Shown: positions 1-64,000 of the stretch, one piece after another
Numbering within the stretch: the first letter of the stretch is position 1
How the letters are laid out: each line of letters opens with the position of its first letter
DNA from: an uncultured Gemmatimonadota bacterium
GTDB lineage: Bacteria; JAAXHH01
Reading direction: 5' to 3'
Assembly: GCA_951812955.1 (NCBI GenBank)
Contig: OX638340.1
Location: forward strand, 3,360,001 to 3,424,000
Length of the DNA: 64,000 nt
Translations under genes and position numbers: made by a program
The notes under the pieces: generated by a model
Databases searched by the model: none
What the model saw: the letters and a program-made list of their open reading frames with translations, nothing else
Told to the model about the DNA's origin: nothing

Positions 1-1202
1 CAACGCACGTCGAACTGTCCTCCCTGGCGGCCGCCCTGAACGAAATGGCCGCGCAATCAAAGGAAAGGCTTTCGCAGATCCGGGAAGAAAACGCCCAGCT
101 CGAAGCGGTGCTGTCCGGCATGGCGGAAGGCGTAATGGTGACCTCCGCGGAAGGGCGTATCCTGATGGTCAACCCGGCTTTCAAGCGCATGATGGACGTG
201 GACGCATGGTGCCTGAACAAGCGGCCCATCGAGGTAGTCCGCAACCACGACCTGCAAAGCGTTGTGGAGGCCGCGATCGATTCGGCGCCCTCCCTGCACG
301 AGGATGCCGTGATCGACCTGACGCTGGAGTGGAGCCAGCGCATCTTCCAGGTGCATCTGACCCCTATACGCATCGGCGAGCGGCTTCATGGCGTGGTTGC
401 CGTGTTTCACGACATGACCGAACTGCGCCACCTGGAGCAGGTTCGGAAAGACTTCGTGGCCAACGTGTCCCACGAACTGCGGACGCCCCTGACCTCCATC
501 AAAGGCTATGTCGAAACGTTGCTGGACGGCGCCATGGAGGATTCCGACGCGCTGCGCCGATTTATGACGTCCATCCAGCACCATGCCGACCGGCTGCAGG
601 CGCTGGTCGAGGACCTTCTGCAACTGTCCAGAATAGAGTCGGGCCGGTACGAGGTCGAATTCACGGCCTGCCACCTGGACCGGGTTTCGGAGCGGGTCGC
701 CGAGATCTTCGCGAAGCAGATCGACCGCAAGCAGCTTGTTTTCTCGTTGCGGTTCGAAACGGACAACCCGGCGCGCGGAGACCCCGAACTCATGGAACGG
801 GCCCTGTCCAACCTGGTGGACAACGCCGTGAAATACACGGAGAAAGGCGGATCGATCGCCATCCGCACCGTGGAAAGGGACGACGAAATCATCCTGTCGG
901 TCGCCGATACGGGACCGGGCATACCGTCCGATGCGCTCCCACGTATTTTCGAACGCTTTTTCCGGGTGGACCGGGCACGGTCCAGGGCGCTGGGCGGAAC
1001 AGGCCTGGGTCTCGCGATCGTCCGGCACACCATGGAATTGCTCGGTGGCAAGGCATGGGTCGAGAGCAGGCTCGGCGAAGGCGCGACCTTCTACCTTTCC
1101 CTGCCCGTGTGGGCGGAGGATGAGCAAGCCGGCGATTCGAACCGTGCGCTTCGGACGGCGCGGGAAGAAAACCCCGAAACCCCAACGGGCAGTCAGGCTT
1201 AA
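1..1202 (+). CDS. phoR: Sensor histidine kinase, PhoR-like (5' partial; reading frame is open to position 3 upstream of the listed ATG at 45)
   Basis: PAS-like segment, then HisKA H-box FVANVSHELRTPLTSIKGY, then HATPase_c G-box GGTGLGLAIVRH. No in-frame stop between nt 3 and 45 (VELSSLAAALNEMA looks like a HAMP end). pstCAB-phoU and ppk lie in the same neighbourhood. Confidence 0.6.
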   Translation, partial: THVELSSLAAALNEMAAQSKERLSQIREENAQLEAVLSGMAEGVMVTSAEGRILMVNPAFKRMMDVDAWCLNKRPIEVVRNHDLQSVVEAAIDSAPSLHEDAVIDLTLEWSQRIFQVHLTPIRIGERLHGVVAVFHDMTELRHLEQVRKDFVANVSHELRTPLTSIKGYVETLLDGAMEDSDALRRFMTSIQHHADRLQALVEDLLQLSRIESGRYEVEFTACHLDRVSERVAEIFAKQIDRKQLVFSLRFETDNPARGDPELMERALSNLVDNAVKYTEKGGSIAIRTVERDDEIILSVADTGPGIPSDALPRIFERFFRVDRARSRALGGTGLGLAIVRHTMELLGGKAWVESRLGEGATFYLSLPVWAEDEQAGDSNRALRTAREENPETPTGSQA

Positions 1203-1337
1203 AAGAACCATCCCCCCTGATCTCTGCGCCTGGTTGGACCGGGGACGGTCCAGCCGAAGCCGCAGGTACCGCGGTCTGTTCATCAGAAAAACACCATCGG
1301 ATCACGGGTGTTTTCAGGGCAAAACACACATTAGCCC

Positions 1338-1366
1338 TTGACAGTCCCAACCCTCCGGCATTTATT
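1338..1366 (+). promoter_or_regulatory. Candidate sigma70-like promoter (TTGACA-N17-TTTATT) upstream of the tandem small membrane protein genes
   Basis: TTGACA at 1338-1343 and TTTATT at 1361-1366 with a 17-nt spacer, in a lower-GC intergenic stretch. Confidence 0.25.
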
Positions 1367-1615
1367 AGGTACATAATCCAAAAAACGCAATAGAACAATC
1401 GGGAATCAGGCCCGATTTCGCAGGACTCCGACCAGGCTTCTGAAGGCAGTCATGACGCGCGGACGCGTGCGCTTGACTGAACCGGTTTGAAGGAAGTTAG
1501 CGACCGGTGCGGCTTACTGTGCGTACCCGACGCAAGTTCGTCTCGCCGTCGTTTCACGTCATCGGTGCGCGAATGCGGATGCGGTGGCATAACCATTCTC
1601 CTCCAGGAGGTAGGT

Positions 1616-1945
1616 ATGGCAACCAGAGTTATTGTGGGACTGATCGCCCTTCTGTCCATCGTGCAGGGTTTGGCAGGCGGCATGATGGCAGATGGCGGTA
1701 TCGTGATGCTCGTGATCGTGCTCCTGGGCATCATTTACGGTTTCATGGGGGTGGACGCGGAGGACGCGACGGACTATCTCGTCGTGACAATTGCGGTCGG
1801 CGCGGCGGCGAGCGCAAATGCACTGAGCGGAATACCGGGCATTGGGATGCACTTGGACAATATACTCGATCCCGCGAGCATGGCCCTCTACGCCAGCGTA
1901 GCTTCCATTCTGATCATGCGTACGGTCAACCGGATGAAGGGTTGA
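1616..1945 (+). CDS. Small integral membrane protein (109 aa, ~3-4 TM), paralog A of a tandem pair; function unknown
   Basis: Strong SD AGGAGG 6 nt before the ATG at 1616. Starts MATRVIVGL..., closely parallel to paralog B (MATRIIVGL...). Hydrophobic TM segments. The ORF-track start at 1487 is rejected. Confidence 0.6.
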   Translation: MATRVIVGLIALLSIVQGLAGGMMADGGIVMLVIVLLGIIYGFMGVDAEDATDYLVVTIAVGAAASANALSGIPGIGMHLDNILDPASMALYASVASILIMRTVNRMKG

Positions 1946-2039
1946 CGATCGCGCCCGTGGATCCCTGGAACCAGTCCGGGCGATTCACCTGGAACGGTCG
2001 CATTTAGGATTCGCAATCCCCGTTTAGGAGGTTAGGTCT

Positions 2040-2369
2040 ATGGCAACACGAATTATCGTTGGACTTTCGCTTCTGCTGGCGGTGGTAGAAACACTGGCGC
2101 CCGGCGCCCTGTTATCATCAATGATCGTGATGATGGCGCTGGCGATCCTTGGCCTGCTCTATGGGCATATGGCGATCGATGCGGAAGATGCGACGGGCTA
2201 CCTGGCGGTCACGATAGCCGTAGGTGCGGCGTCGGGCATGGACGTGCTAGGTAATATCCCGGCAGTCGGCAGCTACCTCGACGGCATCATGGACATGGTC
2301 ACCGTCGTCCTATACGCCGGCGTCGCATCCATACTCGTCAAGCGGGTGAAAGCCCGCATCGGGTGGTAG
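2040..2369 (+). CDS. Small integral membrane protein (109 aa), paralog B (~45% identity to A)
   Basis: SD AGGAGG before the ATG. Shared motifs with A: DAEDATxYLxVTIAVGAA and YA(S/G)VASIL. Confidence 0.6.
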   Translation: MATRIIVGLSLLLAVVETLAPGALLSSMIVMMALAILGLLYGHMAIDAEDATGYLAVTIAVGAASGMDVLGNIPAVGSYLDGIMDMVTVVLYAGVASILVKRVKARIGW

Positions 2370-2393
2370 TGTCGTAAAAAAGAAGCAGACGTA

Positions 2394-2455
2394 GAAAAAA
2401 ACAGGCGGATCGGGGAGTCCTTGAACTTCCCTGGTCCGCCTGTTTCGATAATACC
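2394..2455. terminator. Bidirectional rho-independent terminator between the convergent small-protein gene and ppk
   Basis: Perfect inverted repeat CAGGCGGA...TCCGCCTG (2401-2408 / 2443-2450), flanked by an A7 run on one side and TTT on the other. Confidence 0.5.
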
Positions 2456-2504
2456 AAACTTAAAAAGGGTCCTGGCCGGCCCTTATAAGGATCCTTTCTC
2501 CCCT

Positions 2505-4802
2505 TCAGGCTTCCGTCCTGCCCTTCAAAGGAGCCGTCCTCCCCTTCAGGCTTCCGGCCCCACGCGTACGAGCGCGTTTCGAGCCGTTGTTGACCCTGAC
2601 CGTTTCACAGGCCTGTTCGTATAATTCCCTCTGAGACTGTAAACGACTACCCGCCTTCTTCACGTACCGGTACGTTCCATCCGACTGCAATTCCCGCGCC
2701 TTCACGTTGTCCTTCAACTGGATTTTCAAATACGCCCACAGTTCCGCCTGGAGCGCACGGTCGACGACCGGGAAGGAAACTTCAACGCGCCGGTTGAGAT
2801 TCCGGTCCATCCAGTCCGCGCTGGAAAAGTAATACTCCGGGTCTCCGTCGTTGTAGAAATAGAAGAGGCGGACGTGTTCGAGAAACCGGTCGACGATGCT
2901 GATGACGCTGATGTTCTCGCTCAGACCCGGAACACCTGGTCTCAGGCAGCATATGCCCCGAATGATCAGCTGAATCTGCACGCCGGCCTGTGACGCCTGG
3001 TACAGCTCGACGATCATGTCCGGGTCGACGAGCGAATTGATCTTGGCGATTATGAGGGCCGGCTGGCCGTTTCGGGCCCGCTCGCTTTCCCTCCGCAGCC
3101 TTTTAACCATGTCCTCCCGCATCGACGTGGGAGAAAGGATGAGGTGGTGAAAGTGCTTGGGCAGCGCGTAACCCGTCAGCAGGTTGAACAACTGCGTTAC
3201 GTCCTCGCCGAATTCCTCCTTGTCCGTGAACAGGCCGAAATCGGCGTATATCCGTGCCGTCTTGTCGTTGTAATTCCCCGTGCCCAGGTGACAGTAGCGG
3301 TGAATTGCGTCGCCTTCGCGGCGCACCACCAGGCAGGCCTTGCAATGGACCTTTATGCCTGGTATGCCGTAGATGACGTGGGCCCCCGCTTCCTCGAGCT
3401 GCCTTGCCCACTGGATGTTCGCCGCCTCGTCGAACCGGGCCTTCAATTCCAGCAGCACCGATACTTCCTTGCCGTTTTCCGCCGCCCGGGTCAGCGCCCG
3501 TGTAATCGGCGAGTTTGCGCTCACTCGGTACAGCGTCATCTTGATGGCGAGCACGCTGGGGTCTTCCGCCGCTTCCGAAACGAAACGGACTACCGCGTTG
3601 AACTGATGGAAGGGGTGGTGCAGCAGGATGTCTTCCTTCTTGATGGCGTCCCATATGGAAGGGGCTCCCTCGAAGGACATCGCCGGCTGGGGCGGGAAGG
3701 GTTCGTCCATGAGATCCGGCCGGTCGATGGCATCGTAGAACTCGATGAGATCGGAAAAGGCGGTGAAACCCTCCGTGGGGTAAAGGTCCTCCTGCTCCAG
3801 TTCCAGTTCGTCCACCAGGATGTCCAGGACGCGGGTGGATAACTCCGGATCGTACTGCAGCCGGACGGCAGCCCCGTTTCGCCGGTTTCTTATGCCCTCC
3901 TCGATGACCGTCAGCAGGTCCTCCGCGCCTTCCTCCTCGTAGTCCACGTCGGCGTCCCGCGTCACGCGGATCGACGCGCAGTTCAGCACCTCGTAGCCGT
4001 TGTAGAACAGGTCGAGGTTCATGAGGATGACGTCCTCCAGCATGAAGAACGCCTGCCGGCCGTTCTCGGACGGTAGTTCGAGGAATCGCGGCATGACGGA
4101 TGTGGGCAGGTGGATGACTGAAAGGTTTGTGTGGGGAAAGACGGACCGCTGGATCTTCCGGATTTCAGCCACCAGGCAGAGCGTGCCGTTGGCCAGGTAG
4201 GGAAAGGGATGTCCCGGGTCTACCGCCAGCGGGGTCACCACGGGCAGTATGGTCTTCCGGAAGTACTCGTCCAGGTAGGCCTTCTGCGAAGGGCTGAGCT
4301 GTTCGGGCTTGAGTATGTCGATGCCCTGCTCGGTGAGCTGCGGGAAGATCTCGTTGATGAACAAGCCGTGCTGCTTGTTGACCAGTTCGTGCATCCTGGC
4401 CGAAAGGGCGGTCATCACCTCTCTGGGACTCAGGCCGTCCGCGGTCCGCGTGGATTGGATCTGCGCATCGATCTGTCTTTTGACGCCGGCGACGCGGATC
4501 ATGAAGAATTCGTCCAGATTGGTACTGAATATGGCCAGGAACTTCACTCGTTCCAGCAGGGGCACCGACGGATCGAGCGCTTCCTCGAGCACCCGCGCGT
4601 TGAACTCCATCCAGCTGAGTTCCCGGTTGAAGAAGTGCTCCGGGCGCCAGTAGTTCGTCACCAGCGGTGCCGTGGACGGCCGGGGCTTTCGGGTGAAGCG
4701 CCGGCCGGCTCGCTTAGAGGCGATGGTTCGAACCGTTGCGGTCCTGGCGTTGTTTCTTTTTGCAGTTGGCATTACCAGGTCACCAGAGATGATTGCGGAC
4801 AT
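2505..4802 (-). CDS. ppk: Polyphosphate kinase 1 (the true start may be an internal codon; N-terminus is ~40 aa longer than E. coli PPK)
   Basis: Canonical PPK1 N-domain NRELSWMEFNARVLEEA...VKFLAIFSTNLDEFFMIRVAG and PLD-like C-domains, along 765 aa. Confidence 0.9.
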   Translation of the reverse strand: MSAIISGDLVMPTAKRNNARTATVRTIASKRAGRRFTRKPRPSTAPLVTNYWRPEHFFNRELSWMEFNARVLEEALDPSVPLLERVKFLAIFSTNLDEFFMIRVAGVKRQIDAQIQSTRTADGLSPREVMTALSARMHELVNKQHGLFINEIFPQLTEQGIDILKPEQLSPSQKAYLDEYFRKTILPVVTPLAVDPGHPFPYLANGTLCLVAEIRKIQRSVFPHTNLSVIHLPTSVMPRFLELPSENGRQAFFMLEDVILMNLDLFYNGYEVLNCASIRVTRDADVDYEEEGAEDLLTVIEEGIRNRRNGAAVRLQYDPELSTRVLDILVDELELEQEDLYPTEGFTAFSDLIEFYDAIDRPDLMDEPFPPQPAMSFEGAPSIWDAIKKEDILLHHPFHQFNAVVRFVSEAAEDPSVLAIKMTLYRVSANSPITRALTRAAENGKEVSVLLELKARFDEAANIQWARQLEEAGAHVIYGIPGIKVHCKACLVVRREGDAIHRYCHLGTGNYNDKTARIYADFGLFTDKEEFGEDVTQLFNLLTGYALPKHFHHLILSPTSMREDMVKRLRRESERARNGQPALIIAKINSLVDPDMIVELYQASQAGVQIQLIIRGICCLRPGVPGLSENISVISIVDRFLEHVRLFYFYNDGDPEYYFSSADWMDRNLNRRVEVSFPVVDRALQAELWAYLKIQLKDNVKARELQSDGTYRYVKKAGSRLQSQRELYEQACETVRVNNGSKRARTRGAGSLKGRTAPLKGRTEA

Positions 4803-5067
4803 GCGGCGCGTGACGGTCTCGCGCGCACTACCGCATCACGAATGCTGTTCAGATGTCAGCGGACCGGACGGGACCGGATTGGGCCAGACCGGGCCGGATC
4901 AATATGAATTGCGCCCCGGTCCGAGTAACAATAAAGCGGGACGCAAGGCGATGTTGTCAAGCCGTCTTTACCCTGTCGATCGTGTCTAACAAGAAAAATG
5001 CACATTAGTCATATCGTCATTGCGCCGTCATGGTTTTGTCATTCGACATCGTTATAATAAGCCGTGA

Positions 5068-5613
5068 ATGAACGAAGAACTGACAAAGAATCGTGGAGAA
5101 GTCATGCAAAAGAGTCGTGGCGAAGTCATGAAAATGAATGAAGTGTTGGATGTACTTAAAGGAAGCCTGGCCAAGGTAGACGGCATGAAGTTCTTGCTGG
5201 ACTACGAGGATCTCATCTGGCGCATGGCGCCGAACGCCCAATCCGTACAGGCGTTGCTGGAAGATATGGTCGACGCGGAACAGCAACTCTGGTCCGCCCT
5301 GCTGCCAGGGTGCCTGGAATCCCGGCAACGCCGCATCTTTCAAGATCGTCTCCGCGAACGGAATCGATTCTGGCAAAAGAACGACAACCGCCTCGGCATT
5401 TTCAACCAGTTTCTCAGCAACCGGCGCATTACGCTGCTTCTGCTCGAAGATTTAGCGGGAAATGACTGGAACAGGAATGCCCCCGACGGAATGGATGAAG
5501 GATCCGTCGTCGACCAGGTCGATCGCCTGATCGAGCGCCAGAACCAGTGCCTTACCATGATCCAGGGGATACTGAACGAGCGGTTCGAAGCAATGAAGAA
5601 AAGCGCCGTATGA
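5068..5613 (+). CDS. Hypothetical soluble protein (181 aa) inside an AT-rich patch; N-terminus has two copies of a 24-nt repeat (KNRGEVMQ/KSRGEVMK), so several in-frame SD+ATG starts exist
   Basis: ORF with GGAG-like SDs before the ATGs at 5068, 5104 and 5128. No recognisable domain. Local GC is clearly lower than the ~65% flanks. Confidence 0.4.
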   Translation: MNEELTKNRGEVMQKSRGEVMKMNEVLDVLKGSLAKVDGMKFLLDYEDLIWRMAPNAQSVQALLEDMVDAEQQLWSALLPGCLESRQRRIFQDRLRERNRFWQKNDNRLGIFNQFLSNRRITLLLLEDLAGNDWNRNAPDGMDEGSVVDQVDRLIERQNQCLTMIQGILNERFEAMKKSAV

Positions 5614-5671
5614 GGAACCTGGTGTCTACCACCCGATCTCCGGGAATCACGCCATCAATAAACTCTGTCCT

Positions 5672-5727
5672 TGTCATGGCCTTGTATGCTGTTCGTCACA
5701 GAATCGTCAAACAACCTCTTTATAATG
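5672..5727 (+). promoter_or_regulatory. Pho-box-like direct repeats (TTGTCAT / TTGTATG / TCGTCAC at 11-bp phasing) followed by a perfect TATAAT, about 90-145 bp upstream of the TonB receptor gene
   Basis: Heptads begin at 5672, 5683 and 5694 (11-bp period, TGTCA core as in the E. coli CTGTCAT Pho box). TATAAT at 5722-5727. Confidence 0.35.
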
Positions 5728-5816
5728 CCCGTGTCAATCATGTCTATCATACCAGACTCTCGCATAAAACACGCCTGCAATCGGGTTCATAGAACACAAA
5801 CAGAGGGAGATGCCGC

Positions 5817-8759
5817 ATGACGAATGTCTACCTGTTCTGCAATAACCGGATCTCGAAAACCGGGCCGGGCCGTGTGGCCAGGTCGATGCTCGTCGCAGTG
5901 ATCGCCGTCGCGGTCCTGGTGGGCGCGGCCGCGGAGGCCGGCGCACAGCAGTCCGTGGGCCGCATATCCGGAACGATAGTCGACGCGGAGACCGGCGATT
6001 CCCTGATCGGCGCGACGGTGATGGTGGTGGGACTCGAACTTGGCGCGATGGCCGATCTTGAAGGCGCCTTTCTCATCCGAAACGTCCCCGCCGGCCGGCA
6101 CACCATCCTGGTATCCATGATCGGGTACGGGCAGAAGCGGGTCACCGAGATCCAGGTCGACCCCGGACAGGTGAGTCGAATAGACATCGCCGTCGAGCAG
6201 GAACTTCTCGTGGCGGACGTGGTTGAGGTGACGGCCCGGGCCCTGGAAAACACGGAAGCGGCGCTTCTGAAGCGCCGTCAAAACGCCCTTTCCATCAGTG
6301 ACGCCATCAGCGCGGAGGATATCTCGCGGGGCGCACAGGGCGACGTGGCCGCGGCCATGACCCGCGTCACCGGCGCGTCGGTGGTGGACGGCAAGTACGT
6401 CTACATTCGAGGTCTGGGCGAACGGTACAGCACCGCGCAGTTGAACGGCACGACCTTGCCGAGTACCGATCCCAACAGCCAGTCGGTGCAGATGGATATC
6501 TTCGCGACGAACCTGCTGGACAACATCACCACGGAGAAGTCCTTTACGCCGGACAAACCGGGCAACTTCACCGGCGGCAGCGTCAACGTCAAGACCAAGT
6601 CGCTTCCCGAGTCCTTCACCATGTCTTTCTCCACGTCCACGAAATACAACTCCCAGTCTTCCTTCAAGGACATGTTGAGTTACGACGGCGGTGAATACGA
6701 TTTCCTGGGCTTCGACGACGGCACCCGGGATATACCCCTGCCCCTTCAGAATCCCGAGTTGGATATACCCAGCATTACCAGTGCGTTCCGGGACCCGGAA
6801 GCCGCCCAGTTGCTGGATCTCTATTCCAAGTCGTTCGCAGATAAGTCGATGACGCCGACCACAATAAAAGGCGGACTCGGTCAGAGCTACTCATTTTCGA
6901 TGGGAAACCAGACGACGGTTTTCGACCGCCCGTTCGGGATGTTGGGAAGCGTGAGTTACAATCGAAACATTTCGGCGTACGAGAACGGCGTTTCCGGTAT
7001 ATGGAAACGCGTGTCCAGGGAATCCGAGGGGCTGAACAGAGAGCGGTTCGCCACGGACATGAGCGGTTCCGAGGAGGTGCTCTGGGGCGGACTGTTAAAC
7101 GCCACCTACCAACCGAGCATCACGCACGAAATCGGCGCCAACGTGCTATACAATCGCAGCGGTGAGAAGCTGTCCAGGTTTCAAACCGGCGCCTGGCCTT
7201 CCTCCCTGCCCGGCGACAACGTTCGGTACGAGACCCGCGTGCTGTCCTTCATCGAGCGTGAAATGCGTTCCCTGCAGTTCCGCGGCAAACATGTCCTTCC
7301 GTCCGTATCCAACATGGAAATCGAGTGGACCGGCGCTTTCATCAGGTCTACGCAGGACGAACCGGACCTGCGCTACTTCACCAACGAGTTCCGGACGGTC
7401 GACGCGGCCGGCGAAGGAACTCCGGAAGTGGACAGCTATACAATCGCGCTCTCGAACTACGCGGCACCGACGCGATACTTCAGGAATCTGGAAGAATCGA
7501 ACAGGGACTTCAGGCTGGACCTGACGCTGCCTTTCTCCCAGTGGTCCGGACAAACCGCCCGCCTCAAGGTAGGCGGCGCATACCTGGACAAGGACCACAC
7601 CTTCCGCGAGAGACGCTTTTCCTTCTTCCAGGACGACTTGCAGTACAGGAACGATCCATCAGTCTTCTTTTCCTCCGATCGCACCGGGATACTGCCGGCC
7701 GAGCTCCAAACCACCCCCGGCTTTACCCGGTTCGGGAATTTCGTGTCCGAGGATTCCAAACTCAGAAACAATTACGACGGTGATCAGCAAATCGGCGCCG
7801 GTTACCTGATGCTGGACCTGCCGCTCAGCAGGCAACTCAAGGTCGTTGGCGGCGTCCGCTACGAGTCCACCCTGCTGGACGTGGTCAGCCACGACGATTT
7901 GCTTTCGCCAGGCAGCATGGACGAGAAGGACTGGCTACCGTCGATGAACGTGGTGTACCAGGTCGTGGACGACATGAATGTACGAGGCGCTTTCAGCCGT
8001 ACCCTGGCCAGACCTTCGTTCCGCGAACTTGCGCCGTTCGCTTCCTTCCTCTTCGTCGGCGACTACACTTTCGTCGGCAACAGCGAGTTGAAGCGAACCC
8101 TTATCGAGAATTACGATCTCCGCTGGGAGTGGTTTTCACGGCCCGGCGAGATATACGCCCTCAGCTATTTTTACAAGAAGTTCGAAAACCCGATCGAGCG
8201 CGTGATTGTAACCACGAACGGCGAAATCCAGTTTCAGAATGTCGACAATGCATATGTTACGGGCGTGGAAATGGAATTCCGGAAGCAGCTCGACCAGGTC
8301 CATCCGTTTTTGAGCAACTTCCAGATCGGCGGAAATCTCTCCCTGGTCAGGTCCCAGGTGGATATCGCGCAGTCGGAACTCGCCATTATTCGAGCTCTCG
8401 ATCCAACCGCCGGGGACTCCCGAAAATTGCAGGGCCAGTCACCCTACGTGGTAAATATCGATGCCATGTACGACAACCTCGATACCGGGACCCTGGTCAG
8501 CGTTCATTACAACGTGTTCGGCGAAAGACTTGCCGAGGTCAGCACGGGCGGAACGCCGAACGCCTTCGAGCAGCCCGCGGGCATGCTCGATTTCACGGGC
8601 TCGCAGCGGCTCGGAGACCGGGTGACGCTGAAGTTTTCGGCCAAGAACCTCCTCGATCCCGACATCAAGAAAGTCCATCCCTTCAACAACGCGGAGTTCA
8701 TCCGCAGCCTCTACAAGCGGGGAAGAACGTTTACCCTGGGTCTCTCATACGGGATATAG
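5817..8759 (+). CDS. TonB-dependent outer-membrane receptor, SusC-like architecture (CarboxypepD_reg N-domain + plug + 22-strand barrel)
   Basis: SD GAGGGAG before the ATG at 5817. Signal peptide ...AVLVGAAAEAGAQQ. CarbopepD_reg segment ISGTIVDAETGDSLIGATVMVVG...AFLIRNVPAGRHTILVSMIGY. Plug segment VVDGKYVYIRGLGERYSTAQLNG. Barrel ends ...FTLGLSYGI. Confidence 0.8.
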   Translation: MTNVYLFCNNRISKTGPGRVARSMLVAVIAVAVLVGAAAEAGAQQSVGRISGTIVDAETGDSLIGATVMVVGLELGAMADLEGAFLIRNVPAGRHTILVSMIGYGQKRVTEIQVDPGQVSRIDIAVEQELLVADVVEVTARALENTEAALLKRRQNALSISDAISAEDISRGAQGDVAAAMTRVTGASVVDGKYVYIRGLGERYSTAQLNGTTLPSTDPNSQSVQMDIFATNLLDNITTEKSFTPDKPGNFTGGSVNVKTKSLPESFTMSFSTSTKYNSQSSFKDMLSYDGGEYDFLGFDDGTRDIPLPLQNPELDIPSITSAFRDPEAAQLLDLYSKSFADKSMTPTTIKGGLGQSYSFSMGNQTTVFDRPFGMLGSVSYNRNISAYENGVSGIWKRVSRESEGLNRERFATDMSGSEEVLWGGLLNATYQPSITHEIGANVLYNRSGEKLSRFQTGAWPSSLPGDNVRYETRVLSFIEREMRSLQFRGKHVLPSVSNMEIEWTGAFIRSTQDEPDLRYFTNEFRTVDAAGEGTPEVDSYTIALSNYAAPTRYFRNLEESNRDFRLDLTLPFSQWSGQTARLKVGGAYLDKDHTFRERRFSFFQDDLQYRNDPSVFFSSDRTGILPAELQTTPGFTRFGNFVSEDSKLRNNYDGDQQIGAGYLMLDLPLSRQLKVVGGVRYESTLLDVVSHDDLLSPGSMDEKDWLPSMNVVYQVVDDMNVRGAFSRTLARPSFRELAPFASFLFVGDYTFVGNSELKRTLIENYDLRWEWFSRPGEIYALSYFYKKFENPIERVIVTTNGEIQFQNVDNAYVTGVEMEFRKQLDQVHPFLSNFQIGGNLSLVRSQVDIAQSELAIIRALDPTAGDSRKLQGQSPYVVNIDAMYDNLDTGTLVSVHYNVFGERLAEVSTGGTPNAFEQPAGMLDFTGSQRLGDRVTLKFSAKNLLDPDIKKVHPFNNAEFIRSLYKRGRTFTLGLSYGI

Positions 8760-8831
8760 CGCAGAATGACGACTTGCGGGGACGCTCGACCTTTTCAATC
8801 TCAACTGCCAGCTCAATTAAGGAGGAGTAGT

Positions 8832-11800
8832 ATGTTTCGGCGGAATGCCATCGCTGCAATTTTGGTATCGTTGTTTTTACCAGTCCTCGCAGAAGCACAA
8901 TCCAACCCGGTCGTTTCAGTCACAGACTCGGACATCGTGGGTAACGTGACCTTCACGTCGAACAACACGTACCTGCTCTCGGGCCTGGTGTTCGTGGAGG
9001 ATGGCGAGACGCTTACGATCGAACCCGGCACGGTGATCAAGGCGCGTCCGGCGGACGCCGACGGTGTGGTCTCGGCATTGATTGTAGCGCGCGGCGGGAA
9101 GATCTTTGCTGACGGTACGGCGATGGATCCCATCATCTTCACGGCCGAGGCCGACAATGTGGACGATCCGGACGACATCCTGCTCACCTCGGAAGCGGCC
9201 TCGCGGGGGTTGTGGGGCGGCGTGATCATCCTGGGCAGGGCATCGATCAACGCGGCCACGGGCATGAACAACATAGAAGGCATAGACACGACTGAGCCGC
9301 GGGGCATCTACGGCGGCGGCTCGTTCCCCGACGATAACGACAACTCGGGCGTGTTTCGCTACGTGTCGATCCGCCACGGCGGCGCGCGGATCGGAGCGGA
9401 CAACGAGATCAATGGGCTGACGATGGGCGGCGTGGGGCGTGGCACGACGATAGAGCACGTGGAGGTGTTCTACAACCAGGACGACGGGTTCGAGTGGTTC
9501 GGGGGCACGGTGAATACGCGTTACCTGGTGGCGGCCTTTGCCGGCGACGACAGCTTCGACTACGACGAGGGCTTCCGCGGTGAGCACCAGTTCTGGTTCT
9601 CTATCCAGGATCCGGCCGTAGGCGACCACGCCGGCGAGCACGACGGCGGCACCAAGCCGGAGGATGGCAGGCCGTACGCCAGTCCCACGATCCTGAACGC
9701 CACGTACATTGGGCGGGGCGCTTCCTCGATGGGGGGCAAGGCGAATAACGCCCTGATCTTCCGCGACAACGCGGGGGGCATGTATTTCAACAGCATCTTC
9801 ACCGAGTTCCAGGGCCGGATGCTGTCGATCGAGGACCTCGAGGGCAATGCGGGCACGGACAGCCGCGCGCGTCTTGAGGCCGGCGACCTTGCGTTCCAAA
9901 ACAACATCCTGGGTGCCTTCGGCGCGGGCAACACGCCATCGCAACTCGCCGCCGAGTCCGAGGATCACACGGCCATGGTGCTTTCAGATCCCGGGAACAT
10001 GATCCGAATCGTAGATCCACAATTGCAGGGCATCAACTGGAACCGCAACCGGGGGCTGGACCCACGACCCGGTACCAACAGTCCTGCCTGGGATGCGAGC
10101 CAGCTCAAGGAAGAACCCCGGAACACCGGGTTCTTTACGGACGTCGATTACGCAGGGGCATTCGGTACGGAAAACTGGGCGGCGGACTGGTCGGCCCTCG
10201 CGGACCTGGGCTATTTCAGCACCGCACCTCCACCCGAGCCGCCGGAGCCCGGGGTTGTTACTGTCACAGACTCGGACATCGTGGGTAACGTGACCTTCAC
10301 GTCGAACAACACGTACCTGCTCTCGGGCCTGGTGTTCGTGGAGGATGGCGAGACGCTTACGATCGAACCCGGCACGGTGATCAAGGCGCGTCCGGCGGAC
10401 GCCGACGGCGTGGTCTCGGCATTGATTGTAGCGCGCGGCGGGAAGATCTTTGCCGACGGTACGGCGATGGATCCCATCATCTTCACGGCCGAGGCCGACA
10501 ATGTGGACGATCCGGACGACATCCTGCTCACCTCGGAAGCGGCCTCGCGGGGGTTGTGGGGCGGCGTGATCATCCTGGGCAGGGCATCGATCAACGCGGC
10601 CACGGGCATGAACAACATAGAAGGCATAGACACGACTGAGCCGCGGGGCATCTACGGCGGCGGCTCGTTCCCCGACGATAACGACAACTCGGGCGTGTTT
10701 CGCTACGTGTCGATCCGCCACGGCGGCGCGCGGATCGGAGCGGACAACGAGATCAATGGGCTGACGATGGGCGGCGTGGGGCGTGGCACGACGATAGAGC
10801 ACGTGGAGGTGTTCTACAACCAGGACGACGGGTTCGAGTGGTTCGGGGGCACGGTGAATACGCGTTACCTGGTGGCGGCCTTTGCCGGCGACGACAGCTT
10901 CGACTACGACGAGGGCTTCCGCGGTGAGCACCAGTTCTGGTTCTCTATCCAGGATCCGGCCGTAGGCGACCACGCCGGCGAGCACGACGGCGGCACCAAG
11001 CCGGAGGATGGCAGGCCGTACGCCAGTCCCACGATCCTGAACGCCACGTACATTGGGCGGGGCGCTTCCTCGATGGGGGGCAAGGCGAATAACGCCCTGA
11101 TCTTCCGCGACAACGCGGGGGGCATGTATTTCAACAGCATCTTCACCGAGTTCCAGGGCCGGATGCTGTCGATCGAGGACCTCGAGGGCAATGCGGGCAC
11201 GGACAGCCGCGCGCGTCTTGAGGCCGGCGACCTTGCGTTCCAAAACAACATCCTGGGTGCCTTCGGCGCGGGCAACACGCCATCGCAACTCGCCGCCGAG
11301 TCCGAGGATCACACGGCCATGGTGCTTTCAGATCCCGGGAACATGATCCGAATCGTAGATCCACAATTGCAGGGCATCAACTGGAACCGCAACCGGGGGC
11401 TGGACCCACGACCCGGTACCAACAGTCCTGCCTGGGATGCGAGCCAGCTCAAGGAAGAACCCCGGAACACCGGGTTCTTTACGGACGTCGATTACGCAGG
11501 GGCATTCGGTACGGAAAACTGGGCGGCGGACTGGTCGGCCCTCGCGGACCTGGGCTATTTCAGCACCGCACCTCCACCCGAGCCGCCGGAGCCCGGGGAA
11601 CCGGAAGAAGAAGCGCCGGACGCGTTCAGCCTGTCGCAGAACAGTCCGAACCCCTTCGGCATGACCACGAATATAGAGTACGCAGTATCTTCGACGAGCC
11701 ACATACTGATCGAGGTGTACAACATTCGGGGCCAGCGGGTAGCCATGGTCGTTAACGATATCAGGCTTCCGGGGCAGTACTCGGAGATATGGGACGCTCA

Positions 11801-11897
11801 GCACCTTTCAAGCGGCGTATATTTCTACCGCTTCGAGGCTACGGCGGATGGGCGGACCGCCCACGTTTTTAACAGGAAGATGACGCTTCTGAAGTGA
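8832..11897 (+). CDS. T9SS-secreted protein (1021 aa): signal peptide, two near-identical 448-aa modules of unknown function, and a Por-secretion C-terminal sorting domain
   Basis: Strong SD AAGGAGG before the ATG at 8832. Signal peptide MFRRNAIAAILVSLFLPVLAEA. C-terminus LSQNSPNPF...HILIEVYNIRGQRV...SGVYFYRFEA matches the TIGR04183-type T9SS CTD. The internal modules carry no recognisable catalytic motif. Confidence 0.75.
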   Translation: MFRRNAIAAILVSLFLPVLAEAQSNPVVSVTDSDIVGNVTFTSNNTYLLSGLVFVEDGETLTIEPGTVIKARPADADGVVSALIVARGGKIFADGTAMDPIIFTAEADNVDDPDDILLTSEAASRGLWGGVIILGRASINAATGMNNIEGIDTTEPRGIYGGGSFPDDNDNSGVFRYVSIRHGGARIGADNEINGLTMGGVGRGTTIEHVEVFYNQDDGFEWFGGTVNTRYLVAAFAGDDSFDYDEGFRGEHQFWFSIQDPAVGDHAGEHDGGTKPEDGRPYASPTILNATYIGRGASSMGGKANNALIFRDNAGGMYFNSIFTEFQGRMLSIEDLEGNAGTDSRARLEAGDLAFQNNILGAFGAGNTPSQLAAESEDHTAMVLSDPGNMIRIVDPQLQGINWNRNRGLDPRPGTNSPAWDASQLKEEPRNTGFFTDVDYAGAFGTENWAADWSALADLGYFSTAPPPEPPEPGVVTVTDSDIVGNVTFTSNNTYLLSGLVFVEDGETLTIEPGTVIKARPADADGVVSALIVARGGKIFADGTAMDPIIFTAEADNVDDPDDILLTSEAASRGLWGGVIILGRASINAATGMNNIEGIDTTEPRGIYGGGSFPDDNDNSGVFRYVSIRHGGARIGADNEINGLTMGGVGRGTTIEHVEVFYNQDDGFEWFGGTVNTRYLVAAFAGDDSFDYDEGFRGEHQFWFSIQDPAVGDHAGEHDGGTKPEDGRPYASPTILNATYIGRGASSMGGKANNALIFRDNAGGMYFNSIFTEFQGRMLSIEDLEGNAGTDSRARLEAGDLAFQNNILGAFGAGNTPSQLAAESEDHTAMVLSDPGNMIRIVDPQLQGINWNRNRGLDPRPGTNSPAWDASQLKEEPRNTGFFTDVDYAGAFGTENWAADWSALADLGYFSTAPPPEPPEPGEPEEEAPDAFSLSQNSPNPFGMTTNIEYAVSSTSHILIEVYNIRGQRVAMVVNDIRLPGQYSEIWDAQHLSSGVYFYRFEATADGRTAHVFNRKMTLLK
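8919..11606 (+). repeat. Direct tandem duplication, 2 x 1344 bp (copy A 8919-10262, copy B 10263-11606), >99.8% identical over 1336 bp
   Basis: Identical antisense ORFs appear at a 1344-nt offset in the ORF track (8916-9968 vs 9984-11312; 9560-9934 vs 10904-11278). Aligning the plus-strand text by eye finds two mismatches, both synonymous: GGT/GGC near 9075/10419 and GCT/GCC near 9109/10453; the alignment was not checked base by base. Confidence 0.9.
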
Positions 11898-12099
11898 TCC
11901 TGAAGCCGGCATAGTGGGCCGCAACCGGTATACTTCACCGATGCGGACCGTTCAGAGAGTCGATTGGGGCCTCGCGTATGTACTTATGCGGGGCCCTGTT
12001 GTTTTATACGGCGTTCCGCCGGGGTTGACGCGGTACGGGGCCACATCTATTTTTAACACGTTGCCCCCATTGTATCAATCCACTATCCAGGACTATCGG

Positions 12100-13230
12100 A
12101 TGACTGATCGCGCCCGGGGACGCCGGATTGACCGGCGCCGTCTGCTGGACTTACTGTTCGGTCGCCTGGCCGCACTGGGCGGTATTGCGCTGATACTGAC
12201 CATACTGGCGGTCTTTGCCGTGATACTGTGGGTCATTTACCCCTTGTTCCTGTCGCCCGCGGAATACCGCTGGGATACCCCCGGTCCCGATGGAATCGAG
12301 TCCGGATACGGCATCCTGCCCCTGATCTTCGGGACCCTGAAAGGCGCGGTGTACACCCTGCTTTTTGCGGTGCCCGTTTCGGTGCTCGCCGCGCTCTACG
12401 CGTCGCAGTTTCTGCCACGGTCGCTGAAGGAAAACCTGAAACCGCTGGTGGAAATCATGGCCGCGGTGCCGAGCGTCGTGCTCGGATTTATCGGCGGCAT
12501 ATGGCTCGCACCGTTCCTGGCGTCCCACGTTTTCGCACTCTTCCTCGCGCCGGTATTTATCGCAGGCACCGTTTTGACCGCTTTTCTGGTCAGACACCAT
12601 GCCCCGGTCCGGTTTCTGGTATTTAATCATCCGGGCAGGGAATTCTGGCTGCTCCTGGCCGCCGTGTTGGCCGGGGGATGGCTGGCCCTGGAATGCGGGG
12701 CGTTGCTTGAGGCCGCCTATCTGCATGCGGGCTACGAAACGTGGCTTGAAGAATCCCTGGGACTGACCTACGAGGAACGAAACGCGATTGTCGTGGGTAT
12801 GGTCATGGGGCTGGCGGTGACCCCGATCATATTCACCATATCCGAGGAAGCGCTTTCCGCTGTGCCCCGTTCGTTTTCTGAAGGATCCATGTCGCTGGGG
12901 GCCTCACGCTGGCAGACCGCCATACGCATCGTCCTTCCCGCCGCGGGCGCCGGGATCCTGTCCGCCGTCCTGCTGGGATTCAGCAGGGCGATCGGGGAGA
13001 CCATGATCGTGCTGTTTGTTTCGGGCAATGTCCCGGCCATGGACTGGTCCGCTTTCTCCGGGTTCAGGGCGCTGTCCGCCAACGTAGCGCTCGAATTGCC
13101 GAACGCTGCGCGGGACGACAGCCTCTACCGGGTCCTGTTTTTCGCCGCCTTTCTCCTCCTCGTTTCGACTTTTGCGATTAACATCGTGGCCGAACTGGTT
13201 CGACGACGACTGAGACGGCGGTATGCCTAA
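12100..13230 (+). CDS. pstC: Phosphate ABC transporter permease PstC (the ORF-track GTG at 11914 is an alternative start)
   Basis: Collinear with E. coli PstC: GILPLIFGTLKGAVYTLLFAVPVSVLAALYASQF...PLVEIMAAVPSVVLGFIGGIW, plus the EAA loop ...ASRWQTAIRIVLPAAGAGI. Confidence 0.85.
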   Translation: MTDRARGRRIDRRRLLDLLFGRLAALGGIALILTILAVFAVILWVIYPLFLSPAEYRWDTPGPDGIESGYGILPLIFGTLKGAVYTLLFAVPVSVLAALYASQFLPRSLKENLKPLVEIMAAVPSVVLGFIGGIWLAPFLASHVFALFLAPVFIAGTVLTAFLVRHHAPVRFLVFNHPGREFWLLLAAVLAGGWLALECGALLEAAYLHAGYETWLEESLGLTYEERNAIVVGMVMGLAVTPIIFTISEEALSAVPRSFSEGSMSLGASRWQTAIRIVLPAAGAGILSAVLLGFSRAIGETMIVLFVSGNVPAMDWSAFSGFRALSANVALELPNAARDDSLYRVLFFAAFLLLVSTFAINIVAELVRRRLRRRYA

Positions 13231-13265
13231 GCGCCGGGCGGTCCGCCCGCACGCAAGGAGATACG

Positions 13266-14693
13266 ATGGGTTCGAAGTGGTCAAAGGATGACGCCTTGAT
13301 CTGGTTGTCCGGGGGGGGTCTGGTCCTCGGCTGCCTGATGGTGGCGGGACTGTTCCTGGTGATCGTCGTACATGGACTGGACCGGTTCTGGCCCCAGGAC
13401 CTGACACGGTACACGCTGCACGACGGCGGGGTTGTCCTGGGCCACGAGGCGTCCCGTGAGGACGTACTTACAACCAACGCCAGGGGTGAGCGTTCTGTGG
13501 CATACCGTTTGAGGATCCGGACCGGTGACCGGGACCGGTATCCGGACGACTACGTCTGGCTGGAGGAAGGCCGCGTCACTTGGCGGGATGTCCCACGCGA
13601 GGCCGTGGTGGTGGAACAGGTTCGGGGCGGGGACTTATTCGGATTCCTGGATTCCTTCGTGGACGATGGCACGGTCGTCGCCCTGGGTTACGATGACGTC
13701 TGGGCACTTTACCAGGAGGGGTACCCGGAACTGGAACGGCTGCGCCGGCAGAGGTCGCTTTCTATCGTCCTGTCTTCGGCGGATGGCCGGCCGAGCACCA
13801 TTTCACTTGCTGACGTCCAGCGGATCTATACGCCAAATGCGATGACGGCGTGGACAAGGATCCGCCACTATATGGCCAGTGCGTGGTCCTACCTGTGGGC
13901 GCCCCCGCGGGACGAAAACCGCCAGGGCGGGGTCTTTCCTGCTGTCTTCGGCACGGCGGCGATGGTCATCCTCATGTCGGTCGTTGTCATGCCCTTCGGC
14001 GTGCTCGCGGCCTTCTACCTGAGAGAATACGGAAAACCGGGTCCGTTCCTGAACGCGGTACGTATCGCCGTAAACAGCCTGGCCGGAGTGCCGTCCATCG
14101 TCTTCGGGGTTTTCGGGCTCGGTTTCTTCGTGTATTTTGTGGGAGGCATCCTGGACCGTCAGTTCTTCCCGGAGGCACTTCCGGGACCGACATTCGGCCG
14201 GGGCGGCATCCTCTGGTGCTCACTGACCCTGGCCTTGCTCACATTGCCCGTGGTCATCGTGGCCGTGGAGGAAGGCCTGGCCGCCGTGCCATCGGGACTC
14301 CGCGAAGCGTCCCATGCCCTGGGTGCGACGCGGTTCGAGACGCTTTGGCGCGTCGTCGTACCCGTGGTGCTGCCATCCATTCTCACGGGTCTGATCCTGT
14401 CCGTGGCGCGGGCGGCCGGTACCGTGGCGCCGCTCATGATCGCCGGGGTCGTCGCCTTTTCTGCCGATTTGCCCGTGGACGGCGAATGGCCGTTCGTGCA
14501 CCTGGATCGCGAGTTCATGCACCTGGGATTTCATATCTTCGACACCGGTTTCAGGCCCGGCGAAGGAGATGCGGCGCTATCCATGGCCTACACTTCCACC
14601 CTGTTGCTGCTGGCCATCGTGGTCGCACTGAACGCGGCGGCGATCGGGCTCAGAAGCCGGTTGAGGAGACACTATTCGCTGGCCGCGCCATAG
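13266..14693 (+). CDS. pstA: Phosphate ABC transporter permease PstA (long form with a large periplasmic insert)
   Basis: C-terminal half matches PstA ([14 protein letters not shown]...[40 protein letters not shown]). Six TM segments. Follows pstC. Confidence 0.85.
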
Positions 14694-14766
14694 GCGTACC
14701 CGGTCCGCGTACGATCCCGATCCGCGGCATACGAGATCCCGGTCCGCTTACAAGAGGTATAATCGC

Positions 14767-15564
14767 ATGACGATGGAAAATGCGCCGTTCACGCCGAAGA
14801 TCATGCGCGAAGAAACAATCATCGATGTCGAGAACGTGTCCTTCTGGTACGGGGACAGGGCCGCGCTGAGGAACGTTTCCATGGCGATCGATCGCCATGT
14901 CATCACGGCCTTCATCGGACCGTCAGGCTGCGGCAAGACGACATTGCTGCGGCTGTTCAACCGCATGAACGACCTGGTTCCCCAGACCCGCATGACGGGA
15001 TCGATCCGGATGAACGGAGCAGACATCTACGGCCCGGATACCGACGTCACGCGTCTGCGCCGGCGCGTGGGCATGGTCTTCCAGCAACCGAATCCCTTTC
15101 CCAAGTCGATCTATGAGAACGTAGCCTATGGCCCCCGAATCCATGGGGTGAAGTCCGGGGAATTTCTCGACGAGATCGTGGAACGGTGCCTGCGAAGGAC
15201 GGTGCTGTGGGACGAGGTTCAGGATCGGCTCGAAGAAAGCGCGCTCAAACTCTCCGCCGGACAACAGCAACGGCTTTGTATCGCGCGGGCGGTCGCCGTC
15301 GAACCGGAAGTCCTGCTCATGGACGAGCCGTGCTCGTCACTGGACCCGGTCGCCACGTCCAGGATCGAGGAATTAATGCTTGATCTGAAGGATGATTACA
15401 CCATTGTTATCGTGACACACAATATGCAGCAGGCAGCGCGTGTGTCGGAATACACCGGGTTCATGCTCAAGGGCGAACTGGTGGAAATGGGTGTGACCGA
15501 CGTGATGTTCACCACGCCGGGGGACCGGCGCACGGAGGATTACATTACGGGTCGTGCGGGATAG
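14767..15564 (+). CDS. pstB: Phosphate ABC transporter ATP-binding protein PstB
   Basis: Walker [10 protein letters not shown], signature [15 protein letters not shown], Walker [12 protein letters not shown], and a PstB-type C-terminus. Confidence 0.92.
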
Positions 15565-15595
15565 CGACCCGTGATACTGACCGAATAAGGCGACC

Positions 15596-16300
15596 ATGGA
15601 GACCCACCTTCAGCAACAACTGGAAGACCTGAAATCCGCCCTGCTGAGGATGGCGGCGCTGGTCGAGGAACAGATCGCGCGGTCGATTACCGCTATGATG
15701 GAGCGGGACGTGGAATTGTGCGACCAGGTCATCCGCGGAGATCAGCCCATTGACGCCATGGAACTGGAGATCGACGATCAGTGTATCAGGTTGCTTGCTC
15801 TCCAGCATCCCATCGCGCGGGACCTTCGCTTCGTTGCGGCCAGCATGAAGATTACGATCGACCTGGAACGGTTGGGCGACATCGCAGTCAACATCGCCAA
15901 GAAAACGAAACGGCTCGTGGGGATGCCCCTCCTGAAACCGATCGTCGACATTCCGCGCATGGCCGAAATGTCCCAGTCCATGGTGAAGGACAGCCTCAAC
16001 GCCTTCGTCCGCGGAGACGAGCAACTGGCCGTGGACGTCTGCGTAAGGGACGAAGCGGTAAATCAACTGCAGGACCAGGTCTTCCAGGATCTGGTGACTG
16101 CCATGGTGGAAGATTCGGCGACGGTGCCCCAGGCGCTCCAGTTGATCTTCATATCCCGCCACGTCGAACGGCTCGCAGATCACGCCACGAACATCGCCGA
16201 AGGGGTGGTGTATTTCTCAGAAGGCCGCGTGATCAAGCATCATGGGAATGACGATCCGAATCAGCCACCCAATCGTCCAGTATCCGGTGGGCCTGCGTGA
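15596..16300 (+). CDS. phoU: Phosphate signalling complex protein PhoU
   Basis: Two PhoU repeats (...RDLRFVAASMKITIDLERLGDIAVNIAKK... and ...ISRHVERLADHATNIAEGVVY). Directly downstream of pstB. Confidence 0.88.
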   Translation: METHLQQQLEDLKSALLRMAALVEEQIARSITAMMERDVELCDQVIRGDQPIDAMELEIDDQCIRLLALQHPIARDLRFVAASMKITIDLERLGDIAVNIAKKTKRLVGMPLLKPIVDIPRMAEMSQSMVKDSLNAFVRGDEQLAVDVCVRDEAVNQLQDQVFQDLVTAMVEDSATVPQALQLIFISRHVERLADHATNIAEGVVYFSEGRVIKHHGNDDPNQPPNRPVSGGPA

Positions 16301-17279
16301 CCGTATCCACCTGGACGAGGCTGGTCCGCAGGTGAGACGCGTTGGGAAAGCCCTTGAAGTAGGAAGCGAAGAACTTGCGCATTTCCATCACGCCGACCTT
16401 TTCCCCCTTGTACTCCACCATCATGCCCAGGTGATCCCGCGCGAGACGGACCCGCTCGGAGAATGTGGGGGTCACGTCGCCGGAGAAGATGTAGGGGTTG
16501 TCCCGCGCGGCCCGGGCGATCATCACGCCGGCGCATCCGGTCTCATCCACCATGCGCACCGCGTCCTGGTAGGTGAACACGTCGCCGTTCCCGAAGATCG
16601 GCACAGGGGAGACTTCCGCGGCGCGCGCGATCCATGACCAGTCCGCGGTCCCGTTGAACTTCTGGGCTACGGTCCGGGCGTGCACCGCCACGGCGTGGGC
16701 GCCGGAATCCGCGGCGCGTTTAACCACCTCCAGAATGCTGATGTTGTCGTGGTCCCAGCCCAGCCGCGTCTTGATGATCACCGGGATCGAGACCGCGTCG
16801 GCCACGCTGCGCACCGCGTTCATCATCCGGTCGATGTCCTTGAGGAAGGCGGCGCCGGAGTCTGATCGCAGGATCTTGGGCACGGAGCATCCGAAGTTGA
16901 TGTCCATGATCTGCGCGCCTTTATCCTCCAACACCCGGGCCCCTTCCACCATGCGGCCGATGTCGTTCCCGTAGATCTGCGCCGCGAGCAGCGACATCCC
17001 GGTATCGCGGTAGATGTCGGCGTCGCAGAAGTTCATCATCTGAAGCGTCTTCGGGTTCTCGTGGAGAATGGCGTTGCAGTTGATGAATTCCACGCCGACC
17101 ATCTGTGCACCCATTTTCGCGCAGATCAGCCGGAACGGCCAATTGCTGATGCCCGCCATGGGCGCCAGCGTGAGGACCGGCATGCCCGGTCTGAGCGACT
17201 TTATGCGATGAGGGCCTATGGTTATTTCGTGAGCCATGGTTTCGTGTCGGTTTTGCGTGTTCGCCTTTGACGTTGACAA
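16233..17279 (-). CDS. dus: tRNA-dihydrouridine synthase (Dus family; an alternative start ATG at 17237 is likely)
   Basis: LAPMAGISNWPFRLICAKMGAQMVGVEF...TIM-barrel FMN motifs, ...GNGDV. The 3' end overlaps the phoU 3' end by 68 nt (convergent). Confidence 0.8.
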   Translation of the reverse strand: MSTSKANTQNRHETMAHEITIGPHRIKSLRPGMPVLTLAPMAGISNWPFRLICAKMGAQMVGVEFINCNAILHENPKTLQMMNFCDADIYRDTGMSLLAAQIYGNDIGRMVEGARVLEDKGAQIMDINFGCSVPKILRSDSGAAFLKDIDRMMNAVRSVADAVSIPVIIKTRLGWDHDNISILEVVKRAADSGAHAVAVHARTVAQKFNGTADWSWIARAAEVSPVPIFGNGDVFTYQDAVRMVDETGCAGVMIARAARDNPYIFSGDVTPTFSERVRLARDHLGMMVEYKGEKVGVMEMRKFFASYFKGFPNASHLRTSLVQVDTVTQAHRILDDWVADSDRHSHDA

Positions 17280-17446
17280 CGACTAACCGTGCAGATAGAT
17301 TGCGTCACGACTGACTGTCCGCGTTGAAGTTAAGCCGAATTCCCGTTTAGTCGCAAGCTGTTTGTCCTCTACACGGGACTTATCGATCCCGTACCCGGCG
17401 TTCCGTATCTTCGCGGGACGCCGAGACATCATGGGAGCGTGTCATT

Positions 17447-17764
17447 ATGGCAGTTGCCTACGTACCGGATCGGAAGCGTTTTTCGGAAGAGAAGTTTCAG
17501 AAGGTAAATCTCTTCGATACCGAACGCATGTTCTGCGATATCTACTGTTTCGAGCCGGGACAGGAACAGAAGGCTCACAGCCACGCCGAAAACGACAAGA
17601 TCTACTACGTGCTGGAGGGCGCCGGTGATTTCACGGTCGGTGAGGATACTGTAAAGGGCGTTCCCGGTACGGCGGTACTGTGTCCCCCGGGCGTGGACCA
17701 CGGCGTGTGCAACACGGGTGGTGAACGTCTGGTCGTGCTGGTGTTTATGGCGCCCCATCCATGA
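17447..17764 (+). CDS. Cupin-2 domain protein (105 aa)
   Basis: Cupin motifs: G(X)5HxH-like AHSHAENDKIYYVLEGAG and PPGVDHGVCNTG. Confidence 0.6.
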   Translation: MAVAYVPDRKRFSEEKFQKVNLFDTERMFCDIYCFEPGQEQKAHSHAENDKIYYVLEGAGDFTVGEDTVKGVPGTAVLCPPGVDHGVCNTGGERLVVLVFMAPHP

Positions 17765-18053
17765 ACGGATCGGTTCGGCCGATTGCGGATGTATTCGACG
17801 TTCCGACCGGCGCCGGACACGATGCGTGCAGTATCCGAGCCGTCCTTTACGATCTCCGACCCGGACACGGCCCGTTCCCAACCCGCCGCCCCGGGAACGC
17901 GCTAAGGCATCGGTCCGCGTAAGCCGGCCGCTGGCCGTCATCTGGGTGTCCCTTCAGAATTTTCTATATCTAATCATTGACACGTGTATATTATAACTAT
18001 ATATTTAGCCTAGTCTAAAAATAGAGAGGTTATTGCACCGGTTATAAACACAA

Positions 18054-19223
18054 ATGAATCGATACGACAGAATACTTCTCTCGATAGCCGTTGCGCTCCT
18101 GGCGGCCATCCGGGTGGATCCAGCCGCGGCGCAGGACGCGTCAGTTGAAGCAGAGCCGGGTCTTATTCCCGGTCACATCGAAGTCGGCGGCGTGGTGCAA
18201 CTTTCGGCATCCCACGAACAGTCGTACGGAGGCGGAAGCACCACGTCCACCGCCGCCGAGCAACTGGAACTCGGGATCGGGATCGAACTGCACGAGTGGG
18301 TTGGAACCGAGGTCATCTGGATCCACGAACATGAAGACGAGGAAGCCGGCGACGAGCATGGACACGACCTGGGATTCTTGACGGCCACGGTCATTGTCGG
18401 TCCCCACGAAGGCTCCTGGTGGCTAAAGGGCGGGGTGCAATTCCTGCCCTTCACCCTATTCGAACTCGCCAGTGTGCACGCCGTACACGACGCGACCATT
18501 GGACCCTTCGAGTCGGCCGCGATCGTCGACCCGTTGTCCTTCGAGTACGGAGAAAAGCTGGAGAAATCGTTGCAGCTGGGGGTTTCGGTGGGTCAATTCG
18601 AAGGAAGTCTCTTCGGTTTCTACGGTGACGACCCACGGTCGTCCGGCAACAGGGCTGGATACGGTGCTGCGATCGGGTACAAGGATGCCCTGGACAGTGG
18701 TCCCGAATTCGCGGTAAACGTTTCTTTCATCGATGATCTCGGCGGACTGGATCTTTTCGCGGAGGAGCTATTCGATGAATCAGGGGCGGCAGATGGAGCG
18801 CACCAACGCACCGACGCGAACGAAGATGACCGTGTTCCCGGCTGGGCGGCGGCCACGCAGCTTGCGTTTCAGTACCTGACGGTTACGGGTGAATTCATGA
18901 TTGCCCAGGACCGGTTCAGTCCCTCGGTACTAACATTCGGTGACCGGGGGGCCCGGCCTTCGGTATGGGTACTCGAGGCTGGTTTCGCCTTCGAGTTGGC
19001 GGGTAGATCGGGAGAAGTCGTAGTGGCAAGCCACGGGACCTCGGAAGCGGCCGGCCTGGCCCTGCCCGCGACGCGATTCGTGGCGGCTCTCAACGTCGAC
19101 CTGTGGAACGAGAGGCTGATCGGCACCGTCGAATGGGTACGTGACAGCGACTACGGGACGTCGCACGACGGCACCGGTGGAGTCTTGAATACATACACCG
19201 CTCAATTGGGCATGGAATTCTAA
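18054..19223 (+). CDS. Outer-membrane beta-barrel protein, porin-like (candidate phosphate/anion porin by context)
   Basis: Signal peptide MNRYDRILLSIAVALLAAIRVDPAAAQ. Alternating amphipathic strands. C-terminal ...YTAQLGMEF ends with the aromatic residue typical of OM barrels. AT-rich promoter-like region 17941-18053 upstream. Confidence 0.5.
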   Translation: MNRYDRILLSIAVALLAAIRVDPAAAQDASVEAEPGLIPGHIEVGGVVQLSASHEQSYGGGSTTSTAAEQLELGIGIELHEWVGTEVIWIHEHEDEEAGDEHGHDLGFLTATVIVGPHEGSWWLKGGVQFLPFTLFELASVHAVHDATIGPFESAAIVDPLSFEYGEKLEKSLQLGVSVGQFEGSLFGFYGDDPRSSGNRAGYGAAIGYKDALDSGPEFAVNVSFIDDLGGLDLFAEELFDESGAADGAHQRTDANEDDRVPGWAAATQLAFQYLTVTGEFMIAQDRFSPSVLTFGDRGARPSVWVLEAGFAFELAGRSGEVVVASHGTSEAAGLALPATRFVAALNVDLWNERLIGTVEWVRDSDYGTSHDGTGGVLNTYTAQLGMEF

Positions 19224-19254
19224 TGGAACCCGGATCCACCCTGTCCGGCCAGCG

Positions 19255-19509
19255 TCAACGCCCGACACCCCGGTCGCCGAAGGGCGTGGTCGGAATGTGA
19301 CGCTCGTTCAGGGCGAGTCCCAACCGGGACAGGCCTTCGGGATCTCCCCAGGCCAGGACCGATTTTCCGGCACGTGTCTGGTCGAGCACGCGGCTGATGC
19401 ACCGGTTAAAGAACGGTTTCGCCGGAAACATCACGGTAACCCGGTCCGATTTCCCCCGGCTCCACTTGAACACCTTATTGCCTTCGAATCCGCGGTAAAT
19501 GATTACCAT
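19255..19509 (-). CDS. Hypothetical small protein (84 aa)
   Basis: ORF with a plausible SD (AAGGGG, about 7 nt upstream). No recognisable motif. Confidence 0.3.
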   Translation of the reverse strand: MVIIYRGFEGNKVFKWSRGKSDRVTVMFPAKPFFNRCISRVLDQTRAGKSVLAWGDPEGLSRLGLALNERHIPTTPFGDRGVGR

Positions 19510-19787
19510 ACTCTACCCCTTTCCGAAAGCATCCCAGAATTACTAAACATAAGATAAGCATAAACTGGTAAGTTGTCAACTTTTTACCGGTTTTTTTAGT
19601 TTAGCAATCGGCCAAGCATCGCGTTCTGGCAAAGATCCGGCTTTCCACACGGAAACATCCCGCGTATGGAGTCCGGGGTACGCTGAAACGCGCTGCTTGA
19701 TGCTTATATTCAATCTTTCAGTCGGAAAAGGGCTCGAAAATCCGTGAAAAACGTAGAGATCCGGCTTCGCGCCGCGTTATTTCCTGG

Positions 19788-20312
19788 TCACCCGCCTTCC
19801 GGTTTCGGCATGACGGCGCCGCAAATCTTGCAGGTCCGGTTCTCCTCGCTGCTGAAGAACCGGTTCATGACGGGCGGCAACTGGCTGACGATGTCTTCCA
19901 GTTCGAAACGTTCCTCGTAGAGTTTTTTCCCGCAGCTTTCGCAGTACCACATGAAACCGTCGATCTCACCGCTTCTGCGCCTGGTCTCCATTACCAGGCC
20001 TACGGTATCGGCCGGCCTCTGGGGCGAGTGCGGCACGCCGGCGGGCAGCAGGAAGATCTCGCCTTCCCGGATCGGGACGTCCACCGGTTTCCCGTCCTCG
20101 ATGATCTTCAGTATGATGTCCCCCTCCACCTGATAGAAAAACTCCTCGCCCTCGTTGTAGTGGTAGTCCTTTCGGGCGTTCGGTCCGCCGACTACCATGA
20201 CGATGAAGTCTTCCGCCTCCGTGTAAACGCACTGGTTGCCGACCGGGGGTTTGAGGAGGTGCCTGTGTTCGTCTATCCAGGCCTTGAAGTTGAAAGGAGC
20301 CGTTACCGGCAT
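19788..20312 (-). CDS. nbaC: 3-hydroxyanthranilate 3,4-dioxygenase (HAAO/NbaC)
   Basis: Collinear with bacterial and eukaryotic HAAO: KPPVGNQ...DYHYNEGEEFFYQVEGD...IREGEIFLLPAGVPHSPQR. C-terminal rubredoxin-like CxxC...CxxC. Confidence 0.88.
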   Translation of the reverse strand: MPVTAPFNFKAWIDEHRHLLKPPVGNQCVYTEAEDFIVMVVGGPNARKDYHYNEGEEFFYQVEGDIILKIIEDGKPVDVPIREGEIFLLPAGVPHSPQRPADTVGLVMETRRRSGEIDGFMWYCESCGKKLYEERFELEDIVSQLPPVMNRFFSSEENRTCKICGAVMPKPEGG

Positions 20313-20328
20313 GATCGAACCTCCTTTT

Positions 20329-20742
20329 TCAGATGGTGGCGATGCACTTCAGTTCGATGGCGATTTTGGTCGGCAGGCGCGAAACGCCGACCGTGGTGCG
20401 GCAGGGCTGGTTGTTCTTGAAATACTCGCGGTAGACCCGGTTGAACACGGCGAAGTCCGCCTCCATGTCGGTGAGGTACACGGTAATGTCCACGAGGTGC
20501 TCCCAGTCACTGCCCGCGTCTTCGAGGATACTGCGGACATTGCGGAACACGGAGTGGCACTGCGCCTCGATATCGTAGGACTCGACCTCTCCGTCCGGCC
20601 CCAGCGTCACGCCCGGGATATCCTGCCGGCCCCTGGCCCGGGGCCCGATACCCGAAAGAAACAGCAGGTTCCCCACCCGGCGGGCATGGGGGTAGGGTCC
20701 GACAGGTTCGGGCGCGCGGTCGGAATCATAATGCGGATGCAA
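20329..20742 (-). CDS. RidA/YjgF-family protein, probable 2-aminomuconate deaminase
   Basis: RidA fold signature (...PVGPYPHARRVGNLLFLSG...TVYLTDM...). Sits between the AMSDH and HAAO genes, as in nbaF/amnD-type clusters. Confidence 0.7.
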   Translation of the reverse strand: MHPHYDSDRAPEPVGPYPHARRVGNLLFLSGIGPRARGRQDIPGVTLGPDGEVESYDIEAQCHSVFRNVRSILEDAGSDWEHLVDITVYLTDMEADFAVFNRVYREYFKNNQPCRTTVGVSRLPTKIAIELKCIATI

Positions 20743-20790
20743 AGATAGCCTCCAATTCGACCTGCAATGCCTGGTTCCGCATAAAATCTC

Positions 20791-22230
20791 CTACATCTTG
20801 ATACACACGTTCTTGGGTTCCGTGAAGAAACGCAGGGCCTCGATTCCTCCCTCCCGGCCGACCCCCGACTGTTTCATGCCACCGAATGGCGTACGGAGGT
20901 CCCGCAACATCCAGCAGTTGATCCAGATGATGCCGGCGTGCAGACGTTCGGCGACGCGATGGGCCCGGCCCAGGTTTTCGGTCCACAGCATGGCGGCCAG
21001 GCCGTATGGCGTACCGTTGGCCTGGGCGATCACGTCCTCCTCGGTATCGAAAGGCAGGAGCGAAACGACGGGACCGAAGATTTCCTCCTGGTTGGTCCGG
21101 CAGTCCGGTGGCAGGCCTTCGATCACCGTAGGCGCTACGAACCAACCGTCCCGACAGCGCCCGTTTACCCGAACCCGTTGGCCGCCGCAGAGGACCCGCC
21201 CGCCTTCGTCACCGGCCAGTTCGATGTAGGCGAGGATCTTGTCCATGTGGTCCGCGGAAACGACGGCGCCGAGCCGGTTGCCCGCAGACCTTGGATCGCC
21301 GACGGTCAGTTGCCGGGTCCGTTCGACGAAATCGTCCCGAAAGGTGTCGTAGAGCGGCCTTTCGATGAAGATGCGCGGACCGCACAGGCAGATCTCGCCC
21401 TGGTTGGAGAACGAGGAAAGCAGGGCGGTCTGTAATGCATCCTCATAGGGACAGTCCGCGAAGACGATATTCGGGTTTTTCCCGCCCAGTTCGAGGGAAA
21501 TCCGCTTGAATAGGGGCGCGGCCGCGGCCGCGATCTTCCTGCCCGTGTCCGTTCCTCCGGTGAAGGATACTGCGTGAACCCGGGGATGTTCCACCACGGC
21601 CGCTCCCGCCTTGTGGCCGTAGCCGTGCACGATGTTCAGCACACCCGCCGGCAATCCCGCTTCCCTGCAGATCCCGGAGAGCAGGAACGCGGTGGTGGGG
21701 GTAAGTTCGGACGGTTTGCCGATCACGCAGTTTCCGGCGGCCAGCGCCGGCGCGATCTTCCACGTCAGCAGGTAGAGGGGCAGGTTCCAGGGCGATATGC
21801 ACCCGGCGATACCGATGGGGCCGCGCAGGGTATAGTTGAGGGCGCCTTTACCCATGGCGTGGGATTCGCTGGAAAAGTGCTCGATGGCCGTGGCGTAGAA
21901 CCGGAAGTTGCTCGCGGCGCGGGGGATATCCACCGATTCCGCCAGGGCAACGGGTTTGCCCGTATCGTCCGATTCCGCGAGGGCCAATTCATCTCGCCTC
22001 TCCTCGATCAGGTCGGCAATGCGGTGGAGATACCCTGACCGATCCTGGACGGACAGGGATGACCAGTCCGGAAAGGCGTTTTCCGCCGCGTTCACCGCTT
22101 CTTCCACATCCCGGCCGTCCGAGTCGGGAATCCCGCCCAGTACGGTGGCCGTGGCGGGATCGACATTGTCCAGGTAGCCGCCGCCGACCGGTTCGCGCAA
22201 TTCGCCGCCGATGTAATTGAGTATGTGCAT
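20791..22230 (-). CDS. Aldehyde dehydrogenase, probable 2-aminomuconate-6-semialdehyde dehydrogenase (start at the ATG at 22230; the longer ORF to 22329 is rejected)
   Basis: ALDH family: N-terminus MHILNYIGGE, catalytic ELGGKNP and GEICLCGPR(I) Cys motif. Context within the kynurenine operon. Confidence 0.8.
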   Translation of the reverse strand: MHILNYIGGELREPVGGGYLDNVDPATATVLGGIPDSDGRDVEEAVNAAENAFPDWSSLSVQDRSGYLHRIADLIEERRDELALAESDDTGKPVALAESVDIPRAASNFRFYATAIEHFSSESHAMGKGALNYTLRGPIGIAGCISPWNLPLYLLTWKIAPALAAGNCVIGKPSELTPTTAFLLSGICREAGLPAGVLNIVHGYGHKAGAAVVEHPRVHAVSFTGGTDTGRKIAAAAAPLFKRISLELGGKNPNIVFADCPYEDALQTALLSSFSNQGEICLCGPRIFIERPLYDTFRDDFVERTRQLTVGDPRSAGNRLGAVVSADHMDKILAYIELAGDEGGRVLCGGQRVRVNGRCRDGWFVAPTVIEGLPPDCRTNQEEIFGPVVSLLPFDTEEDVIAQANGTPYGLAAMLWTENLGRAHRVAERLHAGIIWINCWMLRDLRTPFGGMKQSGVGREGGIEALRFFTEPKNVCIKM

Positions 22231-22339
22231 TTGCAGAGAGAACCGTCGGGAATGCTGTGTCAGAGACGTCAGGTACGAGCCGCCTCGCAGGGTAACCGGT
22301 AATGTAGACCTGGCCGGACGGCCTGTCAAGCCGGGGGCC

Positions 22340-22466
22340 GCCGCTCACCAAAGCCTCTCCGCGGCCGTTGCCATGCTGTTTCGTGGCCGCTGCTCACCAG
22401 GGCCTCTTCGCGGCCATTGCCCTGCTTCTTCGTGGTCGCCGCTCACCAGGGCCATGCTTCAAAACC
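22340..22466. repeat. 49-bp tandem repeat, ~2.3 copies, in the intergenic region between the KMO and AMSDH genes
   Basis: Units start at 22340, 22389 and 22438: GCCGCTCACCAAAGCCTCTCCGCGGCC... / GCTGCTCACCAGGGCCTCTTCGCGGCC... / GCCGCTCACCAGGGCC (truncated). Confidence 0.7.
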
Positions 22467-22497
22467 ACGCACGCCGTGTTTCACGTGCCTGCCGTCA

Positions 22498-23862
22498 TCA
22501 GGTTCCGAGCCGCTCGCTGACCAGCCGTTCCGCCAGGTCCCAGTCCACCTGCTCTTCCGCGGATATGGAATCGCAGATTTCCCGTAAAATGCCGTCCTGG
22601 ATTTCACCGCTGCGCAGCGCCTCGCTATAGGGAAACCGGTGGAATGACACCATGGAATAACGGGGGATATACAGGTCGGGAAACTTCCGTTCCAGCAGGA
22701 AACCCACCTTCTGCCTGAGTTGAAACCCCGGGTCGCTCACCTGGTCGCGCATCTCGACGTAATTGGCCAGCGCCATGTCGGCGATGGCATCCGTGTCTTC
22801 CTTCCTGCGGCGCCCGAAGGACTCGAATACCGTTTCCCAGTCCGGCCAGTATGCCTCGATACATTCGTCGAGGACGGTGCAGTCCTCGAAAGCGCAGTTC
22901 ATCCCCTGGCCGAAGAAAGGCACGATGGCGTGCGCGGCGTCGCCCAGAAGGAGGACCCGGTCACGATAGTGCCAGGGAAAACACTTGAGCGTGACCAGCG
23001 ATCCCGTGGGATTGTCGAGGTACAGCGTGGTCAGATCGGGCATCAGCGCCGCGGCATCTGGGAACTGCGACTTGAAAAAGTCCAGTATCTGCCGCGGGTC
23101 CAGGAGGCTGGCGAAACTGTAATCGCCTTCGTGGGGGAAGAAGAGGGTGCAGGTAAAGCTGCCGTCCAGATTCGGCAGCGCGATCAGCATGTACAGGCCC
23201 CGCGGCCAGATGTGGAGGGCATTGGGCTCCATCCTGTACGCACCGTTCGTCCCCGCTGGAATGGTCAGTTCCTTGTATCCGTGGGTCAGGTACTGCTGGG
23301 AGAGGTCGAACCGGCCCACGTTCATCATGGCGGTTCGTATGGCCGAAGCGGAGCCGTCCACCCCGATGATCCGCTTCGGGCGGAGCGAGTGGACGTGATT
23401 GGTCGCGTCGTCGCGGACATACAGCACACCGGTACGGAACTCCACCCCCGTGCACCGGGCGTTGAAATGCAGCCGTACGCCGTCCTGCCGTTCCGCGGCG
23501 CTGAGCAGGACCCGGTTCAGTTCGCCGCGGGATACGGAGTAGATGACCTCTTCGTCCCGCTGGCCGTAAGGCTGGAGGACCCGTTCGCCTTTCACGGGAT
23601 GAATCAGCCGTCCCGCCATGGGTATCGCCATGCCCAGGACTTCGTCTTTGAGACCGACCTGCTGTAGCGCATGGAGTCCACGGGCGGACATGGCCAGGTT
23701 GATCGACCGGCCGGCTTTACCGGCGCCAGTCGAAACCCGACGGATATCGGGCCGCTTTTCGTATACTTCGACCCTGAAACCCCGGCGGGCGAGAAAAACC
23801 GCCAGCAGGGATCCTGCGAGACCCGCGCCTACCAGGGTTATGGTCTCCCGTTTGACACCCAT
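22498..23862 (-). CDS. kmo: Kynurenine 3-monooxygenase (FAD-dependent; start at the ATG at 23862)
   Basis: FAD fingerprint ITLVGAGLAGSLLAVFLARRGFRVEVYEKRPD, DG motif IIGVDGSASAIR, GD motif LLGDAAHAIVPFFGQGMN, and a KMO C-terminal tail. Confidence 0.85.
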   Translation of the reverse strand: MGVKRETITLVGAGLAGSLLAVFLARRGFRVEVYEKRPDIRRVSTGAGKAGRSINLAMSARGLHALQQVGLKDEVLGMAIPMAGRLIHPVKGERVLQPYGQRDEEVIYSVSRGELNRVLLSAAERQDGVRLHFNARCTGVEFRTGVLYVRDDATNHVHSLRPKRIIGVDGSASAIRTAMMNVGRFDLSQQYLTHGYKELTIPAGTNGAYRMEPNALHIWPRGLYMLIALPNLDGSFTCTLFFPHEGDYSFASLLDPRQILDFFKSQFPDAAALMPDLTTLYLDNPTGSLVTLKCFPWHYRDRVLLLGDAAHAIVPFFGQGMNCAFEDCTVLDECIEAYWPDWETVFESFGRRRKEDTDAIADMALANYVEMRDQVSDPGFQLRQKVGFLLERKFPDLYIPRYSMVSFHRFPYSEALRSGEIQDGILREICDSISAEEQVDWDLAERLVSERLGT

Positions 23863-23902
23863 GGGTACCCACATTCGGTTCGAAACCGGAATGAAAACCA
23901 GG

Positions 23903-25195
23903 TCAGCCGACCGAGCCCAACTCCCCCGCCATGACCTCCACGAAACGATGGACATCCGTGTAGCGGTTGTAGAGCGGAACGGGGGCGACGCGGATCACGT
24001 CGGGTTCCCGCCAGTCGCACCGGATGCCGTGCTCCGACAGAATCCCGTGTACGCGGCGTCCTGCCGGCCCCGTCCTGATCGAAAGCTGGCATCCGCGCTG
24101 TACCGGGTCCGGCGGCGAGATGATGGACAGCTCTTCCGGCAGGCGGGTCCGGAGCAGGTGTTCCATGTACCCGGTCAACCGCATGCTCTTGTTTCGCAGC
24201 CGGTCCATGCCCGCCTCGTCGAAGAGTTCCAGCGAGGCGCGCAGGGCCGCAAGGGGCAGGATCGGCGGATTGCTCAGCTGCCAGCCTTCCGCCCCCGGGA
24301 TCGCCTCGAAAGCCGGTGGCATCCGGAACCGGGTGGACTTGTCATGTCCCCACCAACCGGCGAACCGGGGGAGATCGTCCCTTCGGCCATGCCGTTCGTG
24401 GACGAAGCACCCGCCGACGCAGCCGGGTCCCCCGTTCAGGTACTTATAGGAACACCAGGCGGCGAAGTCGACGTCCCAGTCGTGGAGCCGCAGGGCCAGG
24501 TTGCCCATGGCGTGGGCGAGGTCGAATCCCACGACGCACCCTTGCCGGTGACCCGCCCGGGTGATCCGTTCCATGTCGAAGGCCTGTCCGGTCAGGTAGT
24601 TCACCCCACCCAGGAAGACCAGGGCGATGGTCTCGCCTTCCCGTTCGATCAGGTCCTCGATGTCGGACGTGCGGATCGTGTCCTCCCCTTCCCGGGGCCG
24701 CAGCTCGATCACGCTTTCGGCAGGGTCGTATCCATGCCAGGCGGCCTGCGAAGCCACGGCGTACCGGTCCGAGGGGAATGCGGAGCCTTCGATGAGGATC
24801 CGGTTTCTCCCCGGCGTGGGGCGGTAGAAAGAGACCATCATCAGGTGCAGATTCACCGTGAGGGTGTTCATGGCCACGACCTCTCCGGGCCCGGCGCCTG
24901 CGAGACGGGCCAGCGGGTCCGTGAGCGCTTCGTGGTAGGACATCCAGGGGTTATCTCCCTCGAAATGTCCTTCGACGCCCAGCCTTCGCCAGTCTTCGAG
25001 TTCCCGGTCCACGTAGTCCCGGGCGGCTACCGGCTGGAGTCCCAGCGAATGGCCCACCAGGTAGACCGCATCCCCCCCGTTTTCAGCGCGGGGAAAATGA
25101 AAGCGGGACCGGAAGGCCGAAAGGTCATCGGCGGCGTCCAGTTCTGCGGCGTCGGTTTCTGTGGCGTTCATTGGGAAATCGATTCGATCATTCAT
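23903..25195 (-). CDS. kynU: Kynureninase (PLP-dependent)
   Basis: Collinear with KynU: ...AVYLVGHSLGLQP...MNTLTVNLHLMM...CSYKYLNGGPG (PLP-Lys region). Confidence 0.88.
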   Translation of the reverse strand: MNDRIDFPMNATETDAAELDAADDLSAFRSRFHFPRAENGGDAVYLVGHSLGLQPVAARDYVDRELEDWRRLGVEGHFEGDNPWMSYHEALTDPLARLAGAGPGEVVAMNTLTVNLHLMMVSFYRPTPGRNRILIEGSAFPSDRYAVASQAAWHGYDPAESVIELRPREGEDTIRTSDIEDLIEREGETIALVFLGGVNYLTGQAFDMERITRAGHRQGCVVGFDLAHAMGNLALRLHDWDVDFAAWCSYKYLNGGPGCVGGCFVHERHGRRDDLPRFAGWWGHDKSTRFRMPPAFEAIPGAEGWQLSNPPILPLAALRASLELFDEAGMDRLRNKSMRLTGYMEHLLRTRLPEELSIISPPDPVQRGCQLSIRTGPAGRRVHGILSEHGIRCDWREPDVIRVAPVPLYNRYTDVHRFVEVMAGELGSVG

Positions 25196-25198
25196 GGG

Positions 25199-26251
25199 CT
25201 AAACGGTTTCTCCAAAATACCGGTCGGCTTCCAGGTTCAGCCAGGCCAGGGCGGAGCGGTACAGCAGCCTGGACTTGACGTCATCGTCCAGGTGGTCCAT
25301 GGATTCGATCATCCTGCCGGGCACCGCTTCGCCGAGGGGGAACGGGTAGTCGGAGCCCAGGGCGATGTGGTCCGGGCCGATAAGGTGGATCAGGTAGTCC
25401 AGGATGCGGCTGTCATGGACGAGGGAATCCAGGTAGAATCTGCCCAGGTAGGCACTGGGAAGCACGTCGTTGTCCACCGCGCACAGATCGGGGCGTGTCT
25501 TAAAACCGGAATCGATGCGCCCGATGGTCGCGGGAAAAGAACCACCGCCGTGGGCGAATGCCACGCGCAGCTTCGGCAGGCGCTCGAATACACCGCCGAA
25601 GATCATGGAACAGATCGCCCGGGAAGTCTCGGCCGGCATGCCCACCAGCCAGGGCAGCCAGTACTTCTCCATGGTCTCCTGTCCCATGATGTCCCAGGGA
25701 TGAATGAACACTGCCGCGCCCAGTTCAGCCGCCGCTTCGAACACCGGGAACAGGTGGGGTTCGCTCAGGTTGTTCCCATTGATGTGGGTACCGATCTCAA
25801 TCCCTGAAAGCCCCAGTTCCCGGACGCAACGCTCCATTTCCCGGATGGCCATGTCGGGCGCCTGCATGGGTACGGTGCCCAGGCCGATGAACCTCCGGGG
25901 CCAGGTGTGGATCACTTCGGCAATGTGGTCGTTCAGCATGCGGGACAGGTCCAGCGCGTCCGCCGGCTGGGCCCAGTAGCTAAACATGACCGGGACAGTG
26001 GAAAGGACCTGTACGTGCACGCCCGCTGTTTCGCATTCGCCGAGCCGGGTCAGCGGGTCCCAGGAATTGGCCTGGATTTCGCGGAACCGCCTGCCGTCGA
26101 TCATCATGCGCGCGCAGCCAGGATGGTAATGTTCCAGTTCGACGAATCCGCCGTACCCGTACCGTTTGCGCAGGTCAGGCCAGTTTTCCGGCAGGATATG
26201 GGTGTGGATGTCGATCTTGGGTATGGGCCTGGGGCCGGTGTAGTCGCACAT
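25199..26251 (-). CDS. 2-amino-3-carboxymuconate-6-semialdehyde decarboxylase (ACMSD, amidohydrolase_2)
   Basis: N-terminus KIDIHTHILPENWPDLRKRYGYGGFVELEH parallels human ACMSD. Metal ligands HxH...H...D conserved. 3-nt gap to kynU implies translational coupling. Confidence 0.85.
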   Translation of the reverse strand: MCDYTGPRPIPKIDIHTHILPENWPDLRKRYGYGGFVELEHYHPGCARMMIDGRRFREIQANSWDPLTRLGECETAGVHVQVLSTVPVMFSYWAQPADALDLSRMLNDHIAEVIHTWPRRFIGLGTVPMQAPDMAIREMERCVRELGLSGIEIGTHINGNNLSEPHLFPVFEAAAELGAAVFIHPWDIMGQETMEKYWLPWLVGMPAETSRAICSMIFGGVFERLPKLRVAFAHGGGSFPATIGRIDSGFKTRPDLCAVDNDVLPSAYLGRFYLDSLVHDSRILDYLIHLIGPDHIALGSDYPFPLGEAVPGRMIESMDHLDDDVKSRLLYRSALAWLNLEADRYFGETV

Positions 26252-26492
26252 GGTTCTAGGCGGGGTTATGGGCGGCGGGACGTGGGGACCGCCTGCCGAT
26301 GAGCTCGATGACGGCGCGTTCCAATACCCGGCCGGGGACCGGTAAATGCAGAATCAGGATAACGGGTAACGCGCCCTGTTGTCAAGGGTATTGCGGGAGG
26401 TCATATCCGTGCTGCCCGGGCGGGAATTTCGGCCCCCGCGACCACTCCGGCGGCGTTATCGCCTCTTTGGACCGTGCCCCCAGAGGCCGCGC

Positions 26493-27464
26493 TCAGGGTA
26501 ACGCTTCACGATAGGGGGACAGATCGATCCCCGGGAAGGCATGCTCCAGCAGTCCGAGGGTCTGTGCCGTGTAGTAGGGATGACCGGGCTCGGGCCAGCC
26601 GAACAGCGACCGCACCCGAGGCGTCGTCCGCGTGATGAATGGCAGCATGTATTCCCGCTCTCCGTAGATGAAGGGATTCGAGAACCGGGTCCACCGGTCG
26701 GCGTCGCATCGGCACATGGACAGCGTCCACAAAGCCCGCTGTTTCTTCCGATTCTCAAAGGGTTGCGCCGAATGGAGCAGGTAGGAGGAATAGAAGAGCG
26801 CGCTTCCCCGCTTGCCCACGGCTGGGATCGGATCTTCCAGGCCGGCCTTGCGGATGTCCCGGACGTGACTTACGCCCGCCATGTTGCCGGATTCCCAACC
26901 ATCGGCGAATACCCCGGCCGCCCGCGTGTGCGAACCGGGAACGAGCAGCATGGGCGCACCGTCGTCGTCGACGTCATGGAGGTACACGCCGGAATTGACG
27001 TAAGAAAACCGTCCGGCGTCATCGGACGGCGGAAGTACGCAATTGGTGTTGTGATCGACGTGGTACCCGCTCCAAGGTTCGTCCGGATACCGCTCGTCCA
27101 CCGGCCCCGTGCGCATGAAGAGATGGGCGTTGCAGTAACTGGGCCTGTCGCCCAGGAACAATTCAAAAAGATCGAGATAACGGTCGTTCTCGATGAGCCG
27201 GTCCAGGCGCGGATCTCCCACGGGAAACTGGGACCGTCCCGCCACCTCGTCCTGCTTCGTGGTGAACCCGTCTCCCACGGATCCATGTTCGCCGCGTTCG
27301 AAGTCATCGAGCCAGGATGCGTACGACTTGCCGTAGAGATTCCCCTCCATGGCATCCAGTGCGGCGTCCATTTCCACGTCGCTGAAGACGTCCGGAACCA
27401 GGATGTAACCATCGCGTTGAAACTGTTCCAACATGGCGCTCCTCCGGGTGTCGTTGACGACCAT
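26493..27464 (-). CDS. Phytanoyl-CoA dioxygenase (PhyH)-family Fe(II)/2-oxoglutarate oxygenase
   Basis: PhyH N-terminus FQRDGYILVPDVFSDVEMDAALDAM. HxD...H facial triad context. Confidence 0.65.
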   Translation of the reverse strand: MVVNDTRRSAMLEQFQRDGYILVPDVFSDVEMDAALDAMEGNLYGKSYASWLDDFERGEHGSVGDGFTTKQDEVAGRSQFPVGDPRLDRLIENDRYLDLFELFLGDRPSYCNAHLFMRTGPVDERYPDEPWSGYHVDHNTNCVLPPSDDAGRFSYVNSGVYLHDVDDDGAPMLLVPGSHTRAAGVFADGWESGNMAGVSHVRDIRKAGLEDPIPAVGKRGSALFYSSYLLHSAQPFENRKKQRALWTLSMCRCDADRWTRFSNPFIYGEREYMLPFITRTTPRVRSLFGWPEPGHPYYTAQTLGLLEHAFPGIDLSPYREALP

Positions 27465-27469
27465 CGAGA

Positions 27470-28879
27470 TCAGTCGTTGCGTATCAGGTCATTCCACGGC
27501 GGCGAGATACCGTCCCGCCTGCGACGGGATACGTTCATTACGGGTCCGTCGGGGCGGACGCCATGACGCATGATCACGTCGAAATAGGGTTCCCGCGTGG
27601 CTTCCAGCAGTTTCAGCAGGCGCGTCCGCATGTCTCGCACTACATCAGGATGCGACTGGACCAGGCTGCGCATTTCATAGGGGTCTTCCCACAGGTCGAA
27701 GAGCAGTTCGTGCCCGGTCTCGTAGTAGGCGTACTTCCAGCGGTCCGTGGCCAGGCCGCGCCAGTCGGCATAGTCGAAATGCACCCGCGGCGCCCCCACC
27801 ATTTCGAGCAGGACCTCCCGAGGTCCGTCTAATTCCTCCCCCCTGCAGGCAGGGGAGAAATCGGTCCCCTGCATGTGTTCGGGTACGGGTACACCGGCCA
27901 GCCCCAGGGTCGTGGGTGCCATGTCGACCAGGCTGAAGAGGTCCGTTCGCCCGCCCTGGGCCTGCAGCAATCCGGGACCATGGAAGATCGCGGGAACCCG
28001 GGTGGACTCTTCATGGGGATGACCCTTGTCCTCCATCTGGTCGTGGCTTCCCATGAAGTCGCCGTGGTCGGAGAAATAAACGGTGACCGTGTTGTCCTGG
28101 AATCCGCCGATGCCCTCCACGGCGGCTAGCAGGCGGCCGATGTTCCAGTCCAGGTTCTCGACCATGGCGTAGTATGCCGCAAGCCGCTCGCGGAAATCGG
28201 GTTTGCCGCCGAAATTGGGGCGGGTCCGCAGGGACGCGGGATCGAACCGCATGTATGCATCCGGCGCTTCCAGTGGCCAGTGGGGCGGCTCCACGCTGAG
28301 GACGAGAAAGAGCGGGTGCTCCCTGTCGTATTCGGTCAGGTACCCGATGGCCATGTCGGTCAGCGCGTCGGTCTGGTAGCCCGGCATGCGCGTGGGATCG
28401 ATATCGTTTTCGCGGTAGTAGAATCCCTTGAAAGGCGCGTTGTTCATCTCGAAGCCGTACCAGTCCTGGAATCCGCCCCGGTGGAACTCCGGCGTGCGCG
28501 GCGCCGCTTCCACGCTGTAGTAGTCCGGATCGCGCCGCACTTCAGGGGGAATCTGGTCGCGGACCGTCCCGCAGTGCCACTTGCCGAAATAGGCGGTATG
28601 GTAGCCGCCCTCGCGAAGGATGGTGGCGGTACTCGGCGCAGCCGGCTTGTACACGTCGTGGAATCCCTGCACCGGTCCGGCGTGGGCGTGTCTGCCTGAG
28701 AATATGGTGCCACGGGAGGGTGTGCAGACCGGACAGTTTGCCCGGGCGCGTACAAAACTCATGCCTTCCACGGCCATGCGGTCCATGTTGGGGGTCCGCA
28801 GGTTTGGATCCCCGGCGTGACCCATGGCCTGTCCCGCGTGTTCGTCAGACAGGATGTAGAGTATATGCGGTCGGGGCAT
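27470..28879 (-). CDS. Sulfatase (formylglycine-dependent family) without a signal peptide
   Basis: Sulfatase signature CPVCTPSRGTIFSG (C-x-P-x-R). N-terminus MPRPHILYILSDEH has no hydrophobic leader. Confidence 0.8.
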   Translation of the reverse strand: MPRPHILYILSDEHAGQAMGHAGDPNLRTPNMDRMAVEGMSFVRARANCPVCTPSRGTIFSGRHAHAGPVQGFHDVYKPAAPSTATILREGGYHTAYFGKWHCGTVRDQIPPEVRRDPDYYSVEAAPRTPEFHRGGFQDWYGFEMNNAPFKGFYYRENDIDPTRMPGYQTDALTDMAIGYLTEYDREHPLFLVLSVEPPHWPLEAPDAYMRFDPASLRTRPNFGGKPDFRERLAAYYAMVENLDWNIGRLLAAVEGIGGFQDNTVTVYFSDHGDFMGSHDQMEDKGHPHEESTRVPAIFHGPGLLQAQGGRTDLFSLVDMAPTTLGLAGVPVPEHMQGTDFSPACRGEELDGPREVLLEMVGAPRVHFDYADWRGLATDRWKYAYYETGHELLFDLWEDPYEMRSLVQSHPDVVRDMRTRLLKLLEATREPYFDVIMRHGVRPDGPVMNVSRRRRDGISPPWNDLIRND

Positions 28880-28888
28880 GGTTCCGTT

Positions 28889-30277
28889 TCATTTCACGAC
28901 AGGCGAGTCGGCCGACTGGCGTTTTTTCCAGTAAAAATAGAAGGGCAGGCCCACGGCCAGGATCGCGAGTCCAAGCAGCGGCCGCGTAAAATCTGTAATG
29001 AGGGAGTTGGCCAGGACCCCGACGGCGATCAGGAGGAACAGGATCGGTGTTACCGGATACCCCCATACCCGGTATGGCCGGTGCAGGTCCGGTTCCTTCT
29101 TGCGTAAGATCATGAGACCGATCACAGCCAGTGTCAGGAACACGTAGGTGTAGAACATGGCGAAACTGACAATCTCGACGAAAGTGCCGGTCAGTGCGAA
29201 GACCGAAGCCCACAGTCCCTGCATTACAATGGATGCCACCGGGGTCCGGAACCGGGGATGGACGTACTGGCAGACCTTGAAGAAGATCTCGTGGTTGGCC
29301 ATGGCGTGGTAGACCCTGGGAGCTACCATCAACTGGGCGTTGACCGTACCGAATGTGGTCAGCATGATCGCCGCCGAAATGGCCATCGCCCCGGTGGGTC
29401 CTACCAGGGCCTGAAGCGTATCTGCGGCCGGCCGGCGGGACATTTGCAGTTCCTCGAAAGACAGGACGGTCAGGTACACGACATTGGCAAGGATATAGAC
29501 CGTGGCCACGATCGCCAGCGCGGCAAAAATCGCCCGGGGTATGCTCCGTGCCGGGTCCTTGATTTCGGTCGCGATGAACGTCACAAAAAACCACCCGTTG
29601 TAGGCGAACAGCGCCCCCAGGATCGCCAGGCTCAGACCGCCCAGGAGCGCGGTCCCGGTCTCTTCCTGAACAAGCGGGGTCCAGGAGACCTCCGTACCCG
29701 ATGCCAGGGTGAACCCGAGCAGGATGACGGCCAGGACGGCGCCGACCTTGATGAAGGCGAACACGTTTTGAACCGACCCGCCGATCTTGACGCCCAGGCA
29801 GTTGACCACCGTCAGGAAGAGGATGCATCCCACGGCCAGCAACCGTTCAGTCCAGAGGTCTTCGATGGCGAAGAGGCCGCCGGCGTACCGGGCGAAGACG
29901 GTGGCCACCGCGCCCATTGCGCCGGTAATGATGATGAAGAGAAAGGCCCACCCGAAGAGAAAGGCGATCAGGTCCGTGTTGTACGCCCGCCTGAGGAAGG
30001 CGTAGGTTCCCCCGCTCCTCGGTATGGCCGCGCCGAGTTCCGCGTAGCATAGCGCGCCTGCCAGGGCGAGCATGCCGCCGATAATCCACACGAACAGACT
30101 GAGCGAGGGCGAGCCGACCTGGGAGGCCACCGTGCTCGGTACCATGAAGATGCCCGAGCCGATAATCGCTCCGATGATCACCGCCGTACCCGTTTTCGCC
30201 GTCAACACGCGAAGCAGTCTGGGTTGACCAGCCGGCAATATCTCCTCTACGAGTTCGTCGTCATGGGTATGTGACAT
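28889..30277 (-). CDS. APC-family amino acid permease (12 TM)
   Basis: ...TGTAVIIGAIIGSGIFMVPSTVA...GGTYAFLRRAY. Typical APC fold. Confidence 0.75.
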   Translation of the reverse strand: MSHTHDDELVEEILPAGQPRLLRVLTAKTGTAVIIGAIIGSGIFMVPSTVASQVGSPSLSLFVWIIGGMLALAGALCYAELGAAIPRSGGTYAFLRRAYNTDLIAFLFGWAFLFIIITGAMGAVATVFARYAGGLFAIEDLWTERLLAVGCILFLTVVNCLGVKIGGSVQNVFAFIKVGAVLAVILLGFTLASGTEVSWTPLVQEETGTALLGGLSLAILGALFAYNGWFFVTFIATEIKDPARSIPRAIFAALAIVATVYILANVVYLTVLSFEELQMSRRPAADTLQALVGPTGAMAISAAIMLTTFGTVNAQLMVAPRVYHAMANHEIFFKVCQYVHPRFRTPVASIVMQGLWASVFALTGTFVEIVSFAMFYTYVFLTLAVIGLMILRKKEPDLHRPYRVWGYPVTPILFLLIAVGVLANSLITDFTRPLLGLAILAVGLPFYFYWKKRQSADSPVVK

Positions 30278-30340
30278 GAGGGCTCCTGTTGGTATGCAAT
30301 CTGGACGTTCTACAACCGGTCTGGATGTTCATCAACCGGT

Positions 30341-31336
30341 TCATTCCGGCGCGATGACCGGTGCGGCTTCCAGCTGTGAAGGAACGGGTTCGACTCCGTG
30401 AAAACGGGTGCCGTGCTCGAACCAGGACCGGGGGGCGGCCTGTCCCCACAGGGTCTGCCGCCGGGTGTCCTTCAGGTCCCATATCCGCGCGGGATGATCC
30501 GGGTCGACGGTGACGTAGTCTCCCGTGAACAGTTCGATCCGGTGTCCGTCCCGGTCGAAGAGGTACAGGAAGAAGGCGTTCGAGATGCCGTGGCGTCCCG
30601 GTCCCCGTTCGAAGGCGTCGCGGTGCTCCGAACTGGCCAGGCGGTCGCAGAAGTGGATGATGTCCATGGCCGTGGGCACGTAGACCCCGATGTGGTGCAG
30701 GCGGGGTCCGATGCCGTTCGTAAAGGCGATGTCGTGAACGCCGCCCCGGCGGTGCAGCCAGGTGGCCCACAGGTCCGAGTCCTCGTCCCCGATGTCCGCC
30801 ACCGTCACTTCAGTCGGCCGGAATCCCAGCGACTCAGCGTAGAAGGCCGTCATCCCGTTAACGTCATGGGAAAACAGGTTGAAATGGTCGATGCGCTGGA
30901 TGTGTGCGCCCCGGTATCGGCTGTACGCCTGCAGCAGGAGCTCCCGCCGTTCCATTTCGTGGTAGAACTCCAACGGAATGCCGTAGGGATCCTCCACGTG
31001 CAGCGTCCGGCCCTGGGCGTACCGTTCGACGAAAGCCGTCCGGCATCCGGCCGAGCCGTAGAATGCCTCCGCCCGGTCCAGGTCGGCTTCGCAGGCGACC
31101 TTGAAGGCGATGCGGTACACGACCGGTTCATCCGCCTTCGTCAGGATCAGCGAATGGTGGTTCCGTTCCTCCATGCCGCGGAGGTAGAGCGCGTCGCCCG
31201 TATCGTCCTCGCAGACATAACCCAGCAGGTCGACATAGAAGTCTCGCGCGTAGTCCAGGTCCGTTACGCCCCACTCCGCGTGGCTGGCGCGGATGATGTT
31301 GAAGGGCGGGGAATGATTCGCATTCGGAACGGCCAT
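30341..31336 (-). CDS. Two-domain VOC-superfamily extradiol ring-cleavage dioxygenase (3,4-dihydroxyphenylacetate/catechol 2,3-dioxygenase-like)
   Basis: Duplicated glyoxalase-like modules; ...HHIGVYVP...; size and order as in HPCD/MndD. Adjacent to the HpaE-like ALDH and the FAH hydratase. Confidence 0.65.
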   Translation of the reverse strand: MAVPNANHSPPFNIIRASHAEWGVTDLDYARDFYVDLLGYVCEDDTGDALYLRGMEERNHHSLILTKADEPVVYRIAFKVACEADLDRAEAFYGSAGCRTAFVERYAQGRTLHVEDPYGIPLEFYHEMERRELLLQAYSRYRGAHIQRIDHFNLFSHDVNGMTAFYAESLGFRPTEVTVADIGDEDSDLWATWLHRRGGVHDIAFTNGIGPRLHHIGVYVPTAMDIIHFCDRLASSEHRDAFERGPGRHGISNAFFLYLFDRDGHRIELFTGDYVTVDPDHPARIWDLKDTRRQTLWGQAAPRSWFEHGTRFHGVEPVPSQLEAAPVIAPE

Positions 31337-31384
31337 GGCCGACCTCTCGCTCGGATCTAACGCGGTATGGGATTCATGCGCGTG

Positions 31385-32920
31385 TCATCCCTTGCCTAGC
31401 TTCGGTACCGGGTGGCGCGCAAGGGCGATGTCGATATTCTTCGTTTCCATGTAGAAATCAAAACTGTAGTCGCCCCCGTCCCGCCCGATCCCGCTCGACT
31501 TCATGCCGCCGAAGGGCGTGGGGAGATGGCGCACGTTTTCGGAGTTCACCCAGACCATGCCGGCTTCGAGCCGCCGGGCAAAGTCATGGGCGCGGGTGAC
31601 GTCGCTCGTCCACAGGTAGGCGGCCAGGCCGTAATCGACGTCGTTGGCGATGTCCAGCGCTTCCGCTTCCGTGTCGAAGGGGATGGCGGTGAGAAAGGGC
31701 CCGAAAACCTCTTCACGGGCGATGCGCATGGACCGCTCGGCGTCACCGAAGAGCGTGGCCTCGAAATAGTTCCCGGAGCCGGCGTTCTCCGGGCATCCTC
31801 CACCGGCGATCAGCGTTGCGCCTTCTTCCTTTCCAGCGGACACGTAGCCTAGGACCTTCTCGAGGTGCAACGGGTGGATCAGGGGACCCAGTTCGGTGGC
31901 CGGGTCGAAGGGGTTTCCCAGGCGGATGCGCTTCACGCGCTCCGCGAGCCGGCCGGCGAAATCATCGTAGACCGTCCGCTCCACCAGCACGCGGCTGCCC
32001 GACGTGCACCGTTCCCCGTTCAGGCTGTAGATCATGAATACCGTGGCGTCCAGGGCCCGGTCCAGATCCGCGTCGGCGAAGACGACCACCGGGTTCTTGC
32101 CGCCCAGTTCGAAGTGCACCCGCTTGAGCGTATCCGCGCCCTGCCGCATGATGGCGCGGCCGGTCCGCGTGTCGCCCACGAATCCGACGGCCTTGATGTC
32201 CGGGTGCTCGGTGAGCGCCCGACCCGTGGTTTCGCCGATCCCGTTGACCACGTTGACCACACCCGCCGGCACGCCGGCCTCATGGACCAGTTCGGCCAGC
32301 CGCATGGCCGTGACCGGGCTCCACTCCGCAGGTTTGTGTACCACCGTGCAGCCGGCCGCCAGCGCGGGCGCCATCTTCCAGGTGCTGAGCATGAAGGGCG
32401 TGTTCCAGGGCGTGATGATGCCCACGGGCCCGATGGGCTGCCTCAGGGTGTAGTTCAGGTGCCCGGCCGTTGGAAGCGCGAGCCCGTCCGATGCGCTCTC
32501 GGCGCGGTCCGCGAAGAACCGGAAGTTCTCGGCGGCGCGCGACGCGGCCTTGGACATGAAACGGATAGGCTGGCCCGTATCATAGGTTTCCAGCAGGGCG
32601 ATCTCTTCGCCGTGTTCCTCGATCAGGTCGGCGACCCGGTGCAGCAGCCGTTTTCGTTCCGTCCCCGGGGTGTCCCGCCAGTCTTCGAAAGCCTCCGTTG
32701 CCGCACGGGCCGCGGTGTCGATCACCTCCGGTCCACCGTTCGCGACGGTGCACAGGAAGGAATTGTCGACCGGCGTGGCGTTCTCTAAGGATGCGCCTCC
32801 TGCGGCTGGGACGGAGGAACCGCCGATGAGATGGCCGATGCCCTGTTCGCGGAACCGGGCGATGTGCCGCTCCGCTTTCGCCTGGTTCGGATGATTCGCC
32901 GTGGCCTGGATTGCTATGAT
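31385..32920 (-). CDS. 5-carboxymethyl-2-hydroxymuconate-semialdehyde dehydrogenase-like ALDH (HpaE-like); start codon unresolved (no in-frame ATG/GTG/TTG near the conserved N-terminus)
   Basis: Alignable end-to-end with E. coli HpaE (ours ...ARHPVPKLGKG vs HpaE ...DHPIPKWGV; catalytic ...FELGGKNP..., ...GERCTSGSR...). Conserved N-terminus ...IGHLIGGSSV begins about 32860. Strong SD AAGGAGG lies at 32931-32925. Confidence 0.75.
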   Translation of the reverse strand: MIAIQATANHPNQAKAERHIARFREQGIGHLIGGSSVPAAGGASLENATPVDNSFLCTVANGGPEVIDTAARAATEAFEDWRDTPGTERKRLLHRVADLIEEHGEEIALLETYDTGQPIRFMSKAASRAAENFRFFADRAESASDGLALPTAGHLNYTLRQPIGPVGIITPWNTPFMLSTWKMAPALAAGCTVVHKPAEWSPVTAMRLAELVHEAGVPAGVVNVVNGIGETTGRALTEHPDIKAVGFVGDTRTGRAIMRQGADTLKRVHFELGGKNPVVVFADADLDRALDATVFMIYSLNGERCTSGSRVLVERTVYDDFAGRLAERVKRIRLGNPFDPATELGPLIHPLHLEKVLGYVSAGKEEGATLIAGGGCPENAGSGNYFEATLFGDAERSMRIAREEVFGPFLTAIPFDTEAEALDIANDVDYGLAAYLWTSDVTRAHDFARRLEAGMVWVNSENVRHLPTPFGGMKSSGIGRDGGDYSFDFYMETKNIDIALARHPVPKLGKG

Positions 32921-33669
32921 GCATCCTCCTTCAGACCGTCCACCACGTCGTTTTGCAGTGCGCCCAGGCCGTCCACCTCCAGCCGGAGCCGGTCCCCCGC
33001 GTGGATGTGGGAAATGCCCTCCGGCGTACCCGACCAGATCATGTCCCCTGGGCTCAGGGTCATGTACGCGGTGATGTACTCGATGAGTTCGGCCACGCTG
33101 TGGCGCAGGTCGCCCGACCAGCCCTCCTGGCGGAGTTCGCCGTTGACGTAAGTACGCAGGTGAACGTCCGTGGGATCGATTTCGTCCGCGGTGGTCAGGA
33201 AGGGACCCAGGGGACCGAAGGTGTCGAAACCCTTGGCCTTGATCGGCGGCCTGAAATAGTTGCTCACGAAGTCCCGTATCGTCAGGTCGTTTCCAATGGT
33301 GTAACCGCCCACGTAGTCCAGGGCGTACTCGGCCTTTACCTTGCGCGCCGGACGGCCGATCACGGCGACAAGTTCGCATTCGTAGTGCAGGTAATCGAAC
33401 TCAGGCGGGACGACGATCTTCGCACGGTGTCCGATGAAGGTCTGGGGCATCTTGTTGAACAGGATGGGCTCTTCGGGCAGGTCCAGGTTCAGTTCCTTCG
33501 CGTGCTCCGTGTATCCCAGCGCGACCCCGATGGCTTTGCTCGTATGGTCCACCGGAGGCAGGAACATGACGTCCTCCGGATCGTAAGCGACCGTGCCCAC
33601 CATGAGCTGTCCGTCTTCGTACACGGCCTCGAGTACCTGGCCGTTACAGGCGAACCGTGCAGTCTTCAT
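32914..33669 (-). CDS. Fumarylacetoacetate hydrolase (FAH)-family protein, HpaG/HpcE-like hydratase/decarboxylase
   Basis: FAH motifs ...HYECELVAVIGR...GYTIGNDLTIRD...GDMIWSGTPEG.... Confidence 0.75.
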   Translation of the reverse strand: MKTARFACNGQVLEAVYEDGQLMVGTVAYDPEDVMFLPPVDHTSKAIGVALGYTEHAKELNLDLPEEPILFNKMPQTFIGHRAKIVVPPEFDYLHYECELVAVIGRPARKVKAEYALDYVGGYTIGNDLTIRDFVSNYFRPPIKAKGFDTFGPLGPFLTTADEIDPTDVHLRTYVNGELRQEGWSGDLRHSVAELIEYITAYMTLSPGDMIWSGTPEGISHIHAGDRLRLEVDGLGALQNDVVDGLKEDAS

Positions 33670-33681
33670 TTATACCCTCCG

Positions 33682-34551
33682 TCACACGTCATACCACGTG
33701 TCCACGCTATGCTCCAGTTCACCCGGCCGGGAATACCGCGTTTCCATGTCCCGTATCGCGCGTTCCACTTCCGTCGCGGCGGGAACGAGATCCCGCTGGC
33801 CGGCCGACAGGTCATAGACCGACCGCCCTTCCGTGGCAAGGGGACTGTCCAGGTCGATCCTCCCCGAGGGCCTGTGCTTGAGCAGGACAGTATAGGTGGC
33901 GCAGTAAAGGTCGGGGTCGTAGGCGCAAGGGGCCGCTTTCCTATTTTCGTCCACCAGGCCGAACCGCGCGGCCACCTCGCACAGGTCTTCCCACAGCGCG
34001 TACATGATGCCGGGTTGGGCGTCGCCTTTCTCCCGCTCGTGCAGGGGGCTGGCGCTCCGCGCCTTGCGTTGCGCCTCGATGAGCTGCCTTACCTGCCGGG
34101 AGGGCGTGGGAATGCCGAAGAAGGTCGATGTCTCGTCCATGAGATGGGATTCGACCGGGTCCGCTTCCCGGCGGACCAGTTCCACCAGCCGGTTGCCGAT
34201 GAGCGGTGTTTCCCCGATGAGGATGTGGCGGTCCTCCCGGTGCCGTTCCGCCCAGTCTCCGACCGCGCGCCGGGCCCACATGCCGACGGCCTTGCGGACC
34301 CCGGCGTGGGTGATTCCGTCCTGTTCGTGATAATGTTCCTTCACCCGGGCGTTTGTCAAGAACGGCAGCCGGCAGACGTCCCATTGGAGCAGGTGGGGCG
34401 TCCTGCCGCGGCCGTAGGCCAGGATGGCCAGTTGCTGCAGCAGCAGGCTCTTGCCGGTGCCCGGGAGTCCGGCCAGAAAAACCATCTTGCGGGTGTCCAC
34501 CAGGCTCCGGAGGGTCTGATACAGTCCGCTGTCCTCGGGAATCAGTAGCAT
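33682..34551 (-). CDS. P-loop NTPase-domain protein (predicted kinase/ATPase), function unknown (start at the ATG at 34551; the long upstream ORF is rejected)
   Basis: Walker A FLAGLPGTGKSLL about 25 aa from the proposed start MLLIPEDSG. Confidence 0.5.
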   Translation of the reverse strand: MLLIPEDSGLYQTLRSLVDTRKMVFLAGLPGTGKSLLLQQLAILAYGRGRTPHLLQWDVCRLPFLTNARVKEHYHEQDGITHAGVRKAVGMWARRAVGDWAERHREDRHILIGETPLIGNRLVELVRREADPVESHLMDETSTFFGIPTPSRQVRQLIEAQRKARSASPLHEREKGDAQPGIMYALWEDLCEVAARFGLVDENRKAAPCAYDPDLYCATYTVLLKHRPSGRIDLDSPLATEGRSVYDLSAGQRDLVPAATEVERAIRDMETRYSRPGELEHSVDTWYDV

Positions 34552-34577
34552 TATCCAGCCGGGTCCGCAGTCTCGGC

Positions 34578-36257
34578 CTATCCCGGCCCGTCTCCTCTCA
34601 CCCTGGGGCCTCGCTTGAACCGGTCCGCGTCCGGCATCTCGCCTACCGGGATCTCCACCACGGTCGGTCCATCTTCGGCGAACCCTTCGCGTATCGCCTC
34701 GCCCATCTCGCCGGGCGTGTGCGCCCGTAACCCCCTGGCGCCGAAGGATTCGACCAGCTTGACGAAATCGGGATTCCGCAGGTCGGACGCGATAACCCGG
34801 TTGCCGTACTGTTCCTTCTGCATCCGTTTCACGTTGCCGTAGGCATTGTCGTTGAATACGAGCGTGACCAGTCCGATGCCGTGCTGCACCGCCGTGGCCA
34901 GTTCCTGCACAGCGAACATGAACCCGCCGTCGCCGGCGATCGCCAGGACCGGTTTGTCCGGATGGGCGACCTTGACACCCAGCGCCGTGGGAAATCCCCA
35001 GCCCAGGGTGCCCTGGTAACCGGTGGATATGAAAGTATAGGGTTTGTACACCGGCATAACCTGCCGGCTTGCGTAGCCGACCTGGGTCAGCTCTTCCACG
35101 AAGATGCCGTCGTCGCCCAGTTCTTCGCGGATGACCCGGAGATAGGCGGCCTGGGGTTCCAGGGCGGCTGCGAGTTTTTCGTCTGTTTCTTTTTTTAATG
35201 CCAGCATCTCGGTTTTTAATGACGGCCGTCGCCGGTTGTGCTTCTCGACCAGGGGTATCAGCTGAGGCAGGGCGTCTTCGGTACGCGCCGTGATGGGCAG
35301 GTCCGGCATGGCGATCCGGTCGTGGGCGGCGCGATCCGCATCGATGCGGACGATGGTCAGGTCCTCGTCCACGCCCCAATTGAGTTGCGGGATCTCCATT
35401 CTGGATCCCAGGGCGAGGGCGACGTCCACCTTCGGCCACAGCCGGTGTCCCGACGGGTTGGTGATACTCAGGTAGTGGCGGCTGTCCAGCACGCCCCGTC
35501 CGGTGCGGTAGCTGATGACTGGCGCCTGGAGCAGTTCGGCGAGTTGCCGGACTTCTTCGGAAACGTTCATGGCGCCGCGGCCGACGAAGATCATGGGGTT
35601 CTCTGCGCGGCCGAGGATGCGCGCGGCCTGCGCCAGCGCTTCCGTGTCAACCGGGTCGGGCGATATGGGCAGCGGACCGGGAATGCGGTCCACCCGTCCC
35701 CCGGTCGCCAGTACGTCCCAGGGGCATTCCAGTCCCACGGGGCGCGGCCTGCCCGAATTCAGTTGCCGGATGGCCTCTGCCGTCCTGGACGGCGCCCCGG
35801 CGGTGCTGTCGATCCGGGCGGACCACTTGGTCAGGGACCGCAGCACGCCGAGCTGGTCGTTGATCTCGTGCAACTGGCCGACTCCGCGGCCGATAAACCT
35901 GGAAGGGATCTCGCCGGTCAGGCACAGGACCTTCGCGTTGGTGGCGTAGGACGTGCACAGGGCGCCGGTGCTGTTGAGAAACCCCGGTCCGGGCACCACG
36001 TTGTAGACGCCGGCACGGTCTGTCGAGAGGGCATACCCCAGGGCCATGTAGCCCGCGCCCTGTTCGTGGCGGGTGTGGATTACCCGGATATGGTCGCGGT
36101 GGTCGAAGAAGGCGTTGTAGAGCGCGTCGTTCTGCACGCCCGGCAGGCCGAAGACCGTTTCGATCCCATGGGATATCAGGGTACGGACGATCGCATCGGC
36201 GGTAGTCATTTCCTGCATGGAAGTCGAGGGAGCGGTAACGGCCGCGCGGTCGGTCAC
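34578..36257 (-). CDS. Thiamine-pyrophosphate-dependent enzyme (acetolactate synthase / benzoylformate decarboxylase / sulfoacetaldehyde acetyltransferase family)
   Basis: TPP_enzyme N, M and C domains. ...GLPGVQNDALYNAF...; TPP-binding ...IAGDGGFMFAVQELATA.... Confidence 0.75.
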   Translation of the reverse strand: MTDRAAVTAPSTSMQEMTTADAIVRTLISHGIETVFGLPGVQNDALYNAFFDHRDHIRVIHTRHEQGAGYMALGYALSTDRAGVYNVVPGPGFLNSTGALCTSYATNAKVLCLTGEIPSRFIGRGVGQLHEINDQLGVLRSLTKWSARIDSTAGAPSRTAEAIRQLNSGRPRPVGLECPWDVLATGGRVDRIPGPLPISPDPVDTEALAQAARILGRAENPMIFVGRGAMNVSEEVRQLAELLQAPVISYRTGRGVLDSRHYLSITNPSGHRLWPKVDVALALGSRMEIPQLNWGVDEDLTIVRIDADRAAHDRIAMPDLPITARTEDALPQLIPLVEKHNRRRPSLKTEMLALKKETDEKLAAALEPQAAYLRVIREELGDDGIFVEELTQVGYASRQVMPVYKPYTFISTGYQGTLGWGFPTALGVKVAHPDKPVLAIAGDGGFMFAVQELATAVQHGIGLVTLVFNDNAYGNVKRMQKEQYGNRVIASDLRNPDFVKLVESFGARGLRAHTPGEMGEAIREGFAEDGPTVVEIPVGEMPDADRFKRGPRVRGDGPG

Positions 36258-37225
36258 AGGTCGATCCGGTACAGGGGCTCCTGCCCCCGCGCGATCCGGT
36301 CGGTATTCTCGGCGGCCGCGGCGGCCCGGCGGCGTGATGTACCGTCCGTCACGCCGGCGATGTGGGGCGTAGCCACCACGTTCGGCAACTGGTAGACGGG
36401 CAGCGTCGAATCCGGAGGTTCCTGCGCGAACACATCGAGGCCGGCGCCACCGATCTTTCCGGCAACAAGGGCATCGTAAAGGGCCGCCTCGTCCACCAGG
36501 GCGCCCCGCGCCACGTTGATAATGCTCGCCGTCGGTTTCATGCGGCCCAGTTGCCGCGCATCGATGATATGGCGGGTTTCGTCGTTCAGGTGCAGGTGCA
36601 GGGAGAGGAAGTCGCTTTCGGCCACGACCCGGTCGAGATCGGCCGGCGTACCCATGAAGTCGGGCTGAATGTCGTCTAGCACATCGGATTCGATCTCGCG
36701 GACGTCAATACCCATGATCCGCATGCCGAAAGGCTTTGCCCTCCGCGCCAGCGCCTGGCCGCTCGCGCCGAATCCGACGATGCCCAGCGTCTGGTTTTCG
36801 AGTTCGTAGCCGAGCGGTCCGTAGAGTTGCCCCTCGCGGAAGTACTCCACCGCTTCCCGGTACCGCCTGGACAGCATGATCACGAACATCATGGCCGTTT
36901 CGGCCAGGGCGACGTCGCTGAAGAGTCCGGGCGTATTGGCCGTCGGGATGCCCTTCGTCTTGATATAGGACAGGTCGAAATTGTCGAAGCCCGTTCCCAC
37001 GATCTGCCACAGCCTGCAGTCGGTCGCGGCGTCCATCATTTCCCGCGTGCCCCGGCTGCCGCCCTGGTCGATCACCACGTCCATGCCGGCGAATTGCGGC
37101 GCCAGGGGCAGGTCGTCGTCGAGTTCCTTCAGTTCGTGCCGATCGCCGAGTGCCGCCTTGATGTTGTCGCACCATGGGGAGTAGATACGGCGCACGGGCA
37201 GCAGGATAACGTTCAGTCGATCCAT
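36254..37225 (-). CDS. D-isomer-specific 2-hydroxyacid dehydrogenase (NAD-binding)
   Basis: GxGxxG LGIVGFGASGQALA, catalytic R/E/H triad context ...VARGALVDE...TPHIAG. 4-nt overlap with the upstream TPP gene. Confidence 0.8.
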   Translation of the reverse strand: MDRLNVILLPVRRIYSPWCDNIKAALGDRHELKELDDDLPLAPQFAGMDVVIDQGGSRGTREMMDAATDCRLWQIVGTGFDNFDLSYIKTKGIPTANTPGLFSDVALAETAMMFVIMLSRRYREAVEYFREGQLYGPLGYELENQTLGIVGFGASGQALARRAKPFGMRIMGIDVREIESDVLDDIQPDFMGTPADLDRVVAESDFLSLHLHLNDETRHIIDARQLGRMKPTASIINVARGALVDEAALYDALVAGKIGGAGLDVFAQEPPDSTLPVYQLPNVVATPHIAGVTDGTSRRRAAAAAENTDRIARGQEPLYRIDL

Positions 37226-37234
37226 GTGAATTCC

Positions 37235-38029
37235 TCAATCCCCTTCTGGCTGATTTTCGATCAGGTCATCCACCGCCGCCGTATCCTGCACGTCGGTCCG
37301 GAACACCCAGGTGCCGTTCTTCACGTAATGTACCGCGAAAGCCAGGCGGGACCGGGTACGGGAACGGTTGGCGTAGGACCCGTGCACGGTCCTGCTGGTA
37401 AAGAACACGCCGCTGCCGCGGGGGACCGTCAACCGGACGAGGTCTTTTTCTTCTATGCCCACGACGTCGAAGGAGTAGAGTTTCTCGGTCCATTCGCGGC
37501 CGTCCGGCGAGCGCATGCCGTATTCACTCTCCCAGCTTACGTGCTCCGGATTGGTGTTCAGGCTCGTTTCGCGCAGGGCGTCCTTGTGGCTCCCCGGCGC
37601 CACGCACAGTCCGCCGTTCTCCGGGTCCGTATCGCTCATGGCGATCCAGCAGGCCATGAGGGTATCGGGTTCGTTGGGCAGGTAGTGGGAGTCCTGGTGA
37701 AGGGATATGCCGGCATCGCCCAGTTCTTCGCCCGGCCCGGCCGGTTGCTTGGCCATGTACATGGACTGCACGATGCGTGGCCGTCCGCCCAGGATCTGCG
37801 CGGCGACTCCCGCGACGTTCGGATGGGTGGCGAGTCCGCGCCAGTACGGATCGGATAGATGGGTACGGAGCCCTTGCCTCAGGGATTCTGCTTCCGGATC
37901 CGCCTGGTGACGCAGGAACGCTTCCACCTCGTCCGCAGACAGCAGGTCCGGGACGACGAGATAGCCATCCGCGTGAAACTGTTCGAGCTGCGTATCCTTA
38001 AGCTGGATGGGGGTGGTTTCCTTCGGCAT
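37235..38029 (-). CDS. PhyH-family Fe(II)/2OG dioxygenase (start ATG at 38029; the ORF-track start is 38107)
   Basis: ...QFHADGYLVVPDLLSADEV...ISLHQDSHY... Confidence 0.6.
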   Translation of the reverse strand: MPKETTPIQLKDTQLEQFHADGYLVVPDLLSADEVEAFLRHQADPEAESLRQGLRTHLSDPYWRGLATHPNVAGVAAQILGGRPRIVQSMYMAKQPAGPGEELGDAGISLHQDSHYLPNEPDTLMACWIAMSDTDPENGGLCVAPGSHKDALRETSLNTNPEHVSWESEYGMRSPDGREWTEKLYSFDVVGIEEKDLVRLTVPRGSGVFFTSRTVHGSYANRSRTRSRLAFAVHYVKNGTWVFRTDVQDTAAVDDLIENQPEGD

Positions 38030-38179
38030 GTTCGGCGGGACCTCACTGGATTCGAACGAAGGGATTGGGTCCGGGGAACTACATGCGCATGAGTCTGAAA
38101 CAATCAACTAAAGAAAACGGCCCGGAGAAGGCCGGTCAAGGAGTATGTCCCGGCCAGCCACCGCCGCGAATGCCGGACG

Positions 38180-39229
38180 CTACAACTGGTTGAGCAGCAT
38201 CAGTTCGCCGGGAAAGGGATGGAGGTAGGTCTGGTCTTTCAAGTAGGCGATGTCGAATTCGCGGACGTAGTGCCGCAGCATGACGACCGGGACGATCAGC
38301 GGGAGCAATTCCTCCCGGTAATTCTGAATCATGCGGGTCAGTTCCCGCCGGGTACGGCTGTCGAGCCGGTCGGAAACGTAGCCCGCCATGTGTTGCAACA
38401 CGTTGGTGTGGTTCCGCCGTGACGGGGTTCGTTTCATGACCGAGTTGAATTCGTCCAGGTAGGCATTCGCCAGGGCCTGGGTGGTCGCAAATCGTTCCGG
38501 TTTCGCCAGCAGCCGGCCGAGGCGGCGGGTGCCCTCCTGGCTGTGGGCCATGAGCAAGTACTTGTAGGCCCGGTGATATCCCATCAGCGATTCCCTGGTC
38601 AGGCCCGTAGTGACCAGTTGCAGCCAGCGGTAATAGGCGAACACCCGGCTGATGAAGTTCTCCCGGATCCTGAGGTTGTGCAACCGCTGCTCTTCTTCCA
38701 CCGGCAGATGGGGGAGGACTTCCATCAACCGGCGGGCGAATATGCCCCGCCCTTTTTTAAGTGTGGCGCCATCGGGCTGGACGACGGGTACGCGCTCCTT
38801 GCCGCAGGAGGGGGATCGGCTTTTCAGGATGTATCCGCTGAGCCTGGCCTGCTCCAGGGTCTGAACACGCTGCCGGGCGAACCAGTCCACCACGTCCGTG
38901 TGGTCGACGCCCGCCTTGGTCAGCATCCGGATGTCGCCGTCGACCCGCGTCAGCTGCACCGTCTCCCGCGGCATGCCCATGCCCGCCTCCACTTCCGGAC
39001 ATACCGGGACCCACTCCACGTACCGGCCGACCACGTCCACCAGGTAGTCGTCCCGTTTGTGCCCGCCGTCGTAGCGGACTCTCTCGCCGAGCAGGCAGGA
39101 GGAGATACCGATGCGCACGGGCAATTCGGCCCGGTGAATATCCAGCAGGGGTATTTCGCTCGAGGAAGTCCCGCCAAATACCGATTCGCTCATGATTCGT
39201 CCATTATGCTCTTCGCATTGCGGTTTCAC
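38180..39229 (-). CDS. DUF523 (TudS-like [4Fe-4S] thiouracil desulfidase fold) fused to a DUF1722 (YbgA-like) domain
   Basis: DUF523 N-domain with conserved Cys (ISSCLLGERVRYDGG...VPVCPEVEAGMGMPRE...SPSCG). C-terminal ~190 aa has YbgA-like helical character. Confidence 0.5.
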   Translation of the reverse strand: MKPQCEEHNGRIMSESVFGGTSSSEIPLLDIHRAELPVRIGISSCLLGERVRYDGGHKRDDYLVDVVGRYVEWVPVCPEVEAGMGMPRETVQLTRVDGDIRMLTKAGVDHTDVVDWFARQRVQTLEQARLSGYILKSRSPSCGKERVPVVQPDGATLKKGRGIFARRLMEVLPHLPVEEEQRLHNLRIRENFISRVFAYYRWLQLVTTGLTRESLMGYHRAYKYLLMAHSQEGTRRLGRLLAKPERFATTQALANAYLDEFNSVMKRTPSRRNHTNVLQHMAGYVSDRLDSRTRRELTRMIQNYREELLPLIVPVVMLRHYVREFDIAYLKDQTYLHPFPGELMLLNQL

Positions 39230-39243
39230 TCATGATGCGCTCG

Positions 39244-39990
39244 CTACCATCGGTCGATGGCTCCGAGAAGCAGTTTCTGTTCCTTCGTTCCCTTTTCCCG
39301 TATGGCCGTCACCCGGGGTCCGTCGAAGGGTTCCCTGGACTTCATCCAGGCGTTCTGGTAGCACATGAGGCAGACACGGCGGTTCCGTTCCGACTGGTTG
39401 GCGGCCCCGCGGTGAAACAGCCAGCCGTCGAACAGGACGGCCTGTCCCGGCCTGGCCAGCACGTGTTTTTCATCGGGGAACCGGGCATGCGTCTCCGGCG
39501 GCTTGAAGGGCGCCCTGTGGCTGCCAGGCACGATGACGATAGGACCGTTCTCCATGGTCAGCTGGTCCAGGTAATATCCGCAGTTGACCTGTCCCGGCTC
39601 GTTGCCGTAAGGCGGCGGTTCCGGGTCTTTGGGCCAGGGAATGTCCCGGTGCCAGTTCTGGTCCGGCTCCCCGGGTTTAGTCACCCGCGCCGTCGCGCTG
39701 TGCAACTGCACGCAATTGCCCAGGATGGCCTTCATACGGTCCAGGACGGGCGGGTTGTCGAGGAGGAAGGCGAACCGGTCGTCTTCCTCAAGGAGTTGGT
39801 GCGTGAAGGACTCGCCGCGCCGCTGGTAGGTCTCGTCCAGGGCGTCCCGGAGCTGTTCGACCTGCGGGACGGTCAACGCGTCCTCCACCACGAGATAGCC
39901 CCACTTCCTGAAGAAGGCGGCTTCCCGTTCCAGTTCCGGCGTCAGGTCCGGATTCATCCGCGGACCGACGATTTCGGCGTCATATCCCAT
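39244..39990 (-). CDS. PhyH-family Fe(II)/2OG dioxygenase
   Basis: ...KWGYLVVEDALTVPQV...NWHRDIPW...VPGSHR.... Confidence 0.6.
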   Translation of the reverse strand: MGYDAEIVGPRMNPDLTPELEREAAFFRKWGYLVVEDALTVPQVEQLRDALDETYQRRGESFTHQLLEEDDRFAFLLDNPPVLDRMKAILGNCVQLHSATARVTKPGEPDQNWHRDIPWPKDPEPPPYGNEPGQVNCGYYLDQLTMENGPIVIVPGSHRAPFKPPETHARFPDEKHVLARPGQAVLFDGWLFHRGAANQSERNRRVCLMCYQNAWMKSREPFDGPRVTAIREKGTKEQKLLLGAIDRW

Positions 39991-40064
39991 AGGTATCCCT
40001 GGTCGGTCGCGCGCCTGCTGGCCGGCACGACCTCCGGCACGCTACACGCCGTCCGCTCGCGACA

Positions 40065-41189
40065 TCAGAAGAAGCCGAGGTCTTCCCGGGCCGCCCGACG
40101 GGCCGTCTCCTCGTCCAGCGTCACACCCAGGCCCGGCTTCATGGGCAGGTCGATGTGCCCGTTCCGGATCAGGTCTCTTTCCACCGTCAGCGTATTCCAA
40201 ACTTCGTTGTCCAGGTGATGGAATTCGAGCACCTGGAAGTTGGGCACCGCCGCGCACAGGTGACACACGGCCACCGTGCCGATGGGTCCACAGATGTTGT
40301 GGGGCGACAGGGGGATGTAGTACATGTCCGCCAGGTCGGCGATTTTCCGGCCCTCGAGCAGTCCACCCGCCTTGGCGTGATCGGGCGAGATGATGTCCGC
40401 CGCCTGCGCCTCGATGAGGTCCCGGAATCCGTGGCGCGTGTAGAAGTTCTCCCCGGTGCAGATGGGGACGCGGGTAGCCTGGGTCACTTTCGCCATGGCC
40501 TCGATGTTCTCCGGCGGCACGGGATCCTCCAGCCACATCAGGTCCAGGTCCTCGCAGGCGTAAGCCACCTTGAGTATGTCCACCGGGGCGTAATTCCAGT
40601 GGGCGTCGATGAGCAGGTCGGTATTGGGGTTCAGCGAATCCCGAAGTGCGGTGATGACGTCAATGAAGAAGGCCACGTCGTCGTTGCTGATGGTCCGGTT
40701 GTACCGGTCCCGCCGGTTCGGCCGCGGATCGATGTCGAACTTGATGGCGTCGAAGCCGCGTGCTTCAACGGCCCGGGCTTTCTCCACATAGGCTTCCGGC
40801 GTCTCGTCATCCCCTGCGTGGCAGTCGTTGTAAACGCGGATGCGGTCCCTGAACTTGCCGCCGAGCAGTTGCCAGATGGGCACGCCGCAGGCCTGTCCCG
40901 TGATGTCCCACAGGGCCATTTCAATCCCGCTGATGGCGCTCATGACCGCGCCCTGGTAGAAACCGGACGCCGACATGGAAGACATCATGTCGTGGAAGAG
41001 CTTGTCCACGTTCCGCGGGTCCTGGCCGATGAGCGCCCGGTCCCGCAGCCTCGGGTCGGTGACGATCTGGTGGACCCCGGCGCCGTGATAGGCTTCGCCG
41101 ATGCCGACCAGCCCCTCGTCGGTTTTGACTTTTACCAGTACCCAGGGCATGGGCTGGAGCAGCACGGCCCCCACGTGTGTGATTTTCAT
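40065..41189 (-). CDS. Enolase-superfamily enzyme, mandelate racemase/muconate lactonising (MR/MLE) family (start ATG at 41189 with a GGAG SD)
   Basis: MKITHVGAVLLQ...VKVKTDEGLVGIGEA. MR_MLE N and C domains. Metal ligands D...E...D. Confidence 0.8.
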   Translation of the reverse strand: MKITHVGAVLLQPMPWVLVKVKTDEGLVGIGEAYHGAGVHQIVTDPRLRDRALIGQDPRNVDKLFHDMMSSMSASGFYQGAVMSAISGIEMALWDITGQACGVPIWQLLGGKFRDRIRVYNDCHAGDDETPEAYVEKARAVEARGFDAIKFDIDPRPNRRDRYNRTISNDDVAFFIDVITALRDSLNPNTDLLIDAHWNYAPVDILKVAYACEDLDLMWLEDPVPPENIEAMAKVTQATRVPICTGENFYTRHGFRDLIEAQAADIISPDHAKAGGLLEGRKIADLADMYYIPLSPHNICGPIGTVAVCHLCAAVPNFQVLEFHHLDNEVWNTLTVERDLIRNGHIDLPMKPGLGVTLDEETARRAAREDLGFF

Positions 41190-41327
41190 TTGGACTCCAT
41201 GACTGCCTGACTGCCGGACAATGGGTTCCCACGCTTCGCCCGCCCGATCCTCAAAGGTGCGAACGCGGTACACTAAAGACGCAAGCGCGGTACACTACAG
41301 CACGAGCGCGGTACATTCAGTAACCGA

Positions 41328-41939
41328 TCATTGCATCCTGGTCAGCGCGTCCCGGGCATTGAGATAGGGTACGGATCGCTCCAGGAACGTTTCAACCAGG
41401 TGACCGGGCGTGAGTTCGGAAGTATCGATGTCGAACTTTCGTTTGATCCAGGACTGCGCGACTTCCTCTTCGAACCGTTCCAGGACGTGCGGCACGTCCT
41501 CCGATGGAACCAACTGGCGTGGATGGGGATCCTGCTCCATGCGCCGCCGGATCACCTCGGGACGTGCGTGAAGATGGACCAGGATCGCGTCGCCGGGCAT
41601 GTCCGGTTCGTACTCACGCACCGCGATATTGATCCCCGGATAATAGTAACAGGGACCGTACACCATCTCCTCGATATGGAACCCGCCCAGGAGGATGTGG
41701 TCGAACTTGTGCATCAGCCGGACGTGGTACACGATCTGGAACCGCTGAAACCGTTCCTTTATGGCCGGCAGCATGTCGATGAAGCCCTGCTGCTCCTCCT
41801 CGTCGAGGTGGTAGGCGTCCGGGATGGTGAAGTGGTCGTCCAGGTGGTGATGAACGCCCCGCTCGTTCCCCCAGTTGTAGAGGCCGTCGATCAGCGTCGT
41901 GACCCCCGAGTATTCGCAGCCTGCGGCGATCAACCGCAT
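41328..41939 (-). CDS. Hypothetical protein with a degenerate P-loop-like N-terminus (AAGCEYSGVTTL); possibly a sulfotransferase/kinase fold
   Basis: ORF between two MR/MLE genes. The glycine-rich loop lacks the Walker A lysine. No firm family assignment. Confidence 0.35.
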   Translation of the reverse strand: MRLIAAGCEYSGVTTLIDGLYNWGNERGVHHHLDDHFTIPDAYHLDEEEQQGFIDMLPAIKERFQRFQIVYHVRLMHKFDHILLGGFHIEEMVYGPCYYYPGINIAVREYEPDMPGDAILVHLHARPEVIRRRMEQDPHPRQLVPSEDVPHVLERFEEEVAQSWIKRKFDIDTSELTPGHLVETFLERSVPYLNARDALTRMQ

Positions 41940-41970
41940 GGACGCTCCTTTCGTCGATATCGGAATGGTT

Positions 41971-43089
41971 TCAATCCAGTTCCTCGTAAGCCTGCGTATA
42001 CCGCTGCAGCGCGTCGTAATCCAGGTCGCAACCCAGTCCCGGCTTCATTGGCGTGGGCACGTGGCCGTCGACAAAGGTAATGGGTTCGAGGATCAGGTCG
42101 TCCTCCCGGGTCCACCCGCCGACGAAATCGGACGCCATGGTGCAGTTCGGCGCCGCGGCCGCGGCATGGACGAAGGAGGTGTCCGAAATCCCCAGGTCGT
42201 TTCCCGATCCGTGCCAGCACGGGAGTCCGGCCGAGGCGGCCGTGGCGGCATTGCGCTGGAAGCCGAACATGCTGCCACCCAGGTTTACGCAATCCACCAC
42301 GCCCCGGCCCCCGTCGGCCTGCAGGGCGCGGACCACGCCCGGCCCGTCTCCCAGGTGCATGGCCAGGGGGAAAGGGATGGCCCCGTGGATCTCTTCGTAA
42401 CCCTCGATATCGGACTTGGGTATGGGGTCCTCGAACACCTCCACGTTTCCCAGCGGTTCGAGGCGCCCCGCCAGTTCGATGGTCTGCGCGGCGGTGTAGA
42501 ACCGTTCGTTGGGGTCCACGGTCACCTTGAATCCGGGCCCCGCCACGTCGCGCATGGCCTTCAGGCGCTCGTACATGGGTTCCTCGAGCCGGCACTTGAT
42601 CTTGACCCCCGTAAACCCTTGCCGCATCCCTCGTTCCACGGCCCTGGCGCCGTCCTCCGGCGTCTGGTGGCCCATCCAGTAATCGGCGCGGACACGGTCG
42701 CGGACGGCGCCTCCGAGCAACGCATGCACGGGCAGTTCGCGGACCCGTCCCACGAGGTCCAGCACGGCCATCTCGAAGGCGTCGTACGCCGGACCGGTAC
42801 CTACCGTGATGTCGTCGGCCGCCCTTTCGGCCCGCCGTCCGAAGATATCCTGCGGGGCCACGTCCTCGGGGTCGCGGCCGATCAGCAGCGCCGCGCCTTC
42901 CCTGACCTCCTCGATGGGTACGCCGCGCCAGGTCTCCCCGATGCCCGAGAACTCGGTGTCCGTATCGACACGGATGATGTGCTTCGGGACCTCGTCCCAG
43001 CCGGCCTTCGCAGCGTATTCAGGGCTGTGGACGCGGCCCGGTATGGTGGGTACGACGACGGTCCAGACTGCAACGGATGTGATCTTCAT
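41971..43089 (-). CDS. Enolase-superfamily enzyme, MR/MLE family (second copy)
   Basis: MKITSVAVWTV...IRVDTDTEFSGIGET. MR_MLE architecture. Confidence 0.8.
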   Translation of the reverse strand: MKITSVAVWTVVVPTIPGRVHSPEYAAKAGWDEVPKHIIRVDTDTEFSGIGETWRGVPIEEVREGAALLIGRDPEDVAPQDIFGRRAERAADDITVGTGPAYDAFEMAVLDLVGRVRELPVHALLGGAVRDRVRADYWMGHQTPEDGARAVERGMRQGFTGVKIKCRLEEPMYERLKAMRDVAGPGFKVTVDPNERFYTAAQTIELAGRLEPLGNVEVFEDPIPKSDIEGYEEIHGAIPFPLAMHLGDGPGVVRALQADGGRGVVDCVNLGGSMFGFQRNAATAASAGLPCWHGSGNDLGISDTSFVHAAAAAPNCTMASDFVGGWTREDDLILEPITFVDGHVPTPMKPGLGCDLDYDALQRYTQAYEELD

Positions 43090-43122
43090 CCAGGACTCCC
43101 TGTTTGGGGCGAAAACGTCGCT

Positions 43123-44316
43123 TCAGTTGTTCCGCCACCCTGCGATAAAAGTGTCCACATTCAGGCAGGACGGCATTTCCTCGAAGTAGTAGTGCATGGG
43201 GTCCGACTGAAACCCTGGCACGTACTGTACGGTTTCTGATTGCACCATGCCGTCGAGTGGGGCGAAGCGCTGCCAGAGGGTGTCCAGTTCGCCGTCGGCA
43301 AACCGGGGTTTCAGGTCCTCGTCGTGCGATATGTCGCTGCCGTAGTGCGGCCGGACGGGATGTGCGGAGAACTTCATCTTGTAGACAATCTTGGACAGGA
43401 GCACGACGCACACGATACGCCCGATCTCGCCGGGGTGCAGCGCGGCAAGGCCTTCCTGGAAAGCGTCCTCGTCCCGGCCGATGACGGCGCGGAAAATGGA
43501 CTCTATCAGGTCTGACTCCTCGTCATACCTGCGCTTGACGTCCTCGAAAACGGCCTGCAGATCGGAGGGCAGGCATTCGGTGAAGGAGAGATCCCTGAAG
43601 GTGCGGTTGACGTAGGGGAAGATCGGACCGCCGTAGGACCGGTAGCCCAGGTGGATGGTGCGCCTCATCCGGGCGCTGTAATTGCTCCCCCAGTGCAGGA
43701 TCGTATTGGTATAGACCACCCCGTCGCCCGCATTCAACTCGACCTGGACGGCGCCGGGCAGTACCTCGCGGGGATTCCGTCCCAGGCAGCGGTTCTCTTC
43801 GGCCGTGTTCCCCCGTTGATGACTCTTCGGCACGACCCAGAGCACGTTGTCATCGTAGAGCGGGATGTTCCACTGGAGATAACCGGGGGCGTTGTGCAGC
43901 AGGTCATCCTGCAGGCCCCTGAGCGGCGCCTGGTCGATGGGATGTATGTCCCGGTGCCACGCCGCCGGACCGTGGTCTTCCACCGGGTTGCACATGAAGA
44001 AGAAACCGGTGTTTCCCGCGGCTTTCGCGTTCATGATGCGCCGGCTGACCCCCATGGTATGCTCGTGCAGGCCGAAGGCCATGGTATTGGCCGTGTCCTC
44101 GTCCACGAGGGATTCGAAGTTCAGCCGGGGCTGGGAACTGACCGCCCACTGGCCTCCGGGCGGATCGTCCGGTTTCCTTTCCCTGGCCCAGATTTCCTTC
44201 TGACGATCCACCATGCGCTCGAAGCTGTCCCTTAACGGGTCTAGCCAGTCAGGGGGAACCACCCCACGAAGCACGATGAAACCGTCTTCGAACAGTTTCC
44301 GAGGATCGAAATTCAT
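43123..44316 (-). CDS. PhyH-family Fe(II)/2OG dioxygenase (long form, 397 aa)
   Basis: ...FEDGFIVLRGVVPPDWL...AWHRDIHP... Confidence 0.6.
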   Translation of the reverse strand: MNFDPRKLFEDGFIVLRGVVPPDWLDPLRDSFERMVDRQKEIWARERKPDDPPGGQWAVSSQPRLNFESLVDEDTANTMAFGLHEHTMGVSRRIMNAKAAGNTGFFFMCNPVEDHGPAAWHRDIHPIDQAPLRGLQDDLLHNAPGYLQWNIPLYDDNVLWVVPKSHQRGNTAEENRCLGRNPREVLPGAVQVELNAGDGVVYTNTILHWGSNYSARMRRTIHLGYRSYGGPIFPYVNRTFRDLSFTECLPSDLQAVFEDVKRRYDEESDLIESIFRAVIGRDEDAFQEGLAALHPGEIGRIVCVVLLSKIVYKMKFSAHPVRPHYGSDISHDEDLKPRFADGELDTLWQRFAPLDGMVQSETVQYVPGFQSDPMHYYFEEMPSCLNVDTFIAGWRNN

Positions 44317-44593
44317 GTAAGGTTTACCGCAAAAAGATGCGACGCGGGACGATGCCCGCGCCGTAGAACAGGGTTAACGTTCAATCTACATCGGCCCATG
44401 GGAATGTCAAGAGTGGGAAGACACAAATTGCGTCTTTGTTTGACTCTGAGCCGGCACCGCCCTGAGACTGCCGCGTGGACGGGTATTTCGTCTTGCAGGA
44501 AGCCCGCCGCGAAATTAGATTACGGTCCTGTAATTCAATAAACCCTGGTCCGGTTCGTTTCCACGAATACCGGTTTTCTTCCTTGTCGACGGA

Positions 44594-45205
44594 GTGCTCA
44601 TGGCGGTCCAGAAAGACTGGTGCCGGTTTGTCCTGCTGCTCATCGACGTCCAGCGGGATTTCTGGCCGGAGGAGACGGCCGAGTCTTTCCCCGATTTCCC
44701 GTCGAACGTCGAACGGCTGCTCGAATATTGCCGCGTTTCCGGTCTCGACGTCGTCCACGTGCGTGCGGATTTCGAACCGGACGGATCGGACTGGATGACG
44801 CCCTATCGGATTAAGGGGGAAACACCCTGCATACGCGGCACGCGGGGTGTGGAGGTGCTGCCCTGCGCCATGGAAATGGACGGCGAACCCGTCCTGCGCA
44901 AGCGGACCTTCGACGCCTTCCTTCAGCCGGACCTATTATCCCGTTTACATCGTGCGCGTAAATCCTATATACTGATTGCGGGACTTGAGACCTCCGTCTG
45001 CGTGCTTCTTACCGCTGCTTCCGCCGTACAGCACGGGTTCCTGGCCGCGGTCGTCGCGGACTGCTGCGCCGACGATCCCGCCAGGCACGAGGCGGTGGTA
45101 AACGGATATCCCTTCATGTTTGACCGCACTACCCTCGCCAGGCTCGAAACCGACCACGACCGCTGGATGGACATGCTGAACAAGCTGCAGCATGCCGGAG
45201 GATGA
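44594..45205 (+). CDS. Isochorismatase-family cysteine hydrolase
   Basis: ...[10 protein letters not shown]...[16 protein letters not shown]... (catalytic D-K-C arrangement). Confidence 0.7.
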
Positions 45206-46248
45206 CCGTGAACCATTTGAATGTAGGGATCGTCGGCCTCGGCTGGGTGGCCGGGGCGCACATCGACGCCTTCAAGGCCGTGACCGGGGCCGACGTTACC
45301 GCCGTATGCTCCCGGAGGAACCATGACGACGCGGAACTTTCCGCGCAGTTCGGCACGCCGCTGAAGTCCTGTGTCGATTATGGCGATCTGCTCGCCGATC
45401 CCGACGTCCACGTGGTCGACATCTGCACGCCCCACCCCTTCCACGCCGACCAGGCCGTGGCCGCCGCGGAGGCCGGCAAGCATCTCATCATCGAGAAGCC
45501 CATTGCCCTGACTCCCACGGACGCCGTGCGCATCCAGTCCGCCGTCGAGAAGGCCGGGGTGTGTGTCTGCGTCTGTTTCGAATGCCGGTACAGCGCGCAC
45601 TTCACCATGATCCGGTCCGTCATCGACCAGGGGCTGCTCGGTGATCTACACTACGCCGAAGTCGACTACTACCATGGCATTGGTCCCTGGTACGGGCAGT
45701 ACGGCTGGAACGTGAAAAAGGACATGGGCGGGTCCAGCCTGCTGACGGCGGGGTGCCACGCCCTGGACGCCCTTCTGTTCTTCATGGACGGCAAGGTGGA
45801 GGAAGTCACCAGCTACAGCACGAAGTCCTCCAGCCCCCACTTCGCGCCGTACGAGTACGATACCACGAGTGTTTCCATCCTGAGATTCGAGGGCGGCAAG
45901 CGGATCGGCAAGGTGACCTCCAGCATCGACTGTCTGCAGCCCTACTATTTCCACGTGCACCTGGTAGGTAGCGAAGGAAGCCTGCTGGACAATCGGTTCT
46001 ATTCGCATAAGCTCGATGGTCTGGACCGCAGCCGTTGGAGCACGCTCGAGACCTCCCTGATCGATTCGGGCGACGTCCAGGATCACCCTTACGAACCCCA
46101 GTTCCAGGCCTTCGTCGACAGTATCAACGGAGGCGGACCCATGCCGCTCACGGACATGCATACCGCCTACGAGTCGCACCGCGTCGTCTTCGCGGCCGAC
46201 CGTTCAGCTGCGGAGGGCCGGTCTGTGCGCCTGGACGAGGTGGACTAG
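45202..46248 (+). CDS. Gfo/Idh/MocA-family NAD(P)-dependent oxidoreductase
   Basis: Rossmann N-terminus [16 protein letters not shown]...EKPIAL. ATGA start/stop overlap with the isochorismatase gene. Confidence 0.8.
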
Positions 46249-46279
46249 ACGGACCAGTAACCGAAATGGAGTAAGGGAC

Positions 46280-49087
46280 ATGCGGCAGGGCGACGCCATC
46301 CTGCATTACCGCATCGTAAAAAGCCTTGGTAAGGGCGGCATGGGCGAGGTCTACCTGGCCGAGGACACCCGCCTGAAACGGCAAGTCGCCCTCAAGGTGC
46401 TGCCGGAGGACCTGGCCCGCGACCCGGCGCTGCTGCAGCGGTTCCGTGTGGAGGCCGAGGCGGCCGCCAAGCTGAACCACCCGAATATCGCCCAGGTCTT
46501 CGCCACCGAAGAGGCGCGCCTGGAAGACGACCGTACCGGCAAGGACGGTGAACGAGGCGACAGCGGCCGTACCATTAACTTCATTACCATGGAATACGTG
46601 TCCGGACGGCCCCTTCATGAACACCTCTCCGGGAAGCCCCTCCCCCTCGATACGTTCTTCGACTGGTTCCTGCCCATTGCGGACGCCCTGGATCACGCCC
46701 ACGAGCGGGGCGTCGTGCACCGGGATATGAAACCTGCGAACGTCATGATTTCGGACGAAGGCGTCCCCAAGATCCTGGATTTTGGCCTGGCCCGGGTCGT
46801 CGCCGGGGCTTCCAATGAAACCGATGGCGGAGGACCGACGATCAGTCTTACGCAGGCCGGGGCCGTCATGGGCACCCCGGCGTACATGTCGCCCGAACAG
46901 GCGACCGGCAGCCACGGCGATCATCGGAGCGACATATTCAGCCTGGGCGTCATGATGTACGAGGCCCTGGCGGGCGCCCGGCCCTTCACCGGCGACAACT
47001 ACGTAACCGTCATCAGCAGTACCCTGAAAGATGACCCGGAGCCGGTGAGCAGCGGCAACGGCGAAGTGCCTCCCGCGCTGAACCGGGTCGTCCGTCGATG
47101 CCTTGGCAAGGACTCGAGGTCCCGCTACCAGTCCGTGCTCGACGTGAGACACGCCTTGGCCGACAGCCGGGAAGAATACGAGGCTGGAACCACCACCGGA
47201 ACGACCAGCGACGCTTCCAGGCCGGTACGGGCGGTTTTCCTCCTGCGGCGTCCCGAGGTGCTCGGAGCCTGCGCCGCGTGCCTGGTCGCCGGGGCGTTGA
47301 TCGTTGCGGCCTTGATGGGGGCATTCGAAGAAGAATCGGCCGCGCCGCTGCGCAGATTCCAGGTGAGCCTGGACAATCTGGGCCGGGACAACGCGGCAAT
47401 CTCTCCGGACGGATCGCTGCTTGCCTATGTGCGTGAAAACCGCCTCTGGGTGCGTTCCCTTGACCAGGACGAGGGCCGGGAGATTCCAGGTACCGACGAC
47501 ATAGAACAGATATTCTGGTCATCCGACAGCCGCCAGATCGGTTACCTGGTCAGACGATCGATCTGGAAGGTCGCGGCGGACGGCGGCGGACAGGTGCATC
47601 TCTGCGATTTGCCGGAACGTGATCTGAGGGGTATTTCCTGGGGCGGCGACGGCCGGATACTGTTCGCCATGGCCAGCATGAGATCCGGTGGGGGGCTTTA
47701 TGCCGTGTCTGACCAGGGCGGCGATCCGGACCGCCTGCTGGAACCGGATCCGGCGAATGCCGAAAGGGCGTTGCAGTCCCCGTTGAACCTGTCCGAGTAC
47801 GGCCTGCTCATGTACGCGGTGGTCACAGTCTCCGACGATCCGCAGGAGATCGCCGACCTGAGCGAACGTTACCGGGGAAACGGGGATCTGAGCATGGCGA
47901 TCTCCATGGCTCGAATCACCACGTCCCGCATTGCCGTGGAGTTTCCAGGTCCGTCCGGATCGCCCGGTTCCTCCCGCCGAATTCTTCCACTGGAGGGCGA
48001 TTTCCTTGCCGTAGCGGGATATGCGTCCGGCCACCTCCTGTACTACCGGGAGACCACGACCCATTCCGAGGATGATCTGTGGGCCGTGCCCTTTTCACCT
48101 CGGGTCGGTGAACTGACGGGCGAGGCCTTCAGGGTTGCCCGGCGCGTCAATACGCTCAGCGTGTCCGACAACGGGATCATGGTCTATCGGAAGTTGTCCG
48201 AGTCCCCGCAGCAACTGACCGTGGTCGACCGCCGCGGCCGGATCGAACGGATCATTGGCCAGCCCCAGGAAAGGATCACAGAACTGGTCCTGTCCCCCAC
48301 CGAAAAGCAAGTCATGGTGGAAAGCGAAGAAGGCGTCCTGGCCGCGCTGTGGCTGTACGAGATCGAAAGCGGTATCGGCAGCCGGCTTACCTCTGCGGAC
48401 TTGAACTACAGCCGGCCGAGCTTTACGCCCGACGGCGGTTCGGTCGTGTTTTCGGTTTCTCCGGCGGTGAATCCCGGACTTGCGCGCGGGAACGCGCTCT
48501 TCATGCGGATGGATCTGGACGTCCTGGACGAAATGAAACCCTTCTCGGCTGATTCGCTGAGGGGGTGGGCGCCCACGCTCTCGAGAGACGGCCAGTTCCT
48601 GGTTTACTTCCATCAGCGTCAGGTTCAGTTTATTTCCACGGAGGAAGGCGCCAAGCCCCAGGTGCTCGTGGATGGCCAGGGGAGGGTGGTGCAGACGGCC
48701 CTGTCCCCGGATAACCGATACCTGGCCTACGTATCGAACCAGGGGCCCGGCTGGCAGGTATACGTGACCGGGTTTCCCACTGGTACGGGGCGTTGGCAGG
48801 TTTCGTCGAACAGCGGCTGGACACCCCGCTGGAGTCCCTCGGGCGAAGAGCTGTTTTACGTGGAGGACAACCGGTTGATGGCCGTTCCTGTGGTGGATGG
48901 ACCCGGTTTCCGGTTCGGCCGTCCCGAAGCGCTCTTCGAAGGCGTCCAGGCGGGCGCAGATGACCTGCGGTTTCCCGGATACGAGGTCTCCGCCGGCGGG
49001 GAGTCGTTCATCATCGCGGCCAACGCGGAAGAAACCCGTCCATCCCTCACCATCGTGCAGAACTGGACGCGGGAATTCGACCCGTGA
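46280..49087 (+). CDS. Serine/threonine protein kinase with one TM helix and a C-terminal PD40/TolB-like beta-propeller
   Basis: Hanks kinase motifs GKGGMGEVYLA, VALK, HRDMKPANVMI, DFGLAR, GTPAYMSPE. TM helix ACAACLVAGALIVAALMGAF. PD40-like repeats in the C-terminal half (...YLAYVSNQGPGWQVYV...). Confidence 0.85.
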   Translation: MRQGDAILHYRIVKSLGKGGMGEVYLAEDTRLKRQVALKVLPEDLARDPALLQRFRVEAEAAAKLNHPNIAQVFATEEARLEDDRTGKDGERGDSGRTINFITMEYVSGRPLHEHLSGKPLPLDTFFDWFLPIADALDHAHERGVVHRDMKPANVMISDEGVPKILDFGLARVVAGASNETDGGGPTISLTQAGAVMGTPAYMSPEQATGSHGDHRSDIFSLGVMMYEALAGARPFTGDNYVTVISSTLKDDPEPVSSGNGEVPPALNRVVRRCLGKDSRSRYQSVLDVRHALADSREEYEAGTTTGTTSDASRPVRAVFLLRRPEVLGACAACLVAGALIVAALMGAFEEESAAPLRRFQVSLDNLGRDNAAISPDGSLLAYVRENRLWVRSLDQDEGREIPGTDDIEQIFWSSDSRQIGYLVRRSIWKVAADGGGQVHLCDLPERDLRGISWGGDGRILFAMASMRSGGGLYAVSDQGGDPDRLLEPDPANAERALQSPLNLSEYGLLMYAVVTVSDDPQEIADLSERYRGNGDLSMAISMARITTSRIAVEFPGPSGSPGSSRRILPLEGDFLAVAGYASGHLLYYRETTTHSEDDLWAVPFSPRVGELTGEAFRVARRVNTLSVSDNGIMVYRKLSESPQQLTVVDRRGRIERIIGQPQERITELVLSPTEKQVMVESEEGVLAALWLYEIESGIGSRLTSADLNYSRPSFTPDGGSVVFSVSPAVNPGLARGNALFMRMDLDVLDEMKPFSADSLRGWAPTLSRDGQFLVYFHQRQVQFISTEEGAKPQVLVDGQGRVVQTALSPDNRYLAYVSNQGPGWQVYVTGFPTGTGRWQVSSNSGWTPRWSPSGEELFYVEDNRLMAVPVVDGPGFRFGRPEALFEGVQAGADDLRFPGYEVSAGGESFIIAANAEETRPSLTIVQNWTREFDP

Positions 49088-49136
49088 CCGGTGCGGTCCG
49101 GGCCGCACCGGGCTTCAACGGTTACAGAATCGAGGT

Positions 49137-49670
49137 GTGAATTTGGAAGCACTCAAGCAGAAGATCCGCAACGTCCCCGATTTTCCCATTCCCGGGATCA
49201 ACTTCAAGGACGTGACCACGCTCTTCAAGGATCCGTCCGCCTTTCGTATGGCGGTGGATCGTTTCGTCACGGAGTACGCGGACAAATCCATCGATCTCGT
49301 GGCCGCCATCGAGGCCCGGGGGTTCATCCTGGCGCCGGTGCTGGCCTACCATATGGGTATGGGTATCGTCCCTCTTCGCAAACCGGGAAAGCTCCCCGCG
49401 GAGACCCGTCGGATCGAATACGACCTGGAATACGGCACGGACGCCCTCGAAATGCACCTGGACGCCGTGGGACCAGGGAATCGCGTGCTCATCGTAGACG
49501 ACCTGCTGGCCACGGGGGGAACGGCGGCGGCGGCCTGCCAGCTGGTCGAGGACGCGGGCGGGATCGTGGCCGGCGTGGGATTCCTGATCGAGTTATCCTT
49601 CCTTGACGGCCGCAAGCGTCTGGACGGCCGCCCTGTATTTTCGCTCCTGGAATACGGTTCCGACGAATAA
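49137..49670 (+). CDS. apt: Adenine phosphoribosyltransferase (start GTG at 49137 or TTG at 49143)
   Basis: Collinear with E. coli Apt: ...DFPIPGINFKDVTTLF...RKPGKLP...EYGTD...VLIVDDLLATGGT. No in-frame ATG, so a non-ATG start is inferred, with GAGG upstream. Confidence 0.8.
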   Translation: MNLEALKQKIRNVPDFPIPGINFKDVTTLFKDPSAFRMAVDRFVTEYADKSIDLVAAIEARGFILAPVLAYHMGMGIVPLRKPGKLPAETRRIEYDLEYGTDALEMHLDAVGPGNRVLIVDDLLATGGTAAAACQLVEDAGGIVAGVGFLIELSFLDGRKRLDGRPVFSLLEYGSDE

Positions 49671-49710
49671 CGCCGCACATCGACCCGGCAACCTGCGTTC
49701 AATCACGCCA

Positions 49711-50772
49711 TCAATCCGACATCAGTCGTTCCGCCTCCTCGATTACACGCCGTGATTCGAGATCCTCCATGCACGCATGGGTACCGTAGCGGCATGCCCG
49801 GTCCCCATGCAGGCTGCAGGGACTGCAGGGAAGGTCGAGCGTTACGGCGGCGTCCGCCGGCCCGAGGGGGGCGAACCCCAGCCGGGGATGTGTGGCGCCG
49901 AACACGCCGACGACCGGCGTACCCACGGCTGTCGCCACGTGCATGGGACCGGAATCGTTGCTGACCAGGAGTCCGCAGCGCCGCACGGCCGCGGGCAGCA
50001 GCGAGAGATCAGTCGTTCCGGTCCAGTCCACGGCCGGGCTCTTCATGGCGCGGGCCACCTCGCCTGCGACGGTACGGTCCTCCTCGCTGCCAAGAAGCAA
50101 CACCCTCATGTCGCGGGATTCCGCCACGTGGTCGGCGACCTCGGCAAACCGCTCCGGAAGCCAGTGTTTCGGACCGTGCGAGGCGCCGGGCGCCACCCCG
50201 AGTACCGGGACCCCGGGGCCGATACCGGCATCCGCCAGCCGTTCCTCCACCCACGCCACCGCCCGGGCGTCGACATTCAGTTCCGGCAGCCGCTTCTCTT
50301 CTGCGCCTTGTGCGCCATCAAGATGGGACGCACCGACTGGATCGAGCTGATCGAGTGTCGCAAGGTAGCGGTCGACCGTATGGGGCACAACCGCGGCACC
50401 GCCGGGCTTTCGAACGATGGCCATCCGGGAGAGCCGGCGCTTATCGTACCGGACGACCCGCCCCGCGTTGCCAGCCAGCGACACCAGCCGGCTGCGCAGG
50501 TTCCCATGCAGGTCGGTCACCAGGTCGTATTTTCTTCGCCGTATGCGGGAGATAAGGCGCGTGAGCCCCTTCGCGGGTTCCAGGCGCTCCACCTCGTTTA
50601 CACCGGGCAACGCGCGAGCCAGGCCGACGTATTCCGAACGCGTAAGAAAGTCGATTTCCGCGTCGGGCCAGATTCTGCGAACCGCTCGCGTAACCGGCGA
50701 GGTCAGCACGATATCGCCCATTGAACTGAACCGGATGACCAGGATGCGGGATGGGGATTCGGACGGGGTCAT
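49711..50772 (-). CDS. Glycosyltransferase family 9 (ADP-heptose:LPS heptosyltransferase-like)
   Basis: ILVIRFSSMGDIVLTSPV...GSEED...LLVSNDSGPMHVATAVGTPVVGVFG. Confidence 0.8.
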   Translation of the reverse strand: MTPSESPSRILVIRFSSMGDIVLTSPVTRAVRRIWPDAEIDFLTRSEYVGLARALPGVNEVERLEPAKGLTRLISRIRRRKYDLVTDLHGNLRSRLVSLAGNAGRVVRYDKRRLSRMAIVRKPGGAAVVPHTVDRYLATLDQLDPVGASHLDGAQGAEEKRLPELNVDARAVAWVEERLADAGIGPGVPVLGVAPGASHGPKHWLPERFAEVADHVAESRDMRVLLLGSEEDRTVAGEVARAMKSPAVDWTGTTDLSLLPAAVRRCGLLVSNDSGPMHVATAVGTPVVGVFGATHPRLGFAPLGPADAAVTLDLPCSPCSLHGDRACRYGTHACMEDLESRRVIEEAERLMSD

Positions 50773-50827
50773 TGAATCACGCCCCCTAGGTACGCGTTCT
50801 TACGGAAGGAATGGGCCGGTTTGCGCC

Positions 50828-51850
50828 TTATCCCAGTTGTTCGCCCACCGCCTCAACGGCCATATCCACGGTAATGCCAGTAAGGTCGCAGAGGGGACCG
50901 CGTTCGCAGGTCGGACACTGCCCGTCGGGCGGCAGCAGGTTTTTGTCCCGTCCGCCCAGGGGCCGCCACCGCTGCGGAGACCTCGCAGGCAACGGGCAGA
51001 AGATGGATACCGTGGGGACGCCCAGCGCGCCCGCCAGGTGCATGGGACCCGTGCTGCTGCACACCAGGAGATCCATTTCACCGACCACCGCGATGAGTTC
51101 GTCCAGCGAAAGCCGCCCCGCAAGGGAAAGGGCGGGTCCGTCCAGCGCGGACATGATCGTCCGGGCGAGATGGTCTTCCTCCGCGCTGCCGGTGACGACG
51201 ATTTTCGCGCCATGGCGGTCCTGCAACCGTTTTGCCAGTGCGCCGTACCGCTCGGCCGTCCAGTTCGGGGCGTTCCCGCCGTTACCGGGATGAATGCCGA
51301 TGACCGGAATCCCTTCCGCCGAGCCCAGTACCGCGCGGGCTTCAAGCCGCTTCCGCTCCTGCACCTCGATCAGGGTCCCCCTACCCGGTTCCCGGGCGTC
51401 GAGGGCACGGGCAAGGTCCAGGCAGTAGTCCGATTCGTGCCGGAGGGGTTCGTAACCGTCGCGGCTGATCGACCGCGTAAAGGTCAGCGCCTGGTATATC
51501 GTCCGGCCCACGCCGACGCGGCGCGGAATGCCTGCCAGGAAGAGCATCCAGGCATGGCGCATGGTCGGCATGAGCATCAGGGCCGTGTCGAATCGATGGG
51601 ACCTGAGAAGCCGCACCTGTTCCAGGAAACCCGCCGGGCCGCGATGACCGTCATCCGGGTCGTCCGCGATCACGGCGTCGAGAACGGGGTTTCTTTCGGC
51701 CACCGCTCGGGTGTAGGGATGTACCATCATGGCGAGGTAGGCTTCCGGCCAGCGATGCCGGAGGGCGTTGATCACCGGCAGAGACAGCACCACGTCTCCG
51801 ACCCGGTCGGGTCTGATCACGAGGATCCGGGGTGAGGTTGCCTGTTCCAT
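50828..51850 (-). CDS. Glycosyltransferase family 9 (second heptosyltransferase-like paralog; start ATG at 51850)
   Basis: ILVIRPDRVGDVVLSLPV...LLVCSSTGPMHLAGALGVPTVSIF. Confidence 0.8.
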   Translation of the reverse strand: MEQATSPRILVIRPDRVGDVVLSLPVINALRHRWPEAYLAMMVHPYTRAVAERNPVLDAVIADDPDDGHRGPAGFLEQVRLLRSHRFDTALMLMPTMRHAWMLFLAGIPRRVGVGRTIYQALTFTRSISRDGYEPLRHESDYCLDLARALDAREPGRGTLIEVQERKRLEARAVLGSAEGIPVIGIHPGNGGNAPNWTAERYGALAKRLQDRHGAKIVVTGSAEEDHLARTIMSALDGPALSLAGRLSLDELIAVVGEMDLLVCSSTGPMHLAGALGVPTVSIFCPLPARSPQRWRPLGGRDKNLLPPDGQCPTCERGPLCDLTGITVDMAVEAVGEQLG

Positions 51851-51887
51851 CGGCGATCCACCGTCGCTCCCGCGGCCTGTCGTCTTT

Positions 51888-52961
51888 CTACGCCTTCCGG
51901 GATTCGGCAAGGCGCAGTTGTCCGCATGCCGCGTCGATGTCCCTGCCGCGTTCCCGCCGCATGGTCAAGTGCAGTCCGCCCGCCCGCAACGCATCCGCAA
52001 AGACCGTCCGGCGGTATTCGTCGGGGGTTTCGTAGGGCAGGCCGCGCACCGGGTTATAGGGAATCAGATTCAGCTTGCATTTGTCCTTTTTCAGCAGCCG
52101 AACAAGGTGTTCCGCGTCCTGGAACCGGTCGTTCACGCCCTTGAGCAGGACATATTCATAGGTGATGATCCGGTCGGTCACCCCGGTGTAGTGGCGACAG
52201 GCCTTCATGAGCTGCTTGAGGGGATAACGCCGGTTGATGGGGACGATCTCGGAACGGGTTCGGTCGTCGGCGGCATGGAGGGACACGGACAACTCGAACT
52301 GGATCTTCTCGTCGGCCAGCTGGTAGATCTTGGGAACGAGGCCGCTGGTGGACAGCGTGATTCTGCGGGCGCCGATGCCGAGTCCCCAGTCGGCGTTGAT
52401 GATCCGTACGGCCCTGAGCACCTGGCTGTAGTTGGCGAGCGGCTCCCCCATGCCCATTACGACGATGTTGTTTATTGGACGGTCATCACCGGCCAGCTTC
52501 CTGACCTGGACGACCTGGTCGACGATTTCGGCCGACGTCATGTTGCGCGCCAGGCCCTCCAGCCCGCTCGCGCAGAAACGGCAGCCGATGGCGCACCCCA
52601 CCTGCGTGGAGATGCAGAGCGTGTTGCGCCGCGAACCGCCGATCAACACCGTCTCCACCTTCTGGCCGTCCCCGAGTTCGAACAGGTACTTCATGGTCGG
52701 ACCGTGGCGCGACTTCGACTGTTGGACGATGGTCAACGGGTTCAGGCAGGCGCGGTCCGAAAGTTCGGCCCGGAATGACCGGGACAGGTTGGTCATTTCC
52801 TCGAATGAGCCCACGGCCTTCTTGTATACCCATGAGGCGATCTGGCCGGCCCGATAGGCCGGTTCGTTCATCTCCGCGACGATCCGCGAGATCTCCGGCA
52901 GCGTCAGGCTCCTCAGATCCGGTTTGCCGCGCGCCGCCGTTCGTGATGTCGGTGCCTGCAT
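51888..52961 (-). CDS. rlmN: 23S rRNA (adenine2503-C2)-methyltransferase RlmN (radical SAM). The reading frame stays open through three 66-bp repeats up to 53126, so the N-terminus may be extended
   Basis: ...PAYRAGQIASWVYKK...EMTNL..., CxxxCxxC TQVGCAIGCRFCASG, ...GMGEPL..., ...DIDAACGQL. The ATG at 52961 gives an N-terminus of canonical length. Confidence 0.8.
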   Translation of the reverse strand: MQAPTSRTAARGKPDLRSLTLPEISRIVAEMNEPAYRAGQIASWVYKKAVGSFEEMTNLSRSFRAELSDRACLNPLTIVQQSKSRHGPTMKYLFELGDGQKVETVLIGGSRRNTLCISTQVGCAIGCRFCASGLEGLARNMTSAEIVDQVVQVRKLAGDDRPINNIVVMGMGEPLANYSQVLRAVRIINADWGLGIGARRITLSTSGLVPKIYQLADEKIQFELSVSLHAADDRTRSEIVPINRRYPLKQLMKACRHYTGVTDRIITYEYVLLKGVNDRFQDAEHLVRLLKKDKCKLNLIPYNPVRGLPYETPDEYRRTVFADALRAGGLHLTMRRERGRDIDAACGQLRLAESRKA

Positions 52962-53111
52962 GGTCAACTCCGATTTCCTCAGATCCGGTCTGCCGCGCGC
53001 CGCCGTTCGTGATGCCGGTGCCTGCATGATCAACTCCGATTTCCTCAGGTCCGGTTTGCCGCGCGTCGCCGTCCGTGATGCCGGTGACCGCATGGTCAAC
53101 TCCGATCTCCA
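52914..53111. repeat. Imperfect tandem repeat, 3 x 66 bp, at the 5' end of rlmN. Each unit (minus-strand sense) carries GGAG-N6-ATG and a TTGACC hexamer
   Basis: Units start at 52914, 52980 and 53046. The minus strand reads AGGAAATCGGAGTTGACCATGCAGGCACCG.... Encoded peptide repeat DLRKSELxMQAPxSRTAARGxP. Confidence 0.8.
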
Positions 53112-53377
53112 CAAAACCGGTTGCAAGATACGGCGGATCGAACCCGTTGTCTATGGAAAAGCGGTGAAGGCGCGCCGGTCGCGATCGCACCTTCAGCCCG
53201 TATACTATAGGCATGACGGCCCGGCAACGCCAAGGTTGACATTTTGCTTGTTTTCGACCTCCCGCCCGCGTATATTTTCGTCGGAAGGCAAACTGGCATG
53301 AACACAGGCTTAAGGGGTCTGCGACGTAGCGCGTCGACGCGAGGAACGCAAGGACTCCGTAGCGGAGGATTGAAAAA

Positions 53378-53554
53378 ATGGCTAAGGACAGAAGCTTTGC
53401 GGCCAAGATGGCCAAGGGGACCGACAAGGATCAGGAAGAGCAGATCCAGACCGTGCTGCTGGTCAAACCCGTCAAGTCGGAAGAAGGCCACTACAAGTTC
53501 AAGCGCACGATAACCAAGTTGACCCCCGAGAACAAGAAGGCCCTCGGCGTCTGA
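53378..53554 (+). CDS. Small basic protein (58 aa), DUF4295-like; not in the ORF track (under 60 aa)
   Basis: GGAGGA SD 8 nt before the ATG at 53378. MAKDRSFAAKMAKGTDKDQEEQIQTVLLVKPVKSEEGHYKFKRTITKL... has the compositional pattern of the FCB-group DUF4295 mini-proteins (MAKK...KMVKSPKTG.Y.F.E). Confidence 0.4.
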   Translation: MAKDRSFAAKMAKGTDKDQEEQIQTVLLVKPVKSEEGHYKFKRTITKLTPENKKALGV

Positions 53555-53605
53555 GACCAGGCCGCCCCCGGAACCGACCTCCCTTCAATACCGCAACGGG
53601 CCGCG

Positions 53606-54358
53606 TCAGAACAGGCCGTTGACGAGCGTGTCCCGTTCCTCCGACAACTGCAGGATGCTAAGCAGGTTGTTGACCGCATGGATCGCGAGGGGGACGTAGA
53701 GCGAACCGGTGCGTTCCCGAGCGAAGCCGAGCAGGATGCCGATCAGCGCGATCAGCACGAGGAAATACTGGTCGTACTGGCCGACGTGCAGCAGCGTCCA
53801 CAGTAGTGTTGTGACCGCGATCGTACCCCACGCGCCAATCCTCGTCCGGCGCAGCCCTTCGAACATAAACCCCCGGAACAGCACTTCTTCGAAAACCGGC
53901 GCGGCGATCACGAGCGCGACCCAGAGCATCATCGTGTATCGCGTGGTTTCTATGATCGTTTCCATCACCGGCGGCACGGGCGAGCGTCCGAGTTCGACCG
54001 TTGCCAGGTCGGCGAGTAGCAGCAGCAAGACGGCGAAAACCAGCCAGCCAAGCAGGGTCGCGGTGCGGACCGGTACAAGAGCCAGCCAGGATTTCGGGTC
54101 GACGCCCCGCGCGAGACCGAGGGCGAGCAAAACCAGGAACGTGCAGGGTACGGCGGAGAAAATGACGCCAAGGGCGACCAGGTCACCCATGCGCGCCGCG
54201 GGGTCCAGCCCCAGCATGGCCATCGCCGCGACGGTGGCGGCGATTTGCAGAACCAGGTACGTGCCCAGGATCAGCGCGGTGGAAACAAGGGTGAACCTGA
54301 GTCGGGGCGGAGCGGACGGGCCTTGCGGTTCAATGGCGTTCAGGGGTGTTTCGTTCAT
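53606..54358 (-). CDS. CPBP-family intramembrane metalloprotease (CAAX protease / Abi)
   Basis: Motif 1 APVFEEVLFRGF, plus conserved His motifs in later TM helices. Confidence 0.75.
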   Translation of the reverse strand: MNETPLNAIEPQGPSAPPRLRFTLVSTALILGTYLVLQIAATVAAMAMLGLDPAARMGDLVALGVIFSAVPCTFLVLLALGLARGVDPKSWLALVPVRTATLLGWLVFAVLLLLLADLATVELGRSPVPPVMETIIETTRYTMMLWVALVIAAPVFEEVLFRGFMFEGLRRTRIGAWGTIAVTTLLWTLLHVGQYDQYFLVLIALIGILLGFARERTGSLYVPLAIHAVNNLLSILQLSEERDTLVNGLF

Positions 54359-54415
54359 GAAGAATTGCCGGGCGTATCGGTGTCTTTGACGGGCCGGCCA
54401 GGGCCCGACACTGGC

Positions 54416-55678
54416 TTAGAGTATGGCCCGGAAAATGTAGAAAAAGACGATTGCCAGCAGGGCGCCGACGGGTACGGTGATGATCCAGGACGCCGCGATT
54501 CTTCCGAGGATGCTCAGGTCGAGGGCCTTGACGCCTTGGGCCAAGCCTACGCCCATGACGCCGCCGACCAGGGTTTGGGTCGTCGAAATGGGCAGGCCGA
54601 GTCGGCTGGCCAGCACAATAGTAACGGCCGCCGCGAACTCGGCCGAATAGCCCCGGGTGGGCGTCAGTTCCGTGATCTTGGTCCCGATGGTCGCCATGAC
54701 GCGGTATCCCATGGTCGCCAGCCCGATGACGATGCCGACGCCACCGACCAGCAGGAGCCAGCTGGGTACCTGGGACTCGGGGTTGACCACGCCCGACTGG
54801 CTGATATTCACCACCGCCGCAAGCGGTCCGATGGCGTTCGCCACATCATTGGAACCGTGGGCGAAGGCTACGGCACAGGCGCTCATGATCTGGAGCACGC
54901 CAAACATCTTCTCGACCACGGCCATTTGCGCATCGCCAGAGGACGGATCTTCGGATTCGGCACCCGGCCGGTTACCGATCATGCCAAGCAGAAAGTGACC
55001 CGCGATCACCGCGAAGAGGCCCAGGATACTGGACCAGAGCAGGGATTCCATCAGGGAGAGATCCAGGTCTATATTCTTGAGTCCCTTGAACAGGGTGACC
55101 AGCGAAATCACGATGACGACGCAGAAAATGTAGAGCGGCGCCCATTTCCGGGTCCGCCGCACCGGGTCCGGATGGCGGAGGATCGTCCACTTGATCGCAC
55201 TGAAAATCAGGTAGGCCAGGATGCCCGACAGGAGGGGTGACACGATCCAGGAAGCCACGATCTGGATCAGTTGATCCCACTGCACGACGCTGACACCGAA
55301 GGCGACGATGCCGAAACCGGCGATGGCGCCCACGATCGAGTGGGTGGTCGACACCGGCCATCCCAGCCGTGATGCGACAATGAGCCACGTTCCGGCGGCC
55401 GTGAGCGCCGCGAGCATGCCGTAGACGATGAGTTCGGGTGCAGCTGCGGAGATCTGCGGGTCGAGGATGCCTCCCCGCACGGTCTTGGTGACCTGCCCTC
55501 CCACCAGGAAGGCGCCGAGGAATTCGAGCACCCCGGCGATGAGGATGGCCTGCTTGATGGTGAGCGCCTTGGAGCCCACGGAGGTACCCATGGCGTTCGC
55601 CACGTCGTTCGCGCCGATGGAAAAGGCCATGTAAAGGCCGAGTACCACGGCAAGAATCAGCGTAAAATCGGGCCCCAT
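54416..55678 (-). CDS. pit: Inorganic phosphate transporter, PiT family
   Basis: Duplicated GANDVANA signature (FSIGANDVANAMG ... HGSNDVANAIG). Confidence 0.88.
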   Translation of the reverse strand: MGPDFTLILAVVLGLYMAFSIGANDVANAMGTSVGSKALTIKQAILIAGVLEFLGAFLVGGQVTKTVRGGILDPQISAAAPELIVYGMLAALTAAGTWLIVASRLGWPVSTTHSIVGAIAGFGIVAFGVSVVQWDQLIQIVASWIVSPLLSGILAYLIFSAIKWTILRHPDPVRRTRKWAPLYIFCVVIVISLVTLFKGLKNIDLDLSLMESLLWSSILGLFAVIAGHFLLGMIGNRPGAESEDPSSGDAQMAVVEKMFGVLQIMSACAVAFAHGSNDVANAIGPLAAVVNISQSGVVNPESQVPSWLLLVGGVGIVIGLATMGYRVMATIGTKITELTPTRGYSAEFAAAVTIVLASRLGLPISTTQTLVGGVMGVGLAQGVKALDLSILGRIAASWIITVPVGALLAIVFFYIFRAIL

Positions 55679-55821
55679 GGTCCCTTCTTACTCCCTGTTA
55701 GCAAGGTACGATTTCAGGATGATGTTTCGGAAGGCATGGACCGGAACCTTCAGGTGAGCACAATATAAAGTGCAGTACCGGGAGCGCCACGTTTATTTTG
55801 TATCTGAACCCCAGATACAGT

Positions 55822-57513
55822 TCAGTACTTCAACCCGGTGTACAAAGACTCATCCACGTGGGCGACCAGGACACGCGCTTCGCGGTCATGCACCCACCGC
55901 GCGACGGCGTTGCGGGTTTCTTCCAGTGTGCGGACGGCCTCGGCGCCGACCCCGAATCCTTCGGCGACCCTGACCCAGTCCACCGGTGCGAAATCGACGC
56001 CGGTCTCGGGCAGCCCGCGCGCCTGCTGGGCGATCTTGATGACGGCCAGCGAAGCGTCGTACAGGACGACGAGCAGGGGCGCCATACCGGTCCGATTAAT
56101 GGTTTCGAGTTCCTGTACCATCATGGCGAAGGCGCCATCACCGGTCACGGCTGCGACGGGACGGTCGGGATGGACCGTCGCGGCGCCCATGGCCGCGCCC
56201 ACGCCGTAACCCATGGATGAAAGTCCGTTGGACATGAGCAAGGTGTCCGGTCCGGGCGCCAGCCATCGCTGACCCATGACGTTCTTGTGGGCTCCCACGT
56301 CCGACGAGACGATGGCGTCCTCCGGCAGGGCCTCTTGCAGGACGCCGACCAGGTGATAGGGCGACATGCCGCCCGGTCCCACCGTAGCCGGCGGGTGGTA
56401 CATCGCGTCGACCCGCGCGCGCAGGTATCGAATGTCGTCGTCCGTCCACGCGCTTCGCCCGGTGTACTCCGCCGCGATGCGGTCCAGCAGGTCTGAGACG
56501 TCACCCACGCAGCAAGCGGGTGGGCTGTAGGCGCCGAAGCTTACGGGGGCGTTGGCGACCACGTGCAAGGGTGCGTCGAAGTGCCAGAGCCGGGAGATCT
56601 CCACGGGATCGAAGCCGATGCCCAGGACGCAGTCGCTTTGCTCGATCTGTTCGATGATGCGATCTTCGCCCGCGGCCGGCGCGATCGTGCCCAGGAATCC
56701 CTTCCCGCGTTCGTCCGCGATCCCCTTCGCCTGCACGGTCGTAGTATAGGGTATGCCCGTGTCCCGAAGGAAACGGCGCACGGCCGGCGCGTCCCCCGGG
56801 CCGTCCATTGCGATGCCGACTACGGCAATGGGTCGTTCCGCACCGTTCAGGCTGGCGAGTATGCGGGGAAAATCGGATTCGTCCGCCTGGACCGGCGGAG
56901 GCGGACGGCCTGGTCCGGCCTGCCCGGCGGCTTCCTGAAGAAAAGGATCGGGGCCGGCATCCCGATTCGCGGATTCGTCAGAGACCGGCTTCCCCGCCAG
57001 GTCGGACGGCAGGGCCAGGTAGACCGGGCCCCGCGGCGGGCCGGCGGCGACGGACAGGGCGGTTTTAACGGTATCTTCGATCCGGGCTTCTTCCAGGTCG
57101 ACGGACCAGCGGGTGATGGGCCTGAACAGATCGACCAGGGGCAGGTTCTGCTTGTTGCTGCGGTGGTGCCGCCCGGTCGCTGTCCGCGCGGAAATGGCCA
57201 GTACCGGATCCCGGTCAAGGTAGGCGGTCCCGGCGCCAAGGACCAGGTTGCAGGCGCCAGGGCCCAGGGTCGCGACGCACACCCCGGGGATCCCGGTCAG
57301 CCGACCCGCGGCGGCGGCCATGAACGCCGCCGTGGATTCGTGGCCGGTCAGGACGAACCGAATGCCCGCGCCTTCGAGCGCGTCGATCAGTTCCAGCACT
57401 TCCCCGCCGGGATGTCCAAAGGCGAAGCGGACGCCGGCGTCATGCAGGGTGTGCGCGATGACCGCCGCACCGGTTGGGCCAGGGTTCAATCGGTCGTCCT
57501 TGGTAGTGGTCAT
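55822..57513 (-). CDS. Thiamine-pyrophosphate-dependent enzyme (acetolactate-synthase-like), second copy
   Basis: TPP N/M/C domain order; ...GHPGGEVLELIDAL...; TPP-binding ...VTGDGAFAMMVQELETI.... Confidence 0.75.
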   Translation of the reverse strand: MTTTKDDRLNPGPTGAAVIAHTLHDAGVRFAFGHPGGEVLELIDALEGAGIRFVLTGHESTAAFMAAAAGRLTGIPGVCVATLGPGACNLVLGAGTAYLDRDPVLAISARTATGRHHRSNKQNLPLVDLFRPITRWSVDLEEARIEDTVKTALSVAAGPPRGPVYLALPSDLAGKPVSDESANRDAGPDPFLQEAAGQAGPGRPPPPVQADESDFPRILASLNGAERPIAVVGIAMDGPGDAPAVRRFLRDTGIPYTTTVQAKGIADERGKGFLGTIAPAAGEDRIIEQIEQSDCVLGIGFDPVEISRLWHFDAPLHVVANAPVSFGAYSPPACCVGDVSDLLDRIAAEYTGRSAWTDDDIRYLRARVDAMYHPPATVGPGGMSPYHLVGVLQEALPEDAIVSSDVGAHKNVMGQRWLAPGPDTLLMSNGLSSMGYGVGAAMGAATVHPDRPVAAVTGDGAFAMMVQELETINRTGMAPLLVVLYDASLAVIKIAQQARGLPETGVDFAPVDWVRVAEGFGVGAEAVRTLEETRNAVARWVHDREARVLVAHVDESLYTGLKY

Positions 57514-57603
57514 TCAATCAGCATGTGACGTCTATGGAAGGTACACGCGAACCGACCAGGACATGAACGTGGAGTGATGCCGAGGCGCCGCCGTCCGATT
57601 CGC

Positions 57604-58968
57604 TCAGTCGGAAGTGACCAGGTCTCCTCGCCGGAGATGGATCCGGTCGAAGCTGTCGGAGGAGATGACGTAGTACCACTGGGCGAAACGTGCGTTCAGG
57701 TCGGCGGAGGTCCGGCGCCCCGTATCGACGTTCCGCTGCCACGCTTCGTGTTTTTCCTGCAGGTCGGCGTTAGTCCGGTCGGCGTCGGTCCAGAGCGAGT
57801 CCGGCCGATTCTGGAAAGTCAGGTCGTCCGGCCTGCGCGGTTCCGGAAACGAGGCAGCGTCGAAACCGGTCGTGATGAACAGGTACCGGTTCTCGCCCGG
57901 TCCGACCGGACCGCCGGTCCCGGCTGCGCCCGTGCCGGCCGTAAGTCCATCGCCGGCGCCGTACGCGATCTCGCCGAAGCGCAGCGTGTATAGCACGCCG
58001 TCCCTGGTGCGGACCTGGGCCTCTCCCTCGTTGGAGACCAGTTGGCCGTCCCGGGTAAAGAAGTAACCCTTTTCCTGTAGGGAGGCCATATCGCTTCGCG
58101 TGATGCCGATGCCTTCGTCGTTGTCCTCCAGGCTCCTCGAAAGGCCGGCGGGCTTGGGACGGACGCCGACGATGGTCAGTTCGTCCAGGGCCTTGAGCAG
58201 GTCTTCCATCTTTACCTCGTCGACCAGCTGCCCGCTCCGCATGCGATTGACCGTCCAGTCGGTGTCTCCGCGGGTCAGGACGATCGTGTCGCGCTGGTTC
58301 AGGACCCTGGTGCGTTCGTCGATGGAGTAGTCCTTCAGGGTCACCTGCTCGATCCGGTCCGGGTCCACCTCCAGCAGGTCCTGCTCGATCCAGTCGCCGA
58401 ACCGGGACGAGACGTCCACGTCGAAGCGCGCCGCGTAGGTCCTTTTCTGGCCTGGCACCCGGAGGTAGCGGTACCTGCCCTCCCGCCCGGGCACGTTTTT
58501 GCCGATGATCAGGTCGGCGAGCAGGTTGTCGTTCCCGTCCTTTATCGTCACGCGCTTGCCTCGTCCGGCCAGCGAGGCGACGGATTCGTCCAGCGGGTCC
58601 ACCACGCCCAGGGCCTCATGGTCCGAGGCGACCTCGGCGACCACGTCGTCCTTGCGGGCCTCGATGAGACCGGCGGCGGTACGGGCCAGACGGTCCCGGT
58701 CATCCGCGGGGTAGTTGTGGTGGGACGGGATCCGCCAGCGCGTACCCTTGAACACCACATTGAAAGCGTCCACGCGGCCGGTCACCTCGTCGAAGTCGAT
58801 GACCTCCAGCGAAGCCGCTTCGTTGGGATCGGCGAATGCTGGAAAGAAGGCCTCGCCACGGTCGGAGAAAGCTTCAGGCGTAGGGTCCGCCGGCGCAACC
58901 AGAAATGCGGCGACGGTCACCACCGCGGCGGCGGCGACAAAGGCCAGGGTCTTGCGGATTTCATTCAT
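57604..58968 (-). CDS. DUF4340-domain protein (accessory component of GldG-type ABC systems), N-terminal TM anchor
   Basis: TM MNEIRKTLAFVAAAAVVTVAAFLV. Its position last in the ABC ATPase - permease/GldG - DUF4340 operon matches the widespread arrangement. Confidence 0.55.
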   Translation of the reverse strand: MNEIRKTLAFVAAAAVVTVAAFLVAPADPTPEAFSDRGEAFFPAFADPNEAASLEVIDFDEVTGRVDAFNVVFKGTRWRIPSHHNYPADDRDRLARTAAGLIEARKDDVVAEVASDHEALGVVDPLDESVASLAGRGKRVTIKDGNDNLLADLIIGKNVPGREGRYRYLRVPGQKRTYAARFDVDVSSRFGDWIEQDLLEVDPDRIEQVTLKDYSIDERTRVLNQRDTIVLTRGDTDWTVNRMRSGQLVDEVKMEDLLKALDELTIVGVRPKPAGLSRSLEDNDEGIGITRSDMASLQEKGYFFTRDGQLVSNEGEAQVRTRDGVLYTLRFGEIAYGAGDGLTAGTGAAGTGGPVGPGENRYLFITTGFDAASFPEPRRPDDLTFQNRPDSLWTDADRTNADLQEKHEAWQRNVDTGRRTSADLNARFAQWYYVISSDSFDRIHLRRGDLVTSD

Positions 58969-58975
58969 GGTCGGC

Positions 58976-61708
58976 TCAGCTCCTCAACCGGCGCGCGGCG
59001 GCTGCGGCTTCGTTCTCCCGCCGCCTTCTCCTTACGAATATGAATACGCCCAGGAGGAATACAGGCACGGGCGGCAACAGGGCGGCCAGGTTCTTTATGG
59101 TATTCTGAATCAATCGAATCTGGCCTTCCATCATTTCCTTGCTGGCCTGGATCCGGGCTTCCTTTTCTGCCTCGATATTGGTCTTCAGGGTTTCGAACCG
59201 ACGGTTCTCCAATTCCTCCAGGTTGCGGACCATGATCATCCGGGTCTGCTCGTCCAGGTCGGTCCGCTGGCGGACCTCGTCCACACGGGCCGTGAGCCGG
59301 CGGCGGGCCTGGTCCAGGGCCGCCTGCGCCTCCTGTTCGGCCGTGTCCTCGTCCGTGACCCGCTGCTGCGTGTACGCCAGGGTCTGCCTTTCGACCGTCT
59401 CGAGCGTCCGGTACCGTACCCGCTTGCTGCGAAGTGCGATGAAGGATTCGTCCCCGGCCAGGACGTCCATAGCGTTCAGGAAGAAGGTCACGTTGTCGAA
59501 ATTCAGTCCCGCGGCGCCCATGCGACGGATATCGAAGAACTGCTGCGACGCGAAATCCACGTCGGCCACGACGACCAGGTTGACAGGCGCGGTCATCCCG
59601 GTGTCGAGCCCGTCGACCGTGCCGGAGTCTGTCTCGTCACCGCCCGCCGCGCCGCCGGCCTCCGCGAAACCTGTTACGCGGGCCGCCATCGTGTAGGCAT
59701 GCTCGCTCGCCCGCCGGGGCACGTTGGAAAGGACCAGTTGCGAGCCCCCGAAGAAGTTGCGCTGCACGAGTTGGGAATAAACTGTAAGCCCCGATGCCAC
59801 TCCGCTCTGCACGAGGGGCTCGAAGGCGTAGCCGCCGGTCCCGGCGGGTTGCAACCGGCCCGGGAAGATGAAGACGAGTTCCTGCAGCGAGGCGGTGCTG
59901 GCCGCTTCTCCATTGAACGTGTCCGGGTTCTCGTTGCCCGGAGAGGCGAAGACCACTTCCGGCGGCAGATGAGCCATGCCCGGGTGGGGATTATAGCGGT
60001 CCCACACGATCAGCCCGGCATTCCATTCCACGCCGAATCTTCGCAGTAGGCCCTGGATATCGCCCTTGGGCGTCGGCGCAGGCTGCTGGTTGCCGGCGAA
60101 GGGATTGTTGCCCGCGCCCTTCTGCTCCGAGGGAGAAAGGGTCAGGTTGAAGGACGGCAGGGGATCCACGAGGAGCAGGGTGGGATGGCCCTCTTCGATG
60201 TAATCGGAAAGCCGGTCCATTTCTTCCTGCGCCAACGTGTTGGGCAGGGCGACCATGAGCGCGTCGAGATCGTCCGGATAGTCTTCCTGCGGCTGGACCT
60301 GCACCACGTCGTATTGCTTGCGCAGCTCCTCGGTCATGGCCCAGGGCTGCCGGCTCTGCATGGTGTTGAAATCGAATCCACCGAAGAGCCGAACGTCCGT
60401 GGTTAATATGCCGATTTTTGCGCGGTCCGCGCGGGCGACCACACGCAGGCTGCGCACCAGTTCATATTCTACGGGCAGCCCGGAATCCAGGAACCCGATG
60501 ACCCGTTCCTCCGGACCGCAGGTGACGGCTATCCCGGCGAACACATTTGTAAATCCCGAACGGGCGCTTCGAAGATCCGGCAGCTCTCGGGGCGTGATGC
60601 CGAATCGTTCCCGGGCTTCGCGGGCCTCCGGGGTATACATCTCGGTTTCCTCGATCCGCACCTGGACACGGGAGCCTCCCGCGGCGTCCAGCTCCTTGAG
60701 GACGTCCACCAGGTTAGAACGGGTCTGCACGTAGGATTCCGGCACCTCGGGGCTTACGAAGGCCTGGATGTACACGGGCCGTTCCGGGTCCAGTTCTCCC
60801 AGCATCTGCACGGTCTCGTCGGAGAGCGAATGGAGGCCTTCGGCGGTTACGTCAAGGCGTAGGCCCGCCCGGCCCAGAATGACGTTCAGTCCAATGACCG
60901 CTGCGACGAGCGCCGCCGTCCGCACGCCATGATGGATTCCCATCCGGTAGCCCCCGACCTGCGCGGGCCAGTGGCGGCGGCTGATCAGCACCACGTTCAG
61001 ATACAGCATGAGTCCCGTGACCGAAACGAAATGGACCAGGCCGGAGATACTCACGACGCCGCGCGCGAAGTCATCGAAGGCGCTGAAGAGGCCTAGAGGT
61101 GAGAGCAGGTCGCGCAGCCCCTCGCTGACACCGCTCGTTATGGAGCCTATCAGCACGAAGACTGCGCAGAACAGGGCGCCGAGGATGAAGGCGATGGTCA
61201 CGTGAGCAGTCAGCAGGGACGCCAGCATGCCGACGGAGATGAGGGCGGCTCCGGCGAACCAGTAACCCAGGTAGTTGCCCGCCATGAGCCCGAGGTCGGG
61301 ACTCCCGAGAAACATCAGAACCAGCACGTGGGTCAGCGAGAGCGCGAGCGAGGCCGTATAGACGCCCAGCACCGCGAGGTATTTGCCCAGGACGATTTCC
61401 AGGTCCGTGGCGGGCAGGGTAAGCAGCAGTTCATCCGTTCCCTGCCGTGTTTCCTCGGCCCAGACGCCCATGGTCAGCGCGGGTACGAAGAAGAGAAGCA
61501 GGTAGGGGAACACGGCGTTCAACTGATCGAGATTGGCCAGGTTGTTCAGGAAGAACTGGACCTGCCAGAACGCGGCGGCCGCGCTGAGGAAGATGAACAG
61601 GGTGACGAAGACGTATCCTGTGGGATTGCTGAAGGCCAGGCGCATGTCGCGGCGGGCGATGGCCGCAATAACCCTCCCGTTGAGTCGGCCGAGCAGTCCG
61701 ATGTTCAT
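58976..61708 (-). CDS. Fusion of an ABC-2-type permease (GldF-like, N-terminal ~250 aa) with a GldG-like ABC-type uncharacterised-transport-system auxiliary domain; C-terminal TM anchor
   Basis: Six TM helices N-terminally, a large extracytoplasmic domain, a C-terminal TM LLPPVPVFLLGVFIFV. ATGA overlap with the upstream ABC ATPase gene. Confidence 0.65.
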   Translation of the reverse strand: MNIGLLGRLNGRVIAAIARRDMRLAFSNPTGYVFVTLFIFLSAAAAFWQVQFFLNNLANLDQLNAVFPYLLLFFVPALTMGVWAEETRQGTDELLLTLPATDLEIVLGKYLAVLGVYTASLALSLTHVLVLMFLGSPDLGLMAGNYLGYWFAGAALISVGMLASLLTAHVTIAFILGALFCAVFVLIGSITSGVSEGLRDLLSPLGLFSAFDDFARGVVSISGLVHFVSVTGLMLYLNVVLISRRHWPAQVGGYRMGIHHGVRTAALVAAVIGLNVILGRAGLRLDVTAEGLHSLSDETVQMLGELDPERPVYIQAFVSPEVPESYVQTRSNLVDVLKELDAAGGSRVQVRIEETEMYTPEAREARERFGITPRELPDLRSARSGFTNVFAGIAVTCGPEERVIGFLDSGLPVEYELVRSLRVVARADRAKIGILTTDVRLFGGFDFNTMQSRQPWAMTEELRKQYDVVQVQPQEDYPDDLDALMVALPNTLAQEEMDRLSDYIEEGHPTLLLVDPLPSFNLTLSPSEQKGAGNNPFAGNQQPAPTPKGDIQGLLRRFGVEWNAGLIVWDRYNPHPGMAHLPPEVVFASPGNENPDTFNGEAASTASLQELVFIFPGRLQPAGTGGYAFEPLVQSGVASGLTVYSQLVQRNFFGGSQLVLSNVPRRASEHAYTMAARVTGFAEAGGAAGGDETDSGTVDGLDTGMTAPVNLVVVADVDFASQQFFDIRRMGAAGLNFDNVTFFLNAMDVLAGDESFIALRSKRVRYRTLETVERQTLAYTQQRVTDEDTAEQEAQAALDQARRRLTARVDEVRQRTDLDEQTRMIMVRNLEELENRRFETLKTNIEAEKEARIQASKEMMEGQIRLIQNTIKNLAALLPPVPVFLLGVFIFVRRRRRENEAAAAARRLRS

Positions 61709-62583
61709 TCGTCCGCCTCCCCGTTCGTCGCCTTCGAGTTCGCTGCGCCCCCGTTTATTTTGTCCCCTTTTGCCGTGTCCCGGCTCGTCGCTTCCCCGTT
61801 CGCCGTGTCCTCACCTGCCAGCCCGGCGGCGGTTTCGTCAAAACGGGTCTCCTCGCCGCTGGCTTCGGACGATGCCGAACCATTCCCGGTCAATGCGTAA
61901 AAGGATTCTTCCAGCGTACCGTCCCGCTGCAGCGTGTCGGGCGTGCCGTCGAAGACCAGCCGGCCTTCGTGGATCAGCAGCACACGGTCGGCGATGGCGT
62001 CCACTTCCTGGAGGATATGGGTAGACAGGAGTACGGTCTTGGTCTGCCCGAGCAACCGGATGTCCTGCCGGAAATCCCGGATCTGGTTGGGGTCGAGGCC
62101 GGCAGTCGGCTCGTCCATGATGAGCACGTCGGGATCATGAAGCAGGGCCTGAGCCAGGCCGACCCGCTGTTTGTTGCCCCTGGACAGCTTGTCTATGGGT
62201 TTTTCGAGGGCTTGGTCCAGGCTGCACCGGTCGATGACGTAGTCCAAGCGCCTGGTCAAGAGCCCACGCTCGAGACCCCGGGCCTCGCCGAAGAACCGCA
62301 ACAGTTCCAGCGGCGTCATGTTCTGGTACAAAGGACCGTTTTCAGGGAGGTAGCCCAGGTGCCGCGACATGGCGAGACGGTCCCGCCGCACATCAAATCC
62401 GGCGATGGACGCGCTGCCGGCGCTGGCGCCCAGGTAACCGCTGAGGATCTTCATCGTCGTGGACTTGCCTGCGCCGTTTGGACCCAGGAACGCCACGATC
62501 TGACCGTCGGGTATTTTAAAGGAGATGTCTTGCACGGCGACAAAGGAACCGTAGTACTTGCATAGTCCCTTTGCTTCGATCAT
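61705..62583 (-). CDS. ABC transporter ATP-binding protein (start at the ATG at 62583; acidic, low-complexity C-terminal tail)
   Basis: Walker A GPNGAGKSTT, signature LSRGNKQRVGLAQAL, Walker B VLIMDEPTAGLD. Confidence 0.85.
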   Translation of the reverse strand: MIEAKGLCKYYGSFVAVQDISFKIPDGQIVAFLGPNGAGKSTTMKILSGYLGASAGSASIAGFDVRRDRLAMSRHLGYLPENGPLYQNMTPLELLRFFGEARGLERGLLTRRLDYVIDRCSLDQALEKPIDKLSRGNKQRVGLAQALLHDPDVLIMDEPTAGLDPNQIRDFRQDIRLLGQTKTVLLSTHILQEVDAIADRVLLIHEGRLVFDGTPDTLQRDGTLEESFYALTGNGSASSEASGEETRFDETAAGLAGEDTANGEATSRDTAKGDKINGGAANSKATNGEADE

Positions 62584-62863
62584 TGTTCTTTCGGACACCC
62601 CGGTTCTCGCTCCTTTGCTTGCGTCATAAGCAGATGTCCGCATGCTAATCGCGTCGTTTTTTCGCGGCGTCGAATAATAACAAAGGGTCTTACGCCGTGT
62701 CAAGTCTGTAATCGCGGAACCAGCGAAATTACTTGACATAACGGCTAAAATAGCATAGTTTTATAGACTGAAATACCTTAGAGAATTCTGCTCATGTTGC
62801 ACAATCTTTGGATTGGTTCACCTGCCTTAGGGACTGGTCCATCTACCTCGTGACGAGTCCGGT

Positions 62864-63133
62864 ATGAAACTCCTTACGTTCTCCTCCATCCTGGTATTTG
62901 CCTTTCTTCTTACCAGTCCGCCGCATCATTGCCACGGACTGGATCAGGGCGCTGCAATTGCAGACCAATGCCAGGGTTGCCTTTTCGGCGGCGCATCCTC
63001 CGCGGTGCTCGAAAAGTCGCCTTCTACGCTCTCTGGGCACGAGTTTGTCGCCACCGTGGCCGACGCGCCGGAGCCTGGGCATCCCCAGGCACGGAACGCG
63101 CAGCACCGGAACCGCGCACCGCCCCTTTCCTGA
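62864..63133 (+). CDS. Possible small secreted Cys-containing protein (89 aa)
   Basis: Signal-peptide-like N-terminus MKLLTFSSILVFAFLLTS, then CHG...CQGC. No SD. Sits in a 790-bp lower-GC intergenic region. Confidence 0.2.
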   Translation: MKLLTFSSILVFAFLLTSPPHHCHGLDQGAAIADQCQGCLFGGASSAVLEKSPSTLSGHEFVATVADAPEPGHPQARNAQHRNRAPPLS

Positions 63134-63526
63134 CCTGACACCCCGCAGGATCCGGCCGATCGCCCGACCCATAGGGCACGGCCCGCGACCACTTCAGGAC
63201 TTGCACGATTCATATCGTCCAGTCCTCTGTCCTCAACGATAGCATTAAAATAGTTCGGATGACGCCGCTGGCAAGTGGTCGAGGGTGAATTTCCTTCGAA
63301 GAAACCAGTGTTCCACCAAGCGGCTTAGACGAGTTCGGTACCAGATCCAGCGGTTCTAAATCAGGTCATCCCGGGCAGGTCACCTGTTTGAGCAGGGCGA
63401 GCCTTGACGCTCTCGTCTCCGACGGGTTGAAACCGATGTTATGAGCATGATCTTAAGAAGCAGTTCGATACACAAGGCAGATGCAGTTCAACTTACGCAA
63501 CGCAGCAAAAAGAGAGGAAGTTCGAT

Positions 63527-64000
63527 ATGTTCAGGCATCGCTGGAACGTACTGTCAATCCTTACCGCCGCGGTATTTGTCTCCGCCGCGCTGACGTTTGC
63601 ATGTGCGGACGATGAAGACACCAGTCCGACCGGTCCTTCCGAACCGAACGGACAGGATGAGGACGACCATGGACCGGGCGAAGAAGAGCTCATTACGACG
63701 CTCGAAATCACACTTACGCCCAGTGGCGGGGGAGCGCCGTACACCGTGCGGTGGCGGGACTTGGACGGCTTAGGCGGCAACCATCCGGTCGTGGACAGGA
63801 TTGAGCTAGACGCGGGTACGGTTTACAATGGCACGGTACGGGTGTTGAACGAAACCGAGAGCCCGCCGGAGAATATCACCGAGGAGGTGGAGGAGGAAGC
63901 CGAGGCCCACCAGTTCTTCTATGCCACCCTGGGCGGTTTTTCACCGGCCTCCGTTACCTACGCGGACAAGGAATCCGATTACGTAACGAACTCGGGCGCC
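63527..64000 (+). CDS. Putative lipoprotein, 3' partial (runs off the window)
   Basis: SD GAGGAAG 7 nt before the ATG at 63527. Signal peptide + lipobox-like LTFAC. Acidic, low-complexity linker (DDEDTSPTGPSEPNGQDEDDHGPGEEE). Confidence 0.55.
   Translation, partial: MFRHRWNVLSILTAAVFVSAALTFACADDEDTSPTGPSEPNGQDEDDHGPGEEELITTLEITLTPSGGGAPYTVRWRDLDGLGGNHPVVDRIELDAGTVYNGTVRVLNETESPPENITEEVEEEAEAHQFFYATLGGFSPASVTYADKESDYVTNSGA

Follow-up and report, generated by a model that had tools for sequence, protein, structure and literature searches.

Periscope Proteins are bacterial surface proteins of variable length that are built from long, highly identical tandem repeats, and SasG, Rib, Sgo_0707, Esp and CdrA are among the examples (Whelan et al. 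2021, PMC8201768). A second group of described systems comprises ElpS (C. crescentus CC0170), Fjoh_0546 ('FII', with FI and FIII) and BT4056, which are pectin-lyase-fold surface lipoproteins induced by phosphate starvation; their genes adjoin those of TonB-dependent transporters, and the proteins have been proposed to act as transporter 'lids' (PMC2996285; PMC8115612; bioRxiv 10.1101/2023.03.17.533168).

The window, a 64-kb stretch of DNA from an uncultured bacterium, contains a gene that can be likened to both. Like the Periscope genes, it has tandem repeats that are near-identical in DNA (1336 bp with two mismatches) and a surface or secreted product, the repeats are whole folded domains, and their number varies among close relatives, a variation that in both cases is proposed to result from homologous recombination within the gene. 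Unlike the Periscope repeats of ~80-130 aa, the unit measures 448 aa, its copy number is low (1-6), and it is the sole extracellular domain type of the protein, the mature form of which has no separate N-terminal 'head' domain to be carried on a stalk. Moreover, the protein ends in the T9SS C-terminal domain of an FCB-group Gram-negative rather than an LPXTG anchor, and its context is nutrient (phosphate) acquisition beside a TonB-dependent receptor, whereas that of the Periscope Proteins is adhesion.

With ElpS, Fjoh_0546 and BT4056 the window protein shares a beta-helix (pectin-lyase-like) fold with no enzymatic assignment, an extracellular location, a phosphate-regulon neighbourhood, and a gene that lies directly beside that of a TonB-dependent transporter, a pairing conserved across phyla. 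The window receptor has the Pfam architecture of Fjoh_0545, namely CarbopepD_reg + Plug + OMP_b-brl_3 (PMC8115612, Table 1). Unlike those lipoproteins, the window protein lacks a lipobox Cys and has a T9SS sorting domain and two tandem domains (elsewhere up to six), although one member of its family, from Pontibacter, has a single domain and is a lipoprotein; its signal, Cys-SDDDD, is surface-export-like, and its gene too lies next to that of a transporter. A homologue search seeded with this Pontibacter protein returned no F. johnsoniae, B. thetaiotaomicron or Caulobacter protein among the closest 120 listed. The locus resembles the phosphate-starvation transporter partners and would belong to a known kind of system; that the window protein is of one family with ElpS, BT4056 and Fjoh_0546 is a supported lead.

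The gene, its product and the repeat unit

The gene was listed as an ORF at 8766-11897, and its real start is the ATG at 8832 (Table 1). The encoded protein consists of a signal peptide, two units, a linker and a C-terminal sorting domain, the last with marginal scores that lie above threshold (PF18962, 28.1 bits, cut-off 27; TIGR04183, 28.9 bits, cut-off 23). The signal peptide and the T9SS domain bear out the preliminary description of the product as a secreted protein. In precomputed annotation, all the homologues listed have a PF28492 (Beta_helix_4) assignment, among them P0048, which represents the 90% cluster of the window protein, as do the syntenic genes in five relatives' loci (L001-L005); the right-handed parallel beta-helix fold of Beta_helix_4 was recovered. 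The repeat unit itself has no Pfam or NCBIfam match in a search for which the Pfam set was without the PF28492 model. Weak matches of the unit to DHFR_2, DfrB and DUF6059 fell below threshold and were discarded. The product is best explained as a protein exported by Sec and T9SS, cell-surface or released, with two identical right-handed beta-helix domains.

Direct comparison at a shift of 1344 bp aligns 1336 bp, 8919-10254 against 10263-11598, in which the copies are 99.85% identical; the two mismatches, 9065/10409 (GGT/GGC) and 9110/10454 (GCT/GCC), fall at third codon positions and are synonymous. A match of this length and quality cannot arise by chance, and with both copies in frame within a single ORF the tandem duplication reported in a coding gene is real. 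Contrary to what the preliminary description implied, 11599-11606 is no match for the 8 bp at 10255-10262 (TTGTTACT). These 8 bp are homologous, with five of eight positions identical, to TCGTTTCA at 8911-8918, the 8 bp before copy 1, and the best register is therefore taken to be a 1344-bp unit at 8910-10253 followed by 10254-11597. Each copy in this register has 448 codons, begins VV(S/T) and closes ...PPEPG. Five differences separate the whole units, four synonymous and one a non-synonymous Ser/Thr, and three of the five lie within the first 9 bp, at 10256, 10260 and 10262, where the unit head reads GTTGTTACT in copy 2 and GTCGTTTCA in copy 1. The earlier count of only two differences, both synonymous, thus holds for the 1336-bp core and fails for the whole unit. 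Tandem Repeats Finder did not detect the repeat, because its longest period was 500.

Table 1. Features of the repeat gene and its surroundings in the window (hyphens within sequences mark breakpoints or the cleavage site)
Feature	Position	Strand	Description
ppk1 (polyphosphate kinase 1), divergent neighbour	2505..4802	-	Pfam PP_kinase domains
Pho-box-like promoter, upstream of TonB-dependent receptor	5671..5726	+	read from sequence
TonB-dependent receptor, 980 aa	5817..8759	+	CarboxypepD_reg + Plug + TonB_dep_Rec/OMP_b-brl_3 (Pfam, NCBIfam)
Secreted two-domain beta-helix protein gene	8832..11897	+	1021 aa, = P0123; AGGAGG at 8820-8825
Signal peptide	~8832-8897	+	MFRRNAIAAILVSLFLPVLAEA-QS, AxA-type, read from sequence by eye
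Copy 1 of 1344-bp unit	8910..10253	+	one Beta_helix_4 domain + Pro-rich linker PPPEPPEPG
Duplication junction	10251..10265	+	...CCCGGG-GTTGTTACT-GTC (PG-VVT-V)
Copy 2 of 1344-bp unit	10254..11597	+	differs from copy 1 at 10256, 10260, 10262, 10409, 10454
Acidic linker (EPEEEAPDAF) + T9SS type A C-terminal sorting domain	11598..11894	+	Pfam match ~11646-11843
Terminator-like hairpin	11965..11998	+	14-bp stem then TTGTTTTATA; just 3' of beta-helix gene
pstC	12100 (probable start)-13230	+	NCBIfam, Pfam; start inferred from relatives' gene calls (376 aa)
pstA	13266-14693	+	NCBIfam, Pfam
pstB	14767-15564	+	NCBIfam, Pfam
phoU	15596-16300	+	NCBIfam, Pfam

Origin of the second copy

An assembler might have created the tandem copy, or the count of copies, by expanding a repeat or by stitching together two strain variants of a single-copy gene. 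Mixed reads of two strains would be expected to leave differences at strain polymorphisms, and this is what both differing core sites are: 9065 and 9110 are polymorphic in other alleles too (chance ~0.008 for two random sites), an overlap that the simple homogenisation model does not predict and that hints at exchange with other alleles or at recurrent T-to-C change. The novel junction GGG-GTTGTTACT-GTC must, however, be present in the reads, because assemblers do not invent junction sequence, and three further conspecific assemblies have two copies with the same breakpoint, PG-V(V/I)T-(V/I)TD, and with strain-specific substitutions in both copies of each. These are L003 (a SPAdes contig of 249 kb), L004 (a 345-kb scaffold) and L005 ('ptg000768l', a hifiasm-style name, 2.47 Mb), and the four conspecific two-copy alleles, the window's included, derive from different samples and assemblers. 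The exact window protein is recorded in NCBI and ENA on a contig of 3,813,436 bp, and a multi-copy architecture is the norm in the Beta_helix_4 family. An exact search of JGI metagenome contigs did not find the junction (GCCCGGGGTTNTNACNNTCACNGACT), which was confirmed in ENA assemblies only. Assembly expansion, one of the origins that had been proposed, is contradicted by the independent assemblies, long contigs among them, and is very improbable. That the window has two copies rather than more is indicated by its assembly and by analogy with the other assemblies. Short-read assemblies may collapse or mis-count repeats, and L001 and L002 (one copy) and L003 and L004 (two) are individually weak; the copy-number argument leans on the long contigs L005, L006, L014, L016, L019 and L022.

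The duplication could alternatively be very recent, as had also been proposed, each two-copy strain or at least the window lineage having doubled the unit so lately that the copies have had no time to diverge. Such an event would leave a core with few and solely synonymous differences, as observed, and one-copy alleles 98% identical in DNA exist, so that a one-copy ancestor is conceivable. The same junction, however, is common to the window, L003, L004 and L005, strains with 21-67 differences per unit between them, and in its amino-acid form extends to the sister species L014 (OZ220749.1, ~81% aa identity), in which the breakpoint is of the type EPG-VVT-ITD and the copies are 90% identical; had the events been independent, a breakpoint offering just 1-2 bp of microhomology would have to have been used repeatedly. 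In addition, the heads of copy 2 and copy 1 in the same genome differ at 2-3 of 9 bp as against 0.15% in the interior, and the window and L004 share both 9-bp heads (GTCGTTTCA in copy 1, GTTGTTACT in copy 2), such that three sites group by position, yet differ at 20 interior sites by strain. The shared junction and the head divergence contradict a very recent origin, which is improbable, if somewhat less so than an assembly artefact; conceivably, duplication recurred independently at a selectively favoured domain boundary. It was concluded that the duplication had taken place before the sampled strains diverged, and probably before the split from the sister species.

Concerted evolution and copy number

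Classical bacterial examples of concerted evolution of duplicates are the rRNA operons and the tuf genes. As in these, paralogues within a genome are closer than orthologues between genomes, synonymous sites included, and the repeat edges at the window locus retain divergence. Unlike the rRNA operons and tuf, the copies lie side by side in frame within one gene, and the same process alters protein length. In the four two-copy strains, copy 1 and copy 2 differ within the genome at 2, 4, 3 and 10 of ~1335 sites, whereas 21-67 differences per unit are found between strains. In every pairwise comparison of these strains, grouping by strain is seen at 20-66 interior sites and grouping by position at none; L005 has a 9-bp deletion, and L003 a 3-bp insertion, in both of its copies. 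In three of the four strains, the sites at which the two copies of a genome differ are found close to the ends of the unit. With a junction shared by four strains and the sister species, and yet all informative interior sites grouping by strain, the suggestion of ongoing homogenisation is upheld: on these allele comparisons the process is concerted evolution, presumably through gene conversion or unequal crossing-over.

The preliminary description took the two synonymous-only differences as a hint of purifying selection on both copies. This reasoning is unsound, in that two sites carry no statistical weight and identity at synonymous sites points instead to recombinational homogenisation. The domain does experience purifying selection, however, with a pN/pS between strains of 0.11-0.23. 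Strong purifying selection of this kind on two independently evolving domains might by itself, with no recombination, keep the copies identical, were it not that homogenisation extends to the synonymous sites. Between strains, synonymous divergence amounts to 0.03-0.13, and within the window genome there are four synonymous differences in ~325 synonymous sites (~0.012); over the whole unit, the four within the genome compare with 14-42 between strains. Because divergence within the genome is so far below that between strains, protein selection cannot explain the identity of the copies, and strain-specific indels and non-synonymous changes also appear in both copies. Identity through selection alone is refuted by the synonymous-site pattern and is scarcely credible.

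Across multi-copy homologues, the nearest relative lies in the same protein for 230 of 274 copies, and where it lies in another protein it occupies the same position in 36 of 44 cases. Family-wide concerted evolution is only suggested by these figures, and some lineages for which close orthologues were sampled show positional orthology instead; homogenisation is therefore not universal.

Copy number varies among related strains and species, as a comparison of relatives showed, and the locus had been correctly described as prone to such variation. The 90% cluster that holds the window protein has members of 573 aa (one copy) and of 1015-1023 aa (two copies), and members of the sister cluster have 574, 1025/1027, 1478 and 2829 aa, corresponding to 1, 2, 3 and 6 copies. 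Chromosome-scale records include one copy (L006, OY762445.1), two (L014, L016) and three (L019, L022), and the chromosome-scale conspecific genomes have one copy. In the upstream flank, L004 is closer to the one-copy L001 and L006 than to the window, and in the downstream flank the window and L004 have a much closer match in L001 and L006 than in L003 and L005. The one-copy L001 and L006 thus fall among two-copy alleles in flanking DNA, which implies secondary loss. The relatives are labelled in databases as MAGs of Gemmatimonadetes or Candidatus Latescibacterota.

Phosphate context and wider meaning

The phosphate link comes from the surroundings of the gene (Table 1). The Pho-box-like block at 5671-5710 has four 11-bp-phased half-sites, TTGTCAT ggcc TTGTATG ctgt TCGTCAC agaa TCGTCAA, followed by TATAAT at 5721-5726, and is kept, unlike the intergenic DNA around it, in 15 loci from related species (relatives at 73-99%). 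From the architecture of the E. coli Pho box, the block is presumably a PhoB site, and the receptor and beta-helix genes would be under Pho (PhoB) control. A same-strand receptor homologue adjoins the Beta_helix_4 gene in 76 of 83 fetched loci, and the pairing spans Gemmatimonadota/Latescibacterota, Rhodothermales, Bacteroidota, Verrucomicrobiota and Hyphomicrobiales. Neither Rfam families nor tRNAs were found within the 64-kb window.

Taken as a whole, the locus is accounted for, with a probability of roughly 0.8, by an old in-frame duplication, recombinational homogenisation, change of copy number, and an exported, putative capture protein of phosphate limitation. One old in-frame tandem duplication of the whole domain and linker module, the 448-codon Beta_helix_4 unit, would have arisen by illegitimate joining at ...CCCGGG-GT.... 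RecA-type homologous recombination between the 1.3-kb copies, whether as intrachromosomal gene conversion, unequal sister-chromatid exchange or both, would keep the interiors almost identical, and the 9-bp head at the edge of the unit would retain older, position-specific divergence because conversion tracts run out of homology there. The same recombination would change copy number, with scarless deletion giving one copy and unequal exchange more, and would thereby produce the one- and two-copy alleles of the population and the 1, 2, 3 and 6 copies of sister species. Under phosphate limitation, the product would capture, and possibly cleave, a phosphate-bearing extracellular substrate and hand it to the receptor, and the number of copies would decide how many binding modules each molecule has and how far it reaches.

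In uncultured bacteria, the locus offers a clean natural case in which an intragenic repeat of very large size (448 codons) undergoes concerted evolution and is polymorphic in copy number. Short-read assemblies of genes of the Beta_helix_4 family are likely to mis-count domains, and gene lengths of the family in MAG catalogues should therefore be treated with caution. The family is very widespread, with >7,600 proteins at E <= 1e-10 among the candidates tested in the search seeded with the Pontibacter lipoprotein, and the findings draw attention to these uncharacterised beta-helix partners of TonB-dependent transporters and their link to phosphate acquisition; for the multi-domain forms, no discussion of repeat homogenisation or valency was found in the literature. 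A more speculative and rather doubtful extension holds that module copy number is a rapidly adjustable, selected trait, with recombination among purposely homogenised 1.3-kb repeats adjusting how many phosphate-scavenging modules the capture protein has, or how far it reaches. If true, the Periscope Proteins would have a counterpart for nutrient acquisition in a Gram-negative bacterium, exported by T9SS and feeding a TonB-dependent transporter, and the persistence of two-copy alleles across strain and species divergence, despite the intrinsic instability of the repeat, would be explained.

The repeat unit and its gene

At an offset of 1344 bp, 8919-10254 and 10263-11598 (1336 bp) mismatch solely at 9065/10409 (GGT/GGC) and 9110/10454 (GCT/GCC), both third codon positions. 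Between these cores lie 8 bp (10255-10262, TTGTTACT) that differ from the 8 bp following copy 2 and are similar to those preceding copy 1 (TCGTTTCA). In frame, V-V-(S/T) opens each copy and ...APPPEPPEPG closes it, and so the natural unit comprises 448 codons, at 8910-10253 and 10254-11597. Its copies show five differences, three within the first 9 bp (GTCGTTTCA vs GTTGTTACT) and one of the five changing Ser to Thr; the preliminary description, of two differences only, both synonymous, thus holds for the core and not for the whole unit. The 1344-bp period exceeds the limit of 500 in Tandem Repeats Finder, which therefore did not report it. A three-copy 66-bp tandem repeat at 52910-53121, whose second and third copies have 95% and 88% identity with the first, is located immediately upstream of an RlmN-like radical-SAM ORF (51888-53126, minus strand) or within a 5' extension of that ORF.

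The beta-helix protein has 1021 aa, and NCBI and ENA records have its exact sequence (P0123) on a 3,813,436-bp contig. Neither local copy, Pfam or NCBIfam, gave a match to the 448-aa unit; its homologues are all assigned to PF28492 'Beta_helix_4' in precomputed annotation.

Features of the beta-helix gene, its product and its neighbourhood
Feature	Position	Strand	Remarks
ppk1	2505-4802	minus	divergent neighbour
Four 11-bp-phased TyGTnAn half-sites, then TATAAT	5671-5726		upstream of TonB-dependent receptor
TonB-dependent receptor, 980 aa	5817-8759		upstream of beta-helix gene; CarboxypepD_reg, Plug, OMP_b-brl_3 domains
Beta-helix ORF	listed 8766-11897; start ATG 8832	+	perfect AGGAGG at 8820-8825; relatives called from same Met
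Signal peptide, Sec-type	N-terminus of beta-helix protein		...LPVLAEA^QS
Two identical 448-aa units	after signal peptide		
Acidic linker	between units and sorting domain		
T9SS type A sorting domain	beta-helix protein		PF18962 28.1 bits (cut-off 27); TIGR04183 28.9 (cut-off 23)
Terminator-like hairpin, strong	11965-11998		14-bp stem + T-run; directly 3' of beta-helix gene
pstC, pstA, pstB, phoU	12100-16300	+	downstream of hairpin; pstC start probably 12100

The receptor/beta-helix pair is flanked by ppk1 and pstC-pstA-pstB-phoU. No pstS adjoining pstC was seen in the window, and PstC (376-438 aa) and PstA (475 aa) are both long. Given the hairpin and a promoter-like site at 12025-12053, between it and pstC, the receptor and beta-helix genes probably do not share a transcript with pstCAB-phoU. 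The half-site block is kept in 15 related-species loci, whereas the remaining spacer is not; judged by the E. coli model it would have the layout of a Pho-box promoter, and it resembles a double Pho box in place of the -35 element.

Copy number among alleles and relatives

Homologue lengths cluster at ~575, 980, 1430 and 1800 aa, equivalent to 1, 2, 3 and 4 units. The window protein's 90% cluster holds two-copy members of 1015, 1021, 1021 and 1023 aa and one-copy members of 573 aa (nine or more distinct sequences, of which three lie on ~3.9 Mb contigs), which bears out the suggestion that the locus is prone to copy-number variation. The fetched conspecific alleles comprise two-copy L003 (SPAdes contig, 249 kb), L004 (345-kb scaffold) and L005 ('ptg000768l', a hifiasm-style name, 2.47 Mb), and one-copy L001, L002 and L006 (OY762445.1, 'chromosome: 1', 3.91 Mb); in all of them the order is receptor, beta-helix gene, pstCAB. 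No assembler could invent the junction, and it recurs in independent assemblies, including the 2.47-Mb L005, so the duplication is real; the proposal that the second copy arose by expansion of a repeat during assembly is most improbable.

Members of a second sister cluster, with another junction (...GYVGETELVDDGRRL^ITDADI), carry 1, 2, 3 or 6 copies. Its homologue P0150 (sister species cluster of P0001; ENA, 950-kb contig; 2829 aa) has six Beta_helix_4 units, of which units 3-5 are 96-99% identical to one another; the junction in P0150, ...DVDEGIQL^ITD, is unlike that of the window, and proteins of 1, 2 and 3 units share its 90% cluster. The unit has thus expanded on more than one occasion in the clade.

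Probable concerted evolution of the copies

All four two-copy alleles have a common breakpoint, ...CCCGGG^GTT(G/A)T(T/C)AC(T/A)^(G/A)TCAC, or PG^V(V/I)T^(V/I)TD. Between these strains 21-67 of ~1335 sites per unit differ; between copies in one genome, 2 (window), 4, 3 and 10. Whichever two of the two-copy strains are paired, grouping by strain is seen at 20-66 sites and grouping by position at none; both copies of L005 carry a 9-bp deletion, and both copies of L003 a 3-bp insertion. By contrast, the 9-bp head groups by position, reading GTCGTTTCA in copy 1 and GTTGTTACT in copy 2 of both the window and L004, and in three of the four strains the sites that differ within a genome are found close to the edges of the unit. 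A very recent duplication, one of the origins first proposed, is unlikely, since one breakpoint is common to strains so divergent, since head and interior group differently, and since the same breakpoint type (EPG^VVT^ITD) occurs in the sister species L014 (OZ220749.1, ~81% aa identity), whose copies are 90% identical. From this common breakpoint type, the duplication probably predates the split from L014.

The unit domain is under purifying selection (pN/pS 0.11-0.23 between strains), although the two synonymous-only differences from which selection on both copies was first proposed are no sound ground for it. That protein-level selection kept the copies identical without recombination is, however, scarcely credible, for synonymous sites are also alike within the window (four differences over the whole unit, ~0.012, against 0.03-0.13 between strains), which such selection cannot explain. 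In upstream flanking DNA L004 is closer to one-copy L001 and L006 than to the window, and in downstream flanking DNA the distance of L001 and L006 from the window and L004 is far smaller than that of L003 and L005. These one-copy alleles thus fall among two-copy alleles and are best read as secondary, scarless losses. Taken together, the common breakpoint, the grouping by strain, the positional head, the synonymous likeness and the flanks argue for concerted evolution by gene conversion and/or unequal crossing-over (probability about 0.8), in keeping with the ongoing homogenisation suggested earlier. Copy-number change would be a by-product of the same recombination that homogenises the copies.

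Both core differences of the window fall at sites polymorphic in other conspecific alleles (C at 9065 in L001 and L006; C at 9110 in L002 and L025), and all four two-site haplotypes exist. Because the chance that two random sites are both polymorphic is ~0.008, these differences are probably not simple new mutations; the pattern suggests short patches imported from other alleles, or recurrent third-position T-to-C changes in a 60% GC genome. Over the whole family, multi-copy proteins contain 274 copies, 230 of which are nearest to another copy of their own protein, while some lineages have positional orthology of copies instead; within the limits of sampling, this is suggestive of homogenisation that is common, not universal.

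Known relatives and the receptor partnership

Concerted evolution of duplicates is classical. Surface-protein genes with highly identical tandem DNA repeats of variable number are well known as Periscope Proteins (PMC8201768). The locus fits this kind, but is unusual in its very large unit, which is no stalk element but the entire putative functional domain, in having no separate head domain, in being T9SS cargo and in its nutrient-acquisition context.

A homologous receptor lies beside the Beta_helix_4 gene, on the same strand, in 76 of 83 fetched loci (Gemmatimonadota/Latescibacterota-labelled MAGs, Rhodothermales, Bacteroidota, Verrucomicrobiota and one Hyphomicrobiales MAG). The Pontibacter silvestris homologue (L059, 5899-7287) is a 462-aa single-domain lipoprotein whose gene precedes, and does not follow, the adjoining receptor; its Cys, followed by SDDDD, resembles a Bacteroidota surface-export signal. 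Within the family, a lipid anchor thus appears to alternate with a T9SS C-terminal domain.

When phosphate is depleted, Flavobacterium johnsoniae strongly induces receptors together with adjoining 'hypothetical lipoproteins' FI, FII and FIII, which have weak pectate-lyase or polygalacturonase similarity and are among the most abundant exoproteins; Fjoh_0545, which adjoins the FII gene, has the Pfam architecture of the window's receptor (PMC8115612). ElpS of Caulobacter, phosphate-starvation-induced and encoded beside receptor CC0171, increases extracellular phosphatase activity and is itself no phosphatase (PMC2996285). Price and Arkin proposed that BT4056, Fjoh_0546 and ElpS act as 'lids' at the outer surface of TonB-dependent transporters, a pairing found in 621 genera (bioRxiv 10.1101/2023.03.17.533168). 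The window pair matches the FII, BT4056 and ElpS systems in its conserved pairing with a TonB-dependent receptor, and putative homology of its family to FI-FIII, BT4056 and ElpS is a well-supported lead. The beta-helix protein would most likely be a surface-exposed or released capture module, possibly hydrolytic, for a phosphate-bearing substrate of the adjoining receptor, and extra copies of the unit would add binding sites and reach.

Follow-up and report, generated by a model that had tools for sequence, protein, structure and literature searches.

A 26-kb run of breakdown genes around four PhyH-family dioxygenases: more plausibly a mosaic of separable modules than a single pathway

When four PhyH-type oxygenases, two enolase-superfamily enzymes, a sulfatase and a set of ring-cleavage enzymes are encoded side by side, do they serve one undescribed pathway or several? 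The question is raised by a 64-kb stretch of DNA (64,000 nt, hereafter the window) from an uncultured marine or sponge-associated bacterium, in which breakdown genes form a 26-kb run. The closest sequence records carry the label Candidatus Latescibacterota. The original prediction listed hydroxylation, desulfation, dehydration and ring cleavage as one combination, as if for a single coherent pathway; the reading we favour, with a confidence somewhat better than even, is a catabolic super-operon peculiar to one lineage and composed of separable modules.

Pfam and NCBIfam scans recovered every gene first listed at its position. A kynurenine/3-hydroxyanthranilate block had been overlooked, as had the genes of two P-loop proteins. 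Sixteen genes lie on the minus strand from PhyH-4 (44316) to PhyH-1 (26493), with every gap at or below 74 nt. The block does not end at 26493, where its limit had been set: after a 241-nt gap on the 3' side of PhyH-1, kynurenine genes follow on the same strand (19788-26251). Neither is it an island in the sense of horizontal transfer, as the GC content is uniform and the region holds no tRNA or mobility gene. The best match to a sigma-70-like promoter (TTGACA-16-TAGATT; 44383..44410, minus strand) is found 67 nt 5' of the PhyH-4 start codon, and another promoter-like site is located inside the 241-nt gap; both are consensus matches, from which the promoters of this phylum may differ. The 16 co-directional genes probably share transcription from the promoter upstream of PhyH-4. 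Four PhyH genes among 17 would occur by chance with P ~2.5e-4, taking 1.9% PhyH per gene, which is the top published frequency and that of Poribacteria (PMC3909097).

All four PhyH proteins (Pfam PF05721, gathering score 22; minus strand) are Fe(II)/2OG dioxygenases by family. PhyH-4 (43123..44316, 397 aa, 47.7 bits) opens the co-directional run; its PhyH domain covers residues 10-219, with an HRD motif at residue 121, and the C-terminal ~170 aa have no domain assignment. It has no match in NCBIfam, and EvdO1 is its sole PDB sequence match (E 0.003). PhyH-3 (39244..39990, 248 aa, 82 bits) is closest in the PDB to the leucine hydroxylase GriE (E 2e-7) and belongs to a subfamily with 70-75% identity across several phyla; its homologues are spread over Poribacteria, Caldilineaceae, Spirochaetia and Trueperaceae, and comparison with homologues gives H114-R-D116, H193 and R204 as invariant. 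PhyH-2 (37235..38107, 106 bits), which probably starts at the ATG near 38029, is PHYHD1-like, its best PDB match being PHYHD1 itself (2OPW, E 5e-15) over an aligned stretch of only ~108 residues. PhyH-1 (26493..27464, 50 bits) begins 5 nt past the end of the sulfatase gene; its homologues are common in marine candidate phyla, and H135-V-D137, H231 and R243 are invariant among them. The description of the four as paralogous holds at the superfamily level but not below it, with pairwise identities of at most 25% and some pairs invisible to BLASTP. Placed against characterised members (NCBIfam, PDB), none falls inside a characterised subfamily or equivalog. The textbook roles of the family, namely phytol/phytanoyl-CoA alpha-oxidation, ectoine hydroxylation or PhnY/PhnZ phosphonate oxidation, are suggested by its name, and a TPP enzyme and an ALDH, both known from alpha-oxidation, are encoded here. 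These roles are nevertheless extremely improbable: all four proteins stand far from PHYH, EctD and the other solved members, PhyH-2 reaches 41 bits against the cut-off of 336 for the EctD equivalog, and the 64-kb window contains no acyl-CoA ligase, beta-oxidation or HD-phosphohydrolase (PhnZ) gene.

The two MR/MLE enzymes of the enolase superfamily, also on the minus strand, share 26% identity. For MR/MLE-2 (41971..43089, Pfam MR_MLE_C 119 bits), every NCBIfam equivalog scores far under its cut-off, and the top PDB matches (3VDG, 3VC5 and 4IT1) are entries named "probable glucarate dehydratase", of unknown function. MR/MLE-1 (40065..41273, 216 bits) is galactonate-dehydratase-like, with 258 bits against NCBIfam GalD (cut-off 311) and 2QQ6, of unknown function, as best PDB match (E 4e-90); its true start is likely near 41189, giving 374 aa and matching the lengths of its orthologues. 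Like the PhyH proteins, neither reaches a characterised subfamily or equivalog (NCBIfam, PDB), which supports the original prediction. Between them lies the first of the overlooked genes (41328..41939, minus strand), encoding a 203-aa protein with no match in Pfam. Its AF2 model (pLDDT 86) places it in the (deoxy)nucleoside/NMP-kinase fold, the Foldseek matches being YorR (3KB2), deoxyadenosine kinase and thymidylate kinases (E 1e-7 to 1e-5). The Walker A motif is degenerate (GCEYSGVT, Lys to Val) and its lysine is missing in all homologues, of which there are 594, chiefly from marine Latescibacterota and Gemmatimonadota, one carrying the name "NadR/Ttd14 AAA"; 35 of them share an invariant G7, G12 and V13.

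Adjacent to PhyH-2 on one side is a fusion of DUF523, a TudS-type 2-thiouracil desulfurase domain, with DUF1722 (38180..39229, minus strand; PF04463 136 bits, PF08349 130 bits). A proposed role of the core, the salvage of modified nucleosides set free by RNA turnover, starts from this pair. In such a scheme PhyH-2 would demethylate 2'-O-methylnucleosides, the fusion would remove sulfur from thio-bases, the 203-aa protein would serve as nucleoside kinase, and the isochorismatase-like protein would act as an amidase on nucleobases or nicotinamide. In its favour are the fold and the "NadR/Ttd14 AAA" homologue of the 203-aa protein, as well as the match to PHYHD1, which has been shown to be a 2'-O-methylnucleoside O-demethylase and hence to act on the sugar moiety (PMC12709175). 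PhyH-2 has 29% identity to the active plant PHYH-like demethylase of the same study, in which a Poribacteria PhyH protein is also reported with this activity (PMC12709175). We nonetheless consider salvage very unlikely, given the short span of the PHYHD1 similarity in the PDB search, the universal loss of the Walker A lysine and the absence of DUF523 from more distant copies of the core; it also leaves no place for the two MR/MLE enzymes, the Gfo-type oxidoreductase and the three other PhyH proteins.

On its other side, PhyH-2 is followed after 9 nt by a D-isomer-specific 2-hydroxyacid dehydrogenase (2HADH; 36254..37225, minus strand; Pfam 2-Hacid_dh_C 185 bits), whose best NCBIfam match is glyoxylate reductase (191 bits, cut-off 455). 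A 4-nt overlap joins it to a thiamine-diphosphate (TPP) enzyme of the uncharacterised PRK08266 subfamily (34578..36257, minus strand; NF006122 733 bits, cut-off 571), whose PDB neighbours are acetolactate synthases, glyoxylate carboligase, oxalyl-CoA decarboxylase and benzaldehyde lyase. Together with an ALDH, these could form a CoA-independent, alpha-oxidation-like module shortening a carboxylic acid by one carbon, via hydroxylation at C-alpha, a 2-keto acid, its decarboxylation to an aldehyde and oxidation to the acid; arylpropionates would give (dihydroxy)phenylacetate, to be supplied to HpaD. Peroxisomal alpha-oxidation employs PHYH, the TPP lyase HACL1 and then an ALDH, and by analogy the logic would be the same. 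The gene order PhyH-2, 2HADH, TPP enzyme is that of the reactions, the P-loop and Hpa genes come next, and PhyH-2 and 2HADH stay an adjacent pair in one more distant genome (L015) and are both kept in another (L079). Yet in both they persist without the TPP gene, whose product is nearest to acetolactate synthases, and the activity shown for the nearest relative of PhyH-2 is O-demethylation, not C-alpha hydroxylation (PMC12709175), which makes this module distinctly unlikely. Divergent from PhyH-4, on the plus strand, are an isochorismatase-family hydrolase (44594..45205; PF00857 103 bits) and a Gfo/Idh/MocA oxidoreductase of the sugar or inositol dehydrogenase type (GFO; 45202..46248; Pfam), with IolG as best NCBIfam match (130 bits, under cut-off).

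The remaining minus-strand genes of the run concern import, desulfation and ring cleavage. The APC-superfamily permease (28889..30277, Pfam AA_permease_2 198 bits) is nearest to L-type (large neutral) amino-acid transporters; TIGR00911 is its best NCBIfam match (298 bits, under cut-off), followed by FrlA and BcaP. The sulfatase (27470..28879), with an SGSH_C domain (Pfam), is of the Cys (formylglycine) type, since it carries CTPSR at residues 52-56. Because its domain begins at residue 4 and the frame stays open for just 4 codons ahead of the start, there is no room for a signal peptide, in agreement with the cytoplasmic location first proposed. Its closest PDB entries are YidJ-like 2QZU, S1_30A, a CS/DS 4-O-endosulfatase and a GlcNAc-6-sulfatase. 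The predicted trio of homoprotocatechuate enzymes is upheld, all three exceeding their NCBIfam equivalog cut-offs: an HpaG-C-type FAH-family isomerase/decarboxylase (32914..33669; TIGR02303 282.4 bits, barely over the cut-off of 276.4), the 5-carboxymethyl-2-hydroxymuconate semialdehyde dehydrogenase HpaE (31385..32920; TIGR02299 757 bits, cut-off 638), for which start-codon analysis found no canonical start near the family N-terminus, and the 3,4-dihydroxyphenylacetate 2,3-dioxygenase HpaD (30341..31336; TIGR02295 381 bits, cut-off 321). Next to them is the second overlooked gene (33682..34551), for a 289-aa P-loop NTPase or kinase (P-loop-289; Walker A GLPGTGKS) whose family is small and has no name. 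Beyond the 241-nt gap are an ACMSD-like gene (25199-26251), kynureninase (23903-25195; TIGR01814 459 bits, cut-off 246), a KMO-like gene (22498-23955), ALDH (20791-22329), RidA (20329-20790) and 3-HAO (19788-20348; NF009763 265 bits, cut-off 220), the four without scores being assigned by Pfam only. Family scans of the 64-kb window found no HpaF, HpaH, HpaI or 4-HPA 3-hydroxylase for the Hpa route, and no TDO/IDO or formamidase gene.

Comparison with relatives bears most directly on the question of one pathway or several. The full gene order is kept in L001, L004-L014, L019, L084 and L088 (mean aa identity 82-97%), and also, with differing flanks, in L016 and L090 (~72-74%); L016 lacks GFO and STK, and L019 the isochorismatase and GFO. 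Scattering of the paralogs into characterised subfamilies, without co-localisation in relatives, would have spoken against the original prediction; instead they are found outside such subfamilies and co-localised in relatives down to ~72% mean identity, although the complete order is confined to one Latescibacterota-labelled lineage. Synteny extends to the kynurenine block in L084, L088 and L089, and to part of it in L090. More distant genomes (L079, L080 and L015; ~70-78%) retain PhyH-4, MR/MLE-2, the 203-aa protein, MR/MLE-1 and PhyH-3 in this order, as well as PhyH-2, 2HADH, the isochorismatase and GFO (76% identity in L079). At these loci there are no Hpa, TPP, P-loop-289 or DUF523 genes; instead, amidohydrolase, NTP-transferase, metallophosphoesterase, HpcH/HpaI aldolase, M81 peptidase and aminotransferase genes are present, and other genes fill the DUF523/DUF1722 position in L079 and L015. 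The fusion and the TPP enzyme are confined to the close lineage. In L158/L159, a UxuA-like gene, a P-loop gene, the MR/MLE-1 orthologue and a PhyH gene are followed by two SGSH_C sulfatases and a GFO, and in L112/L085 the order is P-loop-289, HpaG, HpaE, HpaD, IDO, permease, sulfatase, PhyH-1; since the L112 contig breaks off at P-loop-289, it does not count as a case of the Hpa and permease-sulfatase-PhyH-1 modules occurring without the core. Outside the lineage, homologues of PhyH-1 and PhyH-3 never stand beside Hpa, APC, TPP, P-loop-289, DUF523 or isochorismatase genes, and their association with MR/MLE and GFO genes is loose (MR/MLE at 3/66 PhyH-3-anchored and 9/26 PhyH-1-anchored loci, as raw counts uncorrected for genomic background). 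This conservation pattern, like the tight spacing and the family-level gene identities, is established, and the occurrence of sub-blocks apart from each other speaks against one coherent pathway.

A single pathway could still be drawn for a sulfated aromatic amino-acid derivative (tyrosine-O-sulfate, DOPA or hydroxy-tryptophan sulfate). It would be imported by the L-type-like permease and the phenol released by the cytoplasmic sulfatase; the side chain would be converted to homoprotocatechuate by PhyH, 2HADH, TPP enzyme and ALDH, or the kynurenine route taken to 3-hydroxyanthranilate, before ring cleavage. The kinship of the permease with large-neutral amino-acid transporters is consistent with this, as are the permease-sulfatase-PhyH-1 triad, placed between HpaGED and the kynurenine genes in three sublineages, the IDO gene between HpaD and permease in L085/L112, and the maintenance of the entire order to ~72% identity. 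Against it, the nearest solved relatives of the sulfatase are carbohydrate rather than aryl or tyrosine sulfatases, the 64-kb window has neither an aminotransferase nor a 4-HPA 3-hydroxylase, L079, L080, L015 and L158 have the PhyH and MR/MLE core but no aromatic genes with it, and the route has no job for the MR/MLE dehydratases. We regard it as unlikely.

In the mosaic super-operon that we prefer, the core would comprise PhyH-4, MR/MLE-2, the kinase-fold protein, MR/MLE-1 and PhyH-3, with PhyH-2, 2HADH and the divergent isochorismatase and GFO. The permease, sulfatase and PhyH-1 would take up a small sulfate ester and release its sulfate; P-loop-289, HpaG, HpaE and HpaD would form the upper homoprotocatechuate meta-cleavage route; the kynurenine genes, as a second unit beyond the 241-nt gap, would break down tryptophan via 3-hydroxyanthranilate; and the TPP enzyme and DUF523/DUF1722 would be additions of the close lineage. 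The probable substrates of the core are sugars or sugar acids with sulfate or O-methyl decorations, a suggestion drawn from distant resemblance, with no PhyH or MR/MLE protein reaching a curated equivalog. A carbohydrate is indicated by the nearest relatives of the two MR/MLE enzymes (acid-sugar dehydratases), of GFO (inositol/sugar dehydrogenases) and of the sulfatase (carbohydrate sulfatases), and by the PDB neighbours of PhyH-2, PhyH-3 and PhyH-4, which include PHYHD1, SnoK/SnoN, KanJ and EvdO1. SnoK/SnoN, KanJ and EvdO1 are enzymes active on sugar moieties. The surroundings of PhyH-3 homologues point the same way: in Caldilineaceae they come after ABC-transporter permease and solute-binding genes (called sugar-type by eye from sequence), and at a Poribacteria locus PhyH-3 adjoins MR/MLE, GFO, BNR, SASA and polysaccharide-deacetylase genes. 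We infer substrates and the direction of each step, as we do co-transcription: a sugar would be oxidised by the Gfo-type dehydrogenase and the resulting acid sugars dehydrated by both MR/MLE enzymes, the PhyH dioxygenases would remove substituents oxidatively (e.g. O-methyl, cf. PHYHD1/FJS on 2'-O-methylribose) or hydroxylate C-H bonds, and 2HADH would take up 2-keto or 2-hydroxy acid products. Against the sugar reading, the permease is of the amino-acid and not the sugar type, and the contexts in L079/L015 (amino-acid-binding protein, M81 peptidase, class-III aminotransferase, amidohydrolase) fit amino-acid/peptide-like substrates equally well. The candidate substrates first named, a sulfated aromatic and a sulfated sugar acid, each fit a different module, and the persistence of the whole order to ~72% identity despite changed flanks could also reflect modules that act jointly.

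For the PhyH expansion of sponge symbionts, so far unexplained, this region is of relevance. A literature search found no paper combining these families, in line with the original prediction that the combination matches none described. Taken by module, the homoprotocatechuate meta-cleavage and kynurenine/3-hydroxyanthranilate modules are two classical, already known pathways, and in the core MR/MLE-2 bears a likeness to glucarate dehydratase and N-acylamino-acid racemase.

Genes were called from a frame-specific GC3 map combined with an ORF list, followed by Pfam and NCBIfam scans, and all the genes named in the original prediction were found where it had placed them. Sixteen co-directional genes on the minus strand are separated by intergenic gaps of at most 74 nt throughout. 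In transcription order they are PhyH4 (43123-44316), MR/MLE-2 (MR2, 41971-43089), an unannotated ORF of 203 aa (41328-41939), MR/MLE-1 (MR1, 40065-41273), PhyH3 (39244-39990), a DUF523/DUF1722 protein (38180-39229; both Pfam domains above their gathering scores, with 135.9 against 34.7 and 129.5 against 22.5), PhyH2 (37235-38107), a D-2-hydroxyacid dehydrogenase (2HADH, 36254-37225), a TPP enzyme of the uncharacterised PRK08266 subfamily (34578-36257), an unannotated P-loop ORF of 289 aa (33682-34551), HpaG-C (32914-33669), HpaE (31385 to about 32920), HpaD (30341-31336), an APC permease (28889-30277), a sulfatase (27470-28879) and PhyH1 (26493-27464). An isochorismatase-like gene (44594-45205) and a Gfo/Idh/MocA oxidoreductase gene (GFO, 45202-46248) diverge from this run. 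Both P-loop proteins had been overlooked in the original prediction, and its left border at 26493 has to be moved, as catabolic genes resume leftwards after a gap of 241 nt with a kynurenine block reaching 19788, which encodes an Amidohydro_2 (ACMSD-like) protein, kynureninase, a KMO-like FAD monooxygenase, an aldehyde dehydrogenase (ALDH), RidA and 3-hydroxyanthranilate 3,4-dioxygenase (3-HAO). Beyond 19788 and 46248 the flanks consist of housekeeping genes (Ppk, TonB receptor, Pst/PhoU, Dus and porin on the left; Ser/Thr kinase with PD40 propeller, PRTase, heptosyltransferases and RlmN on the right). The block had also been described as an island, but no sign of horizontal acquisition was seen: GC is uniform, and the window contains no tRNA gene, integrase or transposase.

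The best sigma-70-like match of the region lies 67 nt upstream of PhyH4, the promoter scan being a consensus-level hint only. In the terminator scan, terminator-like sites were not commoner than in shuffled sequence, and no recognisable transcription factor is encoded in the catabolic block (19788-46248, 24 genes). The sole regulatory candidate nearby is the Ser/Thr kinase with a PD40 beta-propeller (46280-49087), which stays adjacent in most close relatives and directly abuts PhyH4 in one of them (L019). Elsewhere in the window, a second TPP-dependent enzyme of 563 aa with all three TPP domains (55822-57513, minus strand) adjoins a PHO4 phosphate transporter and a DUF4340/ABC-2 system, and a TonB-dependent receptor with CarboxypepD_reg precedes a protein of 1045 aa that carries a T9SS sorting domain (Por_Secre_tail; 5793-11897), a pair consistent with an organism of the FCB group.

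Searches anchored on PhyH3, PhyH1 and the 203-aa protein gave 80 genome loci, 70 metagenome loci and 6 loci, respectively, against all of which every window protein was scored. The closest records (93-99% identity per protein) are MAGs and complete chromosomes of 3.7-3.9 Mb, labelled Candidatus Latescibacterota, "uncultured Gemmatimonadota" or "bacterium"; for one window protein, a 3.81-Mb contig carries a gene with 100% identity, and the 40.7-kb metagenome contig MKWU01001448.1 shows 95-100% identity over 15 genes. From the Ser/Thr kinase through to 3-HAO, the gene order is fully intact in L001, L004-L014, L084 and L088 (mean identity 85-97%). It is essentially kept in L019 (82%), where the isochorismatase-like and GFO genes are absent, and in L016 and L090 (72-74%), which have neither GFO nor the kinase and of the left-hand genes only kynureninase, KMO and 3-HAO. 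Because these three loci keep the order without the full flanks, the block survives changes in its surroundings, and the co-localisation thus holds across the close lineage, down to 72-74% identity. L079, L080 and L015 (about 70-78%) keep PhyH4-MR2-203aa-MR1-PhyH3, PhyH2, 2HADH, the isochorismatase-like gene and GFO. They are devoid of the Hpa genes, the TPP enzyme, the 289-aa protein and DUF523, in place of which there are an amidohydrolase, an NTP-transferase, a metallophosphoesterase, a further PhyH, an HpcH/HpaI aldolase (in L079 only), an M81/MlrC peptidase, a class-III aminotransferase and an amino-acid-binding protein. In L158/L159, from a pelagic Gemmatimonadetes MAG, a UxuA-like protein, the 203-aa protein, an MR1 orthologue and PhyH are followed by two SGSH_C sulfatases and GFO, while L112/L085/L086 (PhyH1 66% identical) have the order 289aa-HpaG-HpaE-HpaD-IDO-permease-sulfatase-PhyH1.

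Outside these lineages, 66 PhyH3-anchored and 26 PhyH1-anchored loci, each of at least 8 kb, were counted. HpaD, the permease, the 289-aa protein, DUF523 and the isochorismatase-like gene occur in none of the 66 or the 26. As descriptive figures to which no genomic background rate is attached, a second PhyH was found in 16/66 PhyH3-anchored and 12/26 PhyH1-anchored loci, GFO in 14/66 and 6/26, MR/MLE in 3/66 and 9/26, and TPP-like ORFs in 0/66 and 2/26, respectively. The data fit a lineage-specific super-operon of separable modules. Two of these, the upper homoprotocatechuate meta-cleavage (Hpa) module and the kynurenine module, are classical, and both are incomplete in the window. Part of the supposed island is ordinary aromatic catabolism; all substrates and mechanisms given below are proposals.

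All four PhyH proteins score above the PF05721 gathering score of 22 (50.3, 105.6, 82.4 and 47.7 bits for PhyH1 to PhyH4) and carry the HxD iron motif (H135VD, H137QD, H114RD and H121RD, in the same order). The distal His and the 2OG-binding Arg are invariant in the PhyH1 (H231/R243) and PhyH3 (H193/R204) families; in PhyH2 and PhyH4 the segments were assigned by eye (TVHGS...RSRLAF and ILHWGS...MRRTIH). The description of the four as paralogous is right in that they belong to the same superfamily, but recent paralogy is ruled out by pairwise identities of at most 25%, some pairs being invisible to BLASTP, and they represent four subfamilies instead. The two MR/MLE proteins share 26% identity. 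Even at the per-gene frequency of 1.9% found in Poribacteria (PMC3909097), the probability of four PhyH among 17 genes by chance is about 2.5e-4. No PhyH or MR/MLE protein of the block scores above the cut-off of a curated NCBIfam equivalog, and PhyH1-4 fall into none of the characterised subfamilies considered (EctD, PHYH, halogenases, PhnY): PhyH2 has 41 bits against EctD (cut-off 336) and 36 bits against a chlorinating enzyme (cut-off 226), and PhyH1, PhyH3 and PhyH4 have no NCBIfam match. Phytol alpha-oxidation, ectoine hydroxylation and PhnY/PhnZ were rejected as functions, their partner genes being absent from the window and the equivalog scores far under cut-off.

The best PDB E-value over the four proteins, 5e-15, is that of PhyH2 with PHYHD1 (residues 71-178, about 108 residues), followed by SnoK/SnoN and EctD. 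PhyH3 is closest to the leucine hydroxylase GriE, EctD and KanJ, PhyH4 matches EvdO1 only, and PhyH1 an unnamed 2OG oxygenase. PHYHD1 and related PF05721 proteins, one of them from Poribacteria, demethylate free 2'-O-methylnucleosides (Stonkus et al. 2025, PMC12709175). Within that set, PhyH2 has 29% identity to the active N. tabacum enzyme, 26% to that of Fadolivirus and 24% to the active one from Poribacteria, and PhyH1, PhyH3 and PhyH4 are far more distant. A much less likely reading of the core is the salvage of modified nucleosides, based on a PHYHD1-like PhyH2, a TudS-type DUF523 and a kinase-fold protein; this reading leaves the MR/MLE, GFO and other PhyH genes unexplained, however, and DUF523 occurs only in the close lineage.

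The 248-aa PhyH3 subfamily recurs at 70-75% identity in MAGs of Poribacteria, Caldilineaceae, Spirochaetia, Trueperaceae, Latescibacterota and Gemmatimonadota (L017-L078), many of them apparently from sponge metagenomes, and 99 residues are invariant in 14 sequences. Either cross-phylum conservation is unusually high or the gene has spread laterally. The genomic contexts of these homologues are mutually unrelated; in the other phyla the neighbours are heterogeneous (by eye, peptidase-like, ABC-transporter and membrane proteins), with no gene of the cluster among them.

The MR/MLE proteins contain both the N- and the C-terminal MR_MLE domain, as members of the enolase superfamily do. Neither reaches an acid-sugar dehydratase equivalog cut-off, the best scores being 258 bits against GalD (cut-off 311) for MR1 and 73 bits (cut-off 335) for MR2. 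Nearest to MR1 are 2QQ6, a structure without assigned function, and then galactonate and mannonate dehydratases, and nearest to MR2 are glucarate-dehydratase-related proteins without assigned function and N-acylamino-acid racemases. For the core (PhyH4-MR2-203aa-MR1-PhyH3, PhyH2-2HADH and the isochorismatase-like gene with GFO) we favour a role in which it would degrade a decorated sugar or sugar acid, because GFO resembles sugar dehydrogenases and the MR/MLE proteins acid-sugar dehydratases, and relatives bring in a UxuA-like protein, cytoplasmic sulfatases and an HpcH/HpaI aldolase. Sugar moieties are also the targets of several solved structures among the closest to the PhyH proteins (PHYHD1, SnoK/SnoN, KanJ and EvdO1), and PhyH3 homologues elsewhere adjoin carbohydrate-linked genes: a Poribacteria locus has PhyH3 beside genes with the Pfam annotations MR/MLE, GFO, BNR, SASA and polysaccharide deacetylase, and in Caldilineaceae it stands beside ABC-transporter genes, called sugar-type by eye only. 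An amino-acid-like substrate would fit the core equally well, given the amino-acid type of the permease and the peptidase, aminotransferase and amino-acid-binding protein that adjoin the core in L079 and L015. Within the sugar reading, we think it rather unlikely that the kernel of the 203-aa nucleoside-kinase-fold protein, MR/MLE and PhyH, with its companions, constitutes an undescribed oxidative route. In such a route the Fe/2OG dioxygenases would first free marine sugars or sugar acids of O-methyl or other decorations, enolase-type dehydration would come afterwards, and the recurrent companions would be further PhyH, cytoplasmic SGSH_C-type sulfatases and Gfo/Idh/MocA dehydrogenases.

The 203-aa protein belongs to no Pfam family. 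Its predicted model is confident (pLDDT 86) and adopts the deoxynucleoside/NMP-kinase fold, its structural neighbours being YorR, deoxyadenosine kinase and thymidylate kinase, and the Walker A Lys is replaced by Val in 35/35 aligned homologues. For the 289-aa protein (predicted model with pLDDT 95.5), resemblance to PDB entries is confined to the P-loop kinase core of about 150 residues. An assignment as APS kinase was rejected after fold searches, the profile match being weak and limited to the P-loop segment. Its family has 271 representatives (clusters at 50% identity) among 1.84 billion sequences, and the gene always precedes HpaG in the loci examined. The locus thereby adds two unnamed P-loop families, one with a very confident model and no close solved relative.

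The sulfatase (PF00884, 150 bits) is of the Cys-type formylglycine class (type I) and without a signal peptide, as proposed in the original prediction, because it has CTPSR at residues 52-56, its catalytic domain starts at residue 4 and at most four more open codons lie upstream. No FGE-sulfatase or anSME family member was found among the window ORFs, the sole radical-SAM protein being RlmN-like. The nearest solved relatives are carbohydrate sulfatases (YidJ-like, S1_30A, chondroitin/dermatan 4-O-endosulfatase and GlcNAc-6-sulfatase), and an exact-sequence look-up gave no identical entry. L-type amino-acid transporters are the closest match of the permease, FrlA and BcaP coming next, and every score is below cut-off. 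In each of the three sublineages where it was found, the permease-sulfatase-PhyH1 triad has aromatic amino-acid genes on both sides, with IDO inserted once; a sulfated aromatic amino acid, e.g. tyrosine-O-sulfate, is therefore a live alternative as the substrate of the triad. In L085/L086 (2642-3892, 9014-10501), IDO (PF01231) stands between HpaD and the permease, and an NRPS-like condensation/PP-binding protein and a thioesterase come after PhyH1.

The assignment of a homoprotocatechuate meta-cleavage trio is confirmed by NCBIfam equivalog scores past cut-off for HpaD (381 against 321), HpaE (757 against 638) and, marginally, HpaG-C (282.4 against 276.4). For HpaE, family similarity continues to the HpaG stop codon (32700-32960, minus strand). 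The frame has no ATG, GTG or TTG from 32725 to beyond 33100, and with a start at 32725 the protein would lose some 38 conserved residues from its N-terminus. After a strong AAGGAGG at 32930-32924 comes an in-frame ATC ATA. Since AAGGAGG..ATCATAG/A is kept before HpaE in all close relatives (L001, L004-L019, L084, L088) and no canonical start codon is available, the sequence suggests that HpaE may use a non-canonical start or a re-initiation coupled to HpaG termination. The gene order PhyH2-2HADH-TPP, then the Hpa genes, suggests a CoA-free, alpha-oxidation-like shortening feeding homoprotocatechuate, a reading weakened by the loci where the TPP gene is missing and PhyH2 and 2HADH persist.

In the kynurenine block, kynureninase (459 bits, cut-off 246) and 3-HAO (265 bits, cut-off 220) pass their equivalog cut-offs. 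The KMO-like FAD monooxygenase has VioC as its best match (232 bits against a cut-off of 760), the ALDH reaches 562 bits against 693, and the ACMSD-like gene has a Pfam match (Amidohydro_2) only. Tryptophan-to-quinolinate variants of the pathway are without ACMSD. In L090 (11255-14587), PhyH1 is followed by kynureninase, KMO and 3-HAO only, without ACMSD, ALDH or RidA, a set that corresponds to the tryptophan-to-quinolinate (NAD) route and not to full catabolism.

The enzyme families, like two of the modules, are already known, whereas the combination, predicted to match no described pathway, is indeed new to the searched literature, as is the conserved 203aa-MR1-PhyH kernel, for which no description was found there. 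At this locus, the operon context of four divergent PhyH subfamilies is fixed and conserved. The locus is relevant to the still unexplained expansion of PhyH genes in sponge symbionts (PMC3909097) and offers small conserved units for expression and screening (P-loop-MR1-PhyH3, PhyH2-2HADH and permease-sulfatase-PhyH1). If the kernel route were true, it would be the first functional explanation of the large PhyH expansions in sponge symbionts and marine Latescibacterota and Gemmatimonadota, and if the core acts on decorated sugars, an oxygen-dependent "de-decoration" step would be added to marine glycan and DOM turnover. If the operons are merely juxtaposed, the region amounts to a catabolic cluster of the ordinary kind in an uncultured heterotroph.

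Compared with known systems, the window shares adjacent HpaD, HpaE and HpaG-C-type genes with the hpa/hpc cluster of E. coli W/C and Klebsiella. It differs in that the HpaF isomerase, HpaH hydratase, HpaI aldolase, 4-HPA hydroxylase (HpaBC) and HpaR/HpaA regulator were not found in the 64-kb window, that its HpaG is a single FAH domain and not a two-domain fusion, and that the trio lies inside a 16-gene run with unrelated enzymes, after a novel P-loop protein. The bacterial kynurenine/3-hydroxyanthranilate/2-aminomuconate pathway is of the nbaC-F type, and kynureninase, 3-HAO, KMO-like, ACMSD-like, ALDH and RidA-type deaminase genes are likewise contiguous here; TDO/IDO and formamidase genes were not found in the window, IDO being present in L085/L112, and no enzymes of the downstream 4-oxalocrotonate steps were recognised. 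In peroxisomal alpha-oxidation, PHYH is followed by the TPP-dependent lyase HACL1 and an aldehyde dehydrogenase. The order PhyH2, 2HADH, TPP with a nearby ALDH could likewise shorten a substrate by one carbon, but the cluster contains no CoA-handling genes, a dehydrogenase step is interposed and the TPP enzyme is nearer to acetolactate synthases than to oxalyl-CoA decarboxylase or HACL.

In non-phosphorylative sugar-acid routes, a sugar dehydrogenase works together with an MR/MLE dehydratase, as for L-fuconate, L-rhamnonate and D-galactonate, and the breakdown of carrageenan and agar, with its 3,6-anhydrogalactonate cycloisomerases, is a further example. The window resembles them in its Gfo-type dehydrogenase, two MR/MLE proteins near acid-sugar dehydratases, 2HADH and FAH-family protein; in relatives, a UxuA-like protein, sulfatases and an HpcH/HpaI aldolase are found in addition. 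It differs in the absence of a lactonase, KDG-type kinase and aldolase from the window, in MR/MLE scores below equivalog cut-offs and in three or four PhyH dioxygenases without counterpart in those routes. With the PHYHD1/FJS demethylases, PhyH2 shares the HxD...H motif, and PHYHD1 is its best solved relative; the identity is low, however, and the PDB match covers only about 108 residues. No Pfam family is as abundant in Poribacteria as that of the PhyH-domain genes (Kamke et al. 2014, PMC3909097), almost all of which have been without assigned function since 2014, only PhnY-like members having been assigned. Here too, a marine or sponge-associated heterotroph has several PF05721 genes that are divergent and uncharacterised, and the PhyH3 subfamily is common to both at 70-75% identity. 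Whereas PMC3909097 gave no such context, the genes described here stand in a fixed, conserved operon with MR/MLE, GFO and a sulfatase.

Follow-up and report, generated by a model that had tools for sequence, protein, structure and literature searches.

The hpaG–hpaE junction

The window (the whole 64,000-nucleotide stretch that was analysed, from an uncultured Gemmatimonadota bacterium) contains, on its minus strand, a gene for an aldehyde dehydrogenase of the HpaE type, flanked upstream by an FAH protein of the HpaG C-terminal type (TIGR02303, 282 bits) and downstream by an HpaD dioxygenase (TIGR02295, 381 bits). This hpa-type synteny is kept across related loci. In a profile search, the hpaE product scored 757.5 bits against TIGR02299 (HpaE; cutoff 638.35), with model positions 1–488 matching residues 28–510, counted from the ATC codon listed below. 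With a score above the equivalog cutoff and full-length coverage of the model, the product is a member of the HpaE family. The model begins at GIGHLIGG (residue 28), which bears out the original prediction that the alignment to HpaE runs from IGHLIGG onward. The best match in the PDB was HpaE from Thermus thermophilus (2d4e, E = 1.9e-168), aligned from residue 21 to the end and bearing a comparable N-terminal extension; the window's protein shares both the enzyme family and the hpa-type neighbourhood with this protein and with the E. coli-type HpaE described by TIGR02299. Compared with its relatives, hpaE has an omega of 0.04–0.21. The features discussed here are as follows:

31385..32917, minus strand: hpaE (5-carboxymethyl-2-hydroxymuconate semialdehyde dehydrogenase); counted from ATA, it has 510 codons and a stop codon
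32914..33669, minus strand: hpaG-like FAH-family gene, 251 aa, stop codon TAG at 32916-32914
32925..32931, minus strand: Shine-Dalgarno (SD) sequence AAGGAGG, inside the 3' end of hpaG
32921..32924, minus strand: variable spacer, containing an out-of-frame ATG (32924-32922)
32918..32920, minus strand: in-frame ATC at GGAG-N5; may be a near-cognate start (alternative or second) or form the -3 to -1 context of an AUA start
32915..32917, minus strand: in-frame ATA at GGAG-N8; proposed hpaE initiation codon, forming ATAG with the hpaG stop (-4 overlap)
32861..32863, minus strand: internal in-frame ATC at codon 20, preceded by GGAG-N6; minor rival start
32723..32725, minus strand: GTG, the earliest canonical codon in the hpaE frame, rejected as the real start; 38 residues of the conserved HpaE domain precede it
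32726..32914, minus strand: 5' coding segment (codons 3–65 from ATC) omitted by every gene model that uses a canonical start

The unusual property of hpaE is the lack of a normal start codon. As originally predicted, its frame contains no ATG, GTG or TTG between position 33379, which lies 153 codons upstream within the FAH gene, and the GTG at 32725, where the protein reads VIDTAARA. (The first canonical codon had been placed about 100 residues in, which suits the first ATG, at 32557 and residue 122, but not the first GTG, at residue 66.) Among about 44 likely genes checked in the window, hpaE alone had no canonical start within reach of its conserved N-terminus, and a genome-wide use of AUH starts is thus unsupported. 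The predicted minus-strand positions of the SD, the out-of-frame ATG, the ATC, the ATA and the TAG were all correct, and a 114-aa open reading frame (ORF) does run from the out-of-frame ATG (32580..32924).

The ribosome-binding site of hpaE is held in the last five codons of hpaG (K-E-D-A-S). The TIGR02303 model reaches residue 244 of the 251 in the FAH protein, the tail encoded from the SD to the stop is hypervariable, and the FAH proteins of the sister clade end 5–7 residues sooner. Two near-cognate AUH codons lie at a functional distance from the strong AAGGAGG, as GGAG-N5-ATC and GGAG-N8-ATA. In other genes of the window, GGAG is found 5–8 nt before the start, and since spacings of 5 nt and 8 nt both occur among real genes, SD spacing fails to separate AUC from AUA. 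The ATA, which replaces the ATG usual in such junctions, also forms a four-nucleotide overlap with the stop of the upstream gene in the same orientation; 14 of 15 loci read ATAG or ATAA. At the exception, locus L008, the FAH stop is a TGA located 5 nt upstream of the ATA. About 0.9 Mb of sequence was scanned on both strands for an SD followed by an AT[ACT] that overlaps the stop of a long upstream ORF and opens a long downstream one. The scan returned 14 matches, all of them this junction in this clade, plus one unrelated match; the signature exceeds chance.

Conservation of the junction across related loci

The junction [A/G]AGGAG-N5-A[T/C][C/T]-ATA-[G/A] is common to 15 distinct loci with 75–97% protein identity, taken from MEGAHIT, SPAdes and JGI assemblies, complete chromosomes and one contig with a hifiasm-style name. 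The AGGAG takes in two FAH-frame sites that are twofold synonymous; no aligned locus departs from it, not even the low-GC L008, and the ATA is unchanged in all 15. The in-frame codon that precedes the ATA is ATC in 13 loci, ATT in L008 and ACC in L166, so that ATA alone among near-cognate codons is found in every locus. Three bases upstream of the ATA, an A in the synonymous third position of an FAH codon GNA never varies. The 5-nt spacer, on the other hand, is hypervariable, with ten different 5-mers among 14 aligned sequences. The synonymous background, computed over 13 of the 15 loci, is saturated: invariant sites made up 2 of 122 fourfold positions, 8 of 96 twofold positions and none of 13 Ile third positions. 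Against this background, the conservation of ATA and AGGAG exceeds the neutral expectation. As evidence of selection, however, the invariance of the ATA is partly confounded, since its last two bases are also bases of the hpaG stop in 14 of the 15 loci.

A comparison of orthologous loci, which the original prediction had suggested as a check, yielded no conventional full-length start in 14 of 15; the exception is again L008, with a GTG two codons upstream that overlaps the SD. The first canonical codon of hpaE varies by lineage, from 9 to 64 codons downstream. At codon 20, L167 and L168 have CTC, L008 has ATA, and L085 and L173 have ATG, and the SD of this codon is not conserved. A metagenome scan with the N-terminal alignment returned, among the matches listed, only distant relatives (at most 67% identity) that were uninformative on the junction.

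The 5' segment that canonical-start models leave out has an omega of 0.15–0.46, all of its indels are multiples of three, and its HPN motif is also found in sister-clade proteins that start with ATG. As judged from these sequence comparisons, purifying selection acts on the segment. Because hpaE has no normal start codon, public gene calls lose the first 15–65 residues: 15 of the 20 best database matches are annotated at 452–457 aa, beginning at an equivalent internal codon about 10 codons upstream of the window's GTG, and all inspected calls of the HpaE clade are 5'-truncated by about 15–65 residues, except in the L008 lineage, where they begin at an upstream GTG or further up.

Initiation of hpaE and its alternatives

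Where does translation of hpaE begin? Very likely, hpaE has a real near-cognate AUH start at the stop of hpaG that is conserved throughout the clade, as the comparative sequence evidence indicates. Of the two candidate codons, the AUA is somewhat favoured as the initiator. The strong SD in the last codons of hpaG would set the ribosomal P site on the AUC-AUA pair, and the AUA would most likely be decoded by fMet-tRNA with a mismatch at the third position. Met would then be the first residue of a full-length HpaE of about 510 aa, with the expected N-terminal peptide (M)AIQATANHPNQAK. Together with the hpaG stop that it overlaps, the AUA reads AUAG, or AUAA in some relatives, the AUA counterpart of the common four-nucleotide AUGA overlap, and by this likeness ribosomes that finish hpaG probably reinitiate there, beside any de novo initiation driven by the SD. 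Thus, of the original proposal of an AUC or AUA start coupled to FAH termination, the start gains weight from a junction kept in 15 loci despite saturated synonymous divergence, while coupling, although probable, is read from geometry alone. Near-cognate starts are inefficient in model organisms, which speaks against such a start, as do the other options open to some lineages, namely L008, with the upstream GTG that overlaps the SD, and L085 and L173, with ATG at codon 20. A stricter proposal is that AUAG and AUAA form a functional, selected class of overlap in which the AUA is used mainly or only by terminating ribosomes, making coupling obligate: de novo initiation at AUA would be blocked by IF3, whereas ribosomes kept in place by the SD after termination could still use it. 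This remains a doubtful extension of the preferred reading.

A variant of the AUH start would place initiation at the AUC (32920-32918), with the AUA as the second codon, for Ile, and an expected N-terminal peptide of MIAIQATANHPNQAK. The AUC could act as the principal or an additional start: it is strongly conserved (ATC or ATT in 14 of 15 loci), and N5 is the distance from GGAG seen most often among real starts of the window. Furthermore, the A of this codon, at a site where the FAH frame alone would allow synonymous change, is invariant, and an AUC-initiated protein with N-terminal Met has been demonstrated in E. coli (bioRxiv 10.1101/063800). However, L166 has ACC at this position in a gene that is still intact and selected (omega 0.12), and the ATG of the outgroup pairs with the ATA, not with the ATC. 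The codon that precedes the ATC is wholly unconstrained, so the ATC may equally be start-codon context. Initiation at the AUC is therefore possible, if on the unlikely side. A start further in, at the ATC of codon 20 (32863), with the expected peptide MARFREQGIGHLIGG..., would make the ATC-ATA motif irrelevant. The window reads GCGGAGCGGCAC-ATC at this point, with a GGAG of its own six bases upstream, and in L085 and L173 this very codon is ATG; but the codon is CTC in L167 and L168, and the preceding GGAG is absent from L002-L005, L008 and L173. Such a start, which must be considered very unlikely, would also leave unexplained both the invariant SD and ATA of the junction and the upstream HPN motif common to ATG-start relatives. 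The third Ile codon (ATC 32911) was rejected as a start, being AGC, AAC or TTC in other loci.

Automatic gene callers assume a start at the first downstream canonical codon, here the GTG at 32725, giving a protein of about 446 aa, in line with the internal codon chosen for most of the best database matches. This would sacrifice about 38 conserved residues of the HpaE domain in a region that can be aligned to structure 2d4e. The skipped segment is under purifying selection with only in-frame indels, the place of the first canonical codon differs per lineage, and the GTG has no usable SD (a GGAG lies 0 nt from it), all of which makes this start highly improbable. Alternatively, ribosomes could undergo a programmed -1 frameshift as they approach the end of hpaG, producing an HpaG-HpaE fusion that dispenses with a start codon for hpaE altogether. 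The hpaE frame is indeed the -1 frame of hpaG and is open for 153 codons upstream in the window, but an open frame of this length is expected at 62% GC, and the frame is closed by stops in L085 and L008, at 3 and 12 codons, respectively, ahead of the ATC or ATT. The remaining stretch, in the last codons of hpaG, has no X XXY YYZ slippery heptamer, and none of the 120 homologues listed has the length of a fusion. Nor was any conserved or unusually stable RNA structure found at the junction (consensus -6 kcal/mol, z = 0.30), which leaves both a frameshift stimulator and sequestration of the SD unsupported. Frameshifting of this kind is extremely improbable. (Initiation at the out-of-frame AUG followed by a +1 frameshift was ruled out, since the AUG is missing from most loci.)

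The original prediction had also offered an indel error in sequencing or assembly, in which the C at 32921 is spurious and the ATG at 32924-32922 is the real start; removing this C does yield MIIAIQ... in frame. This explanation is hardly credible, since the same frame arrangement is found in 14 other loci from independent samples and assemblers, including several complete chromosomes, MEGAHIT, SPAdes and JGI contigs, and a 97.1%-identical contig of 2.47 Mb that, to judge by its ptg name, probably came from a hifiasm HiFi assembly. Only 4 of the 15 loci have the ATG, and it is absent from 10 of the 14 others, where the position reads ACG, GCG, CCG, GTG or GAA. With the ATG not conserved and the frames the same in independent assemblies, the emphasis placed on it was a red herring.

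Origin and relation to known starts

How did the junction arise? Aligned codon for codon, the ATA falls on the ATG start of the sister clade and is its positional homologue (ATG GCC ATA AAG CAG CAC CCG in outgroup L170 against ATA GCC ATC CGG GAA CAT CCG in L006). Thus, ATA-GCC-ATC (IAI) stands opposite ATG-GCC-ATA (MAI), and the residue after the ATA is Ala or Thr, matching the M-A/T of the outgroups. In the sister clade, the ATG at the homologous codon is an ordinary start located behind an intergenic spacer of 24–100 nt, unlike the overlap in the window. The loci with the AUA junction, from uncultured bacteria labelled Gemmatimonadota or Latescibacterota, are monophyletic and sister to the ATG-start lineages. 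This phylogenetic pattern shows that the near-cognate junction arose once, and the overlap of ATA and stop looks derived. The record names IrcVar142 and APA_bin_41 hint at sponges as hosts. The apparent path leads from an ATG behind a spacer, as in the sister clade, to an ATA fused into the end of hpaG, and then to downstream canonical codons: codon 20 became ATG in two lineages separately, and GTG appeared in two others.

Conserved near-cognate starts are known from several bacterial genes: infC and pcnB of E. coli use AUU, while in S. aureus infC, ccpN and citZ use AUA and cvfC1 uses AUU (bioRxiv 10.1101/063800; PMC13009471). In E. coli, AUA, AUC and AUU initiate at 1–2% of the level of AUG, with N-terminal Met (bioRxiv 10.1101/063800), whereas the conserved AUA and AUU starts of S. 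aureus infC, ccpN, cvfC1 and citZ, which have extended SDs, reach about 10–30% (PMC13009471). Like these starts, that of hpaE has a near-cognate AUH in place of AUG at normal spacing from a strong SD, is kept across orthologues and has no in-frame canonical start that would give the full protein. On the other hand, the known genes mostly encode regulators or translation factors, in which weak initiation is itself regulatory, as in IF3 autoregulation (citrate synthase, encoded by citZ, is an exception); hpaE encodes a catabolic enzyme within an operon. The hpaE start, known from sequence alone, also differs from the infC, pcnB and ccpN type in overlapping an upstream stop. In this respect it resembles the AUGA-type four-nucleotide overlaps, in which genes are coupled by termination-reinitiation (Huber et al. 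2019, PMC6728339; Osterman et al. 2012, PMC3592434; reviewed in PMC12548453), except that the start here is AUA, giving AUAG or AUAA, and that coupling is deduced from the geometry. The likeness to programmed frameshifting of the prfB or dnaX type is limited to two overlapping frames and an internal SD, as hpaG/hpaE has no slippery site or stimulatory structure and has in-frame stops just upstream in two loci. A literature search for AUA or ATA start codons found almost only reports on mitochondrial genomes.

With hpaE, one more gene is very probably added to those with a conserved near-cognate AUH start; its product is no regulator or translation factor but an ordinary enzyme of catabolism in uncultured bacteria. 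It provides a clean comparative case, in which such a start is kept over a divergence deep enough to saturate synonymous sites, and the clade serves as a small natural experiment on the loss of a start codon and its compensation. The AUAG/AUAA overlap falls outside the types given as possible by Osterman et al. 2012 (PMC3592434), which are AUGA, UAAUG and UGAUG only, and the junction could serve directly as a construct to find out if ribosomes at termination accept near-cognate starts more readily than free 30S subunits do. If AUAG and AUAA do form a functional class, HpaE output would be locked to the translation of HpaG. Since gene finders and overlap surveys admit only AUGA, GUGA and UUGA, such junctions could be widespread, and they could be systematically mis-annotated as 5'-truncated genes.

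The hpaG-hpaE junction

The aldehyde dehydrogenase (ALDH) gene of the window encodes an HpaE equivalog (TIGR02299, 757 bits vs a cutoff of 638). The gene upstream encodes an HpaG-C-terminal-type FAH protein (model end at residue 244/251), and an HpaD dioxygenase gene comes after hpaE. The minus-strand junction sequence reads ...ggt ctg AAG GAG Gat gca tca TAG in the FAH frame and ...gga gga tgc ATC ATA gca atc cag... in the ALDH frame, placing all features where the original prediction had them:

32931-32925, minus strand: Shine-Dalgarno (SD) sequence AAGGAGG
32924-32922, minus strand: out-of-frame ATG
32920-32918, minus strand: in-frame ATC
32917-32915, minus strand: in-frame ATA
32916-32914, minus strand: FAH stop TAG

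The predicted 114-aa ORF from the out-of-frame ATG is also present in the ORF listing. Enumeration of all in-frame codons bore out the missing canonical start: hpaE has no ATG, GTG or TTG between position 33379 (153 codons upstream, deep within the FAH gene) and GTG 32725, and its earliest in-frame ATG is 32557. hpaE is the one gene of the window with no canonical start close to the conserved N-terminus. (In an ORF at 14665-15564, plus strand, an in-frame ATT at codon 3 lies behind GAGGAG, 31 codons before a first ATG that has its own AGAGG; this pairing of ATT and GAGGAG is probably chance.)

Could the missing start be a sequencing or assembly error? A 1-nt indel, mended by deleting one C, had been proposed, as had a comparison of orthologs. 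This was run on 14 further distinct loci (and L169, a duplicate of L001 at the junction) from MAGs labelled Gemmatimonadetes or Latescibacterota. These are independent assemblies: complete chromosomes, MEGAHIT, SPAdes and JGI contigs, and one 2.47-Mb contig that matches the window at 97.1% identity and whose ptg name is in hifiasm style. The SD-ATC/ATA layout recurs in all of them as [A/G]AGGAG, five variable bases, A[T/C][C/T], ATA, then G/A. The window's out-of-frame ATG is found elsewhere only in L006, L007 and L085, the other loci having ACG, GCG, CCG, GTG or GAA in its place. The indel idea is thus refuted, and an error at the hpaE start is rejected. A scan of ~0.9 Mb on both strands for the full signature gave 14 matches, all at this junction, plus one unrelated match.

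A 290-aa gene at 33682-34554 (minus strand), between a TPP-dependent enzyme gene and hpaG, has a Walker-A-like motif (GLPGTGKS) and no Pfam family was found for it; a 289-292-aa gene without a Pfam match occupies the equivalent position in related and sister-clade loci. The hpa-like cluster seems to have in it a conserved but uncharacterised member. In sister-clade loci an indoleamine 2,3-dioxygenase gene (PF01231) follows hpaD (L082 5125-6303; L171 4090-4518). It lies between hpaD and an amino-acid permease gene in L082; in the window, the permease gene (28889-30277) comes directly after hpaD. This cluster, which includes the TPP enzyme and the permease, may supply the catabolism of aromatic amino acids.

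Conservation and origin

Relative to the window, pairwise dS values of the related loci begin at 0.09 and reach saturation, and whole-gene hpaE omega is 0.04-0.21. In a synonymous baseline of HpaE columns with an invariant amino acid (13 distinct loci), third positions were invariant at 2/122 fourfold, 8/96 twofold and 0/13 Ile sites. AGGAG is invariant in the DNA alignment, though it covers two sites that are twofold in the FAH frame. The 5-base spacer takes 10 different forms in 14 sequences and is followed by an invariant A (the synonymous third position of FAH codon GCA/GGA/GTA), then T/C, C/T and an invariant ATA. Since the FAH residues between SD and stop are free to vary (DA, DG, GG, DV, HA, HV, YG, GV, AV, RA), what is constrained, as read from the alignment, is a nucleotide-level ribosome-binding site and not the FAH protein.

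By its sequence, the 5' segment of hpaE is translated. Codons 3-65, left out by all canonical-start models, have an omega of 0.15-0.46; indels directly downstream of ATA are all multiples of three; and an HPN(Q/E) motif is common to junction-type proteins and the ATG-start proteins of the sister clade. Alignment to the T. thermophilus HpaE structure 2d4e begins with query residue 21 at chain residue 20, giving a 510-aa product of the expected length.

When the N-terminal columns were left out of a neighbour-joining tree, the 13 junction-type loci included formed one clade, sister to the ATG-start P0019, P0021, P0023 and P0027, which indicates a single origin of the arrangement. Sister-clade FAH proteins (L082, L170, L171) have a C-terminus 5-7 residues shorter, and the hpaG extension (32914-32931, minus strand) coincides exactly with the hpaE SD, spacer and start. 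The hpaG tail looks like an hpaE ribosome-binding site absorbed through loss of the intergenic spacer. Codon 20 (window 32863-32861) is ATG in L085 (163-165) and L173 (1501-1503), two lineages from separate parts of the clade, and ATC, CTC or ATA in the others; lineage-specific GTGs occur at codon 17 in L172 and codon 11 in L166. Such codons may have arisen independently, as canonical starts gained behind a weak AUA/AUC start.

The initiation codon

Where does translation begin? AUA is the probable initiation codon. ATA is invariant in 15/15 loci and, since L166 reads ACC-ATA, it is the sole near-cognate codon common to all. In the outgroup L170, TAG is followed by a 24-nt spacer with AAAGGA and then ATG GCC ATA AAG CAG CAC CCG (MAIKQHP), which aligns with ATA GCC ATC CGG GAA CAT CCG (IAIREHP) of L006 codon for codon, making ATA homologous in position to the ATG of the outgroup; both groups have Ala or Thr as the next residue. 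ATA lies at GGAG-N8, a spacing also found among real starts in the window. Initiation at AUC would use GGAG-N5, the commonest such spacing, and a conserved codon (13 ATC, 1 ATT, 1 ACC), but the ACC of L166 and the alignment of the outgroup ATG with ATA make it rather unlikely. Both codons together, or another one, take the remainder.

In the window, the internal ATC 32863 follows a GGAG at a distance of six bases, but this SD is not conserved and L167 and L168 have CTC here, leaving the ATC a minor alternative. GTG 32725 was rejected: the TIGR02299 model starts at residue 28 counted from ATC (GIGHLIGG), so ~38 conserved-domain residues would be lost. A -1 frameshift making an HpaG-HpaE fusion is unlikely, since the ALDH frame has stops upstream of ATC (3 codons in L085, 12 in L008), no slippery heptamer was found, and no conserved or unusually stable RNA structure was found at the junction (consensus -6 kcal/mol, z = 0.30). 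In the low-GC relative L008, 2995-3006 reads AAGGAGTGAACATTATAG, with the hpaG stop a TGA inside a GTGA overlap. Gene callers take this GTG, two codons upstream, as the start (P0022, MNIIAFQ), but it shares the final G of the conserved GGAG, so the SD is positioned for ATT/ATA.

Known near-cognate starts and gene calls

The inspected public calls for the HpaE clade are thus 5'-truncated or begun at the wrong codon. Among P0001-P0020, P0121 and P0129, the calls belonging to this clade are 5'-shortened (452-497 aa vs ~507-511 expected), NCBI entries MYD26630.1 and MYI98787.1 being among the truncated calls. Calls of 452-457 aa make up 15 of the 20 closest database proteins and calls of 474-497 aa another 4; only the sister-clade P0019 (505 aa) is full length. 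The exception is the L008 lineage, with calls of 511-515 aa that begin at the upstream GTG or still farther upstream. (In the 90% cluster of P0001 there are also 331-aa HpaD proteins, apparently via cluster chaining.)

In E. coli, infC and pcnB (both AUU) were the sole confirmed non-canonical starts as of preprint 10.1101/063800, in which AUA, AUC and AUU reach 1-2% of AUG initiation and an AUC-initiated protein carries N-terminal Met. Four S. aureus genes (infC, ccpN, cvfC1, citZ) have conserved AUA/AUU starts, all with extended SDs, at ~10-30% of AUG (PMC13009471). With its near-cognate AUH codon, strong SD and conservation, hpaE fits as a further example of this known kind of start. Unlike these, however, it is a catabolic enzyme gene within an operon, and its codon overlaps the upstream stop as AUAG/AUAA.

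The junction feature is, on the comparative evidence, real and conserved, and the non-canonical AUC/AUA start of the original prediction explains it; the coupling to hpaG termination that was part of the same proposal is suggested by the geometry of the overlap. Osterman et al. give AUGA, UAAUG and UGAUG as the only possible overlaps (PMC3592434), and a search of translational-coupling papers turned up nothing on starts of near-cognate, AUA or AUU type. That AUAG/AUAA overlaps serve as a coupling device is a testable possibility.
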